DNA of 64,000 bases. It comes from Haliotis rubra. Taxonomy: Eukaryota. The stretch lies in NCBI RefSeq assembly GCF_003918875.1, contig NW_025767081.1, positions 496,001 through 560,000 of the forward strand. The letters are read 5' to 3'. The position numbers and the translations under genes were made by a program. Positions 1-64,000 of this stretch are shown one piece after another (positions within the stretch are counted from its first letter, which is position 1; the number at the start of each line of letters is the position of its first letter). The notes beneath the pieces are model-generated. The model was not told the origin of the DNA and did no database searches. It saw only the letters and a list, made by a program, of their open reading frames with translations.

Positions 1-99
1 CCTCTCCGCTCCACTCTCCTCCGTCCACTCCAATCCACTCCACTCCACTCCAATCCAAACATCGGAAAGTAATCATGCTTGTGATAGTTTTTAAAATCC

Positions 100-1400
100 G
101 CCGTGCGACAAAATGTCGCGTTGTCGCATTGTCGCGCGTCGCGTTTTCGTCAAATACGTTATAATACATACTGTACTCAATATATTAACAAAGCGCGACA
201 ACGCGACATTTCATCAAAATGTCGCGTTGTCAGATTGTCGCGTGTCGCGTTTTATTAGAATTTCAAAACTATTACAAGGATGATTATGTTTAGATGTTTT
301 TAAAGGGCTAAGATACTCTGGGATCGAACTCAGAGTAAGAATAAAGGTGGCCGTGAAGTTTGTGGGTTAAGAGTTCTTGGTTAATGGAATGGATGTGTTG
401 AAACTGGCCATTTTGCTGAAAATTATTATGATTGAGTAGGTGTATGTTTGAAACGATACAAGTACATGTGTATCGCTTGGTATATTATTATTATCATAAA
501 TAATATAGGATTCCAATAGAATTGAAAAACAGACATCACAACACATTATTGTAATGAAATATCTTGCTAATTTATCAAGTTCCCTAAACCTTGAGTGAGT
601 GAGTGAGTGAGGAGTGAAAGTGGAGAGGAGCGGAAAGGAGCGGAGAGGAGAGGAGTGGTGCGGAGAGAAGCGGGGTGGAGAAGAGCGGAGTGGGGCGGAG
701 CGGAGCGCAGTGGACTGAAGCGGAGCGGAGTGAGAGAGGGAGGGTTGGTTTCTGCCACTCCAAGGGTATGCAGCTCTGCTAAGCGATTTCATCTTTTCTA
801 ATATCATAATGATAACAGTCCATTTGTATGGCGTTTTCCCAAGCAGAATATCACGTTCAAAGCCGACCTAAACTGTCTTTGAGGTGCTGGATGGTTAAGT
901 AATATTACCATCTCATTCTACCTGGTATCCATCCACTGCTGGTTGAACAGGGGCAGATGACGGACAAATTCATCAGCGTCGGACAGGACTGTACCAAGAA
1001 ACTCTGTCAGGAGCCACACTGTCTAACATAGTGACCCATTAGAGGACTTCACTTGATGTTTATGCCGATGTGGCCTGAATTTTAACAATATCTGAGTTTT
1101 TTCACAACCTGTGAGCTTGATATAGGTGAAATGTCCAAAGTGATGAGTGTGTATGGTATTGGAATCAGAACCTATGATCATAGTTATCTAGTGTGACTAA
1201 GAGACACAACTCTGCACAGCAAATTGACCTTGAAAATTGTCGCTATGTCGCGTGTCGCCCTTTGGAGGAATGAATATATATATTATTCATGGGCGAAATG
1301 TTGCGTCGTCGCATATCGCGTGTCGCGTGTCGCGTTTTGTTTAATTTTGCTTGTATTTGAGAGGGCGACAACGCGACAATGCGACAACGCGACAATGTCC
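100..1400. mobile_element. Putative non-autonomous DNA transposon with TGTCGCG subterminal repeats
   Basis: Clusters of TGTCGCG/CGCGACA at 100-250 and 1240-1400; 23-bp perfect inverted match between 114-136 and 1372-1394. Confidence 0.4.
593..745. repeat. (GAGT)n and degenerate (GGAGC/GGAGA)n microsatellite
   Basis: Visible tetramer and pentamer periodicity; a complementary (CTCCA)n tract lies at 1-56. Confidence 0.85.
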
Positions 1401-2307
1401 CTTCCAGGATTCCATAGGTGTCCCCCGCCCTGATATTGCTGGAATAGCGGCGTAAGACCATACTCACTCACTCACTTAGCCACTCACTACTACCGCCCGT
1501 GCACACTCACTCACTCATTCACCCTTAATCCTTTCACTCTCCTGCTCTTCTTCCTCTTCTCCAGTGCTCACAATGACGCTCGTCTCATCTCACTCTTATT
1601 GTCATTGTGTAGATACATGAAAGCATTTGTATCCGAATGCCAGCGGTGACTGCCATCGCTGCAAAAAGGAGATTTCTGGTGGAAGATTACCTTCGATTAT
1701 CCACTGTATTATATGTCCAATTTGTTAAACTACATGTAATCAGGGATACTCTACAACAGAGTATCCCTGATGTAATAGTGTTCGGGCTGGACGCCGGTTC
1801 ATGTCGGTGGCGTAGTGGATAGAGCGTCTGCTTAGGAGCAGAGGGTAGATGGTTCGAGCCCTGACAGCGTCACACGAAAAATTCGATAATAAATGGTATG
1901 TGTTATTACCTTGCCTGAAGCTTGGCGTTAAGAGACTGGCTGGCTTGGAGTCAATGTTATATGTCTCAGTCGGATATCAATATTACACTATGACATGATG
2001 TTCCAGTGGGTTAGTAAGGACAAGTACAAGCAAACATGCATCCACGTGCATGTGTGAGATGATCTTTCCCCCCATCTCTTTATGTACAAATGTTGATAAA
2101 TCTTTATATCATTATTGGATAGTATAACATGAAGTTCAACTTTGAACACTTTATACTTACAATGTCTCGTGCGTGTCAGGTGCGAGCGAACAAGCACAAT
2201 CACATAATCGATATAGAGCAAATGTACAGTGGTGATACACCACGAGTTATAATCACGAGTTATAATCACGGAGATTTGAACCTATCACCATAGATACCGG
2301 TACGCGA

Positions 2308-2465
2308 TGGGGTAGCCTAGTGGTTAAGGTGTTCGCTCGCCACGCTCAGGACCTGGGTTCGATTCCCATATGTGCATAATGTGTGAAGCCCATTTCTGGT
2401 GTCCCTGGCCGTGATAATGCTGGAATATTTGCTAAAAGCGGCGTAAAACTAACCTCACTCAGTCA
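2308..2465 (+). mobile_element. tRNA-derived SINE, family A
   Basis: A box TAGCCTAGTGG, B box GGTTCGATTCC, 3' tail GCGGCGTAAAACTAA(ACTC)n; partially re-duplicated at 2878-3015. Confidence 0.85.
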
Positions 2466-2880
2466 AAGTAATCATGCTTGTGATAGTTTTTAAAATCCGC
2501 CGTGCGACAAAATGTCGCGTTGTCGCATTGTCGCGCGTCGCGTTTTCGTCAAATACGTTATAATACATACTGTACTCAATATATTAACAAAGCGCGACAA
2601 CGCGACATTTCATCAAAATGTCGCGTTGTCAGATTGTCGCGTGTCGCGTTTTATTAGAATTTCAAAACTATTACAAGGATGATTATGTTTAGATGTTTTT
2701 AAAGGGCTAAGATACACTGGGATCGAACTCAGAGTAATAATAAATGTGGCCGTGAAGTTTGTGGGTTAAGAGTTCTTGGTTAATGGAATGGATGTGTTGA
2801 AACTGGCCATTTTGCTGAAAATTATTATGATTGAGTAGGTGTATGTTTGAAACGATACAAGTACATGTGTATCGCTTGGT
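2465..2880 (+). repeat. ~416-bp near-identical duplicate of 66-481
   Basis: Direct comparison shows about 3 substitutions. Confidence 0.9.
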
Positions 2881-3647
2881 GTTCGCTCGCCACGCTCAGG
2901 ACCTGGGTTCGATTCCCATATGGGCATAATGTGTGAAGCCCATTTCTGGTGTCCCTGGCCGTGATAATGCTGGAATACTTGCTAAAAGCGGCGTAAAACT
3001 AACCTCACTCAGTCACTGTATCGTAACCGCCGCTAGACCATACCTGCCCTGCCCCAAAATCCGCTGAAGTGCCTGGCAACAGATGTGTATCTGCAAGATA
3101 AAACTACACCCACTCACTCCTTAAGTACGCAACAGTTGACTGGAAGGAATTTTCAGGAAAAACTGGAATTTGATGAGACAGGATCCTGGACAAACTAAGG
3201 GAAGCAACTCATCAGAATGAATTACTACTCCCACACAGTAAGGTTATTCATGCTCACTCAGCAATGGGCAATGGACAGGAACATGATTCTTCAGTTTTAT
3301 TAGATTCGATGTTTTAAATAAGGGATTTAAGTCCAGAATAACTCCATTACTGATGATACAAATTTCATATGACGTCAATTTCAAAATCACCACGGTGAAT
3401 ATTATAGGAATGGATCACTGAAAATCAGTAACACCAAGTGAATAGAGTACGCTCATTCTTTATGTCCTACCAGTAGCCCCGCCACTCATATTTATTTGCA
3501 TGAACAATTGAATGCATATGACATTGTCTAAAACTGAATTGCCCAGACAGCTTTAATATTGCCGCTTGCCTTGACAAACGACAAACAATATATTTTTCAA
3601 AAACTATCACTAGGTGATCTGATTGGAGCATCCCCAGTGTAGTTCTC

Positions 3648-5159
3648 CTATTTGGGTAAAGCTGCCCTCCAGCCAGCATGTAGTTGTTTGCTGAATTGAT
3701 CCACCAGGGCGCTGTAGGAGGAATCATAAGCCAGGTTCTTGTTTTCCTGAGGATCGCCATAATGGTCGTACAGTTCCACACCAAACACTTCTGTCCAGTC
3801 CGGCTTGTACACAGGTTGTTGGTTGAATTTAACCCACTCTGTGTATCTGTAATGATCGGTGGTCATGCTGTAGCCCATTTGATCTCCGTTGTATTCATTC
3901 CTCGGATACTGGGAGAACACAGCCTTCTTCCAGTTGGGACTTGCTGGGTTTGTTATCAGAGGTATCAAACTAGTGCCTTCAGTGCAGACAAGAACTTTAG
4001 TGGAGTTTTCTGGACAAAGATTAATAGGAGGTAGACCAGCAGCTTCTACCAGAGTAGGAAACAAATCCACAAACTCAGTGAGTTCTTCAGTCACGATGCC
4101 CTTGTCAGTGAGACCCGGCACATGTACCATCATCGGGGAGTGGGTGGCAAGCTCAAAGTCTGTGTGTTTGCACCACTCACCATGTTCCCCAAGTTGCCAA
4201 CCGTGATCTCCCCAGAAGGAGATGATTGTGTTGTTGGCCAGGCCTTGATTCTCCAGCTCCTGGATAACTCGACCCAGCTCGTAGTCCGTGTAGCTGAGGG
4301 CGCTGTAGTACCCTCTCCTCAAGTTGAGGACAACATCATTTGGGAGTGTGGTGTTGATATCTCCCGAAACGTGTAATCTCTCAATGTCAACATATTCTCT
4401 GAGTTCTGAATAATTGGACCATGCGATTACTGGCATTTTATCAGGAGCGTAGGGGTTCGGTGGAAGACTGATAGACGACAACGGGTACAAGTCAAAGAAC
4501 ATCTGTGGTGCCACAAAAGGAAGGTGAGGTTTGTGGAAACCTTGGGCGATGAAGAAAGGGCGTTCTCCAGATCTGGCCTGAGGGGCTGCTTCTCTAATCA
4601 TGTTGATTGCATAATCTGTATTCTGCATGTCCCAAAGGGAGTTGTTCTTTAGAAGGTCCATCGGCACGCTCAACCAAGTAACTTGTTCCTTGTACACAAA
4701 TTTGTTAACTGTTTTGCCAACATCAAAATATGGGTCTGTCCAGGAGATCGGATCGTTGTAGCCAGAAGCACGTCCTGGATGGAAGATCTTACCCGATCCT
4801 ATCGTCCTGTAGCCATGTTCCTTAAAATACTGAGGGATGGTGGTGAAGTTACCTCCCACATCTCTCCAGTAAGCTTGTAGATCATACACATGGGTTGTGT
4901 CCGGTCTTCGTCCTGTGAGGAGAGATGATCTGCTCGGGGAACACACAGCCTGCTGAACATGGGCTCTCTTCAACAGAAGACTCTTCCGAGCCAAACCATC
5001 AAGATTCGGTGAATGTATCGGAGGGTGGACAGGACTGGGGAAGTCTTTTCCTTCAAAAATGGAGAGTTCTGGCCTCATGTCATCAGCCACCAAAAACAAC
5101 ACATTCATGCGAGCCCGGGCGGCAGTCACCGTCAGCAGCAGAAGAATCACCCTCAGCAT
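3648..5159 (-). CDS. IDS: Iduronate-2-sulfatase-like sulfatase, copy 1 (type A), 503 aa, single exon
   Basis: Signal peptide MLRVILLLLTVTAARA; ADDMRP metal-binding motif; CSPSR formylglycine motif followed by LLTGRRPDTT; GKIFH, GFHKPH, GDHGW. The ATG at 5159 aligns with all paralogs, whereas the upstream ORF extension is not conserved. Family assignment only, orthology not shown. Confidence 0.93.
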   Translation of the reverse strand: MLRVILLLLTVTAARARMNVLFLVADDMRPELSIFEGKDFPSPVHPPIHSPNLDGLARKSLLLKRAHVQQAVCSPSRSSLLTGRRPDTTHVYDLQAYWRDVGGNFTTIPQYFKEHGYRTIGSGKIFHPGRASGYNDPISWTDPYFDVGKTVNKFVYKEQVTWLSVPMDLLKNNSLWDMQNTDYAINMIREAAPQARSGERPFFIAQGFHKPHLPFVAPQMFFDLYPLSSISLPPNPYAPDKMPVIAWSNYSELREYVDIERLHVSGDINTTLPNDVVLNLRRGYYSALSYTDYELGRVIQELENQGLANNTIISFWGDHGWQLGEHGEWCKHTDFELATHSPMMVHVPGLTDKGIVTEELTEFVDLFPTLVEAAGLPPINLCPENSTKVLVCTEGTSLIPLITNPASPNWKKAVFSQYPRNEYNGDQMGYSMTTDHYRYTEWVKFNQQPVYKPDWTEVFGVELYDHYGDPQENKNLAYDSSYSALVDQFSKQLHAGWRAALPK

Positions 5160-5201
5160 TGTAGCGTCAGAATTACATTGTGTTCCAGCTGAGGAGAACG
5201 G

Positions 5202-5261
5202 ATTTATATATTTTCTGGCCTGTGAAGATAGCAGACGATTCTTATCATTTGGAATGTTTGT
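5202..5261 (-). promoter_or_regulatory. Putative core promoter module of copy 1 (forkhead-like TGTTTGT, paired GATA sites, TATATAAAT), conserved upstream of copies 1-9
   Basis: TATATAAAT at 5202-5210 (-), AGATAG at 5226-5231, TGATAA within 5241-5247 (-), TGTTTGT at 5255-5261; similar spacing in paralogs. Motif-level evidence only; a TCTTCACAG|G splice acceptor at 5220 is an alternative reading. Confidence 0.45.
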
Positions 5262-5625
5262 TATGTGCACGTGTGACAAAACACAAAAAACATGGCCCTT
5301 AAGTGGAGCTAGCATTAACAAACACTCCTTCGAGCTGTGTAGGTCAATCCATGGACGGATGACACCAAGGGAACGCATTTCCCTTAGTCTGAATGACTGT
5401 CGATGTCAAAAACAAAGATATCGGTGTGTCAGACATTTAGGTCAGCAAAAGATAACTTGAAAGAATCTAGATTTTGATAATTTTAACAAATCCTTGGGAA
5501 CATGCACCTGTATCTTTATCGTTATATCATGGCATGGCATAAGAACCTTTCGCATGAGATAACAGATATGTTGTGCTTGGTCATAACATGTTCATACTAC
5601 TTATGCTGATTGTCTTTAAAATGTA

Positions 5626-7101
5626 TACTGAGTCCAAAAAGAAACTTCACATTCTTCTTCAGGGCACTATAAATGAACAAGAGATGGTAAGATGGTTAAA
5701 TTGTTATTATTTCATTGCTGAGATCTGTGTGATGTACTCGATACACTGGCAGTGCCGTAATCAGTTCTATTAGGCTACACCGCCGTTCCAAAACATGGGT
5801 ATACAGAATGTCAAGTCACGAGAACATAAATTCGAAATTTCTCAGTTCAATATTGTCTATGGCCGCCCCGTGAATTCACCACTGCCAAACACTGTCTCCT
5901 CATCGACTGCCTGATGCTTGTGAACACGTGGTTGGGGATTCTGCACCATTGCTCTTGCAAGGCAGCGCCAAGTTCCTGCAAATTCTGAGGTTGGTTCCTA
6001 AGACCACGAAGCCTTCTCTTAAGTGCATCCCAAACGTGCTCTATTGGATTAAGGTCAGGTCCCACCTCGATGGCCAGTCATTGACGTTGATTCCAGCGTT
6101 TTGAAGGAAATTTCGTGTCAACATCGCGGTATTCGGCCGGGCATTATCATGCTGGAACTGTAGACCTGGGCCATGGGCCGCCATGAAAGGAATGAGTTGA
6201 GGGGTGAGCACCTGGTCACGGTAAGCAGCAGCTGTGAGGTTTCCACGGATGAGCAGAAGTCGGGAACGGTTGTTCCCACAGAAGGCACCCCAAACCATGC
6301 AACTTCCGCCCCCGAATCTGTCGACTTCCTGAACACAACATTGGGCATACCGTTCACGACGTCGTCTCCAGGCTCTATGCCTGCCGTCCGCGAATCTGAG
6401 GGTAAACCTGGATTCATCGCTAAAGACGACTCGATTCCAGTCTCTCTGAGTCCATCGGAGTATTGGCCCACGATATGGACGTCAAGAATGGAGATTGTCA
6501 GCCCGCAACCAATTTCGAATGGCCTGTGAGGACAGTCGACCTCTAAACATCTCAGCCCTGGTTCGTGTAGCCGGCAGAAATCTGTCACGTAGGTGACGTA
6601 GGACGATTTGATGGTCTTCTGCTCGTGACGTCAGACATGGACGACGCGACCTTGGGCGATCAGAAGTGGTGCCAGTTTGTTGTAGACGACCTCGCAAGTC
6701 ATACACAGTAGGACGGCTGCATCCCATTGCTCTTGCAACGTCAATAACTAATTTTCCAGCTTGCAACATGCCAACGGCACGTTCTAGTTGCACATTTGAC
6801 AATCATGGCATTTCAAGTACCGTTAGAACTGTGGTTTAAATGTGTTTTTTTCAATTCTTGAGGCCAATGCAAACACGTGCATATGAAGAAAACTTCGATG
6901 CGAAGATCACGTGATCGACTGCACGTGCAAAACCTGATTTGGCACTAACGTCATTTTCATGAGTTTGAGTGGGTTTTGCTAACGTTTTTCTAGAGTCGAA
7001 AGATAGAGATCCCATTTCGGATACATAGATGTATCATCAGGGAAAAATTATTCATTACCTTTAAAAATTACATTTTGTGAAGTTTCCTTTTTGACTCAGT
7101 A
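5626..7101 (-). mobile_element. Tc1/mariner DNA transposon, decayed transposase (~5847-6811)
   Basis: TIR TACTGAGTC(C/A)AAAA(A/G)GAAACTTCACA at both ends, flanked by TA; HTH region (RPRS.RP..TS), MVWGAF, QHDNARP, PDLNPIEH motifs; stops and frameshifts. Confidence 0.92.
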
Positions 7102-7103
7102 TA

Positions 7104-9400
7104 TCTACTAGTAAGCTTGAAAGCTGTGAGTTAATAGTAAGACTTTCTGGGCATTTTTTTTACTTATTTATTTATTTACTTATTTTTACTTATTTTTATT
7201 TATTTATTTACTTATTTAAAATCATTCTGTTACATTAAAGAATTGTTCGGTCTAGTTCAAAGGCATTGTATAATTCTTCAAAATTCATGAAGCCATCATC
7301 ATTACAAATATCGCCATTTCAGTGCAAACCTTTCCCGAACCAGCTATCAATGCAAAGCTTAGAGTCATGAAATTGGTGATTAAGCCATTACGGTTCACAA
7401 AGAATGCCCTCCACATCAATCCGTGTTTTATGGATTTTAAATATTTAGATATTGAGAACATCTTTAAAGAAATGATGTTTTATATGAATGTGTTCAGCAA
7501 CGTTTGCACCCAATATAAAAATATGTTTGGTATGTATGCCGCTTAAGCTTTTAAGGCATTGATAAAGTTTTTGATATCAATCATTGCAAGTCCTCCTGCT
7601 CGTGTTTTCTTACTAACTTTTCCCGCTTTATTTAATCCCTCTTGCCATCCCAAATAAAATGAAATGAACCCTTATTCAGATCGTCTACAAAAGATTTGGG
7701 AGGATTAGGGAAGGCAATAAAAATATGTACTCAAGTAGATAGAGCAAGTGTTTTAATGACTGTAATTTTACCAATGAGCGTTAAGCTTCTTTTTCGCCAC
7801 TCGGCAAGAATTCTGTTAATATTTTCCAGTGTTTTCCTTGTATTGATAACCCAGAGGTTTTCAACATGAGCATTAAGTATTATTCGGAATACTTCAAAGT
7901 CACCTTCATGCCAATCTAGTTTAATATCTGTACAACATTACTGTCTACCATTGCAGCTATCCACAAAGCTTTGGTCTTATCAGTGTATATTTCGAGGCCT
8001 GAGATTTTATAGAAACTGTTAAGGGTCTTTATAGCATCCCTTAAGCTATTTTCACTTCCATCTCAAAACGTTGGGTATCATCTGCCTGCTCCATAGAGTA
8101 ATAGGTTTCCAACATACTCTATTTGTATTTGATTTAGGAACATGTATACAAGTTATAACCTCTCTGTTGTATGTTGCGCTTAATAATCTCTTTTTAAAGT
8201 TTCTTTCACATATCTGTTAATTCCGAATTTTAGATCAATCCAGAAGAATTGAAAGAATTCAATAGGAAATCCGTCAATACCGGGACTGTTATTATTTGTC
8301 ATTGTTTTGATTGCATTCGTCAATTCCTCGAGGTCGATGGGCTTTTCTAAATCATCCGCTGGGATAAAATCCAATACTGTGATGTTTAAATTCTGTAAGA
8401 TAGTATTGTCATTATCCACATAATTTGTATTCGATTATAGTCACTTATAAAAGTGAATTTGTTAATTGAGTGTCTGATTACCGTCAGTAATTTCATCTAC
8501 AGAGTCTGTAATCGGTCTATTTATTAATGTGTTGGTAAAAATCTATTTTCGAGATGACAAATATATTTTGAAGTTTCTCACCTTCTTCATACTAAGTAAT
8601 TCTATGCCTAATCTGCACTCCTATGTTTTCTTCATCTTTGTTTTGTTTTTGTCAAGGTCAATTTTACTCCTTGAGAGTTGACTTAGTATTTCCTCATTAA
8701 CAGTCAGAAAATCTTCTCTAATAGTGTTTCCACTTGAATTAATATTTTCTTCCAGAACCTGAGTGGGGTTAAACTTGTTCTTTTTTATATAAAGAATATG
8801 AAATAGATTTCCCCCTTACCTTCAAAAGGAAGGCATTGAATTTCCAATATCTTTTCGTTTTTCCTCACTAAGATTGCTAGATAAAGTTAATGTAATGAGT
8901 GCGTGGTCAGACTTGTATCCCGGTAGTATGTCTGAAGTATGTGTAATACTAAGGATACCAGAGGAAGCAAGAAAATAATCGAAATGGGCCTGTTGTCTTG
9001 TCTTCATTTTCCACCAAGTGTATTTTCTAACATCTGGGTTGAGAATCCTCCATACATCAACTAACTCATAGGGTTCTAGTTTTTTTCAACAGTAAATTTC
9101 TAGCTTTGGGGTTATTTATATGTTTGAAATTTTCTAAGTCTACATTTGGATTTAATACCAAATTCCAATCCCCACAGAGAACAAGACATCGGTTGTCAAA
9201 TGTATCTATATGTTCAAATAGTTCACAACAGAATTTGTGTTCATTTTTGTTGGGTTCATACACATTTACAAGTGCCATTCTAATGCCATCAATAGTTAGG
9301 TCAACAATAATATAATTACCACAGTCATCTATTTTAAACTTATGGGCATCAATTTCGAAATTATTATTGAATAATATGGCCACTCCTGTTGCATTGGATT
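7104..9400 (-). mobile_element. Degenerate L1/Tx1-like non-LTR retrotransposon ORF2 (APE endonuclease plus RT fragments)
   Basis: GVAILF, LVNVY.PN, LCGDWN, DYFL, SDH endonuclease motifs; SPGIDGFPIEFF. Boundaries approximate. Confidence 0.8.
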
Positions 9401-9750
9401 TATATGGAGGTATGTTTTTAAACTTTTTAAAGCCAAAGTTTTTAAAATAAATAATTAAAAAAGTCAGGCGTTTTCCTGAAATCATAATGCCATAATGGAT
9501 ACAACCGATGCATATAACCAATGTAATCCACATGAAATATGTAAGCCTATGGTGTTAGGGCCCCATTTTTAACAAAGTCAAAGTATCGCTGAATATTAGT
9601 GATGACAATAAATGTAATCATGCCCTACCCCATGCTCTGCATGAAAAATATATGCATGAAAAATATACCCAAAACCACATATCCAGAGAGCTTTTATATA
9701 TCACATACATCACCATGTGCTCTGAGAAGAGCATATCCTATATTTTCCTT

Positions 9751-11265
9751 CTATTTGGGTAGAGCTGCCCTCCAGCCTGCATGTAGTTGTTTGCTGAGTT
9801 GAGCCACCACAGCACTGTAGGCGGAATCATAAGCCAGGTTCTTATTTTCCTGAGGATCGCCATAATGGTCGTACAGTTCCACACCAAACACTTGGGTCCA
9901 GTCCGGCTTGTACTCAGGTTGTAAGTTGAATTTGACCCATTCCGTGTATCTGTAATGATCGGTGGTTATACTGTAGCCCATTTGATCTCCGTTGTATTCA
10001 TTCCTCGGATACTGGGAGAACACAGCCTTCTTCCAGTTGGGACTTGCTGGGTTTGTTATCAGCGGTATCAAACTAGTGCCTTCAGTGCAGACTAGAACGT
10101 TGGTGGAGTTTTCTGGACAAAGATTAATAGGAGGTAGACCAGCAGCTTCTACCAAAGTAGGAAAAAGATCTACAAACTCGGTGAGTTCTTCAGTCACGAT
10201 GCCCTTGTCTGTGAGACCCGGCACATGTACCATCATAGGGGCATGGGTGGCAAGCTCAAAGTTCGTGTGTTTGCACCACTCACCATGTTCCCCCAGTTGC
10301 CAACCGTGATCTCCCCAGAAGGAGATGATTGTGTTGTTGGCCAGGCCTTGATTCTCCACCTCCTGGATAAGTCGACCCAGCTCGTAGTCCGTGTAGCTGA
10401 GGGCGCTGTAGTACCCTCTCCTCAAGTTGAGGATGACATCATTTGGGAGTGTGGTATTGATGTCTCCCGAAATATGGAATTTCTCAAGGTCAACGTATCC
10501 TGAACGTAGTTCTGAATAATTAGACCATGCAATAACCGGCATTTTATCAGGAGCATAGAGGTTGGGTGGCAGACTGATGGAGGACTCGGGGTACATGTCA
10601 AAGAACATCTGTGGTGCCACAAAGGGAAGATGAGGTTTGAAGAATCCTTGAGCGATGAAAAATGGACGTTCTCCAGATCTAGCCTGGGGGGCTGCTTGTC
10701 TGATCATGTTAACTGCATAATCTGCATTCTGTGTGTCTGCAAGGGAGTTATTCTTTAGAAGGTCCATCGGCACGCTCAACCAAGTAACTTTTTCCTTGTA
10801 AACAAAATTGTCAGCCTCTTTGCCTACATGAAAATATGGGTCGGTCCAGGAGATCGGATCGTTGTAGCCAGAAGCAGTTCCTGGATGGAAAATCTTACCC
10901 GATCCTATCGTTCTGTAGCCATGCTCCTTAAAATACTGAGGGATGGTGGTGAAGTTACCTCCTACATCTCTCCAGTAAGCTTGTAGATCATACACATGGG
11001 TAGTGTCTGGTCTTCGTCCAGTGAGGAGAGATGATCTGCTCGGCGCACACACAGCCTGCTGAACATGGGCTCTCTTTAACAGAAGACTCTTCCGTGCAAG
11101 GGCGTCAAGGTTTGGTGAATGTATCGGAGGATGAACAGGACTGGGGAAGTCTTTTCCTTCAAAAATAGTGAGTTCCGGCCTCATGTCATCTGACACCAGA
11201 AACAACACATTCATGCGAGCCCGGGTGGCAGTAATCGCCAGCAGCAGAAGAGTCAACCTCAGCAT
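9751..11265 (-). CDS. IDS: IDS-like sulfatase, copy 2 (type B), 504 aa
   Basis: Same motifs with CAPSR and GFFKPH variants and a 1-aa insertion (ELRSGY); ATG at 11265 begins the signal peptide MLRLTLLLLAITATRA. Confidence 0.93.
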   Translation of the reverse strand: MLRLTLLLLAITATRARMNVLFLVSDDMRPELTIFEGKDFPSPVHPPIHSPNLDALARKSLLLKRAHVQQAVCAPSRSSLLTGRRPDTTHVYDLQAYWRDVGGNFTTIPQYFKEHGYRTIGSGKIFHPGTASGYNDPISWTDPYFHVGKEADNFVYKEKVTWLSVPMDLLKNNSLADTQNADYAVNMIRQAAPQARSGERPFFIAQGFFKPHLPFVAPQMFFDMYPESSISLPPNLYAPDKMPVIAWSNYSELRSGYVDLEKFHISGDINTTLPNDVILNLRRGYYSALSYTDYELGRLIQEVENQGLANNTIISFWGDHGWQLGEHGEWCKHTNFELATHAPMMVHVPGLTDKGIVTEELTEFVDLFPTLVEAAGLPPINLCPENSTNVLVCTEGTSLIPLITNPASPNWKKAVFSQYPRNEYNGDQMGYSITTDHYRYTEWVKFNLQPEYKPDWTQVFGVELYDHYGDPQENKNLAYDSAYSAVVAQLSKQLHAGWRAALPK

Positions 11266-11692
11266 TATGGCGTCTAAATCACACTGTCTTCCAACTGACG
11301 CGAAATGATTTATATATGTTCTAGCCTGTGAAGATAGCAGACGATTCTTATCATTTGGAATGTTTGTTATGTGCATGTGTGACAACAACACAACAAAAAC
11401 AATGTTACATGGCCCTAAACAGGAGCCGGCATTAACAGAACACTCCTTCGTGCCAGTTCGTGTAGGTTTGGTAAATCCATGGAAGGACAACACGAAGGGA
11501 ACACATTTCTCTTGGATGGAATGACAATCGATGTTAAAAAAACAAAGACATCGGTGCGTCAGACATTGAGGTCAACTAAAGGTTAGTTGAAAGAATTTAG
11601 ATTTTGATAAACGAAATTTTACAAATACTTGGGAACATGCACCTGTGTCTTTATCGTTATATCATGGCATGGCATAAGAACCTTTTGTATCA

Positions 11693-12050
11693 GACAATTC
11701 TTATCATTTGGAATGTTTGTTATGTGTATGTGTGAGAAAAACACAATAAAAGCAATGCTACGTGGCCCTAAACAAGAGCTGGCATTAACAGAACAGTCCT
11801 TTGAGCCAGTTCATGTAGGTTTGGAAAATCCATGGAAGGATGACACCAGTGGAGCACATTTCCGTTAGCCTAGATGAATGTCAAAAACAAAGATGACCGT
11901 ATGTCAGACATTGAGGTCAACTAAAGATTAGTTGAAATAATTTAGATTTTGATAAACGAAATTTTACAAATACTTGGGAACATGCACCTGTGTCTTTATC
12001 GTTATATCATGGCATGGCATAAGAACCTTTCGCATCAGACAATCAATCTG
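11693..12050 (-). promoter_or_regulatory. Orphan second copy of the sulfatase upstream region (matches the copy 7 upstream region)
   Basis: Tandem repeat of ~11340-11692, but diagnostic bases match ~39693-40050. Confidence 0.6.
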
Positions 12051-12417
12051 TTGTGCTTGGCCATAACATGCACAGACTGCCTATACTGATTGTTTTTAAA
12101 ATGTATTTATGGTTTTCAGTAAATGCAAAATGTAAACGCGAGGGAATGTCCAGTCATTATTATCTGACGAAACAGATTCTACTGGAAGTATTGGCAGAGC
12201 AGCAGCGGAAATAGAACGGATCACGGGGAAGCAACGACGACACAAAGAAGTTCGCAAAAAGACTTAACATGTCCTGCACAAAGAAGAAATATGACTCTTC
12301 AGCTGAAAATGAACTTGGATGTCCTCGATCAGTTTGTAACTGGAGAGGATATTTGGTATCATCAGTCTTCTTTCCATCTATGAACTGTTATGGTCATGAT
12401 TGTTTTCATAGTGAAAA

Positions 12418-12672
12418 GTGAGTGAGTGAGTGCGTGAGTGTAGGATTACGCAGCACTCAGCAATATTCCAGCTATATGGCGGCGGTCTGTAAATAATCGT
12501 GTCTGGATCAGGCAATCCAGTGATCAACAACATGAGCATCGATCTACGCAGTTGGGAGCCAATGACATGTGTCAAACAAGTCAGTGAGCCAGACCACTCG
12601 ATCACGTTAGTCGCCTCTTACGACAAGCATCGGTTACTGAAGACCAATTTTAACCCAGATCTTTGCGGGTTC
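12418..12672 (-). mobile_element. SINE-like repeat, family B
   Basis: ~250-bp dispersed repeat containing GTCGTAAGAGGCGACTAA and the same GCTGGAATATTGCT..(ACTC)n tail as family A. Confidence 0.75.
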
Positions 12673-14137
12673 GTAGTGAAAAGCGGCCGCGGGGTAGCCC
12701 TGCCATGCCGAAGTCTCGGGTCCAATTCGCAGTAGGGATACATTGTGTGCAGGTTCTGGTGCCCCCATGATCATGATATTGCTGCATCATTGATAAACGC
12801 CGAGAAAAACTGTAGTTACTCACTCAATTACTGTAACAGAGTAACCCCAAAACTGTGGTGTACGACTCAAACTTCACCTCTCCCCCTCTCTCGCGTGATT
12901 ACAGTGACGCCTCACCTCAATCCAATGGGTCAATTTATCGGTTCCAGAAGAAAGCGACAGTATCTGAATGCTAACGGTAATTGTGACCACGGTTGAAGAA
13001 TATTTTTAGTGAAAGCTGACCTTTGATTGTCCATTTATTATATCTCCATTTTTAGACGTTTAAGAGAAAAATCACATTTAGTCATTTCCTCGCTGGAGCC
13101 GGAAACACCTTCGTGGCCGAGTGGATAGAGCGTCATATCGGTGTTTCGATCCATAAACATGGTTATACAAAAAATCGAAAAAATTGAAAATTACGTCGAC
13201 TGGATGGTTCGGAGTCAGTATATCTTATGGCTTAGATGTGAATCCATGTTTATCTGTGACATGATGTTTCAATTCGTTAGTCCGGACTTGTACAGAATTC
13301 ACACAAAGATGTGCACTCATGAGATGATCGTTAACACAATCATAAATGCCCTTTCATTCCATCTAGCTATTTTCAGGTTTATGCTACAAATGTTAATAAA
13401 TATTCTGTTATCTTTGAATAGTTTGATTTGAAGATGAGTTTAACTTGAAGAAGTTTAGAGTTGCAATGTGTCTGGCGTGTTAAATAATTTGGGTGGTATG
13501 AACAAAAGAGCATTATGGCCTCAGATGTTTACAATGTGATGAAAGCAACAAGCAAATGTATGGTGCCTGTTGTACATCAAGAGTGATAATCGAGGTGATT
13601 CGAAAATATGATCACAGATTCTGGTTCTCCTAAATGAAAAGGTGTAATCTGAATCCACTGCAAGAGGATCTTGGATGAGATAAAGGGACGCCACTTTACA
13701 CATTAAATAACCCGTTCTTACATCAATTGCCCTCTCAAAGTAATGGAATAAACGGAACACAATTCTTCCGTTCTCTTAGACTCGATGTTCGAAACAAGGT
13801 TGTTCTCATATAAAACATGTAAACGTCAGACAATTACCAGTCTCCATTACTGATGGAACATATTTCACTGGACGTCAAAGGTAAACAAAATGCATGAAAA
13901 CTATAGGAATGGATCACTGAAAGGTTAGAAATAGAGTAAGCTAAATTATCAAATTGTCAAACCGGTAGCTCTCACCAGTCACGCTATTTGCATAAACAAT
14001 TACGAGCATATATCAAGGTATCTAAAACTGGATTCTCCAGACAGCTTTAATATTGCCCAGTGCGGCGTCAAACAACCACAATATATTCTTACACACATCA
14101 CCAGGTACTCTGATTGGAGCATCCCGTATATATTCTC

Positions 14138-15649
14138 CTATTTGGGTAAAGCTGCCCTCCAGCCAGCATGTAGTTGTTTGCTGAATTGAGCCACCAGGGC
14201 GCTGTAGGCGGAATCATAAGCCAGGTTCTTGTTTTCCTGAGGATCGCCATAATGGTCGTACAGTTCCACACCAAACACTTGGGTCCAGTCCGGCTTGTAC
14301 ACAGGTTGTAAGTTGAATTTGACCCACTCTGTGTATCTGTAATGATCGGTGGTCATGCTGTAGCCCATTTGATCTCCGTTGTATTCATTCCTCGGGTACT
14401 GGGAGAATACAGCCTTCTTCCAGTTGGGACTTGCTGGGTTTGTTATCAGCGGTATCAAACTAGTGCCTTCAGTGCAGACTAGAACGTTAGTGGAGTTTTC
14501 TGGACAGAGATTAATGGGAGGTAGACCTGCAGCTTCTACCAGAGTAGGAAAAAGATCCACAAACTCGGTGAGTTCTTCCGTCACGATGCCCTTGTCAGTG
14601 AGACCCGGCACATGTACCATCATCGGGGCGTGCGTGGCAATGTCAAAGTCCGTGTGTTTGCACCACTCACCGTGTTCCCCCAGTTGCCAGCCGTGATCTC
14701 CCCAGAAGGAGATGATTGTATTGTTGTCCAGGCCTTGATTCTCCAGCTCCTGGATAAGTCGTCCCAGTTCGTAGTCTGTGTAGCTGAGGGCGCTGTAGTA
14801 GGCTCTCCTCAAACCGAGGATGACATCGTTTGGGAGTGTGGTGTTGATGTCTCCCGAAATATGTAATTTCTCAATGTCAACGAATTGCCTAAGCTCTGAA
14901 TAATTAGACCATGCAATTACCGGCATCTTATCAGGAGCGTATGGATTGGGTGGGAGATTAATTGAAGACTCAGGGTACATGTCAAAGAACATCTGTGGTG
15001 CCAAAAAGGGAAGATGAGGTTTGTGGAATCCTTGAGCGATGAAAAATGGACGTTCTCCTGATCTAGCCTGAGGGGCTGCTTGTCTGATCATGTTAATTGC
15101 ATAATCTGCATTCTGGGTGTCTTGAAGGGAGTTGTTCTTTAGAAGGTCCATCGGCACATTCAACCAGGTATCATGCTCCTTGATTGCAAACTTGTTTGCT
15201 TGACCTCCTACTTCAAAATATGGCTCAGTCCAGGAAATCGGGTCGTTATAATTAGAAGCATGTCCTGGATGGAAAACCTTTCCAGATCCTATCGTTCTGT
15301 AGCCGTGCTCCTTGAAATACTGAGGGATGGTGGTGAAGTTACCTCCCACATCTCTCCAGTAAGCTTGTAGATCATACACATGGGTAGTGTCTGGTCTTCG
15401 TCCTGTGAGGAGAGATGATCGGCTCGGGGAACACACAGCCTGCTGAACATAGGCTCTCTTTAACAGAAGACTCTTCCGAGCGAGGGCGTCAATGTTGGGT
15501 GAATGTATCGGAGGATGAACAGGACTGGGGAAGTCTTTTCCTTCAAAAATGGTGAGTTCCGGTCTCATGTCATCTGCCACTAAAAACAACACATTCATAC
15601 GAGCCTGGGCGGCAGTCACCGCCAGCAGCAGAAGAGTCACCCTCAACAT
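14138..15649 (-). CDS. IDS: IDS-like sulfatase, copy 3 (type C), 503 aa
   Basis: Intact ORF from MLRVTLLLL; CSPSR, GKVFH, GFHKPH, GDHGW motifs. Confidence 0.93.
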   Translation of the reverse strand: MLRVTLLLLAVTAAQARMNVLFLVADDMRPELTIFEGKDFPSPVHPPIHSPNIDALARKSLLLKRAYVQQAVCSPSRSSLLTGRRPDTTHVYDLQAYWRDVGGNFTTIPQYFKEHGYRTIGSGKVFHPGHASNYNDPISWTEPYFEVGGQANKFAIKEHDTWLNVPMDLLKNNSLQDTQNADYAINMIRQAAPQARSGERPFFIAQGFHKPHLPFLAPQMFFDMYPESSINLPPNPYAPDKMPVIAWSNYSELRQFVDIEKLHISGDINTTLPNDVILGLRRAYYSALSYTDYELGRLIQELENQGLDNNTIISFWGDHGWQLGEHGEWCKHTDFDIATHAPMMVHVPGLTDKGIVTEELTEFVDLFPTLVEAAGLPPINLCPENSTNVLVCTEGTSLIPLITNPASPNWKKAVFSQYPRNEYNGDQMGYSMTTDHYRYTEWVKFNLQPVYKPDWTQVFGVELYDHYGDPQENKNLAYDSAYSALVAQFSKQLHAGWRAALPK

Positions 15650-16293
15650 TATAGCGTCTAAATCACACTCTTCCAACTGACGCAAAATGATTTATATATT
15701 TTCTAGCCTGTGAAGATAGCAGACGACCCTTATCATTTGGAATGTTTGTTATTTGATATGGCCCTGAACAAGGACTGGCAGTAGCAGAACACTTTTCGCG
15801 CAAGGACGTCCAGGTCTGGTGATTCCATAGGAGGTGTCAGACATGGAGCAGGGTGTCAGACATGGAGGTCAACTAAAGATTACTTGAAAGTATTTATATT
15901 TTGATAAGCGACATATTACAAATGTTTGGGAACATGCACCTGTGTCTTTATCGTTACCTCATGGCATTGCATAAGAACCTTTTATATCCGACAACAGGCC
16001 AGGCTGTGTGGTGCATGGTCATGACATGTGTATTCTGCCTGTTTTGATTGTCCATGAAACGTATCTACGGTTTTCAAGAAATGCAAAATGTCAACCTAAA
16101 GGTATGACAAGACTTGATTATCCAATGGAAGAGATTCTACTGGAATTAAAAGCCAAACAGCAGCTGCAGTGGAAAGCAACGATGACATCGCAAAACGGGT
16201 TAGCATGTCCAGCATTAAGAAGAAATGCAACTCTTCAGCCAAAAATGAATCACCCACCCTGATATTGCTGCGTCATGGATACACGCCGAGAAA

Positions 16294-17739
16294 TAAACTC
16301 TGTCAAAAAAGAAACGCAACCCCCTGTATTTTAGAGATTTTAATCTTACGTTTTAGGACGACAGAGCATTTTTATTATTTAAGACAGAAGTCTGAAGTTT
16401 GGCAGAATAATAACCAAGATAGTCATGTTTAAAATTGTCATTTCAAAAGTTATCTCACAGACACCAGTTTGGCAGAAGGTGAGGCTTTCTTCCTCATGGT
16501 TTGGTAGACTGTCAGTTTTACCTGAAGTCATGGCGATGCATACTATAGAAATGATACGTTACGTTGACGAACGCGTCGATCCAGAGTATCCCACAGGTGT
16601 TCAATAGGGTTGAGGTCTGGTGATTTAGAGGGCCATGGCAAGACATTGACGTTGGATTTCTGCAGAAAGTTCATTGTTGCACGTGGAGTATGAAGCCGGG
16701 CGTTGTCCTGTTGAGAAATCTGTGTCTGTTGGTCAATAATCGGTAGAAGGTGAGGCTGTAACACGTGGTTGATGTAACGTTGGGCTGTCAGGTTCCCTGG
16801 AACGATCACCAAGTCTGAGTTTTGGTTGTATGAGATTGCTCCCCAAACCATAACGCTGTCCCTTCAAATCTGTCCACCTGTCGGACGCAGATGGGCGCAA
16901 AACGTTTATGACGTCTCCTATACACACGCTGTCTTCAGTCGTGACGTTGCAAAAGAAAACGTGATTCATCAGAAAACCAGATGAGCCTCCAGTTTTGTAA
17001 AGTCCATATCCTTACGTTGTTGCACCACCTGAGTCGTCGGCGTCGATGTAGGGGGCGTAGTACAGGTCCAACAACTGGTCTACAGGCACGTAAACCCGCT
17101 TCTTTCAGACGGCTCCTAATCGTTTAAGCTGACACTCTCCTCAAACTTGGTATTTGTGTGGCAGTCACGGTTGGTAGGGCATGCCGATTACGCAGGTGAT
17201 GGACCTGGATGTACCGATCTTGAAGGGGGGTCGTGATTCTTGGCCTTCCGATTCTTGGGCGATCGTTGGTCGAATTGAAGTTGTTGTAGCGGCTCCAAAG
17301 TCGGCATATCGTTGTTTTGTGAACATTTAGGTGCCGTGCAACAGTTCCAAAACTTTCTCCGGCTTGAACACGATCAATGGCGATATTTCGGTCGGCAGCA
17401 CTCAATCGTGGCATTTTTAACACTGCTTTTCGGGACAAATGAATGAATAAAATACGAAAGCACATGGGCTTTTATACACCCCTACATTAACTGCCATTTT
17501 CTTGATTTGCATGTGCATTTGCCTTTTTGTGCGAAGTCACCAGGGTCATTTCATGCGTTGTGACGGAATAAGCAATAAAATACACTTATGCGTGAAAATG
17601 CAGTTGTTTGGATGTAATCTTCATTAAATATGTGTATAATTTCAATACATTTGAATAAAATTTAGTTTGGAAGCAATAACTTTATTCAAACGAATTTTCA
17701 ATATCTGAGGACAGGGGTTGCGTTTTTTGACAGAGTTTA
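16294..17739 (-). mobile_element. Tc1/mariner DNA transposon (second family), decayed
   Basis: TIR TAAACTCTGTCAAAAAA..ACGCAACCCC; MPRLS.., MVWGAI, QQDNAR, SPDLNPIEH; the empty site is seen in block 2 near 44080. Confidence 0.9.
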
Positions 17740-18785
17740 TTCAATCACTATAACAGAGTTACCTTGTTCACTCCATAACCTGCAGAAGCGATTACAGTAG
17801 TATACTTTCTCAAAACTATCGGGCACTACTGTTGTATTCCATGCATCTGAACTGGGATACAGGAACCTAGTAGCCATATTCGCACACAACGCTTTGCGTC
17901 AAGATTGGAATGTTAAAATGTTAAATGTGTGGTATTTTCAAACTATTATTATTTTCTGGTACAGACATGAAGCTGTACAGCCTCTTGCCCTTGCTCAAAC
18001 ACTCACTTTCTTGCTCACTCACTTTGTCCCTTTCTGAGGCACACTCTCTCCTGCTCATCCACTAGCTTCTTCTCCACTTTGTTAATCCACTCGCTTACGT
18101 CCCCTTACTCAATCTTTCTCAACCTTTTGCTCATTCGCCCTCTAGCTACCTCCCTTGAACACTCACTCACTCTTGACCACCCACGCCCCTGTTCTCTCCC
18201 GTTCTTAAAGTGAAGCTCGTCTCAACTCACTCTTATAGTCATTGTGAAATACCGGAAAAAAGCATGAGTATCCAAATGCCAGCGGTAACTGCTATCACGG
18301 CAGAAAGGTGGTTTCTGCTGAAAGTCTACCTTCGATTATCAAGTGTAATTATATCTCCATGTTCAACCATTCTCTAGCTGGACATGGGTTCTTTCTCCGT
18401 GGTGTAGTGGATAGGGTGTCTGTGGTTCGATCCCAGACAACGTCATAACCAAAAAAGGCCTGACACTCGCCATAACGGGACAAAACACGAACGGCTGGCT
18501 TGAAATCACTATTATTATTATTATTATTTGTGTTTTATAATTCATTTATATAGCGCCTATTATCCATCTGACAAGTTGCTCACTGGACGCTGTAATCAGA
18601 ACTTGATCTGATTATATTACGCCGGATAAACCAAGTGTAATCATGCCTTACATGTAGCTTCCATGCTATTTGCATTACCACTATATGCATGTAAATATAT
18701 ACCAACAACTATATTGTCTAGAGAGCTTTAATATATCACACAGATCACCAGGTGTTCTTATTGGAGCATCCCCTATATATTCCTC

Positions 18786-20303
18786 CTATTTGGGTAAAGC
18801 TGCCCTCCAGCCAGCATGTAGTTGTTTGCTGAATTGATCCACAAGGGAGCTGAAGGCGGAATCATAAGCCAGGTTCTTGTTTTCCTGAGGATCGCCATAA
18901 TGGTCGTACAGTTCCACACCAAACACTTCTGTCCAGTCCGGTTTGTACACAGGTTGTAAGTTGAATTTGACCCACTCTGTGTATCTGTAATGATCGGTGG
19001 TCATGCTGTAGCCCATTTGATCTCCGTTGTATTCATTCCTCGGGTACTGGGAGAATACAGCCTTCTTCCAGTTGGGACTTGCTGGGTTTATTATCAGAGG
19101 TATCAAACTAGTGCCTTCAGTGCAGACTAGAACGTCGGTGGAGTTTTCTGGACACAGATTTATAGGAGGTAGACCTGCAGCTTCTACCAGAGTAGGAAAC
19201 AAATCCACAAACTCGGTGAGTTCTTCAGTCACGATGCCCTTGTCAGTGAGACCCGGCATATGTACCATCATAGGGGCGTGCGTGGCGATGTCAAAGTCCG
19301 TGTGTTTGCACCACTCACCATGTTCCCCCAGTTGCCAACCGTGATCTCCCCAGAAGGAGATGATTGTGTTGTTGGCCAGGCCTTGATTCTCCAGCTCCTG
19401 GACTATTCTTCCGAGTTCGTAGTCCGTGTAGCTGAGAGCGCTGTAGTAGGCTCTCCTCTAGTTGAGGATAACATCGTTTGGGAGTGTGGTGTTGATGTCT
19501 CCTGTAACATGTAATTTCTCAATGTCTTCGTAAGCTCCGAGCTCTGTTAAATAATAATTAGACCATGCAATTTCCGGCATCTTATCAGGAGCATATGGGT
19601 TGGCTGGAAGACTGATGGAGGACTCGGGGTACATGTCAAAGAACTTCTGTGGTGCCACAAAGGGAAGATGAGGTTTGTGGAAACCTTGGGCGATGAAGAA
19701 AGGACGTTCTCCAGATCTAGCTTGAGGGGCCGCTTCTCTAATCATTTGAATCGCATGGTCATTATTCTGTGTGTCTTGAAGGGAGTTGTTCTTCAGAACA
19801 TCCATCGGCACATTCAACCAGGAAACATGCTCCTTGTATACAAAATTGTTTGCAAGACCTCCTACTTCAAAATATGGGTCTGTCCAGGAGATCGGGTCGT
19901 TGTCGTTAGAAGCATTTCCAGGGTGGAAAATCTTACCCGAACCTATCGTCCTGTAGCCGTGCTCCTTGAAATACTGAGGGATGGTGGTGAAGTTACCTCC
20001 CACAACTCTCCAGTAAGCTTGTAGATCATACACATGGGTTGTGTCTGGTCTTCGTCCAGTGAGGAGAGATGATCTGCTCGGGGAACACACAGCCTGCTGA
20101 ACATGGGCTCTCTTTAACAGAAGACTCTTCCGAGCGAGGGCGTCAAGGTTGGGTGAATGTATCGGAGGGTGGACAGGACTGGGGAAGTCTTTTCCACCAA
20201 AAATGGAGAGTTCCGGTCTCATGTCATCAGCCACTAAAAACAACACATTCATGCGAGCCTGGGCGGCAGTCACCGCCAGCAGCAGAAGAGTCACCCTCAA
20301 CAT
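18786..20303 (-). pseudogene. IDS: IDS-like sulfatase, copy 4 (type D), with an in-frame nonsense codon
   Basis: The two ORF pieces are in the same frame. TTG(Leu)>TAG at 19458-19460 relative to paralogs; 2-aa insertion (NYYLTEL); a Tc1 element is inserted ~130 bp upstream of the ATG. Confidence 0.85.
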
Positions 20304-20433
20304 TATTGCGTCTAAATCACACTGTGTTCAAGCTGAAGAGAATGGATTTATGTATCTTCTAGCCTGTGAAGATAGCAGACGATTCTTATCACTTGGAATG
20401 TTTGAAATTTCATGTTTGAAAAAACATAAAATA

Positions 20434-21930
20434 TACTAGCCACATAAAGAAACTGTGCATTGTCAAAACATTATCCCAGTTGATAAGTACGATAACAATG
20501 TCAAAGGTACATATAAACTTTAATGGAGGGATCATGAGACCATAACAAGTCGGGAGAATTTCAATTGAAAAGTCAATCACAATGACGTCACGACTCCACA
20601 AGCGGGACAATGTCACAAGCTCAATAACGGGTATGTCCACCATCGGCATTGAGAACAGCAGTGCATCGACGACGCATAGAGCCTATCAAACGTGCAAGGA
20701 AGGCTTGTGGGATGTCACGCCAGATTCTCTCAAGTTCTGTTGCAAGTCAAGGACGTTATCTGGCGGACTAGGAAGACGGCGTAGACGTCGATCCATCCCG
20801 TTCCAAACATGCTCTATCGGGGAGAGATCCGGTGAATTTGCAGTCCAAGGCAGTAAGTCAACGTTGTGGTGTTGCAAGAAATCCATAGCAACCCTTGCCA
20901 TTTGAGGGCGGGCATTGTCCTGTTGGAATGTTAACCCAGGGCCATGACGTTGCAGAAATGGAATTGCCACAGGTCGAAGAATCTGATCCCTGTAACCCAC
21001 ACCAGTTAAGTTGCCCTGAACAATCACCAAAGAAGTTCTTTGGCGTGCTGTTAATCCACCCCAAATCATCACGGAACCACCACCAAAGCGATTCCTCTCC
21101 AAGACACAGGCCTGTGCATAACGTTCTCCCACGCGTCTTATAGGCACGTTGACGTCCATCACTATGGAAATGTTAAACCTGGACTCATCTGTAAAAACAA
21201 CATTTCTCCATCAAAACAAGGGTCTGCGGACATGATTTCGGCATCACATTCGGCGAGCTTGTCGATGACGTTGTGTCAGGATAGGCCGTATGGCGGGACA
21301 TCGTGGTCTGATCCCGTGATGACGTAAACGTTGTCGAACTGTGTTGGGGTGGATACGGCGAAGTCGTGGGATGGTTCGGGCAGTCATCACTGCAGTCTGA
21401 AACCTGTGGCGAAGATGGGTCACCCTTATCCATCTGTCCTGTTTTGGCGTTGTTGCACGTGGACGTCCAGAACGTGGCCGATCGATGACGTCATTTGTGT
21501 TCTGGAAGCGTCTCACCATTTCAGAAATGGTGTTCCGGTGGCAGTGGAAATGTGCAGCCACTTGTCGTTGAGACATTCCCCCACGGACCATCCCAATGGC
21601 CTCATGACGTTGTGCAGACGTGAGCCTTGGCATGCTATGCATTTCAATAGCCGTTTAATTTTTTGAACAATCGCAAGGGCAGGAGTTGAGCTTTCCAAAG
21701 TGACAGTATTGTGTGGCATTCATTTGCTCTGTTTCTCTTTCCCGGAACGCACGTGCAACAACGTATTGCACGTGTCAAGGACGAACCCACTGACGTCACG
21801 GAATGTGGCACGTGCATGCATGTTGGATACATGTCACTAATCTCTGAGTTTAAATCCTTATGTGTCTACACAGGTTTGATAAATTTAGATTTTAAATTTT
21901 TGTATGCACAGTTTCTTTATGTGCCTAGTA
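20434..21930 (-). mobile_element. Tc1/mariner DNA transposon (third family), decayed
   Basis: 27-bp TIR TACTAG(C/G)CACATAAAGAAACTGTGCAT with TA duplications; MPRLT.., GGGSVMIWG, QQDNARP, SPDLSPIEH. Confidence 0.92.
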
Positions 21931-21932
21931 TA

Positions 21933-22280
21933 TACTGAAATGCAAAAGTTATTGTAATATGCAAACAACAAATGAAAAGATATTGCATTGAAAAGTCAAA
22001 TGTTGTAAAGTATTGTAACCATCGACAAGCTCACCTTGCACATGCAAATGATCCACAACATAAGATGGGATTCATAAGGAAGTTCAAACGGTCAGTAGCA
22101 AGTGTGTCAACCTTGTGAATTGGTGCAGGGCTGACACCTTCACCTCTTTGAGGTAATTTAACGTCGAGGCAAGGATATATCATGCCATATCCTAGGAATA
22201 ATTTGACAGAGTTTCTGCAGTGTTGTTGGAGTACTCAGACATCATAAACGTCGATCCATTTCATCACAAACGTGTTCACT
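21933..22280 (-). mobile_element. Tc1 3'-end fragment
   Basis: Minus strand 22092-22280 reads EHVCDEMDRRL...NSQG*HTCY*, a decayed Tc1 transposase C-terminus; the end begins TACTG directly after the TA of the preceding element. Confidence 0.65.
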
Positions 22281-23219
22281 CTGTCGACGTCTGGAGTGGT
22301 GTATGGCCCGTCGGCAGTGGAACCTGAGGACATGGAGGAGGGTCCACTGGTCAGATGAGAGCAGGTTCCTCCTCTACGTTACAGATGGTCGAATGAGAGT
22401 GTGGAGGCATAAAAACACTGCTTACGTGCCCAGGTATATCCACCCTACTGTTCCTTGTGGTGGAGGATCGGTTATGATCTGGGGTTGTCTTTCACACGAC
22501 TGTAAACTTCAAATGGTGACTGTCCGAAGAAATCTTAATGGTCAGCAGTACATCCGGGATATTCTCCATCCAGTTGTCGTGCCTCACTTTGACAACCACC
22601 TGTTGGCTACTCACCATATATTCATGGACGACAACGCCAAGCCGCATCGTCCAGAATGAGGCTATCATGACATTACCTTGGCCAGCAATGAGCCCCGATT
22701 TGAATCCTTTGGAGCACATCTGGGACTTTCTTGGACGCCGTGTGAGGTTGAGAGAACCCCCTCTCCAGCATCTTGCACAGCTGGAAGCTGCTTTGCATGA
22801 AGAATGGCGGCAATTGCCACTTGATCGTATCAGAAGGTTTACCAGTAGCATGAGGAGGAGGATTCAAGCTGTCATCCAAGCACCTGGGGGATACACCCGA
22901 TACTGATGCCAGACCCATCAGATGTTAACATGTGACATTCCTTGTGCATCATTTCTTGTAATAGTCAGCCATTGACAATGCTACGGCCATACTTGTTCAG
23001 TGACTATTTTCATCAAAAATCAATAGTGACCAAATCACATTGGTTACGCTATTAAAACAACACGTATTGGAATCATTGTCTTGTTTTTCATTTGTCAATA
23101 GATCGTATGTTTCACAATAGCTAAGGTTCCACTATCTTTGGAATAGTGAGTGAGTTACAGCAAGTTTTGTTTCTCATCATCCAAAAAAAAGGGGGGTGCT
23201 TAATTAAATTCCAGGTGTA
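22281..23219 (+). mobile_element. Tc1 3' half (DDE domain fragment)
   Basis: WSDESRF, GGGSVMIWG, MDDNAKPH, SPDLNPLEH, GGYTRY*; ends CAGGTGTA followed by TA. Confidence 0.85.
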
Positions 23220-23221
23220 TA

Positions 23222-23830
23222 TATCGTTTGTGGGGCATCATTAGTGCATTTTAAATACTTCTTTCGGCAGGCAGATTCTAAATTTACAAAACATTCTTAA
23301 AAGGGACTTATCATTAAGAACACTGATATACTTTTCAGGTCCGAACATCGATTTACATTGTGAATAATGACTAAGAAAACTGGATGAATTGACTGATGCG
23401 TACCAATTCTGAATATATATATATATCTTGTATTCGTTGTTTAAATGTTGACAAAAACATTTTTATATCACCAACATCTTGCTTAAACCAAACATAAGAA
23501 AACCCGCTTGAAAATAACATATTTCTCACATCTGAAGCCCATGAATACTTTCCACATTTATCAAGTGATAACAATAATTGATAGCTTTGATGGGGTAGCG
23601 ATAATCAGGCATTCTTATAAGTTTAATGCAGTATCTAATAACTCTCATTTGACTCTCAATATGCATGTTATAACGTCCTGTTTCGCCAAGTATGGCTTTA
23701 TTGGAAGCAAATTTACCTACTGTAAGAAATCTTTTAAAATAGGATGCATGGACATTTTCAATCGCTTCGAAATAATTTGCTTCCCGTATGATATGGAAAA
23801 TTATGACATGATTATATATGTTAAAAGAAA
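23222..23830 (-). mobile_element. Non-LTR retrotransposon ORF2 C-terminal fragment
   Basis: ILGETGRY...SWASDVRNML..GFSYVW..Q...FKQRIQD resembles the post-RT region of LINE ORF2 proteins; clade not determined. Confidence 0.55.
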
Positions 23831-23832
23831 TA

Positions 23833-25348
23833 TACTGGGTCAAAAAAAGAAACTTCACATTCTTTCTTCAGGGCACTGTAAAAGAACAAGAGATGGTAAG
23901 ATGGTGAAGTTGTTATTATTTCATTGCTGAGATCTGTGTGATGTACTCGATACACTGACAGTGCCATAATCAGTTCCATTAGGCTACACCGCCGTTCCAA
24001 AACATGGGTATACAGAATGTCAAGTCACAAGAATAAAAAATGCGAAATTTCTCAGTTCAATATCGTGTATGGCCGCCTCGCGCATTCACCACTGCCAAAC
24101 ACCGTCTCCTCGTCGACTGCCTGATGCTTTTGAACACGTGGTTGGGGATTCTGCGCCATTGCTCTTGCAAGGCAGTGCCAAGTTCCATCAAATTCTGAGG
24201 TTGGTTCCTAAGACCACGAAGCCTTCTCCCAAGTGCATCCCAAACGTGCTCTATTGGATTAAGGTCGATGGCCAGTCCATGGCGTTGATTCCAGCGTTTT
24301 GAAGGAAATTTCGTGTCAACATCACGGTATGCGGCCGAGCATTATCATGCTGGAACTGTAGACCTGGGCCATGAGCCGCAATGAAAGGAAAGAGTTCAGG
24401 GGTGAGCACCTGGTCGCGGTAAGTAGCAGCTGTGAGGTATGACCAGATGTCGGGAACGGTTGTTCCCACAGAAGGCACCCCACACCATGCAACTTCCGCC
24501 CCCGAATCTGTCGACTTCCTGTACACAACATTGGGCATACCGTTCCCGACGTCGTCTCCAGACTCTATGCCTGCCGTCGGCGAATCTGAGGGTAAACCTG
24601 GATTGATCGCTAAAGACGACTCGATTCCAGTCTCTCTGGGTCCATCGGAGGTGACGTTGGGCCCACAGCAGACGTTGACGTTGATGAAACGGCGTCAATA
24701 TTGGCCCACGATATGGACGTCGAGAATGGAGATTGGCAGCCCGCAACCGATTTCGAATGGTCTGTGAGGACAGTCGACCTCTAAACATCTCAGCCCTGGT
24801 TCGTGTAGCCGGCAGAAATCTGTCACGTAGGTGACGTAGGACGATTTGACGGTCTTCTGCTCGTGACGTCACACGTGGACGACCCGACCTTGGGCGATCA
24901 GAAGTGGTGCCAGTTTGTTGTAGACGACCTCGCAAGTCATACACAGTACGACGGCTGCATCCCATTGCTCTTGCGACGTCAATAACTGATCTTCCCGCTT
25001 GCAACATGCCAACGGCACGTTCGAGTTGCACATTTGACAATCGTGGCATTTCAAGTACCGTTAGAACTGTGGTTTAAAAGTGATTTTTCAATTCTTGAGG
25101 CCAATGCAAACACGTGCACATGAAGAAAACTTCGATGCGAAGATCACGTGATCGACTGCATGTGCAAAACCTGATTTGGCACTAACGTCATTTGCACGAC
25201 GAATGGATGGGTTTAATGGGTTTTGCTAACGTTTTTTCTAGAGTCGAAAGATAGGGATGCCATTTCGGATACATAGATGTATCATCAGAGAAAAATTATT
25301 CATTATTTTTCAAATGACATTTTGTGAAGTTTCTTTTTTGACTCAGTA
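23833..25348 (-). mobile_element. Tc1/mariner transposon, same family as 5626-7101; transposase 24057-25049, frameshifted
   Basis: Same TIRs with TA duplication; MPRLSNVQLERAVGML..., FSDQSRF, QHDNARPH. Confidence 0.93.
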
Positions 25349-25997
25349 TATATTAAATCACAACCTTTTGTTATATGTTATAAAAGATCAAAGAAAGTAT
25401 ACATTTACACACACAAAAATTCTTATGTGTTAGCCAGCGCGTATGCATATGCTTAAATTTGCTAGTACACATGAAAGGCAAAATGGTATTATATCTACCT
25501 AAATACTTCTTTATAGAGTCGCAAAGCGTAGTATTTCAAGCAAACACGTTGCTCGAAGTGAAGCCTTCTATATATTCTCAACAACACGTTGATATTGCTG
25601 GAATATTGCTGGAATATTGCTAAGAGCGGCATCAAACCCAACTCACTCACTCACTACAGGACTTTTAGGGGCCTATTTGCAAACAACGCCGCGTGTGAAG
25701 ATAAGATTGTTGAGATGACAAATGCATGGTGTTTTGTAGTACCCAGTTTTGGTGGTACAGTTGTAGAGATGAACTGCCTCTCTACCTACCCCAACTACTC
25801 ACATTCTGGCTCACCTTTCAACACTTTCCCTCTCTCCTGCTCATCCATTCAAACTCTCTGCCTCTTTCTCACTCACTCTGTCCCTTTCTGAGCACACTCT
25901 CTCTCTCATGCTCATCCACTCCTTCTTCTCTCCTTTGTTAATCCACTCACCAACTCTCCCTTTCTCTCTCTCTCCCTCTGTTGTTCATCCACTCACT

Positions 25998-26090
25998 TGG
26001 GTACAATGTGTGAAGCCCATGTCTGGTGTCCCCCGCCGTGATATTGCTGGAATATTACTAAAAGCGGCGTAAAACCATACTCACTCACTC
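25998..26090 (+). mobile_element. SINE family A, 5'-truncated
   Basis: 3' half of the family A consensus with (ACTC)n tail; a shorter counterpart lies at ~1417-1475. Confidence 0.7.
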
Positions 26091-26765
26091 ATCCACTCAC
26101 TACTTCCTCCCGTGCACACCCACTCACTCATTCACCCTTAATCCTTCCACTCTCCTGCTCTTCTTCCTCTTCTCCAGTGCTCACAATGACGCTCGTCTCA
26201 TGTCACTCTTATTGTCATTGTGTAGATACATGAAAGCATTTGTATCCGAATGCCAGCGGTGACTGCCATCGCTGCAAAAAGGTGATTTCTGATGGAAGAC
26301 TACCTTCGATTATCCACTATATTATATGTCCAATTTGTTAAACTTCATATAATAGTGTTCGGGCTGGACGCCGGTTCATGTCGGTGGCGTAGTGGATAGA
26401 GCGTCTGCTTAGGAGCAGAGGGTAGGTGGTTCAAGCCCTGACAGCGTCATACGAAAATTCGATAATAAATGGTATGTGTTGTTACCTTGCCTGAAGCTTG
26501 GCGTTAAGAGACTGGCTGGCTCGGAGTCACTGTTATGTGTCTCAGTCGGATATCCATATTACACTATGACATGATGTTCCAATGGGTTAGTACGGACAAG
26601 TACAAGTAAACATGCATCCACGTGCATGTGTGAGATGATCTTTCACCCCATCTCGTTATGTAAAAATGTTGATAAATCTTTATATCATTATTGGATAGTA
26701 TAACATGAAGTTCAACTTTGCGTGTCAGGTGCTTGCGAACAAACACAATCACATAATCGCCATAG

Positions 26766-26921
26766 TGAGTTTAGTTTTACGCCGCTTTTAGCAATATTCC
26801 AGCAATATCACGGCGGGGACACTAGAAATGGGCTTAACACATTGTACCCACGTGAGGAATCGAACCCGGGTCTTCGGCGTGACGAGCGAACGCTTTAACC
26901 ACTAGGCTACCCCACCGCCCC
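26766..26921 (-). mobile_element. SINE family A, full length with a 12-bp TSD
   Basis: TSD TAATCGCCATAG at 26754-26765 and 26922-26933; absent at the equivalent block 1 site (~2205). Confidence 0.92.
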
Positions 26922-27047
26922 TAATCGCCATAGACTTTTCAGTTATGGTGAAACCATCGAGCAACTGTAAAGTGGTGATACATCAAGAGTTATAATCACG
27001 GAGATTTGAACCTATCACCATAGATGCCGGTTCTTCTAGAGTACGCG

Positions 27048-27204
27048 ATGGGGTAGCCTAGTGGTTAAGGCGTTCGCTGGCCACGCTGAGGACCTGGGTT
27101 CGATTCCCATATGGGCAAATTGTGTGAAGCCCATTTCTGGTGTCCCTGGCCGTGATTTGCTGGAATATTGCTAAAAGCGGCGTAAAACTAAACTCACTCA
27201 GTCA
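27048..27204 (+). mobile_element. SINE family A
   Basis: Block 2 counterpart of 2308-2465. Confidence 0.85.
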
Positions 27205-27839
27205 CTGTATTGTCACTGCCGCTAGACCATACCTGCCCTGCCCGAGACCCGCTGAAGTGCCTGGCAACAGATGTGTATCTGCGAGATAAAACTACACCCA
27301 CTCACTCCTAAAGTATGCAACAGTAGAATGGTAGGAATTTTCAGGAAAAACTGGAATTTGATGCGACGGGATCCTGGACAAACTAAGGGAGGCAACTCAT
27401 CAGAATGAACTACTGCTCCCACACAGTAAGGTTATTCATGCTCACTCAGCAATGGGCAATGGGCAGGATCCTGATTCTTCAGTTTTCTTAGACTCGATGT
27501 TTAAACAAGGGAGTTACGTCCAGAATAACTAGTCTCCATTACTGATGATACAAATTTCTTTGGCGTCAAAGACAAAAACACGGAGGTGAATATTATAGGA
27601 ATGGATCACTGAAAATCAGTAACACCAGTTAATAGAGTAAGCTCATTCTTCATGTCCCACCAGTAGCTCCGCCACTCATATAATTTGCATGAACAATTGA
27701 ATGCATGTAAAAATTGTCTAAAACTGAATTGTCCAGACAGCTTTAATATTGCCGCTTGCCCCGTCAAACGACAAACAATATATTTTTCAAAAAAACTATC
27801 ACTAGGTGCTCTGATTGGAGCATCCCCAATATATTTCTC

Positions 27840-29351
27840 CTATTTGGGTAAAGCTGCCCTCCAGCCAGCATGTAGTTGTTTGCTGTATTGAGCCACCAGA
27901 GCGCTGTAGGAGGAATCATAAGCCAGGTTCTTGTTTTCCTGAGGATCGCCATAATGGTCGTACAGTTCCACACCAAACACTTGGGTCCAGTCCGGCTTGT
28001 ACACTGGTTGTGGTTTGAACTTGACCCACTCTGTGTATCTGTAATGATCGGTGGTCATGCTGTAGCCCATTTGATCACCGTTGTATTCATTCCTCGGGTA
28101 CTGGGAGAACACAGCCTTCTTCCAGTTGGGACTTGCTGGGTTTGTTATCAGAGGTATCAAACTAGTGCCTTCAGTGCAGACAAGAACTTTAGTGGAGTTC
28201 TCTGGACAAAGATTAATAGGAGGTAGACCTGCAGCTTCTACCAGAGTAGGAAACAGATCCACAAACTCAGTGAGTTCTTCAGTCACGATGCCCTTGTCAG
28301 TGAGACCCGGCACATGTACCATCATAGGGGAGTGGGTGGCTAGCTCAAAGTCCGTGTGTTTGCACCACTCACCGTGTTCACCCAGTTGCCAACCGTGATC
28401 TCCCCAGAAGGAGATGATTGTGTTGTTGTCCAGGCCTTGATTCTCCAGCTCCTGGATAACTCGTCCCAGTTCGTAGTCTGTGTAGCTGAGGGCGCTGTAG
28501 TACCCTCTCCTCAAGTTGAGGATGACATCGTTTGGGAGTGTGGTGTTGATGTCTCCCGAAACGTGTAATCTCTCAATGTCAACATATTCTCTGAGTTCTG
28601 AATAATTAGACCATGCGATTACTGGCATTTTATCAGGAGCGTAGGGGTTCGGTGGGAGACTGATAGACGACAACGGGTACAAGTCAAAGAACATCTGTGG
28701 TGCCACAAAAGGAAGGTGAGGTTTGTGGAAACCTTGGGCGATGAAGAAAGGGCGTTCTCCAGATCTGGCTTGAGGGGCTGCTTTTCTAATCATGTTGATG
28801 GCATAATCTGTATTCTGCATGTCCCAAAGGGAGTTGTTCTTTAGAAGGTCCATTGGCACGCTCAACCAAGTAACTTGTTCCTTGTACACAAATTTGTTAA
28901 CTGTTTTGCCTACTTCAAAATATGGGTCTGTCCAGGAAATCGGGTCGTTGTAGCCAGAAGCACGTCCTGGATGGAAAATCTTACCCGATCCTATCGTTCT
29001 GTAGCCATGTTCCTTGAAATACTGAGGGATGGTGGTGAAGTTCCCACCAACATCTCTCCAGTAAGCTTGTAGATCATACACATGGGTAGTGTCCGGTCTT
29101 CGTCCAGTGAGGAGAGATGATCTGCTCGGGGAACACACAGCCTGCTGAACATGGGCTCTCTTTAAAAGAAGACTCTTCCGAGCGAGAGCATCAAGATTCG
29201 GTGAATGTATCGGAGGGTGGACAGGACTTGGGAAGTCTTTCCCTTCAAAAATGGAGAGTTCCGGCCTCATGTCATCAGCCACCAAAAACAACACATTCAT
29301 ACGAGCCCGGGCGGCAGTCACCGCCAACAGCAGAAGAGTCACCCTCAGCAT
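27840..29351 (-). CDS. IDS: IDS-like sulfatase, copy 5 (type A'), 503 aa
   Basis: Intact ORF with all sulfatase motifs; closest to copy 1 (KTVNKFVYKEQVTW, SLWDMQNTDY). Confidence 0.93.
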   Translation of the reverse strand: MLRVTLLLLAVTAARARMNVLFLVADDMRPELSIFEGKDFPSPVHPPIHSPNLDALARKSLLLKRAHVQQAVCSPSRSSLLTGRRPDTTHVYDLQAYWRDVGGNFTTIPQYFKEHGYRTIGSGKIFHPGRASGYNDPISWTDPYFEVGKTVNKFVYKEQVTWLSVPMDLLKNNSLWDMQNTDYAINMIRKAAPQARSGERPFFIAQGFHKPHLPFVAPQMFFDLYPLSSISLPPNPYAPDKMPVIAWSNYSELREYVDIERLHVSGDINTTLPNDVILNLRRGYYSALSYTDYELGRVIQELENQGLDNNTIISFWGDHGWQLGEHGEWCKHTDFELATHSPMMVHVPGLTDKGIVTEELTEFVDLFPTLVEAAGLPPINLCPENSTKVLVCTEGTSLIPLITNPASPNWKKAVFSQYPRNEYNGDQMGYSMTTDHYRYTEWVKFKPQPVYKPDWTQVFGVELYDHYGDPQENKNLAYDSSYSALVAQYSKQLHAGWRAALPK

Positions 29352-30068
29352 TGTAGCTTCAGAATTACACTGTCTTCACACTGACGAGAACGGATTTATA
29401 TATTTTCTAGCCTGTGAAGATAGCAGACGATTCTTATCATTTGGAATGTTTGTTATGTGCACGTGTGACAAAACACAACAAAAACATGGCTCTAAACAGG
29501 AGCTGGCATTCACAGAAGACTCCTTCGAGCCAGTTCGTGTAGGTCAATCCATGGAAGGATGACACCAAGGGAACACATTTCCCTTAGTCTGAATGACTGT
29601 CGATGTCAAAAACAAATATATCGGTGTGTCAGACATTGAGGTCAGCAAAAGATAGCTTGAAAGAATCTAGATTTTGATAATTATAACAAATACTTGGGAA
29701 CATGCACCTGTGTCTTTATCGTTATATCATGGCATGGCATAAGAACCTTTTGTATCACACAATCAATGTGTTGTGCTTGGCCATAACATGTACAGACTGC
29801 CTATACTGATTGTCTTTAAAATGTATTTATGGTTTTAAGTATATGTGAAATGTAAATGTGAGGGATAACCTGTCATGATTATCTGACGAAACAGATTCTA
29901 CTGGGCGTATTGGCAGAGCAGCAGCGGAAATAGACTGAATCACTGGAAAGCAACGACGACACAAAGGAGTTCGCAAAAACGGTTAACATGTCCTGCTCAA
30001 AGACGAAATATGACTCTTCAGCTGAAAATTTACTTGGATGTTTTCGGTTTCTCAATGTCATCGAACTG

Positions 30069-30348
30069 CCTGAGCTCCGAATCATGTTAATGGCATAATT
30101 TGCATTGTGGGTGTCTTGAAGGAAGTTGTTCTTTAAGAACATCCATAACATGCTCCCCGATTGCAAACTTGTTTGCTGTACCTTTTCTTCAAAATGTGGC
30201 TCAGTCCAGGATATCGAGTCGTTGTAGTTTGTCCTGGACTGACTGACTGAGTTTGGTTCTACGCCGCTTTGGGCAATATTCCAGAAACATCACGGCGGGG
30301 GACACCAGAAATGGGCTTCACACATCGTTTGTCCTGGATGTCCCGGAT
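30069..30348 (-). pseudogene. Internal relic of an IDS-like gene (type C-like), interrupted by a SINE
   Basis: Minus strand reads, with indels, YNDSISWTEPHFE..TANKFAIGEHV..KNNFLQDTHNANYAINMIR, matching copies 3 and 8. Confidence 0.75.
30239..30326 (-). mobile_element. SINE family A, 5'-truncated, 12-bp TSD
   Basis: TSD GTTTGTCCTGGA at 30227-30238 and 30327-30338. Confidence 0.85.
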
Positions 30349-30849
30349 GGAGTTTAGTTTGAAGATGAGTTAGACTTTGAACACCATACAGTTGGCGTGT
30401 CTCGTGTATGTCAGGTTAAATAGGGGAGGTATAGACAAAATGGTACGACGACGTCAGTCGTTTCAACTATGGTGAAACCAACCAGCAAATGCATGGAGCT
30501 CATACATCAAGAGGCCTTGATTTGAACCTATCATCATTAATTCTGATTTGCCTAAAGTGTGCAACAATATGCAGATACACATTGTCAGGAGGAACTGGAA
30601 TTCAGACAGACGACAATTGTATCCTAGACCAGCAAAGGTACGCAACTCATCAGAATGAGTTACCACCCCAACACCACTTGGTTAGCCATGCTATGTTAAA
30701 GTCCTGGAAAAACAGCAATGTGATTCTTCATTTCGTTGTTGGCTCGATAGTCCAAACAAAGTAATTATGACGTATAAAATATGTACGTGAGAGAATTATC
30801 AGATGGATATTATAGAAATCGATCACAGAAAAATTGTTTCACATCTTTT

Positions 30850-33720
30850 TATTCATCCATTGGCGTATTGATGTACAAAAAAGCAAATACATGTGTAGTA
30901 CACATTAATACAGTGGTAACAATTGTACATATTCAGATAGCGATAGTACTAAGGTGTGTCAAGTATGTGGTTAAAGGCATCCATTTTCTGTAGAAGCAGT
31001 CAAATATCTGGGATCTTTTTGGTAATATATTTCTCATTGTTGAAAATGTCTTTAGTGATTCTCAAAAGATTTTCAAAAGTACTTCTATCTTGTTTAATGT
31101 TTAAAAATGAATGAATCTTTTAGTAATGAGAATGATATGATTCATGAAAATTTGTGTGCTTGGAAGGCCAAATGATATGGTTTGCTTTGTCAATGAAATG
31201 CCTTTGAGTACATACTGGTTAAATATTGCTTCAAGCAAGATTAATGATACAGTGACAATCAGTATATACATTGAGAATATCCTTATCGTCTACCTTGCAG
31301 AAACGACAAGTCTTATAATCCACAAGCATCATTCGAAGCAACTAATGCTTTGTGTAAATAATTCTGTGAATAATTCTATACTTGTCCACATGCTTTGCGT
31401 ATTTGGTACATTTTCCAGTCACTATCAAAAGGTAATATGCTCTACCATTTCAAAGATACTGGAAAATCTTATTTCTGTAGTAATTAACTTGTCATAGTAA
31501 AATCTAGAACCTTTTATATCTACTAGTAAGCTTGAAGGCTGTGAGTTTATGGTAAGATTTTCTGGGGTATTTTTTTAACTTATTTGTTTGATGATGTCTC
31601 TCCGTGCCTTTGGTATGTTTAAAATAATTCTATATACATTCAAGAATTGTTCGGTCTAGTTCAAAGGCATTATATAATTCTTCAAAATTCATGCAGCCAT
31701 CATCATTACAAATATCGCCAATTGAGTGCAAACCTTTCCCGAACCAGCTATCAATACAAAGATAAGAGTCATGAAATTGGTGATTAAGCCATTATGGTTC
31801 ACAAAGAATATCCCCCACATCAAACCTTGTTTTATGGATTTTTAAATATTCAGATATTGAGAACATCTTTAAAGAAATAATTTTTCATATGAATGTGTTC
31901 AGCGACGTTTGAACCCAATATAGTAATATTTTTTGTAGGTATGCAGCTTAAGCTTTAAGGCATTGATAAAGTTTTTAATATAAACCATCTCCTGCTCGTG
32001 TTTTCTTACTAAGTTTTCCCTCTTTATTTAATCCCTCTTGCCATCCCAAATGAAATGTAATAAAATCCTTATTCAGATAATCTACAAATGGTTTGGGAGG
32101 ATTGGGAGGGACAATAAAATATGTACTGAGGTAGATAGAGCAAGTGTTTTAATGACTGTAATTTTACCAATATTTTCCAGTGTTTTCCTTGTATTGATAA
32201 CCCAGAGGTTTTCAACATGAGCATTAAGTTTTATTCCTAATACTTCAAAGTCATCTTCATGCCAATCTAGTTTAATATCTGTACAACATTACTATCTGCC
32301 ATTGCACCTATCCACAAAGCTTTGGTCTTATCAGTGTGCATTTCGAGGCCTGAGATTTTATAGAAACTGTTAAGGGTCTTTATAGCATCCCTTAAGCTAT
32401 TTTCACTTCCATCTCAAAACGTTGGGTGTCATCTCCATAGAGTAATAGGTTTCCAACATACTCTATTTGTATTTGATTTAGCTATAGGAACATGTGTACA
32501 AGTTATTACCTCTCTGTTGCATGTTGCGGTTAATAATCTCTTTTTAAAGTTTCTTTCACATATCTGTTAATTCAGAATTTTAGATCAATCCAGAAGAATT
32601 TAAAGAATTCAATAGGAAATCCGTCAATACCGGGACTGTTATTATTTGTCATTGTTTTGATTGCATTCGTCAATTCCTCGAGGTCGATGGGCTTTTCTAA
32701 ATCATCCGATGGGGTAAATTCTAATACTGGGATGTTTAAATTCTGTAAGATAGTATTGCCATTATCCACATAATTTGTATTAGATTATAGTGTCTTATAA
32801 AAGTTCATGTGCTCATTGAGTGTCTGATTACCGTCAGTAGTTTCATCTACCGAGTCTGTAATCGGTCCATTTATTAAAGTGTTGGTAAAAAATCTATTTT
32901 CGAGATGACAAATATATTTTGTAGGTTTCTCACCTTCTTCATACAAAGTAACTCTTTGCTTAATCTGCATTCCTATGTTTTCTTTCTCTTTGATTTTTTT
33001 CAAGGTCAGTGTTACACCTTGAGAGTTGACTTAGTATTTCCTCATTAACAGTCTGAAAATCTTCTCTAATAGTGTTTCCACTTGAATTAATATTTTCTTC
33101 CAGAACCTGAGTGGGGTTAATCTTGTTCTTTTTTATATAAAGAATATGAAATAGATTTCCCTCTTACCTTCAAAAGGAAAGCATTGAATTTCCAATATCT
33201 TTTCGTCTTTCCTCACTAAGATTGCTAGATAAAGGTAATGTAATGACTGCGTGGTCAGACTTGTATCCTGGTAGTATGTCTGATACCAGAGGAAGCAAGA
33301 AAATTATCGAAATGGGCCTGTTGTCTTCATTTTCCACCAAGTGTATTTTCTAACATCTGGGCTGAGAGTCCTCCATTCATCAATTAACTCATAGGGTTCT
33401 AGTTTTTTCAACAGTAAATTTCTAGCTTTGGGGTTATTGATATGTTTGAATTTTCTGAGTCTACATTTGGATTTAATACCAAATTCCAATCCCCACAGAG
33501 AACTAGACATCGGTTGTCAAATGTATCTGTATGTTCAAATAGTTCACGACAGAATTTGTGTTCATTTTTGTTTGGTTCATACACATTTACAAGTGCCATT
33601 CTAATGCCATCAATAATTAGGTCAACAATAATATAATTACCACAGTCATCTATTTTAAACTTATGGGCATCAATTTCTAAATTATTATTGAATAATATGG
33701 CCACTCCTCTGGCATTGGAT
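30850..33720 (-). mobile_element. Degenerate L1/Tx1-like element, duplicate of 7104-9400 with additional 3' sequence
   Basis: Same APE motifs, EGEKPTKY, SPGIDGFPIEFF; collinear with the block 1 copy. Boundaries approximate. Confidence 0.8.
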
Positions 33721-34070
33721 TTATATGGTGGTATGTTTTTAAAGTTTTTAAAGCCAAAGTTTTTAAAATAATAATTAAAAAAGTCAGGCCTTTTCCTGAA
33801 ATCATAATGCCATAATGGATACAACCGATGCATATAACCAATGTAATCCTTATGAAATATGTAAGCCTATGGTGTTAGGGCCCCATTTTTAACAAAGTCA
33901 AAGTATCACTGAATATTAGTGATGACACTAAATGTAATCATGCCCTACCCCATGCTCTGCATGACAAATACATGCATGAAAAATATACCAAAAAACACAT
34001 ATCCAGAGAGCTTTAATATATCACATACATCACCATGTGCTCTGAGAGGAGCATATCCTATATTTTCCTC

Positions 34071-35582
34071 CTATTTGGGTAAAGCTGCCCTCCAGCCTGC
34101 ATGTAGTTGTTTGCTGAGTTGAGCCACCACAGCACTGTAGGCGGAATCATAAGCCAGGTTCTTATTTTCCTGAGGATCGCCATAATGGTCGTACAGTTCC
34201 AAACCAAACACTTCTGTCCAGTCCGGCTTGTACACAGGTTGTAGGTTGAATTTGACCCACTCTGTGTATCTGTAATGATCGGTGGTCATGCTGTAGCCCA
34301 TTTGATCTCCGTTGTATTCATTCCTCGGGTACTGGGAGAACACAGCCTTCTTCCAGTTGGGACTTGCTGGGTTTGTTATCAGAGGTATCAAACTAGTGCC
34401 TTCAGTGCAGACTAGAACGTTGGTGGAGTTTTCTGGACACAGATTTATAGGAGGTAGACCTGCAGCTTCTACCAGAGTAGGAAACAGATCCACAAACTCG
34501 GTGAGTTCTTCAGTGACGATGCCCTTGTCTGTGAGACCCGGCACATGTATCATCATAGGGGCGTGGGTTGCGAGCTCAAAGTCCGTGTGTTTGCACCACT
34601 CACCGTGTTCCCCCAGTTGCCAACCGTGATCTCCCCAGAAGGAGATGATTGTGTTGTTGGCAAGGCCTTGATTCTCCAGCTCCTGGATAACTCGACCCAG
34701 CTCGTAGTCCGTGTAGCTTAGAGCGCTGTAGTACCCTCTCCTCAAGTTGAGGATGACATCGTTTGGGAGTGTGGTATTGATGTCTCCCGAAATATGTAAT
34801 TTCTCAATGTCAACGTATCCTCTGAGCTCTGAATAATTAGACCATGCAATTACCGGCATCTTATCAGGAGCATAGAGGTTGGGTGGCAGATTGATGGAGG
34901 ACTCGGGGTACATGTCAAAGAACATCTGTGGTGCCACAAAGGGAAGATGAGGTTTGAAGAATCCTTGAGCGATGAAAAATGGACGTTCTCCAGATTTAGC
35001 TTGAGGGGCTACTTGTCTGATCATGTTAATGGCATAATCTCCATTCTGTGTGTCTGCAAGGGAGTTGTTCTTTAGAAGGTCCATCGGCACGCTCAACCAA
35101 GTAACTTTTTCCTTGTACACAAATTTGTTAGCCTCTTTGCCTACATGAAAATATGGGTCTGTCCAGGAAATCGGGTCGTTGTAGCCAGAAGCAGGTCCTG
35201 GATGGAAAACCTTACCCGAACCTATCGTTCTGTAGCCGTGCTCCTTAAAATACTGAGGGATGGTGGTGAAGTTACCTCCCACATCTCTCCAGTAAGCTTG
35301 TAGATCATACACATGGGTAGTGTCTGGTCGTCGTCCAGTGAGGAGAGATGATCTGCTCGGGGAACACACAGCCTGCTGAACATGGGCTCTCTTTAACAGA
35401 AGACTCTTCCGAGCGAGGGCATCAAGGTTTGGTGAGTGTATCGGAGGATGAACAGGACTGGGGAAGTCTTTCCCACCAAAAACAGTGAGTTCCGGTCTCA
35501 TGTCATCTGACACCAGAAACAACACATTCATACGGGCCCGGGTGGCAGTAATCGCCAGCAGAAGAAGAGTCAACCTCAGCAT
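34071..35582 (-). CDS. IDS: IDS-like sulfatase, copy 6 (type B'), 503 aa
   Basis: Intact from the ATG at 35582 (MLRLTLLLL); CSPSR; GFFKPH variant shared with copy 2. Confidence 0.93.
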   Translation of the reverse strand: MLRLTLLLLAITATRARMNVLFLVSDDMRPELTVFGGKDFPSPVHPPIHSPNLDALARKSLLLKRAHVQQAVCSPSRSSLLTGRRPDTTHVYDLQAYWRDVGGNFTTIPQYFKEHGYRTIGSGKVFHPGPASGYNDPISWTDPYFHVGKEANKFVYKEKVTWLSVPMDLLKNNSLADTQNGDYAINMIRQVAPQAKSGERPFFIAQGFFKPHLPFVAPQMFFDMYPESSINLPPNLYAPDKMPVIAWSNYSELRGYVDIEKLHISGDINTTLPNDVILNLRRGYYSALSYTDYELGRVIQELENQGLANNTIISFWGDHGWQLGEHGEWCKHTDFELATHAPMMIHVPGLTDKGIVTEELTEFVDLFPTLVEAAGLPPINLCPENSTNVLVCTEGTSLIPLITNPASPNWKKAVFSQYPRNEYNGDQMGYSMTTDHYRYTEWVKFNLQPVYKPDWTEVFGLELYDHYGDPQENKNLAYDSAYSAVVAQLSKQLHAGWRAALPK

Positions 35583-36378
35583 TATGGCGTCTAAATCACA
35601 CTGTCTTCCAACTGACGCGAAATGATTTATATATTTTCTGGCCTGTGAAGATAGCAGACGATTCTTATCAGTTGGAATGTTTGTTATGTGCATGTGTGGC
35701 AACAACACAACAAAACAATGTTACATGGTCTTAAAGGCCGGCATTAACAGAACACTCCTTCGTGCCAGTTCGTGTAGGTTTGGTAAATCCATGGAAGGAT
35801 ATCACCAAGGGACCACATTTCTCTTGGTCGGAATGACAATCGATGTCAAAAACAAAGATATCGGTGCTTCAGACATTGAGGTCAACTAAAGGTTAGTTGA
35901 AAGAATTTAGATTTTGATAAACGAAATTGTACAAATACTTGGGAACATGCACCTGTGTCTTTATCGTTATATCATGGCATGGCATAAGAACTTTTTGTAT
36001 CACACAATCAATGTGTTGTGCTTGGCCATAACATGCACAGACTGCCTATACTGATTGTCTTTAAAATGTATTTATGGTTTTCAGTAAATGCAAAATGTAA
36101 ACGCGAGGGAATGTCCAGTCATGATTATCTGACGAAATAGACTCTACTGGACGTATTGGCAGAGTAGCAGCGGAAATAGAATGGATCACGGGAAAGCAAC
36201 GACGACACAAAGGAGTTCGCAAAAAGGCTTAACATGTCCTGCACAAAGAAGAAATATGACTCTTCAGCTGAAAATGAACTTGGATGTTTTCAGTTTGTAA
36301 CTGGAGTGGATATTTGGTATCATCAGTCTTCTTTCCATCTATGAACTGTTATGGTAATGATTGTTTTCATAGTGAAAA

Positions 36379-36636
36379 GTGAGTGAGTGAGTGAGTGCGT
36401 GAGTTTAGTTTTACGCAGCACTCAGCAATATTCCATTTATATGGCGGTGGTGTGTAAATAATCGAGTCTGGATTAGACAATCCAGTGATCAACAGCATGA
36501 GCATCGATCTACGCAATTGGGAACCGATGACATGTGTTAAACAAGTCAGCGAGCCAGACCACTCGATCACGTTAGTCGCCTCTTACGACAAGTATCGGTT
36601 ACTGAAGACCCATTTTAAACCGGATCTTTACGGGTT
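36379..36636 (-). mobile_element. SINE-like repeat, family B
   Basis: Paralogous to 12418-12672. Confidence 0.75.
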
Positions 36637-38105
36637 CATAGTGAAAAGCGGCGGCGGGGTAGCCCTGTCATGCCGAAGTCTCGGGTCCAATTCGCAGTAT
36701 GGATACATTGTGTGCAGGTTCTGGTGCCCCCATGATCATGATATTGCTGCATCATTGATAAACGCCGAGAAAAACTGTAGTTACTCACTCAATCACTGTA
36801 ACAGAGTAACCCCAAAACTGTGGTGTACTACTCAAGCTTTACCTCTCCCCCTCTCTCGCGTGATTACAGTGACGCACGCCTCACCGCAATCCCATAGGTC
36901 AATTTATCTGTTCCAGAACAAAGCGACAGTATCTGAATGCTAACGGTAACTGCCACCACGATAGAAAGGAGATTTTTAGTGAAAGTTGACCTTTGATTGT
37001 CCAGTTATTATATCTCCATTTTTAGAAGTTTAAGAGAAAAATCACATTTAGTCATTTCCTCGCTGGACGCGGGAACATCTTCGTGGTCCAGTGGATAGAA
37101 CATAAGATCGGTGTTTCGATCCCTAAACATTGTCCTACAAAAAATCGAAAATAACGCCGACTGGCTGGTTCGGAGTCAGTATATCATATGGCTTAGATGT
37201 GAATCCATGTTTATCTGTGACATGATGTTTCAATTGGTTAGTCCGGACTTGTACAGAATTCACACAAAGATGTGCACTCATGAGATGATCGTTAACACGA
37301 TCATAAATGCCCTTTCATCCCATCTAGCTATTTGCAGATTTATGCTACCAATGTTCATAAATATTCTGTTATCTTTGAATAGTTTGATTTGGAGATGAGT
37401 TTAAATTGAAGATGTTGAGAGTTGCCATGTGTCTGGCGTGTTAAATAATTTGGGTGGTAAAAACAAAAGAGCATTATGGCCGCAGATGTTTACAATGTAG
37501 TGAAAGCAACAAGCAAATGTATGGTGCTTGTTGTATATCAAGTGTGATGATCGAGGTGATTCGAAAATATGATCACAGATTCTGGTTCTCCTAAAGGACA
37601 ACTCGTAATTTGAAACAACTGCAAGTGGATCCTGGACGAGATAAAGGGACGCAACTTTACACATTGAATAACCGCTCCTACACCACTTGCCCTCTCAATG
37701 TAATGAAATAAACGGAACACGATTCTTCCGTTCTCTTAGACTCGATGTTCTAAACAAGGTAGTTATCATATTAAAACATGTAAACGTCAGACAATTACCA
37801 GTCTCGATTACTGATGGAACATATTTCACTGCACGTCAAAGGCAAAAACAATACGTGGAAATTATAGGAATGGATCACTGAAAGTCATTGATGTTTATGA
37901 AATAGAGTATACTAAATTATCATGTCCAATCGGTAGCTCTCACCAGTCACGCTATTTGCATGAACAATTACGAGCATATATAAATGTATCTAAAACTGGA
38001 TTCTTCAGACAGCTTTAATATTCTCAGTGCGGCCTCAAACAACCACAATATATTCTTACACACATCAGCAGGTGCTCTGATTGTAGCATCCCCTATATAT
38101 TCCTC

Positions 38106-39617
38106 CTATTTGGGTAAAGCCGCCCTCCAGCCTGCATGTAGTTGTTTGCTGAGTTGAGCCACCACAGCGCTGTAGGCGGAATCATAAGCCAGGTTCTTGT
38201 TTTCTTGAGGATCGCCATAATGGTCGTACAGTTCCACACCAAACACTTCTGTCCAGTCCGGCTTGTACACAGGTTGAAGGTTGAATTTGACCCACTCTGT
38301 GTATCTGTAATGATCGGTGGTCATGCTGTAGCCCATCTGATCGCCGTTGTATTCATTCCTCGGGTACTGGGAGAATACAGCCTTCTTCCAGTTGGGACTT
38401 GCTGGGTTTGTTATCAGAGGTATCAAACTAGTGCCTTCAGTGCAGACTAGAACGTTGGTGGAGTTTTCTGGACACAGATTTATAGGAGGTAGACCTGCAG
38501 CTTCTACCAGAGTAGGAAACAGATCCACAAACTCGGTGAGTTCTTCAGTCACGATGCCCTTGTCAGTGAGACCCGGCACATGTACCATCATAGGGGCATG
38601 GGTTGCGAGCTCAAAGTCCGTGTGTTTGCACCACTCACCGTGTTCACCAAGTTGCCAACCGTGATCTCCCCAGAAGGAGATGATTGTGTTGTTCGCCAGG
38701 CCTTGATTCTCCAGCTCCTGGATAAGTCGTCCCAGTTCGTAGTCAGTGTAGCTGAGGGCGCTGTAGTACCCTCTCCTCAAGTTGAGAATGACATCGTTTG
38801 GGAGTGTGGTATTGATGTCTCCCGAAATATGTAATTTCTCAATGTCAACGTATCCTCTGAGCTCTGAATAATTAGACCATGCAATTACCGGCATCTTATC
38901 AGGAGCATAGAGGTTGGGTGGGAGATTGATGGAGGACTCGGGGTACATGTCAAAGAACATCTGTGGTGCCACAAAGGGAAGATGAGGTTTGTGGAATCCT
39001 TGGGCGATGAAAAATGGACGTTCTCCTGATCTAGCCTGAGGGGCCGCTTGTCTGATCATGTTAATGGCATAATCTCCATTCTGTGTGTCTGCAAGGGAGT
39101 TGTTCTTTAGAAGGTCCATCGGCACGCTCAACCAAGTGACTTTTTCCTTATATACAAATTCGTTAACTGTTTTGCCTACTTCAAAATATGGCTCAGTCCA
39201 GGAAATCGGGTCGTTGTAGCCAGAAGCAGGTCCTGGATGGAAAACCTTACCCGAACCTATCGTTCTGTAGCCGTGTTCCTTAAAATACTGAGGAATGGTG
39301 GTGAAGTTACCTCCCACATCTCTCCAGTAAGCTTGTAGATCATACACATGGGTAGTGTCCGGTCTTCGTCCTGTGAGGAGAGATGATCTGCTCGGGGAAC
39401 ACACAGCCTGCTGAACATGGGCTCTCTTTAACAGAAGACTCTTCCGAGCGAGGGCGTCAAGGTTTGGTGAATGTATCGGAGGATGAACAGGACTGGGGAA
39501 GTCTTTTCCTTCAAAAACAGTGAGTTCCGGCCTCATGTCATCTGAAACCAGAAACAACACATTCATACGAGCCCAGGCGGTAGTAATCGCCAGCAGCAGA
39601 AAAGTCAACCTCAGCAT
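38106..39617 (-). CDS. IDS: IDS-like sulfatase, copy 7 (mosaic type X), 503 aa
   Basis: Intact ORF with signal peptide and all catalytic motifs. Confidence 0.93.
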   Translation of the reverse strand: MLRLTFLLLAITTAWARMNVLFLVSDDMRPELTVFEGKDFPSPVHPPIHSPNLDALARKSLLLKRAHVQQAVCSPSRSSLLTGRRPDTTHVYDLQAYWRDVGGNFTTIPQYFKEHGYRTIGSGKVFHPGPASGYNDPISWTEPYFEVGKTVNEFVYKEKVTWLSVPMDLLKNNSLADTQNGDYAINMIRQAAPQARSGERPFFIAQGFHKPHLPFVAPQMFFDMYPESSINLPPNLYAPDKMPVIAWSNYSELRGYVDIEKLHISGDINTTLPNDVILNLRRGYYSALSYTDYELGRLIQELENQGLANNTIISFWGDHGWQLGEHGEWCKHTDFELATHAPMMVHVPGLTDKGIVTEELTEFVDLFPTLVEAAGLPPINLCPENSTNVLVCTEGTSLIPLITNPASPNWKKAVFSQYPRNEYNGDQMGYSMTTDHYRYTEWVKFNLQPVYKPDWTEVFGVELYDHYGDPQENKNLAYDSAYSAVVAQLSKQLHAGWRAALPK

Positions 39618-40417
39618 TATGGCGTCTAAATCACACTATCTTCCAAGTGACGAGAACGGATTTATATATATTCTGGTCTGTGAAGATAGCAGACGATTCT
39701 TATCATTTGGAATGTTTGTTATGTGTATGTATTGCAAAAACACAACAAAAGCAATGTTACATGGCCCTAAACAAGAGCTGGCATTAACAGAACAGTCCTT
39801 TGAGTCAATTCATGTAGGTTTGGAAAATCCATGGAAGGATGACACCAGTGGAACACATTTCCGTTAGCCTAAATGACTGTCGATGTCAAAAACAAAGATG
39901 ACGGTATGTCAGACATTGAGGTCAACTAAAGATTAGTTGAAATAATTTAGATTTTGAAAAACGAAATTTTAAAAATACTCGGGAACATGCACCTGTGTCT
40001 TTATCGTTATATCATGGCATGGCATAAGAACCTTTCGCATCAGACAATCAATCTGTTGTGCTTGGCCATAACATGCACAGACTGCCTATACTGATTGTCT
40101 TTAAAATGTATTTATGGTTTTCAGTAAATGCAAAATGTAAACGCGAGGGAATGTCCAGTCATGATTATCTGACGAAACAGATTCTACTGGACGTATTGGC
40201 AGAGTAGCAGGGGAAATAGACTGGATCAATGGAAAGCAACGACGACACAAAGGAGTTCGCAAAACCGGTTAACATGTCCTGCACAAAGAAGAAATGCGAT
40301 TCTTCAGCTGAAAATGAACATGGATGTTTTCAGTTTGTAACTGGAGTGGATATTTGGCATCATCAGTCTTTTTTTCATCTATGAACTGTTATGGTCATGA
40401 TTGTTTTCATAGTGAAA

Positions 40418-40664
40418 AGTGAGTGAGTGAGTTTAGTTTTACGCAGCACTCAGCAATATTCCATTTATATGGCGGCGGTGTGTAAATAATCGTGTCTGAA
40501 CCAGACAATCCAGTGATCAACAACATGGGCATCGATCTACGCAATTGGGAACCGATGACATGTTTCAAACAAGTCAGCGACCCTGACCACCTGATACCGT
40601 TAGTCGCCTCTTACAACAAGCATCGGTGACTGAAGACCAATTCTAACCAAGATCTTTACGGGTT
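40418..40664 (-). mobile_element. SINE-like repeat, family B
   Basis: Paralogous to 12418-12672. Confidence 0.75.
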
Positions 40665-41828
40665 CATAGTGAAAAGTGGATGCGTGGTAGCCCTGTCATG
40701 CCGAAGTCTCTATAGTTCAGTTACCAGTATGGGTACATTGTGTGCAGGTTCTGGTGCCAATGACCATGATATTGCTGCATCATTGATAAACGCCGAGAAA
40801 AACTGTAGTTACTCACTCAATCCCTGTAACAGAGTAACCCCCAAACTGTGGTGTACGACCCAAGCTTTACCTCTCGCCCTCTCTCGCGCTCTTACAGTGA
40901 CGCACGCCTCACCTCAATCCCATGGGTCAATTTATCTGTTCCAGAACAAAGCGACAGTATCTGAATGCTAACGGTAACCGCCACCACGATAGAAAGGAGA
41001 TTTTTAGTGAAAGTTGACCTTTGATTGTCCAGTTATTATATCTCCATTTTTAGAAGTTTAAGAGAAAAATCACATTTAGTCATTTCCTCGCTGGACGCGG
41101 GAACATCTTCGTGGTCTAGTGGATAGAACATAAGATCGGTGTTTCGATTCCTTAACATTGTCATATAACAAATGCGAAAATATTGAAAATAACGCCGACA
41201 GGCTGGTTCGGAGTCAGTATATCATATGGCTTAGATGTGAATCCATGTTTATCTGTGACATGATGTTTCAATTGGTTAGTCCGGACTTGTACAGAATTCA
41301 CACAAAGATGTGCACTCATGAGATGATCGTTTACACGATCATAAATGCCCTTTCATCCCATCTAGCTATTTGCAGGTTTATGCTACCAATGTTCATAAAT
41401 ATTCTGTTATCTTTGAATAGTTTGATTTGGAGATGAGTTTAACTTTGAGAACTTTATAGTTACCATGTGTCTGGCGTGTTAAATAATTTGGGTGGTATAA
41501 ACAAAAGAGTATTATGGCCTCAGATGTTTACAATGTGGTGAAAGCAACAAGGAAATGTAAAGTGTGATAATCGAGGTGATTCGAAAATATGATCACAGAT
41601 TCTGGTTCTCCTAAAGGAAAAAGTGTAATCTGAACCCACTGGAAGTAGATCCTGGACGAGATAAAGGGACGCAATTTTGCACACTGAACAACCGCTCCTT
41701 CGCCACTTGTTTATTCATGCCCTCTCAATGTAATGAAATAAACGAAACATGATTCTTCCGTTCTTCTTCCGTATATTCTTACACACATCAGCAGGTGCTC
41801 TGATTGGAGCATCCCCAATATATTCCTC

Positions 41829-43340
41829 CTATTTGGGTAAAACCGCCCTCCAACCTGCATGTAGTTGTTTGCTGAGTTGAGCCACCAGGGTGCTGTAGGC
41901 GGAATCATAAGCCAGGTTCTTGTTTTCTTGAGGATCGCCATAATGGTCGTACAGTTCAACACCAAACACTTGGGTCCAGTCCGGCTTGTACACTGGTTGT
42001 GGGTTGAATTTGACCCATTCCGTGTATCTGTAATGATCGGTGGTCATGCTGTAGCCCATCTGATCACCGTTGTATTCATTTCTCGGGTACTGGGAGAATA
42101 CAGCCTTCTTCCAGTTGGGACTTGCTGGGTTTGTTATCAGAGGTATCAAACTAGTGCCTTCAGTGCAGACTAGAACGTTGGTGGAGTTTTCTGGACACAG
42201 ATTTATAGCAGGTAGACCTGCAGCTTCTACCAGAGTAGGAAACAGATCTACAAACTCGGTGAGTTCTTCAGTCACGATGCCCTTGTCAGTGAGACCCGGC
42301 ACATGTACCATCATAGGGGCATGGGTGGCGAGCTCAAAGTCCGTGTGCTTGCACCACTCACCGTGTTCCCCCAGTTGCCAACCGTGATCTCCCCAGAAGG
42401 AGATGATTGTGTTGTTCGCCAGGCCTTGATTCTCCAGCTCCTGGATAAGTCGTCCCAGTTCGTAGTCAGTGTAGCTGAGGGCGCTGTAGTAGGCTCTCCT
42501 CAAGCCGAGGATGACATCGTTTGGGAGTGTGGTGTTGATGTCTCCCGAAATATGTAATTTCTCAATGTCAACGAATTGCCTAAGCTCTGAATAATTAGAC
42601 CATGCAATTACCGGCATCTTATCAGGAGCGTATGGATTGGGTGGGAGATTGATTGAAGACTCGGGGTACAAGTCAAAGAACATCTGTGGTGCCAAAAAGG
42701 GAAGATGAGGTTTGTGGAATCCTTGAGCGATGAAAAATGGACGTTCTCCAGATATAGCCTGGGGGGCTGCTTGTCTGATCATGTTAATGGCATAATCTGC
42801 ATTCTGGGTGTCTTGAAGGGAGTTGTTCTTTAGAAGATCTATCGACACATTCAACCAGGAAACATGCTCCTTGATTGCAAACTTGTTTGCTGTACCTCCT
42901 ACTTCAAAATATGGGTCAGTCCAGGAAATCGGGTCGTAATAATTAGAAGCATGTCCTGGATGGAAAACCTTTCCAGATCCTATCGTTCTGTAGCCGTGTT
43001 CCTTGAAATACTGAGGGATGGTGGTGAAGTTACCTCCCACATCTCTCCAGTAAGCTTGTAGATCATACACATGGGTAGTGTCCGGTCTTCGTCCTGTGAG
43101 GAGAGATGATCTGCTCGGGGAACACACAGCCTGCTGAACATGGGCTCTCTTTAACAGAAGACTCTTCCGAGCGAGGGCGTCAATGTTGGGTGAATGTATC
43201 GGAGGATGAACAGGACTGGGGAAGTCTTTTCCTTCAAAAATGGTGAGTTCCGGTCTCATGTCATCTGCCACCAAAAACAACACATTCATACGAGCCCGGG
43301 CGGCAGTCACCGCCAGCAGCAGAAGAGTCACCCTCAACAT
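41829..43340 (-). CDS. IDS: IDS-like sulfatase, copy 8 (type C'), 503 aa
   Basis: Intact ORF; closest to copy 3 (ANKFAIKEH, ELRQFVD, VILGLRRA). Confidence 0.93.
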   Translation of the reverse strand: MLRVTLLLLAVTAARARMNVLFLVADDMRPELTIFEGKDFPSPVHPPIHSPNIDALARKSLLLKRAHVQQAVCSPSRSSLLTGRRPDTTHVYDLQAYWRDVGGNFTTIPQYFKEHGYRTIGSGKVFHPGHASNYYDPISWTDPYFEVGGTANKFAIKEHVSWLNVSIDLLKNNSLQDTQNADYAINMIRQAAPQAISGERPFFIAQGFHKPHLPFLAPQMFFDLYPESSINLPPNPYAPDKMPVIAWSNYSELRQFVDIEKLHISGDINTTLPNDVILGLRRAYYSALSYTDYELGRLIQELENQGLANNTIISFWGDHGWQLGEHGEWCKHTDFELATHAPMMVHVPGLTDKGIVTEELTEFVDLFPTLVEAAGLPAINLCPENSTNVLVCTEGTSLIPLITNPASPNWKKAVFSQYPRNEYNGDQMGYSMTTDHYRYTEWVKFNPQPVYKPDWTQVFGVELYDHYGDPQENKNLAYDSAYSTLVAQLSKQLHAGWRAVLPK

Positions 43341-45433
43341 TATGGCGTCTTAATTACACTGTCTTCCAATTGACGAGAATGGATTTATCTATTTTCTAGC
43401 CTGTGAAGATAGCAGACGACCCTTATCATTTGGAATGTTTGCTATGTTCATATGGCCCTGCACAAGGACTGGCATTAGCGCAAGGACGTCCAGGTCCGGT
43501 GATTCCATAGGAGGTGTCAGACATGGAGCAGGGTGTCAGACATGGAGGTCAACTGAAGATTACTTGAAAGTATTTATATTTTGATAAGCGACATTTTTCA
43601 AATTTTTGGGAACATGCACCTGTGTCTTTATCGTTACCTCATGGCATGGCATAAGAACCTTTTGTATCAGACAACAGGCCAGACTGTGTGGTTCATGGTC
43701 ATGACATGTGTATTCTGCCTGTTTTGATTGTCTATGAAACGTATCTACGGTTTTCAAGAAATGCAAAATGTGAACCCGAAGGTATGACCAGTCTTGATTA
43801 TCCAATGGAAGAGATTCTATTGAAAGTAAAAGCCAAACAGCAGCTGCAGTGGAAAACAACGATGACATCGCAAAAAGGATTAGCATGTCCAGCATTAAGA
43901 AGAAATGCGACTCTTCAGCCAAAAATGAATTTGGGTTTTTTTAATGTGCGTACTTGGTTTGGACATACTGGTTGACATCTATGAACTGTTATGGTCATGG
44001 TTGTTTTGATATGTACAATGTGTTTAGGCTCTTGTGGCCCACCCACCCTGATATTGCTGCGTCATTGATACACGCCGAGATATACTCAATCACTATAACA
44101 GAGTAACCTCGTTCACTCGAACTCCATAACGTGCAGAATCGATTACAGTAGTATACTTTCTCAAAACTATCGGGCACTACTGTTGTATTCCATACATCTG
44201 AACTGGGATACAGGAACCTAGTAGCCATATTCGCACACAACCCTTTGCGTCAAGATTGGAATGTTAAAATGTTAAATGTGTGGTATTTTCAAACTATTAT
44301 TATTTTCTGGTACAGACATGAAGCTGAACAGCCTCTCGCCCTTGCTCAAACACTCATTTTCTTGCTCACTCACTCACTCTGTCCCTTTCTGAGGCACACT
44401 CTCTCCTGCTCATCCATTAGCTTCTTCTCCTCTTTGTTAATCCACTCACTTACCTGCCCTTACTCAATCTTTCTCAACCTCTTGCTCATTCGCCCTCTAG
44501 CTACCTCCCTTGAACACTCACTCACTCTTGACCACCCACGCCCCTGTTCTCTCCCGTTCTTAAAGTGACGCTCGTCTCAACTCACTCTTATAGTCATTGT
44601 GAAATACCGGAAAAAAGCATGAGTATCCAAATGCCAGCGGTAACTGCGATCACGGCAGAAAGGTGGTTTCTGACAATGCTATAACGTCATGAACTTGATG
44701 ACGTCACAATGTTATGACATCACTAAAATGCAAGTCTATTGGTAGTACAGTGTTCAGAGATGTACATATTTCATTGAAAACTAATGTGAACTAAAAGTAA
44801 AAATATCTTCCGTAAGCCTCGGATATTTGTAACTTTATCAAGAAGTGTTGATATAATTGATATTAGTAGACACTTGGGTGAGGTTCTCTATATGCTAACA
44901 TTGAAGAGTTTAGCTTGGAGATGAATTAAACTTTGGGCACTTTACAGTTGTCGTGTCTCGTGTATGTCAGGTTAAATAGGGGAGGTATAGACAAAAAGGG
45001 ATGATGGCCTCAGTCGTTTCAACTATGGTGAAACCAACGAGCAAATGCATGGTGCTTATGCATCAAGACTCCTAATCAGGTAATCTAAGTACTGGAAAAA
45101 AACAGCAATATGTGACTCTTCATTTTGATGTGGCTCAATAGTCCAAACAAAGTAATTATGACGTATGAAAGGTGTACGTGAGAGAATAACCAGTCCAGTT
45201 TATCAGATAAATCAGATCCATATGCTAAAAGCAAATTTATGAAGATTATTGGAACGGATCACTTACATTTAGTGATGACACTAAATGTAATCATGCCCTA
45301 CATGTAGCTCCCATGCTATTTGCATTACAACTATATGCATGTAAAAATATACCAACACCTATATTGTCTAGAGAGCTTTAATATATCACACAGATCACCA
45401 GGTGCTGATTGGAGCATCCCCAATATATTCCTC

Positions 45434-46945
45434 CTATTTGGGTAAAGCTGCCCTCCAGCCAGCATGTAGTTGTTTGCTGAATTGAACCACTAGGGCTCTG
45501 TAGGAGGAATCATAAGCCAGATTCTTGTTTTCTTGAGGATCGCCAAAATGGTCGTACAGTTCAACACCAAACACTTGGGTCCAGTCCGGCTTGTACACAG
45601 GTTGTATGTTGAATGTGACCCACTCTGTGTATCTGTAATGATCGGTGGTCATGCTGTAGCCCATTTGATCTCCGTTGTATTCATTCCTCGGGTACTGGGA
45701 GAATACAGCCTTCTTCCAGTTGGGACTTGCTGGGTTTGTTATCAGAGGTATCAAACTAGTGCCTTCAGTGCAGACTAGAACGTTGGTGGAGTTTTCTGGA
45801 CACAGATTAATAGGAGGTAGACCTGCAGCTTCTACCAGAGTAGGAAACAAATCCACAAACTCAGTGAGTTCTTCAGTCACGATGCCCTTGTCAGTGAGAC
45901 CCGGCACATGTATCATCATAGGGGCGTGGGTTGCGAGCTCAAAGTCCGTGTGTTTGCACCACTCACCGTGTTCCCCTAGTTGCCAACCGTGATCTCCCCA
46001 GAAAGAGATGATTGTGTTGTTCGCCAGGCCTTGATTCTCCAGCTCCTGGACTATTCTTCCGAGTTCGTAGTCAGTGTAGCTGAGGGCGCTGTAGTAGGCT
46101 CTCCTCAAATTGATGATGACGTCGTTTGGGAGTGTGGTGTTGATGTCTCCCGTAACATGTAATTTCTCAATGTCAACGTATTCTCTGAGTTCTGAATAAT
46201 TAGACCATGCAATTACCGGCATCTTCTCAGGAGCGTAGAGGTTGGGTGGGAGATTGATGGAGGACTCGGGGTACAAGTCAAAGAACTTCTGTGGTGCCAC
46301 AAAAGGAAGGTGAGGTTTGTGGAAACCTTGGGCGATGAAGAAAGGACGTTCTCCAGATCTGGCTTGAGGGGCTGCTTCTCTGATCATTTGAATCGCATGG
46401 TCATTATTCTGTGTGTCTTGAAGGGAGTTGTTATTAAGAACATCCATTGGCACATTCAACCAGGTAACGAACTCCTTGTATACAAAATAATTGGCTCGAC
46501 CTCCTACTTCAAAATATGGGTCTGTCCAGGAGATCGGGTCGTTGTCGTTAGAAGCATTTCCTGGATGGAAAATCTTACCCGATCCTATCGTTCTGTAGCC
46601 ATGTTCCTTAAAATACTGAGGGAGGGTGGTGAAGTTACCTCCCACAACTCTCCAGTAAGCTTGTAGATCATACACATGGGTTGTGTCTGGTCTTCGTCCT
46701 GTGAGGAGAGATGATCTGCTCGGGGAACACACAGCCTGCTGAACATGGGCTCTCTTTAACAGAAGACTCTTCCGAGCGAGGGCGTCAAGGTTGGGTGAAT
46801 GTATCGGAGGATGTACAGGGGTGGGGAAGTCTTTTCCTTCAAAAATGGTGAGTTCCGGTCTCATGTCATCTGCCACCAAAAACAACACATTCATACGAGC
46901 CCGGGCGGCAGTCACCGCCAGCAGCAGAAGAGTCACCCTCAACAT
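45434..46945 (-). CDS. IDS: IDS-like sulfatase, copy 9 (type D'), 503 aa
   Basis: Intact ORF; closest to copy 4 (WRVVGG, NASNDNDP, QNNDHAIQM). Confidence 0.93.
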   Translation of the reverse strand: MLRVTLLLLAVTAARARMNVLFLVADDMRPELTIFEGKDFPTPVHPPIHSPNLDALARKSLLLKRAHVQQAVCSPSRSSLLTGRRPDTTHVYDLQAYWRVVGGNFTTLPQYFKEHGYRTIGSGKIFHPGNASNDNDPISWTDPYFEVGGRANYFVYKEFVTWLNVPMDVLNNNSLQDTQNNDHAIQMIREAAPQARSGERPFFIAQGFHKPHLPFVAPQKFFDLYPESSINLPPNLYAPEKMPVIAWSNYSELREYVDIEKLHVTGDINTTLPNDVIINLRRAYYSALSYTDYELGRIVQELENQGLANNTIISFWGDHGWQLGEHGEWCKHTDFELATHAPMMIHVPGLTDKGIVTEELTEFVDLFPTLVEAAGLPPINLCPENSTNVLVCTEGTSLIPLITNPASPNWKKAVFSQYPRNEYNGDQMGYSMTTDHYRYTEWVTFNIQPVYKPDWTQVFGVELYDHFGDPQENKNLAYDSSYRALVVQFSKQLHAGWRAALPK

Positions 46946-47604
46946 TATACGTCTAAATCACACTGTCTTCCAACTGATGAGTACGGATTTATATATTTTC
47001 TGGCCTGTGAAGATAGCAGACGATTCTTATCAGTTGGAAGGTTTGTGAAGTTTGAAAAATAGACCATCCAGCCCTCAACAATAGCAATCAACAGAAGTCC
47101 CCTCCAGGAACTGAGACGTTTGTGTTGGTTGAATCTTGACATCCAAAGCAACGCACATCCCATAGTTTGAATGACAGTCAATGCGAGAAGCAGTGGCATC
47201 ATCCTTTGTTAGACATGGAGGTCTACTTGAGAGAATTCAAAGTCTGATAAGGAGAAAGTGTAAAAATGTTTTGAAACACGCACCTGTCGCCATACATGTG
47301 ATAACAGCACAGGCGAGCAGTGCATGGTCGGAACCTCACAGTTACTTATCCATGCTGGAGTGTACGAAATGAATGACACTGTAGGAGAGACATACCAGTC
47401 TCGGTGTTCCGATACAATAGGTACCACTTGAAAATATCGTGAAAATGAAATGGAAGGATCACTGATGTCCATCCTTAGATGGAATGTAGCAGGTCCTTCC
47501 TTACAAAAGAATATTTTGCTAAAAAAGATAAGTTCGGAACTTGTTACAATTTGCTTGTTGTTCAAGTACAAATGTCTGTTATATGCCTTTGGAGGAAGAA
47601 CATG

Positions 47605-47862
47605 CTACCTGTTGGTCCCAGCCTGGCGCTCGGCATTCATGGGTACAACAAGGACTGGTCGGCTCGGAGTCAGTATAATGTGTCTGAGTGGGGTATTCAT
47701 GCTTCACTGCGGCATGGTATTTCAGTGGGCTAGCGCTATAGAACCAGCTTCAGTCTGAGCTAGTGCAAGCAGCCGCACATACACATACACACGCATGCGC
47801 GTCGTCATATTAGCGAAATATTCTCAAGCACGACGTTAAACCTAATTTCACCTCACCTCACC
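47605..47862 (+). mobile_element. SINE family C, 5'-truncated
   Basis: Near-identical to the 3' part of 61548-61900. Confidence 0.8.
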
Positions 47863-47991
47863 TATTACTTTCCCAGAAAATCCTGTCAGTGAGCTGCTGC
47901 ACTGAAGCTACCATCCAAACAGTAACCTCAGTAAAATATGCCTGCTGTTGCCTCGACGGGACGGTCTTCTCGGAGCATATATTCTTCAAAG

Positions 47992-48152
47992 TGAGTGAGT
48001 TTAGTTTCATGCCGCTTTTTGCAATATTCCAGCAATAACACGGCGGGGGACGCCAGAAATTGGCTTCACACATTGTGCCCATGTGGGGAATCGAACCCGG
48101 GTCTTCAGCGTGAGGAGCGAACGCTTTAACCACTAGGCTACACCACCGCCCC
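47992..48152 (-). mobile_element. SINE family A with TSD
   Basis: Full consensus; TTCTTCAAAG flanks both sides (47982-47991, 48155-48164). Confidence 0.88.
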
Positions 48153-48955
48153 TGTTCTTCAAAGAAATACGTGCAGTGAAATTACACGCTTCTATAAGAA
48201 CAACCCTATATGTCAATGTTTTGAAGAACTTTTAAACGAATATACATAACGGCATTTGAAATTGGTCTAATGTAACGAATGTTATAATTTGGATGACACT
48301 TCCTCAGTAAAGTACAGATTCTTGTACTACTTTGGGATAGGAAATCCGAGATTCGAACCCACATTCTCAAAGGCACTCAATCACCACCGCACAAAGCAAT
48401 CTAACCCTCTCAACCCCAGCGACATCCACAAAAATGGAAGTAGCACAACTGGTTGTCTAATTAACTGGAAATACATCCTATACTATTAAAGAAATGTAGA
48501 GAATATTTAATTTTGGTGTAATATTATTTGGGAACCACGTTATATGATTGTACATGAACTGAAAATGAGTATTCCATTCACAATGTGTAATGGTATTAGT
48601 GTAGACACGCCGATCTCATGCAAGCGTTTTTCAGGATGTGCACGTGGACATGGTCGGGGAAAATTCGATATTGACAGTGAAACGTGTCAGTGTGTTGCTG
48701 TACATTTCAGTGATAAAAACCAAATTGACAGTTGTTCAGTTATCATTTAAAATCAGTCACACGTTTTTGAGTTGCTGAGTCTGATAGCCTTCGAGAACTA
48801 GCTCTTTCATAGCAAGTACTTAGATCAAGGGCTAAAACTGAGGCTCAAACCCGCCTTTGTTAAGAAACCGCGGTTAATGTGCCTCTCAAAGTGTGGATGA
48901 GTTTGACAGGTGTCAGTTGACACATTTAATCAGAGGGCGTTCTTCCTCCAGTATA

Positions 48956-49200
48956 CCCGTGAAGGTTCGGGTAAGAATATTGATCTTCAGTAACCCATGC
49001 TTGTCGTAAGAGGCGACTAACGGGATCGGGTGATCAGGCTCGCTGACTTAGTTGAAACATGTCATCGGTTCCCAATTGCGTAAATCGATGCTCATGCTGT
49101 TGATCACTGGTTTGTCTGGTCCATACTCGATTATTTACAGACCACTGCCATATAGCTGGAATATTGCTGAGTGCGGCATAAAACTAAACTCACTCCCTCA
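48956..49200 (+). mobile_element. SINE-like repeat, family B
   Basis: Independent insertion of the same consensus. Confidence 0.78.
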
Positions 49201-49645
49201 CACCCTTCTTCCAGTTCTCGTAAAAGGGAATCATACGCATCAACGGTAGGTCTGCACAGTCCACTGCCTAACCCAAACGGATTTGGGCTTTCGTTTTAAT
49301 ATATATATTTTCAAAATGTACGGCAATTAACGTCAGCGTCTCCTCGTCGCTTAATGATGCCATTTTTCTTGACAAAGACGAGATTTTCGCGAGATTCCAA
49401 GTCGTATCAACTCATTTATATACTATTTCTAAATCTACATGTAGATATTACAGTTTCTTCAAGTCGCACCGTGAGAACGCACCTTTATCAGAACTCACCC
49501 TTCCCTTTCGACACTTAAACATATTTCGAATGTTATAAGAAAACATTATCAGAAATTGATTTATTGTATTTTGAAAACACATATATTCGTCCTTTACCAC
49601 TTTACTTGCAGTTTGAAGTATACAAAGAAACACGTGCTAGCTGCA

Positions 49646-49817
49646 TTATATACTCATGGCAACGATTAAGGGAACACATGAAAGTACAAGTGTTCCTGTA
49701 TATATTTCCAGAATTTCACCCATAGCGCAATACATGCCTTGCGAAGAAACCTGGAAAAGAATAAAGGAACACTTGTACTTTCATGTGTTCCCCTTATTCG
49801 TTTCCATGAGTATATAA
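49646..49817. mobile_element. MITE-like foldback element
   Basis: Near-perfect inverted arms of ~50-65 bp (TTATATACTCATGG..AAGGGAACACATGAAAGTACAAGTGTTCCT), TA-rich ends. Confidence 0.7.
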
Positions 49818-49980
49818 CCATGATTTATAACAACTATACCTAATCCAGTTATCTTTTAGATAATGGTTCCATGCTGCTAGAAATCTGACTGACATAGTTC
49901 CACAGTACAGCTGTAGATCTTATCACCTTCTCAAACTGCAAGAGTGAGATAATGAAAAACACTTACAAAGAAATACTGTA

Positions 49981-51525
49981 ATGTTCTGGCACCGTTTGAC
50001 CGTCGCGTTGATTCTAGTTGTTGTGCACGTCCATTGCAAACGGAAAAATGTATTATTTCTTGTGGCAGATGACATGAGACCAGATCTGGACGTGTTCAAA
50101 GGAAGAGACTCGCCGTCCCCCGTGAGAGAAAAGGTCCACGCCCCCAATTTGATCTCTTTGACAGGGAGGAGCCTTCTCCTACGTCGTGCCTATGTACAGC
50201 AGGCACTGTGTAGCCCGAGCCGCACCTCCCTCCTGACTGGGCGCCGTCCTGACACCACCCACGTGTACGACCTTGACACTTACTGGAGAAAGGTCGCTGG
50301 CAACTTTACAACATTACCCCAGTACTTTAAAAACCACGGCTACAATACCCTTGGCTTTGGGAAGATCTTCCATCACGGAGACGCATCAGGAAACAATGAT
50401 CCGTTATCATGGTCAGAGCCATACTATGAGACCAAACCAGAGGTGAATGGTTTTGCTACTGATGGGAATTCATGGCGAGCGGTACCTACGAATCTTTTAA
50501 AGAGCAATTCCCTTCAAGACACCATCACTACAAACGTGGCTATTCAGAAGTTGAAGTCCATTGCACCCAAAGCCCGATCTGGACAGGAACCCTTCTTTTT
50601 AGCACTTGGTTATCACAAGCCACATCTTCCATTTGTCTTTCCGGAGAAGTTTCTGAGCTACTACCCAGATGATTCCATTCACCTACCTCCTAATCAGTAT
50701 CCACCTCTGGACATGCCGTCTATTGCTTGGACAAGATACCCCGAGCTGAGGTCATACAAAGACATTGCTCATCTGAATGCATCTGGAGAGCCCAATACAA
50801 CCCTACCAGCTAATGTGGTAAAGGCCCTGAGACGGGCCTACTACAGTTGCATCTCATACATCGACGAGGAACTGGGAAGAGTCTTAACGGAACTGGAACA
50901 GCAAGGGTTGGCAGATGACACAATTATATCCTTCTTTGGGGACCATGGATGGCAGTTAGGTGAACATGGGTTGTGGAGCAAACACACCAACTTCGATGTA
51001 GCTACCCATGCCCCTATGATGCTGCACATACCCGGACTCACCGACCAAGGAATAGTGACAGAAGAGCTTGTGGAATTTGTAGACCTGTTCCCTACACTGG
51101 TTGATGCTGCTGGGCTTCCCACTCTTCAAGTCTGCCCTGAAGATTCCTCAAAGATGGATGTGTGCACAGAAGGACAGAGTTTCCTCCCTTTGATCAAGCA
51201 GCCCAAAACTGATAACTGGAAGAATGCTGCATTTTCTCAGTTTCCTAGACACCAGAATCTTCGTCATCAGATAATGGGGTACTCGATGACGACCGGTCGT
51301 TATCGATACACTGAGTGGGTCGGATTTGACGGTACTCATTACAAACCCCACTGGTCAGCATTGTATGGTGCAGAGCTGTATGACCATTATCAGGATCCAC
51401 AGGAGAACGTCAACCTGGTTCATGAGCCTGCCCACAAGGGCCTGGTGGCCAGGCTCAGTAATCGTCTTCACGCAGGGTGGAGACATGAAGTAACCACTCA
51501 CCAGGGGCCTTCTATTATTGGGTAA
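49981..51525 (+). CDS. IDS: IDS-like sulfatase, copy 10 (divergent paralog), 514 aa
   Basis: Signal peptide, ADDMRP, CSPSR..LLTGRRPDTT, GKIFH, GYHKPH, GDHGW; AATAAA at 51535-51540. Confidence 0.92.
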   Translation: MFWHRLTVALILVVVHVHCKRKNVLFLVADDMRPDLDVFKGRDSPSPVREKVHAPNLISLTGRSLLLRRAYVQQALCSPSRTSLLTGRRPDTTHVYDLDTYWRKVAGNFTTLPQYFKNHGYNTLGFGKIFHHGDASGNNDPLSWSEPYYETKPEVNGFATDGNSWRAVPTNLLKSNSLQDTITTNVAIQKLKSIAPKARSGQEPFFLALGYHKPHLPFVFPEKFLSYYPDDSIHLPPNQYPPLDMPSIAWTRYPELRSYKDIAHLNASGEPNTTLPANVVKALRRAYYSCISYIDEELGRVLTELEQQGLADDTIISFFGDHGWQLGEHGLWSKHTNFDVATHAPMMLHIPGLTDQGIVTEELVEFVDLFPTLVDAAGLPTLQVCPEDSSKMDVCTEGQSFLPLIKQPKTDNWKNAAFSQFPRHQNLRHQIMGYSMTTGRYRYTEWVGFDGTHYKPHWSALYGAELYDHYQDPQENVNLVHEPAHKGLVARLSNRLHAGWRHEVTTHQGPSIIG

Positions 51526-51662
51526 GGTTCCAGTAATAAAAAACTGAAACGTGTTCGAAGTAATTGTATATAATTAGTAGTTAAAAGATGTGAGTGGGTA
51601 GGAGAGGTTGGTTTTATGCCGTTTGAACAGTGTTTCATTATCCGCTGTGTCTACATGATTTT

Positions 51663-52077
51663 TGAGTGAGTGAGTGAGTGAGTTTAATGCAGCAGTTTTA
51701 GCAACATTTCAGCCATATCACGGCGGGGGATACCAGATATGGGTTTCTCACGTTGTACCCATGTGAGTAATCGAACCCGGGTCTTTATCGTGATGAGCGA
51801 ACGCTTAACCCACAAGACGCGCATGATTTTGGAGGAACGACCTAGGTAATGTAGGTGCGAGCGTGAGTGAAATTCACGAGCAGTTGGATGGTGCAGACAG
51901 TAAGTGAGTGAGTGAGAGAATGAGTTTGGTTTTAAGCCGCTTATAGCAATATTCCAGCAATATTACGAAGAGGGACACCAGAAATGGGCTTCACACATTG
52001 TACCCATGTGAGGAATCGAATCCGAGTCTTCAGCGTGACGAGCGGACGCTTTAACCACTAGGCTACCCCACCGCCCC
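51663..52077 (-). mobile_element. Two adjacent SINE family A copies (~51663-51812 and ~51904-52077)
   Basis: (GAGT)n tails and tRNA-like heads on the - strand. Confidence 0.8.
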
Positions 52078-52513
52078 TAGTAAGACATGAGGTGAGGTGG
52101 GGTTTAACATTGTGATCGTTAGTACTGCACTTAGACAGTGACGTGCATGCACGTATGTGTGGCTGCTCCGGTGGGGAATAACATCAGTTATACATCACTA
52201 AGCCACTGAAATATCATGGATAATCAGTTCATACAAATTACCTCCATTACCTTTATGCTCATCGCCAGGCATGGCAGCATCAAGTACCATTTAACCTTTT
52301 TGTATATAATGCGATCAGGGATGTAACAAATGGATACATTGGGGTGGTATTTATTGAGTCATATGTCTAACTGTAAAACGATCCTGCTGAGGGAATATTT
52401 TTATACTGAACAGTACCATTCTCAGTTGTTTAAATTCCAAACATGATGAAATAATAACGCTAAAACGATAAGTGATTTCCTAAATGAGCACATTTAATGA
52501 AGTACTGTACCCT

Positions 52514-54042
52514 TCAACCGATGATGACACCGCCATTACTTCCCGCCATCTGGGCTCTCCACCCAGCACGGAGCTGTTTCCTCAACTGGCCGCGAAGTCC
52601 TTGCTGGGAAGCATGTCTCGCGATGTTGTGATTCTCCTGAGGATCGTTCAGATGGTCGTACAGCTCCACTCCATGAAGCTGGTCCCACTGAGGCCTGTAA
52701 TCCGGCTTACTGAGGAAAGTAACCCATTCAGTGTAGCGATACCTGTCCGTGGTGATTGTGTAGCCCATGACTGGCTTGTGACTATACCTTCTCGGGTACT
52801 GAGAGAAGGCTGCGTTCTTCCATGTGGTCAGACTTGGCTGCTTCAACAGAGGAACTAGACTGGTTCCTTCTGTGCAGAGGTGACTTGAGGACGAGTCCAG
52901 TTGACATGTTGATAGTTTGGGAAGACCTGCTGCTTCTACAAGAGTCGGGAACAGGTCCACAAACTCTGTCAGTTTTGTTGTACTCATTCCTTTGTCAGTC
53001 ATCCCTGGGACGTGGATCATTAGAGGTGAGTGGGTAGCGATGTCAAAATTGGTGTGTTTACACCATTCTCCGTGTTCCCCTAACTGCCAGCCATGATCGC
53101 CGAAAAAGACACAATAGTGTTGTTGGCAAGGCCTTGCTTCTCAAGCGCATCAAGAACCTTCCCGAGTTCAAAGTCCATGTAGCTGACAGCGCTGTAGTAG
53201 GCTCTGCGGAGTTGCTTAACCACCTGGTCAGGCAAAGTCGTGTTCGGGTAGCCCGATGCATTTAGTGGAGCTATGTCAGTGTAGTGCCTCAGTTCGCCAT
53301 AAGTTGCCCAGGCAATATGAGGCATGCCGTCAGGAGCTCGTGGGTTGGGAGGAAGATGAATTGAGTCTTCTGGGTAATAATCCAGGAAGCGAGCTGGAAA
53401 CTCGAACGGCAGATGGGGCTTGTGGAACCCAACAGCCAGGAAGAAATTCTCGCCATTCTTTGTTTTTTGAGTGATGTCGTTTATTACCTGTACGGCGTGA
53501 TCGGCTATTAAGGTGTCTTGTAGAACATGCTGGCTGTCGAGTAGATTATCTGGTACAGCTTTCCAGCTTGATCCATCTTCGAGGTAATGGTTTGCTTCAT
53601 GGGCATCGAAATATTTCTCAGACCACGAGACGGGATCATTTCCTCCTGAAGCTTTACCCGGGTGGAATATCTTGCCAACTCCAATACTGTGGTAGCCGTG
53701 GTTCTTGAAGAACTGAGGAATGGTGGTGAAGTTGCCGCCAACGTGCCTAAAGTAATTGTCAAGGTCGTACACGTGGGTTGTGTCAGGACGGCGCCCAGTC
53801 AGGAGAGAGGTGCGGCTCGGGGAGCATAGAGCCTGTTGAGCATAGGCTCTCTTGAAGACCATACTCTTACTGGCGAGACCTGCTAGATTGGGAGCGTGGA
53901 TTGGTGGATGAACCGGAGATGGAAAGTATGGGCCATCGTACATGGGCAGCTCAGGACGCAGGTCATCAGCGCAGAGGAACAGGACGTTCATTCGGGCACT
54001 GACGCACGATATCAAGCAGAAGACGTATATTACAAACTCCAT
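52514..54042 (-). pseudogene. IDS: IDS-like sulfatase, copy 11 (divergent paralog), 1-bp frameshift (may be an intact gene with a sequencing error)
   Basis: ORFs 53080-54042 and 52514-53020 join into one sulfatase if the A5 run at 53103-53107 is A6, restoring VSFFGDHGWQLGEHGEWCKH; minus-strand AATAAA at 52350-52355. Confidence 0.85.
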
Positions 54043-54277
54043 GTTTGCCTCCTTTTCTGCGGTTCCGAGATTTTTTGTGGGACAGTTAAGATTATGTCCC
54101 GTGTAACAGTGAAACTACTGAGTCTTAAAGTCCGTGTCCAGACCTGGGATAGGTTAATGGTGTACACAAGCAGGACATGTGTCTACATACCCATGAAATG
54201 ATAAGGCCGACACAGTTACTGTCAAATAAGTCAGTTGAAAGGTTAGGAGATTATTCACAGAATAGGTTCAATATCTG

Positions 54278-54299
54278 ATGTGTGTATGTGTGTGTGTGT

Positions 54300-54366
<67 letters not shown>

Positions 54367-54895
54367 CACAGAGAGACATACAGAATGATTGAGACCGATA
54401 GAATGGCAGACAGATGACAGAGACACATGAGAGAGACACGCGGAGGGAGAGAGTGACAGAGACAAGGAGAGCGACAGAATGGCAGACAGATGACAGAGAG
54501 ACACATGAGAGAGACACGTGGAGGGAGAGAGTGACAGAGAAAAGGAGAGCGACAGAATGGCAGACAGATAGTGACAGAGCGACACATGAGAGAGAGACAG
54601 ACGAAATATAAAGGAGAGAGTGATAGAGAGAAACAAACTTTGACACAGAGAGAGACGACAGAGACATAGAGACTGACAGAATGACAGGCAGATAATGACA
54701 GCGAGACACACGAGAGAGAGAGGGGGGGAGAGGTCAGATAAAAGGGAGAGAGTGATAGAGAGAATCAAACAGTGACACAGACTGAGACCGAATGGCAGAC
54801 AGATCATGACAGAGAGAGAGACACAGAGGATAGATAAAGGTAGAGAGTGATAGAGACAAAGACAGAGTGAGGTAATTGCAGGACAGAGTGAGCGA
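54278..54895. repeat. (GT)n, (GA)n and GA-rich low-complexity tract
   Basis: Dinucleotide runs followed by degenerate GA-rich repeats, ~240 bp upstream of copy 11. Confidence 0.9.
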
Positions 54896-56142
54896 GTGGG
54901 TTTTTGCGTCACTTAGGCACTTATGTATCAGAACATTATGGGTAGAAGGTTTCAATTACTGGAGCTTGGAGTCGGGTCAGGTTCGGGTACAGTGAACACA
55001 AAACAAGGCGCTACTAGAACAAGAATCGTGATGGATCCAAACCTACAATCCTGACCGAAAGACCACTGAGCCACCCATGGCCACCAGAACAGACGTGTAT
55101 TCATGTGAATGAGTCAGGAATGAAGCGTCACGTATGGCATACCATATGACAACCTGTGTTCCCAAAAATGGGGGAAAGAAAGAACGAAAGAGGGAGGCTT
55201 CATCATTTTAACGAATACACATAGTTGACAGCAGTTATTATAAAAAGCACGTTTCTCATATTCAAACAAGACGTTCAAAAGAACAAAACAAATATTTGAC
55301 ATGCGTAATATGAGTCACGGGCCACCTGTCTGGGGGTGGAGAGGGTAGCAACGTCGCACTTGATGGATTGGACTAGCAGGGGTGCGCGGGGTAACCCTTT
55401 GGTAGATTAAACATCCACAAACTATACAGCGCATTCTATTCACAATATCACATAAAATGTTATATATATTTCGTCTTTTTGAATAACCCACAAAGGCGTT
55501 CATATACAACAATACAACACACTACACCGGCCTTTTCAACTCCACCAAACAATCAGGACTGCAGGTGGCATATCCCCGTTGCAGAAGCAGAGACATCTTC
55601 TCGACTGGTTCTCGGCACGGCTGACGAAGCGCCAGTCACGTGGAACGCGCGGGAGGCGCGAAATAAGGGGATTGGTCACATATTTGTCGCGCAGTGGGAT
55701 AGGATTGTATTTTGAACGAGGAAGGAGATACCTGTTTGAAAATCCTGTGGGTCATTTTCTTCTGGACGTACCAGCTGTTGAAACAGTCTGGTTGCAAAGA
55801 TTCCTGTTCATTGACAAGGTAGGACCGTCTTCTATCTTCTGTGACATAAAGTTTAAATATTGTTAATATGTTAACACCGAAATGATATAGATGTAATGTT
55901 TGAAACTCTTACCCTTCACCGTAAGTTGGAGGGTTCCCACAATAGAAAGACAAACAGGTTGTTGATGCTAAATAGGTTTAATTAAGATCAAGAGTGAATA
56001 CTAGGTTCAACTGTACGACACCTCACATAGATCAATAGCAAATCGCTTCAGTTGCACAAACACTCCGAAAAGATAATCATGTTCAATATTATTTAACCTT
56101 TTAATTGTATATTGACTCACATGGGTCTGGAGTAAATAGGAT

Positions 56143-56466
56143 TCACTCTGTACAGATCATCAGGTTCACTCTGTACAGAGCATCAGGTTCACTCTGTACA
56201 GAGCATCAGGTTGACACTGTACAGAGCATCAAGTTCACTCTGTACAGATTATCAGGTTCACTCTGTACAGATCATCACGTTCACTCTGTACAGAGCATCA
56301 GGTTGACACTGTACATATCATCAGGTTGACACTGTACAGAGCATCAGGTTGACACTGTACAGAGCATCAGGTTCACTCGGTACAGAGCATCAGGTTGACA
56401 CTGTACAGATCATCAGGTTCACTCTGTACAGATCATCAGGTTCACTCTGAACAGATCATCAGGTTC
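56143..56466. repeat. 23-bp minisatellite CACTCTGTACAGAGCATCAGGTT, ~14 copies
   Basis: Direct tandem units with no spacers. Confidence 0.92.
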
Positions 56467-56735
56467 AATTCTATATTAACATAAGTGTGACATAGGTCGC
56501 CTCACATAGATCAACAGTTAAAAGGTTCAGTTGTACAACACACCATACAGATAGGGTGTAAATAGGTTTAATTTTGTTTGAACACTCAGTTGTATTTCGA
56601 CCTATATACGTTAATAATAAAAAGGTCATAAAATTCCATAATACCCAATATTAATCCAATGATACAGATTGTTGTATAATACTCCACATATATTATAGAA
56701 AATAGGTTCAATAGTACAACATTCAATACTGATCA

Positions 56736-56925
56736 CAGGCGGTGGGGTAGCCTAGTGGTTAAAGCGTTCGCTCGTCGCGCTGAAGTCCCGGGTTCGATTC
56801 CCCAGATGGGTGCAATGTGTGAGGCCCATTTCTGGTGTCCCCCCGCCGTGATATTGCTGTAACATTGCTAAAAGTGGCATAAAACTAACTCATTCATTCA
56901 CTCACTCCTTCACTCACTCACTCAC
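56736..56925 (+). mobile_element. SINE family A with a 13-bp TSD
   Basis: TSD TCAATACTGATCA at 56723-56735 and 56926-56938. Confidence 0.9.
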
Positions 56926-58582
56926 TCAATACTGATCAATACCGTTAGTAATAATTATATCTGAACATCCAACATACTTGAGGGTGGATGGAGGGTGCGG
57001 TGAATGGGGAGGTTGTGCGTGGCAGCTTCGAGTAAACATCTTTCTTTATGAATATGATAACTTGATAAATAAGTCTTCTTATTGCGATTTTTGTGAATAC
57101 GTTTTGGGGTGGACATTTTCACTCGGTCCAGAACACGACCAGCTGTCTAGCTTTGGGGAAATCCCATATTCCATTTCAAGTCTCTTAGAGACAAGAATGA
57201 ACTGGTTATGGGTTCGAATCTTAGATTCAAAACGATTACTATCCTTAAGGCATAAAACCCATGCTTTATTGAAAATGGCTCCCTCAGTTTGATCGATCGG
57301 TCTTTCCTTTTACATGATCATCTATAATTGAAATATGGCGGCGTTGAAGCCAGTTCTGTGATATACTACTCATGATGCTCTATACAGAATGTATGCATTT
57401 GATTCATGGGATATATTGGGTGAAAGAAAGACTTCCAATTTCAGGAGTTTACACACGCTGTAAAACAAATGTATCGGCCAAATTGCTTTCAAATAAAAGA
57501 AATACGGCGCCAAGAAGAAACATCCCTTTGACAGAAAACAATAAATATATAGCCTAAATATATGAAAAATTCACAACGCACAACATATACATATATTTTT
57601 ATCGTTTCCATTCAGAACCCAAGATTTGGATACGCGATAGACAGAAACCAATACAGTTGAGAGTATTTTTACAAGGTTTAGGGAGGAAGTATCTACTTGG
57701 TGTAAACCTAATTCGACAGATGGAATTCTGATTATACTGAAGCCACATTATTGAAATAAACTGAACACGTCAATTCCTGAAGGAGCTTAACGGAGCTGTG
57801 CCTCCCCGTGCACTGCGCTCTAACACAGCCTTTTCATCATCGCTGTACACCCACTTCCAACAATCACATTCCGCGGAGGAAAGTAGTTCGCTGTTTGCTC
57901 TGAGTAATCAAATCTCTTTCGGGGGGGCACGTAAAAAGATGAGGGCCACTTTTTGAAAGAAACACGCATGTTAAGATAGGGAGGAATTCTAGAAGGAAGC
58001 TTTTATGAGTGATAATTTGATCATGAAAGTGTACAAAATACCACCCTGAGCTCAAGGTGCTTCGACAATCAGCATTACACTATTAATGAAGTAGGAACAA
58101 AATGCTTTCATCTGTAATAAAATAGCTATGGTATTGTCGTCTTGTTAGTATTGATATGACTGTGGTGCTACTTGGTTAAATGATTTAATGTACTGAGAAT
58201 TGCGCTTTATGTGATCACTCAGTGGCCTCCTGGGTAGAGCGTCTGTCCGGGGAGCGGAAGGTCGATAGTTCGATCACTTTACGCATCACACCAAAAGATG
58301 TTAAAATATCGCCATGGATAGCATTATTCGGTGATACCAGCAAGGACAGTTTGGACCTGAGTCAGTTCACTGAATCGACCTTAAAATTGGGCATATTACA
58401 AATAGTTATTTTTCACCAGCTTTAGTCTGGACACCACAATACGCGCACGCACACACGTACACACACATGCTCCCGTAGTGTTTGCGCAAAGCACAAAGTC
58501 CGTATTCATATACAGTATATGTTGACAACCAAATAGATATTGTTTGCTTGGTGAATATTAGTTAACGCCACAGCAAGCAATA

Positions 58583-59083
58583 ACTAACGGGATCGGGTGG
58601 TCAGGCTCGCTGACTTGGTTGACACATGTCATCGGTTCCCAATTGCGTAAATCGATGCTCATGCTGTTGATCACTGGATTGTCTGGTCCAGACTCGATTA
58701 TTTACAGATCGCCGCCATATAGCTGGAATATAGCTATGTGTGGCGTAAAACTAAACTCACTCACCCACTCACAGCCAGCAATAACATCTTCAGACTATTA
58801 AAATGCTGTCTGTGAATAATCCCGGACCAGACAATCCATTGATTGGCGTCATGCGCCTCTTTTTGTTTTGTTTGATTGTTGTTCAACACCACACTCAGCA
58901 ATACTCAAACTTTATGGCGCTGTGTAAATAATCCTGCCTGGACCTGACAAGCCAATGATCAACAGCATGAGCATCGATCTACGCAAAAGGCGCAAGCGTC
59001 GGCCTGACCACCCGATCCCGTTAGTCGCCTCTTACGACAAGCATGGGTTACTGAAGATCAATTCTAACCCGGATCTTCACGGG
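58583..59083. mobile_element. Inverted pair of family B repeats (+ ~58583-58770; - ~58880-59083)
   Basis: Both match the family B consensus in opposite orientations. Confidence 0.72.
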
Positions 59084-59984
59084 TAGCCTCTATATAACGC
59101 GTGCCAGCCGCATCATCGCCAGATCCCGTCAGTAGACTCTTATGTCAAACATCAGTTGCTTAAGACCGACCGTTCAAGTATAAAGCATTGCATATATTGC
59201 ATTACATTACTTGCCAAAAATGGCTTTATATCTGCTACTGTAGGAAGTTTGACTTTGTCTTCTAGAAGCTACTGTACATTGTCAAACATGTATATGTGAC
59301 AATGTGCCGTCTCTTTCCTGTAAAATCATTCCATGTAGCCGATTCTGCTTATGCAAAATAGTTAATATTTGTCCAGCTTCAAAGAAAGCAGAAGCTGTCA
59401 CGCCATAACATTGACGTTCAATTGTACAAAGACTGAATTCGGCAGTTGTGGATCTTAGAAAATGAGGACTATGTTTTAGCTCTTTGATAACATGATTCTG
59501 TTTGGACTGTAAACGTCATCAAATAAAGAAACTACATAGATGTAGTAACTGGGGAATCTGTGACAAAACGTGATGAAATGGTAAAGGCAGGTTCATCAAC
59601 AACTCTTGCTTGTCGCTCTCAGAACAGGGAGCTCTTATCACCAAGGGTGCAGAAATCCTTTCAGATGAGAACTTGTATTTGAGTGGAACATTCGCGATTA
59701 CAAACCCTCTTGTCCTGTGCAATTAATACCGCCCTGAAGGTATTTACAAAAGCCAGGCTTGTGTTAAAGAATTTTGTTTGCATATTTCATTTAATTTCAG
59801 TCACTCTAAAATCAAATGTTTACTCATTATATTACATATTGTTTTAGGGAAGCAGTATTTACACTTGGCGGCGTGAATGTTGATTTTCAATACAATGATT
59901 TGGCGAGAGGAAACTATTTCACTGGAAGAGTCGTAATGGAGGACTACTTTATGGAGCTGGTGCATACTACAATGGTGTTATCAA

Positions 59985-61001
59985 TACCTAAATACTGGAT
60001 TCTACCTAAATACTGGATTCTAACTTTATTCTATCTAATACTGGATTCTACCTAAATACTAGATTCTATCTAATACTGGATTCTACCTAAATACTGGATT
60101 CTACCTAAATACTGGATTCCATCTAATACTGGATTCTACCTAAATACTGGATTCTACCTAAATACTGGATTCTACCTAAATACTAGATTCTGCCTAAATA
60201 CTGGATTCTACCTAAATACTAGATTCTATCTAATACTGGATTCTACCTAAATACTGGATTCTACCTAAATACTAGATTCTACCTAATACTGGATTCTACC
60301 TAAATACTAGATTCTACCTAAATACTGGATTCTACCTAAATACTAGATTCTATCTAATACTGGATTCTACCTAAAGACTTGATTCTACCTAAATACTGGA
60401 TTCTACCTAAATACCTGATTCTACCTAAATACTGGATTCTACCTAATACTGGATTCTACCTAAATACTGGATTCTACCTAAATACTAGATTCTACCTAAA
60501 TACTGGATTCTACCTAAATACTAGATTCTATCTAATACTGGATTCTACCTAAAGACTGGATTCTACCTAAATACTGGATTCTAACTTTCTTCTATCTAAT
60601 ACTGGATTCTACCTAAATACTAGATTCTATCTAATACTGGATTCTACCTAAATACTGGATTCTACCTAAATACTAGATTCTAATCGCCCCTAAATACTAG
60701 ATTCTAACTAATACTGGATTCTACCTAAATACTGGATTCTACCTAAATACTGGATTCTACCTAATACTGGATTCTACCTAAATACTGGATTCTACCTAAA
60801 TACTGGATTCTACCTAAATACCTGATTCTACCTAATACTGGATTCTACCTAAATACTGGATTCTACCTCAATACTAGATTCTACCTAAATACTGGATTCT
60901 ACCTAAAGACTGGATTCTACCTAAATACTAGATTCTACCTAAATACCTGATTCTACCTAATACTGGATTCTACCTAAATACTGGATTCTACCTAAATACT
61001 G
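59985..61001. repeat. 18-bp (17-bp variant) minisatellite TACCTAAATACTGGATTC, ~55 copies
   Basis: Direct tandem units. Confidence 0.95.
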
Positions 61002-61055
61002 CTCCAATGAAGTTTAGGAAAACCGGTTCTTTCGTATTATTATAGGTAATTCTAG

Positions 61056-61322
61056 ACTCACTCAGTCACTCACTCGCCCAACCACCCGCCACATCACACC
61101 GCACACTCACTTACCCACCACCCATCCGTCCACTCACTCATCCACCCACTCACTCACCCAACCAGTCACTCAATCATCCACCCACCTATCCACTCATTCA
61201 TCCATTCACCCCCCAATCAACCCATCCTTTCATCCACCCAGTCACTCACATGCCACTCAGACACCCACTCACTCACTAACCCACCCACTCACTCACTCAC
61301 TAACCCACACACCCATCCACCC
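61056..61322. repeat. Degenerate (CACT/CACC/CATC)n tetranucleotide tract
   Basis: Visible 4-bp periodicity. Confidence 0.85.
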
Positions 61323-61547
61323 TGGCTCAATGTGTCACAGTCCACGTCTAATCTTGTACCTTGAATCCATACAGGTGTGCAAAACAACTAAAACGAAAAA
61401 AAAATTAAAAAATTACTGTTGGACTTTTTTAGGAGATATATTCGACGGAAACTACACATCCGATCCGCCGATTTGTTCGTAAGTCGTAAGTCTATGTTAA
61501 AGTATGGGAGTTACGATCATCTTAGCGCTTCGACAGTTTCGTGGAAC

Positions 61548-61900
61548 GGTGAGGTGAAATTGGGTTTTACGTCGTGCTTGAGAATATTTCGCTCATATGA
61601 CGACGTGCATGCGTGTGTAAACTGTATGTGCGGCTGCTTGTACTAGCCCAGACTGAAGCTGGTTTTATAGTGCTAGCCCACTGAGATACCATGCCGCAGT
61701 GAAGCATGAATACCCCACTCAGACACATTATACTGACTCCGAGCCGACCAGTCCTTGTTGGACCCATTAATGCCCAGCGCCAGGCAGGGACCAACAAGTA
61801 CCATATTTTAACGTCTTTTGATGTAACACGGCCGGGGATCGAACCCGCGACCTTCCGCTCTCCTGGCGGACGCTCTAACCACTACACCACGGAGGCGGTC
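61548..61900 (-). mobile_element. tRNA-derived SINE, family C (~350 bp)
   Basis: A box TGGTGTAGTGG, B box GGTTCGATCCC, (TCACC)n tail; degenerate copies at ~1805-2035, 13110-13290, 18400-18510, 26383-26600, 37080-37250, 41110-41290 and 58222-58365. Confidence 0.8.
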
Positions 61901-63524
61901 TTCGTGGACTCCTTTCACGAAGCAACCTTTACTAAGGTTAACCTTAACTCCCATTCTTTATCATTGCACTATGGTTACCTTAGTCACTTACGATCACCTT
62001 AGTGCAGTGTATGAAATAAGGCCCATCTGACAGCCCAAGACGGGCTAGATTTCTACCGGATGGTCTACTTTTACAGCTAGCCAACCAGATGGACGGGTGA
62101 AAAAAATATTCAAATAACGTGTCCACTGGCACTGTCTATATAGTATTTAATATCTGGTTAAATCTCTTCTGGGTTCGTAAGTTTTTGAAGTTATACACTG
62201 CTTAGTGCTTTGTGAAAGGAGGCCCAGGTCTAATCTTGTACCTTGAATTCCCACAGGCGTGAAAAACATACTGAAAACAAAAACGAAATAAAATCCCATT
62301 TCACAGTTGGACTTTTTTTATGAACTCCAAGAAATATTCAACGACAGAAACTACATGTCCGCATCCGTCGATTTGTTTCAACAAGTTCTGATACGAAACG
62401 CGAACTGCCATTTCTTTCACCAACACATTGTAAACCTTGTTTCGCTTGTGTGCCACCGGAGCCATCTGTAAATCGCCCACTAAAAGTTTAAACATAGGAT
62501 CTCTCTGGAGATGTGTGCGAGTGAAGTGAAAGTCGTTTGTTTTAGATTTAGGAACTTATTTTGCAGTGGGCGTTTAAGAAATATACGCACTCATGCTTTG
62601 AACCACTGACAAAAAAACTATTCCTTTATGGCTTTTTCGGGAGGAAACCAGCTCCGGTATAAGGTTTTCACATTAGCAATTAACGTGCTTGGCAGACGCG
62701 GTACGTGAAATTGGGACAAGTTGTGTCCCCGAAGAACGATGGAAAACATTGCTGACGGACTTCGGTATATATCTGATTAAACTTGGGACTATCCAAAGAA
62801 CATGTCATCCATAGTGTTTGTGATTATCTAGTTGCCAGTACAAAGTGTCATATAAGTCATATAAGTCATATAAGTCTTTTGTTCTGTTCACTGCTGATGG
62901 AGGGAACTGATAAGATCTATATAATTATGATGTTTCGTTTCTCACGCGAGGGGCCCTAGAGAGGAAGTGTCGTCATCACTTCCGGTGCACAGTACGACCT
63001 TCACCTTCATGCGACTAGGAGGACATGGGAAGATCCCTGTGTGAGAAAGTTCTTCGTTGACTTGTACGTTTTAACTACAGAGAGAATCTCCGTTTACTAA
63101 AATAACAAAAAGTTCACAGAAGTTCTGAGTCACTGAAAATACGGTCATACAAATGTCAACGTGCCCTTGAAGCGTGTCCGGTTGTATGCCTCTTATATTT
63201 GTCCAATGTTGTTTTAGATAATTTACACGCTTTATCGACGGAAACCTATACGCTCACTTTGACAAGCAAAAACTTATCGGTGATGTTGCAATTCCAGTGA
63301 CAATTAGGCCAACCTTGTAAGTTAAGTTCAAACCCGAAAAGAAACGCTTTAATTGAAAAAAGGTGTCGGTGTATCGTGACACTTTTTATGCTGGAACTAA
63401 TGCCCACAGCCTGATACAGATCACGAGATGTGTAGGACCACACTAGAAGACACGCTGTTGTTCAGAGATTAACATAAAAAAACACTTGATGGGGGTCCTT
63501 TATAACCGTATCCATAACTGATTG

Positions 63525-64000
63525 GTGTCCTATCTAACTATGCCCATACTAGTGAGGTGTCCTGTCTAACTATGCTCATACTAGCGAGGCGTCCTATCTA
63601 ACTATGCTCATACTAGCGAGGCGTCCTGTCTGTGCCCATACTAGCGAGGCGTCCTATCTAACTATGCCCATACTATCGAGGCATCTTATCTAACTATGCC
63701 CATACTAGCGAGGCGTCCTATCTAACTATGCCCATAGTAGTGAGGTATCCTGTCTGTGCTCATACTAGCGAGGCGTCCTATCTAACTATGCCCACACTAG
63801 CGGATAGTCCTGTCTAACCATGCCCATACTAACGAGGCGTCCTATCTAACTATGCCCATACTAGCGAGGCGTCCTATCTAACTATGCCCATACTAGCGAG
63901 GCGTCCCATCTAACTATGCCCACACTAGCGGAGTGTCCTGTCTAACTATGCCCATACTAGCGGAGCGTCTGTCTAACCATGCCCATACTAGCGAGGCGTC
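63525..64000. repeat. 32-bp minisatellite CTAACTATGCCCATACTAGCGAGGCGTCCTAT, running off the window end
   Basis: Period of 32 (63534 to 63566) with occasional shortened units. Confidence 0.93.

What the first reader, a model, noticed from the sequence alone, without database searches (positions are those of the whole stretch)
3648..54042. Cluster of 11 intronless, secretory-pathway IDS-like sulfatases: a candidate host-encoded system for desulfating dietary polysaccharides
Seen: 11 full-length paralogs (9 intact) in 50 kb, each with a signal peptide, a CxPxR formylglycine motif, DD/GKxFH/KPH/DHG/K active-site residues and N-glycosylation sequons. Known: human IDS is a single lysosomal enzyme for heparan/dermatan sulfate, while bacterial members of the same sulfatase subfamily (S1_7) include enzymes acting on algal sulfated polysaccharides such as ulvan. 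Inference: a lineage-specific expansion repurposed for digesting sulfated seaweed glycans in a herbivorous invertebrate (likely a mollusc).
Basis: partly seen in the sequence, partly recalled or inferred. Interest (0 to 1): 0.85.

Follow-up and report, generated by a model that had tools for sequence, protein, structure and literature searches.

The report
Abalone IDS-like sulfatase gene array
A blacklip abalone chromosome carries eleven side-by-side, intron-free genes for secreted sulfate-removing enzymes; they belong to an old sister family of the human Hunter-syndrome enzyme, not to that enzyme itself, and they may help digest sulfated sugars in food, although that was not tested.

Summary
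The window (Haliotis rubra) holds 11 single-ORF sulfatase genes: 9 intact, one with a TAG stop and one with a 1-bp frameshift. All have a signal peptide, the CxPSR motif and every catalytic residue.

- **Not the IDS orthologue.** Haliotis keeps a separate multi-exon IDS. The array belongs to an old animal "IDS-like" clade that also includes sponges, annelids and bivalves. This clade lacks the IDS residues and loops that hold iduronate. At those positions it carries the residues of bacterial S1_7 enzymes, including the ulvan xylose-2-sulfatase 6HHM.
- **The amplification is lineage-specific.** Copies c1-c9 arose after the H. rubra/H. rufescens split. They form four types, followed by a ~20-kb block duplication, and are under purifying selection (dN/dS 0.07-0.25).
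- **The family is not specific to seaweed eaters.** Single-exon tandem copies also occur in non-algivores.
- **The digestive role is plausible but untested.** No RNA data were available, so it rests on inference.

Five copies are already annotated in RefSeq. The scan had already noted similar sulfatase arrays elsewhere in this genome. Interest is moderate.

The parts
3648..5159 (-). c1, intact 503-aa IDS-like sulfatase gene, type A
   Evidence: ORF and tblastn; 97.6% aa identity to c5; identical to a RefSeq-sourced protein
9751..11265 (-). c2, intact 504-aa gene, type B; F replaces the residue equivalent to human H226
   Evidence: annotated
14138..15649 (-). c3, intact 503-aa gene, type C
   Evidence: annotated
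18786..20303 (-). c4, type D copy with one premature stop (TAG at 19458-19460) and a 2-aa insertion; a pseudogene, or an error/polymorphism
27840..29351 (-). c5, intact 503-aa gene, type A; modelled at pLDDT 95
34071..35582 (-). c6, intact 503-aa gene, type B; F replaces the residue equivalent to human H226
38106..39617 (-). c7, intact 503-aa gene, type B (extra local duplicate of the c6 unit)
41829..43340 (-). c8, intact 503-aa gene, type C
45434..46945 (-). c9, intact 503-aa gene, type D
49981..51525 (+). c10, intact 514-aa divergent paralogue (about 62% identical to c1-c9)
52514..54042 (-). c11, divergent paralogue broken by a 1-bp frame change in a T run near 53105; its orthologues in H. 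rufescens are intact
29352..29452 (-). Conserved ~100-bp proximal promoter, shown here for c5; the same block lies directly upstream of c1-c9. It holds TGATAAG at -88, CTATCT at -72, a TATA box at about -51 and CATTCC
   Evidence: alignment A1; motif positions
2878..20431 (.). First copy of the duplicated block (types A-B-C-D = c1-c4)
   Evidence: self-blastn: colinear 91-95% matches to 27069-47046
27069..47046 (.). Second copy of the duplicated block (A-B-B-C-D = c5-c9)
   Evidence: pairing c1/c5, c2/c6/c7, c3/c8, c4/c9 in protein identity and in the tree
30002..30232 (-). Short relic with weak similarity to aa 132-204 of the sulfatase (36% identity)

Best explanation
Shown:
- The window holds a tandem array of complete, single-exon transcription units. 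Each has a TATA promoter, a 1.5-kb ORF and a poly(A) signal.
- They encode formylglycine-type sulfatases of SulfAtlas-type subfamily S1_7 that enter the secretory pathway.
- They are not the abalone's iduronate-2-sulfatase. They belong to an old animal paralogue clade ('IDS-like') found from sponges to molluscs.
- This clade keeps the full catalytic machinery but has the compact, bacterial-type substrate cleft. The C171-C184 hairpin, the SD1-SD2 linker and the K479 loop are absent. Y/F stands in place of R273 and H in place of Y348.
- In lophotrochozoans the family has no coding introns, whereas a sponge member keeps introns at positions shared with canonical IDS. This points to an old retrocopy.
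- In the H. rubra lineage one gene was amplified to nine after the split from H. rufescens. It first diverged into four types, then a ~20-kb block was duplicated. All copies are under purifying selection, which is weaker in a 60-residue segment homologous to the part of human IDS beside the substrate site.

Inferred:
- The enzymes are made in the digestive gland or gut.
- There they strip sulfate esters, most likely 2-O-sulfates on sugars without a carboxylate, from food-derived sulfated glycans so that glycosidases can act. This could happen in the gut lumen or in the lysosomes of digestive cells.
- The paralogue types would cover somewhat different sugar contexts.
For: - **Anatomy:**
- **Family:** Pfam Sulfatase plus SGSH_C. 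Human IDS 5FQL matches at E 5e-98 and S1_7 6HHM at E 1e-63. The AF2 model has pLDDT 95 and TM 0.84-0.85 to both.
- **Paralogue status:** canonical IDS forms a 100% clade (fish, urchin, starfish, shrimp, Biomphalaria) separate from the IDS-like clade. H. rufescens has a canonical IDS, P0314, in a 16.4-kb gene with at least 8 exons on another chromosome, only 39-43% identical to c5.
- **Cleft differences:** alignments A2. The same residues appear in 6HHM. The roles of R273, N167, Y348, K479, H226 and C171-C184 come from PMC5472762. 6HHM is an ulvan endo-xylose-2-sulfatase (PMC9096561, PMC9825549).
- **Not HGT:** the best bacterial matches are 35-45% identical. Named animals and named bacteria separate at 99-100% support. 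The animal-only C422-C432 loop is shared with canonical IDS.
- **Introns:** single-exon copies occur in H. rufescens, Patella, Mactra and Owenia. The sponge gene has 4 exons, with two introns matching canonical IDS introns.
- **Timing and selection:**
- **Digestive context:** the Sulfatase Pfam domain is enriched among mussel digestive-gland transcripts (PMC5549309). Sulfatases are present in the scallop hepatopancreas proteome (PMC5159873). Fucoidan-degrading and desulfating activity from abalone hepatopancreas, Pecten and Patella is cited in PMC6315715, which states that no fucoidan sulfatase sequence was known at that time. Two GATA-type motifs lie in the invariant promoter.
Against: - There is no expression evidence. 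The only runs that hold the locus look like genomic DNA.
- There is no enzymology for any member of the IDS-like clade.
- The family and its tandem single-exon copies also occur in animals that do not graze seaweed: Owenia, Capitella, bivalves and sponges, and 35 members are reported in Alvinella. The amplification therefore need not reflect macroalgal diet.
- The variable segment has pN/pS of about 0.35, not above 1. Diversifying selection is not demonstrated.
- GATA motifs are not consistently present upstream of homologues in other species.
- The pocket inference rests on homology to a docking model, not on a substrate complex.
Confidence: 0.55

Rival explanations
1. The enzymes edit or recycle the animal's own sulfated glycans (mucus, extracellular matrix, shell or egg-coat polysaccharides) rather than food.
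For: The same family is expanded in non-algivores. The Alvinella authors link its 35 IDS-family genes and many sulfotransferases to an endogenous sulfated-carbohydrate chemistry (PMC12403961). The family is also present in sponges and tube-building annelids. The products enter the secretory pathway.
Against: Housekeeping turnover does not obviously need nine near-identical paralogues that arose within one abalone lineage. Sulfatases are enriched in bivalve digestive glands. None of this is decisive.
Confidence: 0.25
2. They are redundant copies of the lysosomal iduronate-2-sulfatase that degrades heparan and dermatan sulfate, as the database name suggests.
For: The best solved-structure match is human IDS. 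All catalytic residues are conserved. RefSeq names them 'iduronate 2-sulfatase-like'.
Against: A separate canonical IDS orthologue exists in Haliotis. The array falls outside the 100%-supported canonical clade. Three of the four residues that hold 2S-IdoA in the human docking model are replaced or deleted. The C171-C184 hairpin and the lysosomal processing linker are absent.
Confidence: 0.05
3. The intronless genes were acquired recently from bacteria by horizontal transfer.
For: They have no introns and a compact bacterial-like architecture. The cleft residues are identical to those of PVC/Bacteroidota S1_7 enzymes.
Against: The best bacterial identity is 35-45%, against 60-65% to sponges, annelids and bivalves. 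Animals and bacteria separate at 99-100% support. An animal-only Cys-Cys loop is shared with canonical IDS. The sponge member has introns at canonical IDS positions. The genes have eukaryotic TATA and poly(A) signals.
Confidence: 0.02
4. The array is an assembly artefact (uncollapsed haplotypes) or a set of decaying pseudogenes.
For: Two of the 11 copies are broken. The copies are 90-98% identical in protein.
Against: Synonymous divergence between copies is 0.13-0.39, with dN/dS of 0.07-0.25, far beyond allelic variation. The intergenic sequences differ and carry different transposon fragments. In independent runs the summed depth over the CDS is roughly 8-10 times that of a single-copy flank.
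Confidence: 0.03

Closest known systems
Human/vertebrate iduronate-2-sulfatase (IDS; PDB 5FQL, 6IOZ; SulfAtlas S1_7)
   Same: Same fold (TM 0.84-0.85). Same catalytic set: D45, D46, C84, R88, K135, H138, H229, D334, H335 and K347. Both have the C422-C432 loop, a signal peptide and N-glycosylation sequons.
   Different: It is a paralogue, not the orthologue. It lacks the C171-C184 hairpin, the SD1-SD2 processing linker and the K479 loop. R273 is replaced by Y/F and Y348 by H. It carries its own 8-residue insert, KDFPSPVH. It has a single exon against 8-9 exons, and occurs as a multicopy array against a single gene.
[quoted passage not shown]
   Same: Same subfamily, same compact ~475-500-aa architecture, and the same residues at the positions of human R273 (Y) and Y348 (H). 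It aligns in a single stretch at E 1e-63, with TMt 0.85.
   Different: Only about 30% identical. It is bacterial, lacks the animal Cys-Cys loop and the 8-residue insert, and sits in a polysaccharide utilisation locus rather than a eukaryotic tandem array. The substrate of the abalone enzymes is unknown.
Arylsulfatase-B expansion in scallop and other molluscs, proposed for algal polysaccharide digestion (PMC5159873)
   Same: The same idea: duplicated host sulfatases in the mollusc digestive gland as an adaptation to sulfated algal glycans. The scan's notes report ARSB-like intronless arrays in this same abalone genome.
   Different: A different S1 subfamily (ARSB, S1_2). Those proteins were detected in hepatopancreas by mass spectrometry, whereas no IDS-like protein was reported there.
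IDS-family (PTHR45953) over-representation in the vent annelid Alvinella pompejana (PMC12403961)
   Same: The same PANTHER family is expanded (35 genes) in a lophotrochozoan. Annelid members fall in the IDS-like clade in my trees.
   Different: Alvinella is not an algivore. The authors interpret the expansion as endogenous sulfated-glycan chemistry or symbiosis. No array structure or paralogue/orthologue distinction is given.

Membership tests
S1 formylglycine-dependent sulfatases | C-x-P-x-R FGly motif plus metal-binding and catalytic residues (DD, K/H, H, DH, K); Pfam PF00884 | tested here: met
   PF00884 at E 4e-44. CSPSR/CAPSR, DD, GKxFH, KPH, GDHGW and WxKH are present in all 11 copies and invariant across 15 IDS and IDS-like proteins.
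S1 formylglycine-dependent sulfatases | Cys is actually converted to formylglycine by FGE/SUMF1 | not testable with these tools
   Needs protein chemistry. The presence of SUMF1 in the genome was not examined.
SulfAtlas subfamily S1_7 | Closest characterised relatives are S1_7 members; assignment by the SulfAtlas HMM | tested here: inconclusive
   The top three sequence and fold matches in the PDB are the S1_7 enzymes 5FQL, 6IOZ and 6HHM, well ahead of other subfamilies. The SulfAtlas HMMs themselves were not available.
Canonical iduronate-2-sulfatase (IDS orthologue, EC 3.1.6.13) | Groups with vertebrate IDS in a phylogeny | tested here: not met
   The canonical clade (fish, urchin, starfish, shrimp, Biomphalaria) has 100% support and excludes all window copies. 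Haliotis has its own canonical IDS, P0314.
Canonical iduronate-2-sulfatase (IDS orthologue, EC 3.1.6.13) | Substrate-site features of human IDS: R273, Y348, K479, the C171-C184 hairpin and the SD1-SD2 linker | tested here: not met
   R273 is replaced by Y/F and Y348 by H. The K479 loop, the hairpin and the linker are absent. All of these are present in P0314 and other canonical IDS.
Canonical iduronate-2-sulfatase (IDS orthologue, EC 3.1.6.13) | Hydrolyses the 2-O-sulfate of alpha-L-iduronate in heparan/dermatan sulfate | not testable with these tools
   Needs an enzyme assay.
Digestive (food-processing) enzyme of the mollusc digestive gland | Enters the secretory pathway | tested here: met
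   The N-terminal leader is M-L-R plus a hydrophobic run ending ARA. There is no other hydrophobic segment, and six sequons are conserved. This is read from the sequence; no predictor was run.
Digestive (food-processing) enzyme of the mollusc digestive gland | Expressed in digestive gland or gut; the protein is present in gut fluid or digestive-cell lysosomes | not testable with these tools
   No RNA run was found. The two runs that hold the locus behave like genomic DNA.
Digestive (food-processing) enzyme of the mollusc digestive gland | Copy number tracks an algal diet | tested here: inconclusive
   c1-c9 are specific to the H. rubra lineage. However, tandem single-exon copies also occur in Owenia, Mactra, Patella and Pinctada, and 35 members are reported in Alvinella. 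No systematic census was possible.
Retrocopy-derived gene family | All coding introns are absent while relatives keep introns at conserved positions | tested here: met
   Single-exon copies occur in Haliotis, Patella, Mactra and Owenia. The sponge IDS-like gene has 4 exons. Its introns at FH|PG and GDHGW| coincide with introns of the canonical Haliotis IDS.
Retrocopy-derived gene family | Poly(A) remnant and target-site duplication | not tested
   Not expected to survive, because the intron loss predates the mollusc-annelid split.

The most novel reading that the evidence does not exclude
The IDS-like clade may be an ancient animal family of digestive carbohydrate sulfatases that kept the bacterial S1_7 pocket. 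On this reading it removes 2-O-sulfate from sugars without a carboxylate, such as xylose-2-sulfate in ulvan or fucose-2-sulfate in fucoidan. The abalone array would then be the gene basis of the fucoidan-degrading and desulfating activity reported from abalone hepatopancreas in 1967. According to a 2018 paper, no sequence was then known for any fucoidan sulfatase (PMC6315715).
Probability: 0.25. Interest if true: 0.7.

Novelty: new member of a known kind. Interest (0 to 1): 0.45.

Why it matters
- **Annotation.** If the inference holds, 'iduronate 2-sulfatase-like' is a misleading name. It would hide an old, widespread family of animal-encoded sulfatases whose pocket resembles bacterial enzymes that act on algal polysaccharides.
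- **Orphan activity.** It would give candidate genes for the long-known mollusc activities that desulfate fucoidan and other algal glycans.
- **Applications.** It would offer eukaryotic, secretion-competent enzymes for seaweed processing, and markers for feed conversion in abalone farming.
- **Evolution.** It is a clear example of an old retrocopy family that amplifies by tandem and block duplication in separate lineages. It sits beside the ARSB-like arrays that the scan noted elsewhere in the same genome.

Tried and rejected
- **Expression.** The look-up of sequencing runs returned only two runs of unknown kind from one study. When laid on 41500-47499 they covered the CDS and one 3' flank. 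There were about 23 million short contigs. A single-copy flank had depth 16/51 and the CDS sums were roughly 8-10 times higher. I read this as genomic DNA of a close relative, not RNA, so it gives no expression evidence.
- **Literature.** No paper was found for iduronate sulfatase together with abalone, digestive gland or hepatopancreas.
- **Gene conversion.** The idea that the copies are homogenised by gene conversion is rejected, because synonymous divergence is 0.13-0.39.
- **Positive selection in the variable segment.** This is not shown at window level: pN/pS is about 0.35. No site-level codon model was available.
- **GATA motifs as evidence of gut expression.** They are present in c1-c10 and the H. 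rufescens orthologues but not in Patella, Mactra or Owenia. I kept this only as a lead.
- **ESM Atlas search.** It added nothing beyond 'IDS or bacterial sulfatase'.
- **My own recollection.** I had recalled that 6HHM acts on rhamnose-3-sulfate. The papers say endo-xylose-2-sulfate.


Full report
**What is there**

- Nine are uninterrupted ORFs: c1-c3 and c5-c9 are 503-504 aa, and c10 is 514 aa.
- c4 carries one TAG at 19458-19460, where its closest paralogue c9 has TTG.
- c11 shifts frame by one base in a run of T near 53105. This could be an assembly error.
- Pfam finds Sulfatase plus SGSH_C.
- All copies have a hydrophobic leader ending ARA, the C(S/A)PSR motif, and the residues equivalent to human IDS D45, D46, R88, K135, H138, H229, D334, H335 and K347.
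- c1-c9 share six N-glycosylation sequons.
- c1-c9 are each preceded by an almost invariant ~100-bp block with a TATA box about 50 nt before the ATG. c10 and c11 lack it.
- Each copy is followed by AATAAA or ATTAAA 52-114 nt after the stop, except c2.

These are therefore compact, self-contained, single-exon transcription units.

**Organism and annotation**

The closest database proteins are named 'iduronate 2-sulfatase-like [Haliotis rubra]' and lie on a contig of 1,013,842 bp. Five of the copies (c1, c2, c3, c6, c9) are present letter for letter in NCBI/UniRef. At least two further copies of the family, P0004 and P0422, lie on the same contig outside the window. The scan's own notes report four more IDS-like genes just upstream, and several ARSB-like intronless arrays elsewhere in this genome. 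I did not verify those notes.

**Structure of the array**

Protein identities and the tree sort c1-c9 into four types: A (c1, c5), B (c2, c6, c7), C (c3, c8) and D (c4, c9). Self-comparison of the DNA shows a colinear duplication of about 2878-20431 onto 27069-47046 at 91-95% identity, plus a local duplication of the c6 unit that produced c7.

Synonymous divergence is 0.13-0.17 between block partners and 0.2-0.39 between types. dN/dS is 0.07-0.25. The copies are therefore kept similar by purifying selection on the protein, not by ongoing gene conversion.

Against H. rufescens, dS is 0.51-0.68 to the sister gene P0002 and 0.54 for the orthologous pair c11/P0097. c1-c9 form a 99-100% supported clade that excludes all H. 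rufescens genes. The nine-fold amplification thus happened in the H. rubra lineage after the two lineages split. H. rufescens made its own duplicates and has one pseudogene at the syntenic site next to an NRF/EF-hand gene.

**What family it is**

The best solved relatives by sequence are human IDS (5FQL, E 5e-98) and the S1_7 ulvan sulfatase 6HHM (E 1e-63). A high-confidence AlphaFold model (pLDDT 95) matches both at TM about 0.85.

The genes are nevertheless not the abalone's IDS.
- A search seeded with the Biomphalaria IDS finds a canonical IDS in H. rufescens, P0314 (590 aa). It is encoded by a 16.4-kb gene with at least 8 exons on another chromosome and is only 39-43% identical to c5.
- In the tree, fish, sea urchin, starfish, shrimp and Biomphalaria IDS form a 100% supported clade. 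The window's genes sit in a separate clade with sponges, annelids, bivalves and limpets.
- All named animal sequences are separated from the named bacterial ones at 99-100% support. The best bacterial identities are 35-45%.

**Pocket comparison**

The structure paper for human IDS names the following (PMC5472762):
- R273, N167, Y348 and K479 as the residues that hydrogen-bond docked 2-sulfo-iduronate;
- H226 as a +1-site contact;
- the C171-C184 hairpin as lying beside the substrate site;
- residues 444-453 as the lysosomal processing linker.

In the alignments (A2) canonical IDS from chicken to Haliotis keeps R273, Y348, K479, the hairpin and a long linker region.

The whole IDS-like clade, sponge included, has Y or F at the R273 position and H at the Y348 position. 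It lacks the K479 loop, the hairpin and the linker. It has an 8-residue insert of its own (KDFPSPVH).

The Y/F and H states and the compact architecture are those of bacterial S1_7 enzymes, including 6HHM. [quoted passage not shown] Xylose-2-sulfate is in effect a uronate-2-sulfate without the carboxylate.

The animal-only C422-C432 loop is shared by canonical IDS and IDS-like proteins and is absent in bacteria. This supports a duplication within animals rather than gene transfer.

My inference is that the IDS-like enzymes keep an ancestral pocket that does not recognise iduronate's carboxylate. Their substrate is therefore probably a different sulfated sugar.

**Variation between paralogues**

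Of 96 variable columns among the eight intact c1-c9 proteins, 15 have three or more states. Eight of those 15 lie in residues 128-190. This segment aligns with human IDS residues ~143-207, which include N167 and the C171-C184 region. pN/pS there is about 0.35, against 0.1 or less over most of the protein. That shows relaxed constraint, or diversification at a few sites, but positive selection is not demonstrated. In addition, c2 and c6 have F at the H226 position.

**Introns**

Single-exon family members, often in tandem, occur in H. rufescens, Patella caerulea, Mactra antiquata and the annelid Owenia fusiformis. The sponge Corticium gene has four exons. Two of its introns, at FH|PG and after GDHGW, coincide within about a codon with introns of the canonical Haliotis IDS. 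The simplest reading is an old retrocopy in the lophotrochozoan stem, followed by many lineage-specific amplifications.

**Function**

I could not obtain expression data. The two runs that hold the locus behave like genomic DNA.

Indirect support for a digestive role:
- entry into the secretory pathway;
- the bacterial-type pocket;
- recent amplification under purifying selection in a seaweed grazer;
- enrichment of sulfatase-domain transcripts in mussel digestive gland (PMC5549309);
- sulfatases in the scallop hepatopancreas proteome, with the same adaptive idea proposed there for ARSB (PMC5159873);
- old biochemical reports of fucoidan degradation and desulfation by abalone hepatopancreas, Pecten and Patella. 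PMC6315715, which cites them, states that no fucoidan sulfatase sequence was known in 2018.

Against a seaweed-specific reading:
- the family and its tandem copies are common in deposit feeders, filter feeders, sponges and a vent worm.

A broader version fits the distribution better: digestion of sulfated glycans from any marine food, in the gut lumen or in digestive-cell lysosomes. An endogenous role in mucus or matrix turnover remains a serious rival.

**Verdict**

The genes are already annotated, the enzyme family is known, and the scan noted sister arrays in the same genome.
- the demonstration that the array is a paralogue family distinct from IDS, with a bacterial-type pocket;
- an old loss of all coding introns;
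- a dated two-step amplification specific to the H. rubra lineage.

Interest is moderate (0.45). It would rise if the enzymes prove to be the missing animal sulfatases for algal polysaccharides.

The window contains no N stretches.

Noticed in passing
window 5160-5260, 11266-11366, 15650-15750, 20304-20404, 29352-29452, 35583-35683, 39618-39718, 43341-43441, 46946-47046 (- strand): The ~100 bp upstream of the ATG is nearly invariant in c1-c9, more conserved than synonymous sites. It holds TGATAAG at -88, CTATCT (a reverse GATA motif) at -72, CATTCC, and a TATA box near -51. c10 has four WGATAR motifs within 135 bp, against a background of 0.45 per 150 bp. GATA factors commonly drive gut genes, but this is only a lead.
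   Followed up: partly
window 11338-12043: The promoter region of c2 is tandemly duplicated (345-bp unit, 2 copies, 86% match). This leaves a second promoter-like module with no gene behind it.
   Followed up: no
window 20686-21642, 22538-22906, 24396-25049: Fragments of Tc1/mariner-type transposases (DDE_3, HTH_Tnp_Tc3_2 and HTH_29 hits) lie between the two duplicated blocks.
   Followed up: partly
window 9066-9533 and 33408-33833 (- strand): Two paralogous ORFs, carried inside the duplicated block, look like the endonuclease end of a non-LTR retrotransposon. They gave no Pfam hit at E 1e-3.
   Followed up: partly
window 44500-44899: In two public runs this stretch has a summed contig depth of 10^4-10^5, against tens for neighbouring single-copy DNA. 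It is a very high-copy repeat of the abalone genome. No tRNA-like part was found.
   Followed up: partly
window 66-481 and 2465-2880: Two 416-bp direct repeats, 99.3% identical and 2.4 kb apart, resemble an LTR-like pair or a very recent local duplication.
   Followed up: no
window 54251-54912, 56142-56467, 59985-61001, 63527-64000: Downstream of the array lie a CT-rich low-complexity tract and three minisatellites (23-bp x14, 18-bp x58, 32-bp x15). They coincide with strong strand-composition skews (GC skew +0.23 at 54-56 kb and -0.35 at 60-62 kb).
   Followed up: no
L067:1775-3247 (H. rufescens): The syntenic H. rufescens locus holds an unannotated, frame-broken IDS-like pseudogene beside two intact copies and an NRF/EF-hand gene. 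Two more intact copies lie about 120 kb away (L072). The cluster therefore turns over independently in each abalone species.
   Followed up: partly

What the first reader, a model, noticed from the sequence alone, without database searches (positions are those of the whole stretch)
4610..4785. Hypervariable loops beside active-site residues in an otherwise homogenized protein
Seen: the N-terminal catalytic region and C-terminal ~200 aa are almost invariant in copies 1-9. In contrast, the residue after GKxFH.G is R,T,H,N,R,P,P,H,N,D,K across copies 1-11, and the segment after PYF differs in every copy (DVGKTVNKFVYKEQ, HVGKEADNFVYKEK, EVGGQANKFAIKEH, EVGGLANNFVYKEH, EVGGRANYFVYKEF...). SL[W/A/Q]D and ELR[EY/SGY/QF/GY] also vary. 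Inference: diversifying selection on substrate-binding subsites with purifying selection or gene conversion on the core, giving a panel of specificities.
Basis: partly seen in the sequence, partly recalled or inferred. Interest (0 to 1): 0.72.

Follow-up and report, generated by a model that had tools for sequence, protein, structure and literature searches.

The report
Abalone sulfatase copies with variable loops
A blacklip abalone carries a row of near-identical, intron-free sulfate-removing enzyme genes that differ mainly in short loops predicted to hold the sugar substrate, but most of that variation is no faster than neutral drift and only a few codons show a modest signal of selection for change.

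Summary
The window is Haliotis rubra. It holds 11 intronless, signal-peptide-bearing iduronate-2-sulfatase-like (SulfAtlas S1_7-type) genes. Among copies 1-9, amino-acid variation clusters at codons 125-196 (31/72 variable codons vs 72/431 elsewhere, p=2e-6) and at 252-256.

- **The core.** It is kept by strong purifying selection (about 87% of codons at omega about 0.07; whole-gene dS 0.13-0.39). Gene conversion and unequal crossover add to this (PHI p<0.0005). Between paralog types, dS is 0.51 in the loops and 0.25 elsewhere; within types it is 0.18 vs 0.15.
- **The loop block.** It is under purifying selection overall (omega 0.2-0.3).
- **Neutral-like sites.** About 12% of codons fit omega about 1, including the residue after GKxFHPG (130) and SL[W/A/Q]D (176).
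- **Omega above 1.** It is supported for a handful of codons (149, 150, 153, 255, perhaps 159). The 9 window copies alone give p=0.14/0.018. With 10 more abalone relatives, p=0.011/1.7e-5. No single site is significant, and the signal is dominated by codons 150 and 447.

By alignment to human IDS, these codons lie in substrate-cleft loops. Distances, expression and substrates were not tested. The scan has already noted the same theme in other sulfatase arrays of this genome. This is an ordinary kind of finding.

The parts
3648..5159 (-). copy c1 (type A), intact 503-aa CDS; variable block codons 125-196 = 4572-4787; codon 130 = 4770-4772; codon 150 = 4710-4712; second loop codons 250-257 = 4389-4412
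9751..11265 (-). copy c2 (type B), intact 504-aa CDS; variable block 10678-10893; carries H209F at the position aligned to human H226
14138..15649 (-). copy c3 (type C), intact CDS; variable block 15062-15277
18786..20303 (-). copy c4 (type D), in-frame TAG at 19458-19460 (TTG in the other copies); 2-codon insertion in the ELR loop; no TATA-like motif found upstream; likely pseudogene
27840..29351 (-). copy c5 (type A), intact CDS; variable block 28764-28979; the copy used for the structure model
34071..35582 (-). copy c6 (type B), intact CDS; variable block 34995-35210; H209F as in c2
38106..39617 (-). copy c7, B/C chimera (upstream flank like c2/c6, downstream flank like c3/c8); loop codons 146-151 identical to type A, a short conversion tract; variable block 39030-39245
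41829..43340 (-). copy c8 (type C), intact CDS; variable block 42753-42968
45434..46945 (-). copy c9 (type D), intact CDS; variable block 46358-46573
49981..51525 (+). copy c10, divergent paralog (dN about 0.32 to c1-c9, dS saturated), intact 514 aa, opposite strand
52514..54042 (-). copy c11, divergent paralog with a 1-nt frameshift in a T run near 53101-53103 (possibly an assembly error)
29393..29405 (-). TATA-like motif AAATATATAAATC 42-54 nt upstream of the c5 ATG; the same motif lies at 5201-5213, 11307-11319, 15689-15701, 35624-35636, 39659-39671, 43382-43394 and 46986-46998 for c1, c2, c3, c6, c7, c8, c9
   Evidence: 8 matches vs 0.48 expected

Best explanation
This is a tandem family of secreted, formylglycine-type S1_7 sulfatases in an algal grazer, evolving by birth-and-death plus concerted evolution.

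Shown:
- A four-gene block (types A-D) was duplicated, and an unequal crossover between a B and a C copy made c7.
- Gene conversion has partly homogenised the 5' and 3' parts of the genes between types.
- Purifying selection holds the catalytic scaffold nearly fixed.
- The central block (codons ~125-196), residues 252-256 and residue 209 keep older, type-specific sequence.
- Within this block most codons are still constrained.
- About an eighth of all codons drift at a neutral-like rate. At a neutral tree length of ~3.8 changes per codon, that alone yields 3-5 states among nine copies.
- A few codons (149, 150, 153, 255, perhaps 159) change somewhat faster than silent sites.

Inferred:
- These segments line the substrate cleft, so the four types probably differ in which sulfated sugar, or which neighbouring sugar, they accept.
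- Selection for those differences resists conversion in the loops.
- The substrate is probably not iduronate-2-sulfate, because three of the four residues that bind it in docked human IDS are replaced.
For: Identity and family:
- Species from protein names and contig.
- Pfam Sulfatase plus SGSH_C.
- Best sequence and fold matches are human IDS 5FQL/6IOZ (TM 0.83-0.84) and the S1_7 ulvan sulfatase 6HHM.
- The CxPxR motif and all catalytic residues are present in all 11 copies.

Array history:
- Downstream flanks pair c1-c5, c2-c6, c3-c8, c4-c9; c7 has B-type upstream and C-type downstream flanks.
- Within-pair dS is 0.13-0.17.

Conversion:
- PHI z about -7.6.
- Parsimony breakpoints beat site permutations.
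- Between-type dS is 0.51 in the loop block vs 0.25 in the rest, while within-type dS is 0.18 vs 0.15.
- c7 codons 146-151 equal type A.

Selection:
- M0 omega is 0.18; M1a puts 86-88% of codons at omega 0.06-0.07.
- 19 abalone sequences with syn-calibrated partition trees: M8a/M8 2dlnL 18.5 (p=1.7e-5); M1a/M2a 9.0 (p=0.011). Sites 149, 150, 153, 255 and 447 have posterior >0.94.
- The result is robust to masking the c7 tract.

Cleft mapping:
- HMMER alignments read against Demydchuk 2017 (PMC5472762).

Family context:
- S1_7 is known to be polyspecific: IDS, kappa-carrageenan 4S, ulvan Xyl2S.
- The same columns are the most variable family-wide.
Against: - Window copies alone give weak tests: M1a/M2a p=0.14 and M8a/M8 p=0.018, with one codon above P 0.95.
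- Per-site tests with a site-specific synonymous rate find no loop codon with beta significantly above alpha (150: p=0.10; 447: alpha 4.7, beta 4.9).
- Dropping codons 150 and 447 leaves M8a/M8 at p=0.025 and M1a/M2a at 0.
- Multi-nucleotide changes and residual micro-conversion can inflate omega.
- The MK-like contrast for the loop block is not significant (p=0.15).
- No coordinates were available, so distances to the active site were not measured. Residue-level equivalence in the indel-rich 146-160 loop is uncertain by about 2 residues.
- No RNA evidence was obtained.
- The codon models are my own implementation, with branch lengths fixed from a simpler model.
Confidence: 0.6

Rival explanations
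1. Neutral loops only. The variable positions are simply the least constrained surface-loop residues of the fold. At dS of 0.3-0.5 between types they have drifted apart. The copies are functionally redundant, serving dosage, and there is no specificity panel.
For: - About 12-13% of codons fit omega=1, including 130, 146, 153, 159, 176 and 255 in the 9-copy analysis.
- The neutral tree length of the loop partition is 3.8 per codon, so 3-5 states are expected without selection.
- FEL shows no significant beta>alpha.
- The sites that vary here are also the highest-entropy, indel-prone columns in 47 distant relatives: mean entropy 2.49 vs 1.00, with sites 150, 255 and 130 ranked 7, 9 and 18 of 503.
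- The LRT is dominated by two codons.
Against: - M8a/M8 p=1.7e-5 and M1a/M2a p=0.011 with 19 sequences.
- The loop block as a whole is constrained within types since the block duplication (omega 0.20; type A 0.07), so it is not free to drift.
- Type-defining residues (130, 133, 149, 164, 176, 178) are kept in both members of most pairs.
- H209F sits at a position aligned to a +1-subsite residue of human IDS.
- The loop block resists the conversion that halved dS elsewhere.
Confidence: 0.3
2. Repertoire-like, pervasive diversifying selection. The loops are under strong, continuing positive selection in every copy, as in immune or venom gene arrays.
For: - Every copy has a different 14-residue string after PYF.
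- Codon 130 has five amino acids with no synonymous change.
- Codon 150 has posterior 0.98-1.0 for omega>1 in all analyses.
Against: - Window-level dN/dS peaks at 0.30.
- Loop-block omega is 0.2-0.3 both within and between types.
- The positively selected class is 0.4-1.7% of codons with omega of 2-4.
- Residue 130 is H in all ten outgroup sequences and fits omega about 1.
- The type A pair differs at two loop residues only.
Confidence: 0.08

Closest known systems
Human iduronate-2-sulfatase (IDS; PDB 5FQL, 6IOZ), SulfAtlas subfamily S1_7
   Same: Best sequence match (E 5e-98; profile E 7e-130) and best fold match (TM 0.83-0.84, 37-38% identity). It shares the same catalytic set (DD, CxPSR, GKxFH, HKPH, GDHG, K). 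It also has the two-subdomain layout with long SD2 strands.
   Different: - Intronless, tandemly arrayed, and secreted-type rather than a single lysosomal gene.
- Residues aligned to the docked-substrate contacts R273, Y348 and K479 are Y/F, H and Q.
- The C171-C184 disulfide is absent.
- The cleft loop is about 8-11 residues shorter.
- So it is probably not an iduronate-2-sulfatase in specificity.
Bacterial S1_7 sulfatases for algal polysaccharides (Formosa agariphila P18_S1_7, ulvan endo-xylose-2-sulfate sulfatase, PDB 6HHM; Zobellia CgsB, kappa-carrageenan 4-sulfatase)
   Same: Same subfamily by sequence and fold (E 1e-63; TM 0.76-0.83). The substrates are sulfated seaweed glycans, which are the abalone's diet. 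The subfamily is documented as polyspecific.
   Different: About 30% identity. They are bacterial and sit in polysaccharide-utilisation loci, not in an animal tandem array. No activity is known for the abalone enzymes.
Other intronless sulfatase arrays of the same genome noted earlier by this scan (ARSB-like arrays; a four-copy IDS-like array)
   Same: The same architecture and the same pattern: a conserved scaffold, variable pocket loops, and signs of copying between copies.
   Different: They lie on different DNA and mostly belong to a different sulfatase subfamily. I did not re-examine them.

Membership tests
Type I (formylglycine-dependent) sulfatase, family S1 | C/S-x-P-x-R formylglycine motif | tested here: met
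   CSPSR (CAPSR in c2) at residues 73-77 in all 11 copies. C73 and R77 are invariant in 50 relatives.
Type I (formylglycine-dependent) sulfatase, family S1 | Metal-binding and catalytic residues (human D45, D46, R88, K135, H138, H229, D334, H335, K347) | tested here: met
   D26, D27, R77, K124, H127, H212, D318, H319 and K331 are present in all copies. Pfam PF00884 E 4e-44.
SulfAtlas subfamily S1_7 | Closest characterised or solved relatives are S1_7 members | tested here: met
   The top three hits by sequence and by fold are 5FQL, 6IOZ and 6HHM, all S1_7. The next hits are far weaker. The SulfAtlas HMMs themselves were not available.
Iduronate-2-sulfatase (EC 3.1.6.13) in the strict sense | Residues that bind 2-sulfo-iduronate in docked human IDS (R273, N167, Y348, K479) | tested here: not met
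   By HMMER alignment, R273 is Y/F256, Y348 is H332 and K479 is Q427. Only N167 may be kept as N152, and the loop alignment there is uncertain.
Iduronate-2-sulfatase (EC 3.1.6.13) in the strict sense | Activity on IdoA-2S substrates | not testable with these tools
   It needs an enzyme assay.
Gene family under diversifying selection at binding sites | dN/dS above 1 at a class of sites after allowing for recombination | tested here: inconclusive
   - 9 window copies: M1a/M2a p=0.14, M8a/M8 p=0.018.
- 19 abalone sequences: p=0.011 and 1.7e-5.
- No site is significant by FEL.
- The signal is dominated by two codons.
Gene family under diversifying selection at binding sites | Selected sites lie at the ligand-binding surface | tested here: inconclusive
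   Alignment places 149-153 in the N167 loop and 255 next to R273. No coordinates were available to measure distances, and the position of 447 (an SD2 hairpin turn) is unknown.
Concerted evolution by gene conversion / unequal crossover | Phylogenetic incongruence along the gene and mosaic copies | tested here: met
   PHI p<0.0005, breakpoints, chimeric c7, region-dependent between-type dS, and species-specific shared residues across paralog groups.

The most novel reading that the evidence does not exclude
The abalone encodes its own array-based panel of S1_7 sulfatases with distinct specificities for sulfated seaweed glycans (carrageenan, ulvan, fucoidan-type). The panel's diversity is maintained because selection keeps the cleft loops (146-161, 209, 252-256) out of the gene conversion that homogenises the rest of each gene. 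That would be an animal counterpart of the sulfatase sets in bacterial polysaccharide-utilisation loci.
Probability: 0.3. Interest if true: 0.6.

Novelty: new member of a known kind. Interest (0 to 1): 0.38.

Why it matters
If the four loop types really differ in substrate, the array would show how a marine herbivore, rather than its gut bacteria, broadens its capacity to desulfate algal polysaccharides. It would also offer natural loop variants for mapping specificity determinants in the large, polyspecific S1_7 subfamily, which includes the human Hunter-syndrome enzyme. As it stands, it is a clear case of purifying selection, gene conversion and loop divergence acting together. The kind is familiar, the genes are already annotated as 'iduronate 2-sulfatase-like', and the same pattern occurs in other sulfatase arrays of this genome.

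Tried and rejected
- **Single-sequence AlphaFold model of c5.** pLDDT was 35.8, unusable. The alignment-based model is good (pLDDT 84, pTM 0.89).
- **Reads.** All runs holding the stretch are genomic contigs, fragmented in the array, and none is on record as RNA. Expression, and the reality of the c4 stop, stay untested.
- **Codon 447.** It scores as positively selected in mixture models but has an equally high synonymous rate (FEL alpha 4.7, beta 4.9). I do not count it.
It falls in the omega=1 class in every analysis. It is H in all ten outgroup sequences.
- **First 19-sequence run.** It gave inflated LRTs (23.6 and 29.2), because the loop region shared branch lengths with the slower N-terminus. 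I replaced it with 7 partitions whose lengths were fitted with partition-specific omega.
- **One M2a fit collapsed to M1a.** This happened with free scale factors. It was refitted with fixed lengths and other starting points.
- **MK-like test of fixed-between-types vs variable-within-types.** Loop block p=0.15, whole gene p=0.010. It is suggestive only and is confounded by conversion.
- **Literature.** I found no paper on abalone IDS-like sulfatases.
- **Bacterial HGT origin.** Not pursued. Relatives at about 60-65% identity occur across molluscs, annelids and sponges.

Full report
**What is there.** The window holds eleven copies of a ~503-codon open reading frame. Nine are close copies on the minus strand (c1-c9) and two are divergent (c10 on the plus strand, c11). 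Tc1/mariner and LINE debris lies between them. Protein searches identify the source as Haliotis rubra scaffold QXJH01000400.1. The products are RefSeq 'iduronate 2-sulfatase-like' proteins.

Each copy has no coding intron and begins with a typical signal peptide. Eight of the nine close copies carry a TATA-like AAATATATAAATC 42-54 nt upstream of the ATG (8 matches vs 0.48 expected). c4 has an in-frame TAG at 19458-19460. c11 has a 1-nt frameshift in a T run.

Just outside the window the array continues with three more copies and then an NRF/EF-hand gene. In H. rufescens, H. cracherodii and H. asinina the same neighbour is followed by only one or two intact copies within 10 kb. In the N-terminal partition tree, c1-c9 plus the adjacent copy form their own clade. 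This looks like an expansion in the H. rubra lineage, or else strong concerted evolution.

**Family.**
- Pfam finds Sulfatase plus SGSH_C.
- The best solved relatives by sequence are human IDS (5FQL, 6IOZ) and the S1_7 ulvan sulfatase 6HHM.
- An alignment-based AlphaFold model (pLDDT 84, pTM 0.89) matches the same three best (TM 0.83-0.84 and 0.76).
- The formylglycine motif and all catalytic residues are present in all eleven copies.
- Three of the four residues that bind docked 2-sulfo-iduronate in human IDS are replaced: R273 by Y/F256, Y348 by H332, K479 by Q427.

I therefore file the genes under S1_7 but not as true iduronate-2-sulfatases. S1_7 is documented as polyspecific: IDS, kappa-carrageenan 4-sulfatase, ulvan xylose-2-sulfatase.

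**Check of the observation.** The finding's coordinates are c1 codons ~125-184.
- Amino-acid-variable codons are concentrated in codons 125-196: 31/72 vs 72/431 (p=2e-6).
- Codons with three or more states are concentrated there too: 9/72 vs 8/431 (p=1.5e-4).
- Synonymous-only variable codons are not enriched (p=0.67).
- Codons 46-124 and 300-445 are depleted of amino-acid change.
- The nine loop strings are all different but fall into four types: A=c1,c5; B=c2,c6,c7; C=c3,c8; D=c4,c9.

**Array history.** Downstream flanks pair exactly by type: c1-c5, c2-c6, c3-c8, c4-c9, at 87-95% identity. c7 has a B-type upstream flank and a C-type downstream flank. Within-pair dS is 0.13-0.17. So a four-gene block was duplicated and c7 arose by unequal crossover. 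The four types are older than that duplication.

**Is the core 'homogenized'?** At the protein level, yes. At silent sites, only partly. Whole-gene dS between copies is 0.13-0.39, with dN/dS 0.07-0.25, so purifying selection does most of the work. Gene conversion is nevertheless clear:
- PHI test: observed 0.347 vs 0.414 +/- 0.009 in permutations.
- An exhaustive-parsimony breakpoint search beats site permutations, with breaks near codons 187, 269, 302 and 451 and different best trees per segment.
- c7 codons 146-151 are identical to type A inside a B-type gene.
- Across species, both paralog groups share species-specific residues in the N-terminal 300 codons.
- Most telling is the dS contrast:

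| Comparison | dS, loop block (125-196) | dS, rest of gene |
|---|---|---|
| Between types | 0.51 | 0.25 |
| Within types | 0.18 | 0.15 |

The mutation rate is therefore even along the gene. The flanks have been copied between types, while the loop block kept its older divergence.

**Is dN/dS above 1 in the loops?**
- As blocks, no. The 30-codon window maximum is 0.30. The loop block has omega 0.29 between types and 0.20 within types.
- I wrote a codon-model likelihood (GY94-type, F3x4, partition-specific trees) because PAML and HyPhy were not available.
- With the nine window copies and five partitions: M1a/M2a 2dlnL 6.6 (p=0.038) and M8a/M8 7.5 (p=0.006). The class is 0.4-0.6% of codons at omega of 6-7.5, and only codon 150 is above 0.95.
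- The loop region has more silent divergence than its partition average. I therefore split the partitions further and fitted branch lengths with partition-specific omega.
- The nine copies then give p=0.14 and p=0.018.
- Adding ten more abalone sequences (three from just outside the window, three H. rufescens, three H. cracherodii, one H. asinina) and calibrating the same way gives M1a/M2a 9.0 (p=0.011) and M8a/M8 18.5 (p=1.7e-5). Omega is about 2.2 for 1.7% of codons. Posteriors above 0.94 fall on 149, 150, 153, 255 and 447; codon 15 has 0.90 and codon 159 has 0.78.
- Masking the c7 conversion tract changes little. Dropping codons 150 and 447 leaves p=0.025 and 1.
- Per-site tests with a free synonymous rate find no loop codon significant (150: beta 3.4 vs alpha 0.7, p=0.10). 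Codon 447 is fast at silent sites too.
- The neutral tree length of the loop partition among the nine copies is 3.8 changes per codon. An unconstrained codon is therefore expected to show three to five states. 'Different in every copy' is what relaxed constraint alone would give.

**Where the variable sites lie.** By HMMER alignment to 5FQL, single-sequence and profile, read against the IDS structure paper (PMC5472762):

| Abalone residues | Human IDS equivalent | Note from the IDS paper |
|---|---|---|
| 149-153 | Loop holding N167 | N167 H-bonds the docked sugar |
| 252 | D269 | Flexible cleft residue |
| 255/256 | Q272/R273 | R273 H-bonds the docked sugar |
| 209 (H; F in c2 and c6) | H226 | +1 subsite contact |
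| 130 | I141 | Three residues after catalytic H138 |

- The loop differs in length from human IDS, so residue-level equivalence around 146-160 is uncertain by about two positions.
- No coordinates were available, so no distances were measured.
- In 47 distant relatives the same columns are the most variable and indel-prone: entropy 2.49 vs 1.00, with sites 150, 255 and 130 ranked 7, 9 and 18 of 503. This fits either specificity loops or simply weakly constrained loops.

**Verdict.** The mechanism I think most likely (confidence 0.6) has three parts. Purifying selection and gene conversion keep the scaffold alike. The cleft-loop block retains old, type-specific sequence and is itself mostly constrained. 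A few codons (149, 150, 153, 255) carry a modest signal of selection for change.

This fits four paralog types tuned to different sulfated seaweed sugars. Pure neutral drift of weakly constrained loops remains a serious rival (0.3). Strong repertoire-like diversification is disfavoured (0.08). Expression and substrates are untested.

The scan has already reported the same pattern in other sulfatase arrays of this genome, including a four-copy IDS-like array. I found no published account of abalone IDS-like arrays. I rate it a new member of a known kind, of moderate-to-low interest.

Noticed in passing
window 38106-39617 with flanks 36600-41100: c7 is a B/C chimera. Its upstream 1.5 kb matches c2/c6 and its downstream 1.5 kb matches c3/c8. 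This explains the extra copy in the second (A,B,C,D) block as an unequal crossover.
   Followed up: partly
window 18786-20303 and 27840-29351: RefSeq protein XP_046579998.1 equals c5 residues 1 to ~307 joined to the C-terminus of c4. This is a chimeric gene model that jumps ~8 kb and avoids c4's in-frame TAG.
   Followed up: partly
window ~53101-53103; L002 ~18205 and ~14800: All three frameshifts in array copies (c11 and the two copies just outside the window) sit in homopolymer runs (T5, G4-5). They may be assembly errors rather than pseudogenes.
   Followed up: no
window 9066-9533 and 33408-33833: Near-identical ORF fragments that look like a LINE-type endonuclease (not scanned against any family library) lie downstream of c2 and c6. 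The insertion therefore predates the block duplication.
   Followed up: no
window 6118-6802, 16543-17465, 20686-21642, 22303-22906, 24396-25049: ORFs that look like Tc1/mariner-type transposase remnants (not scanned against any family library) lie between the sulfatase copies. A very high-copy repeat at about 40353-40714 shows extreme depth in all four genomic runs.
   Followed up: no
window 54250-54912 and 60000-62000: A CT-rich low-complexity tract gives long (SL)n ORFs. Strong GC-skew excursions occur here (+0.23 at 54-56 kb, -0.35 at 60-62 kb). Neither was examined.
   Followed up: no
L001 1745-3370; L004 1527-2593: H. rufescens and H. cracherodii each have a degraded third copy beyond their two intact NRF-proximal copies. 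This indicates birth-and-death turnover of the array in other abalones.
   Followed up: partly
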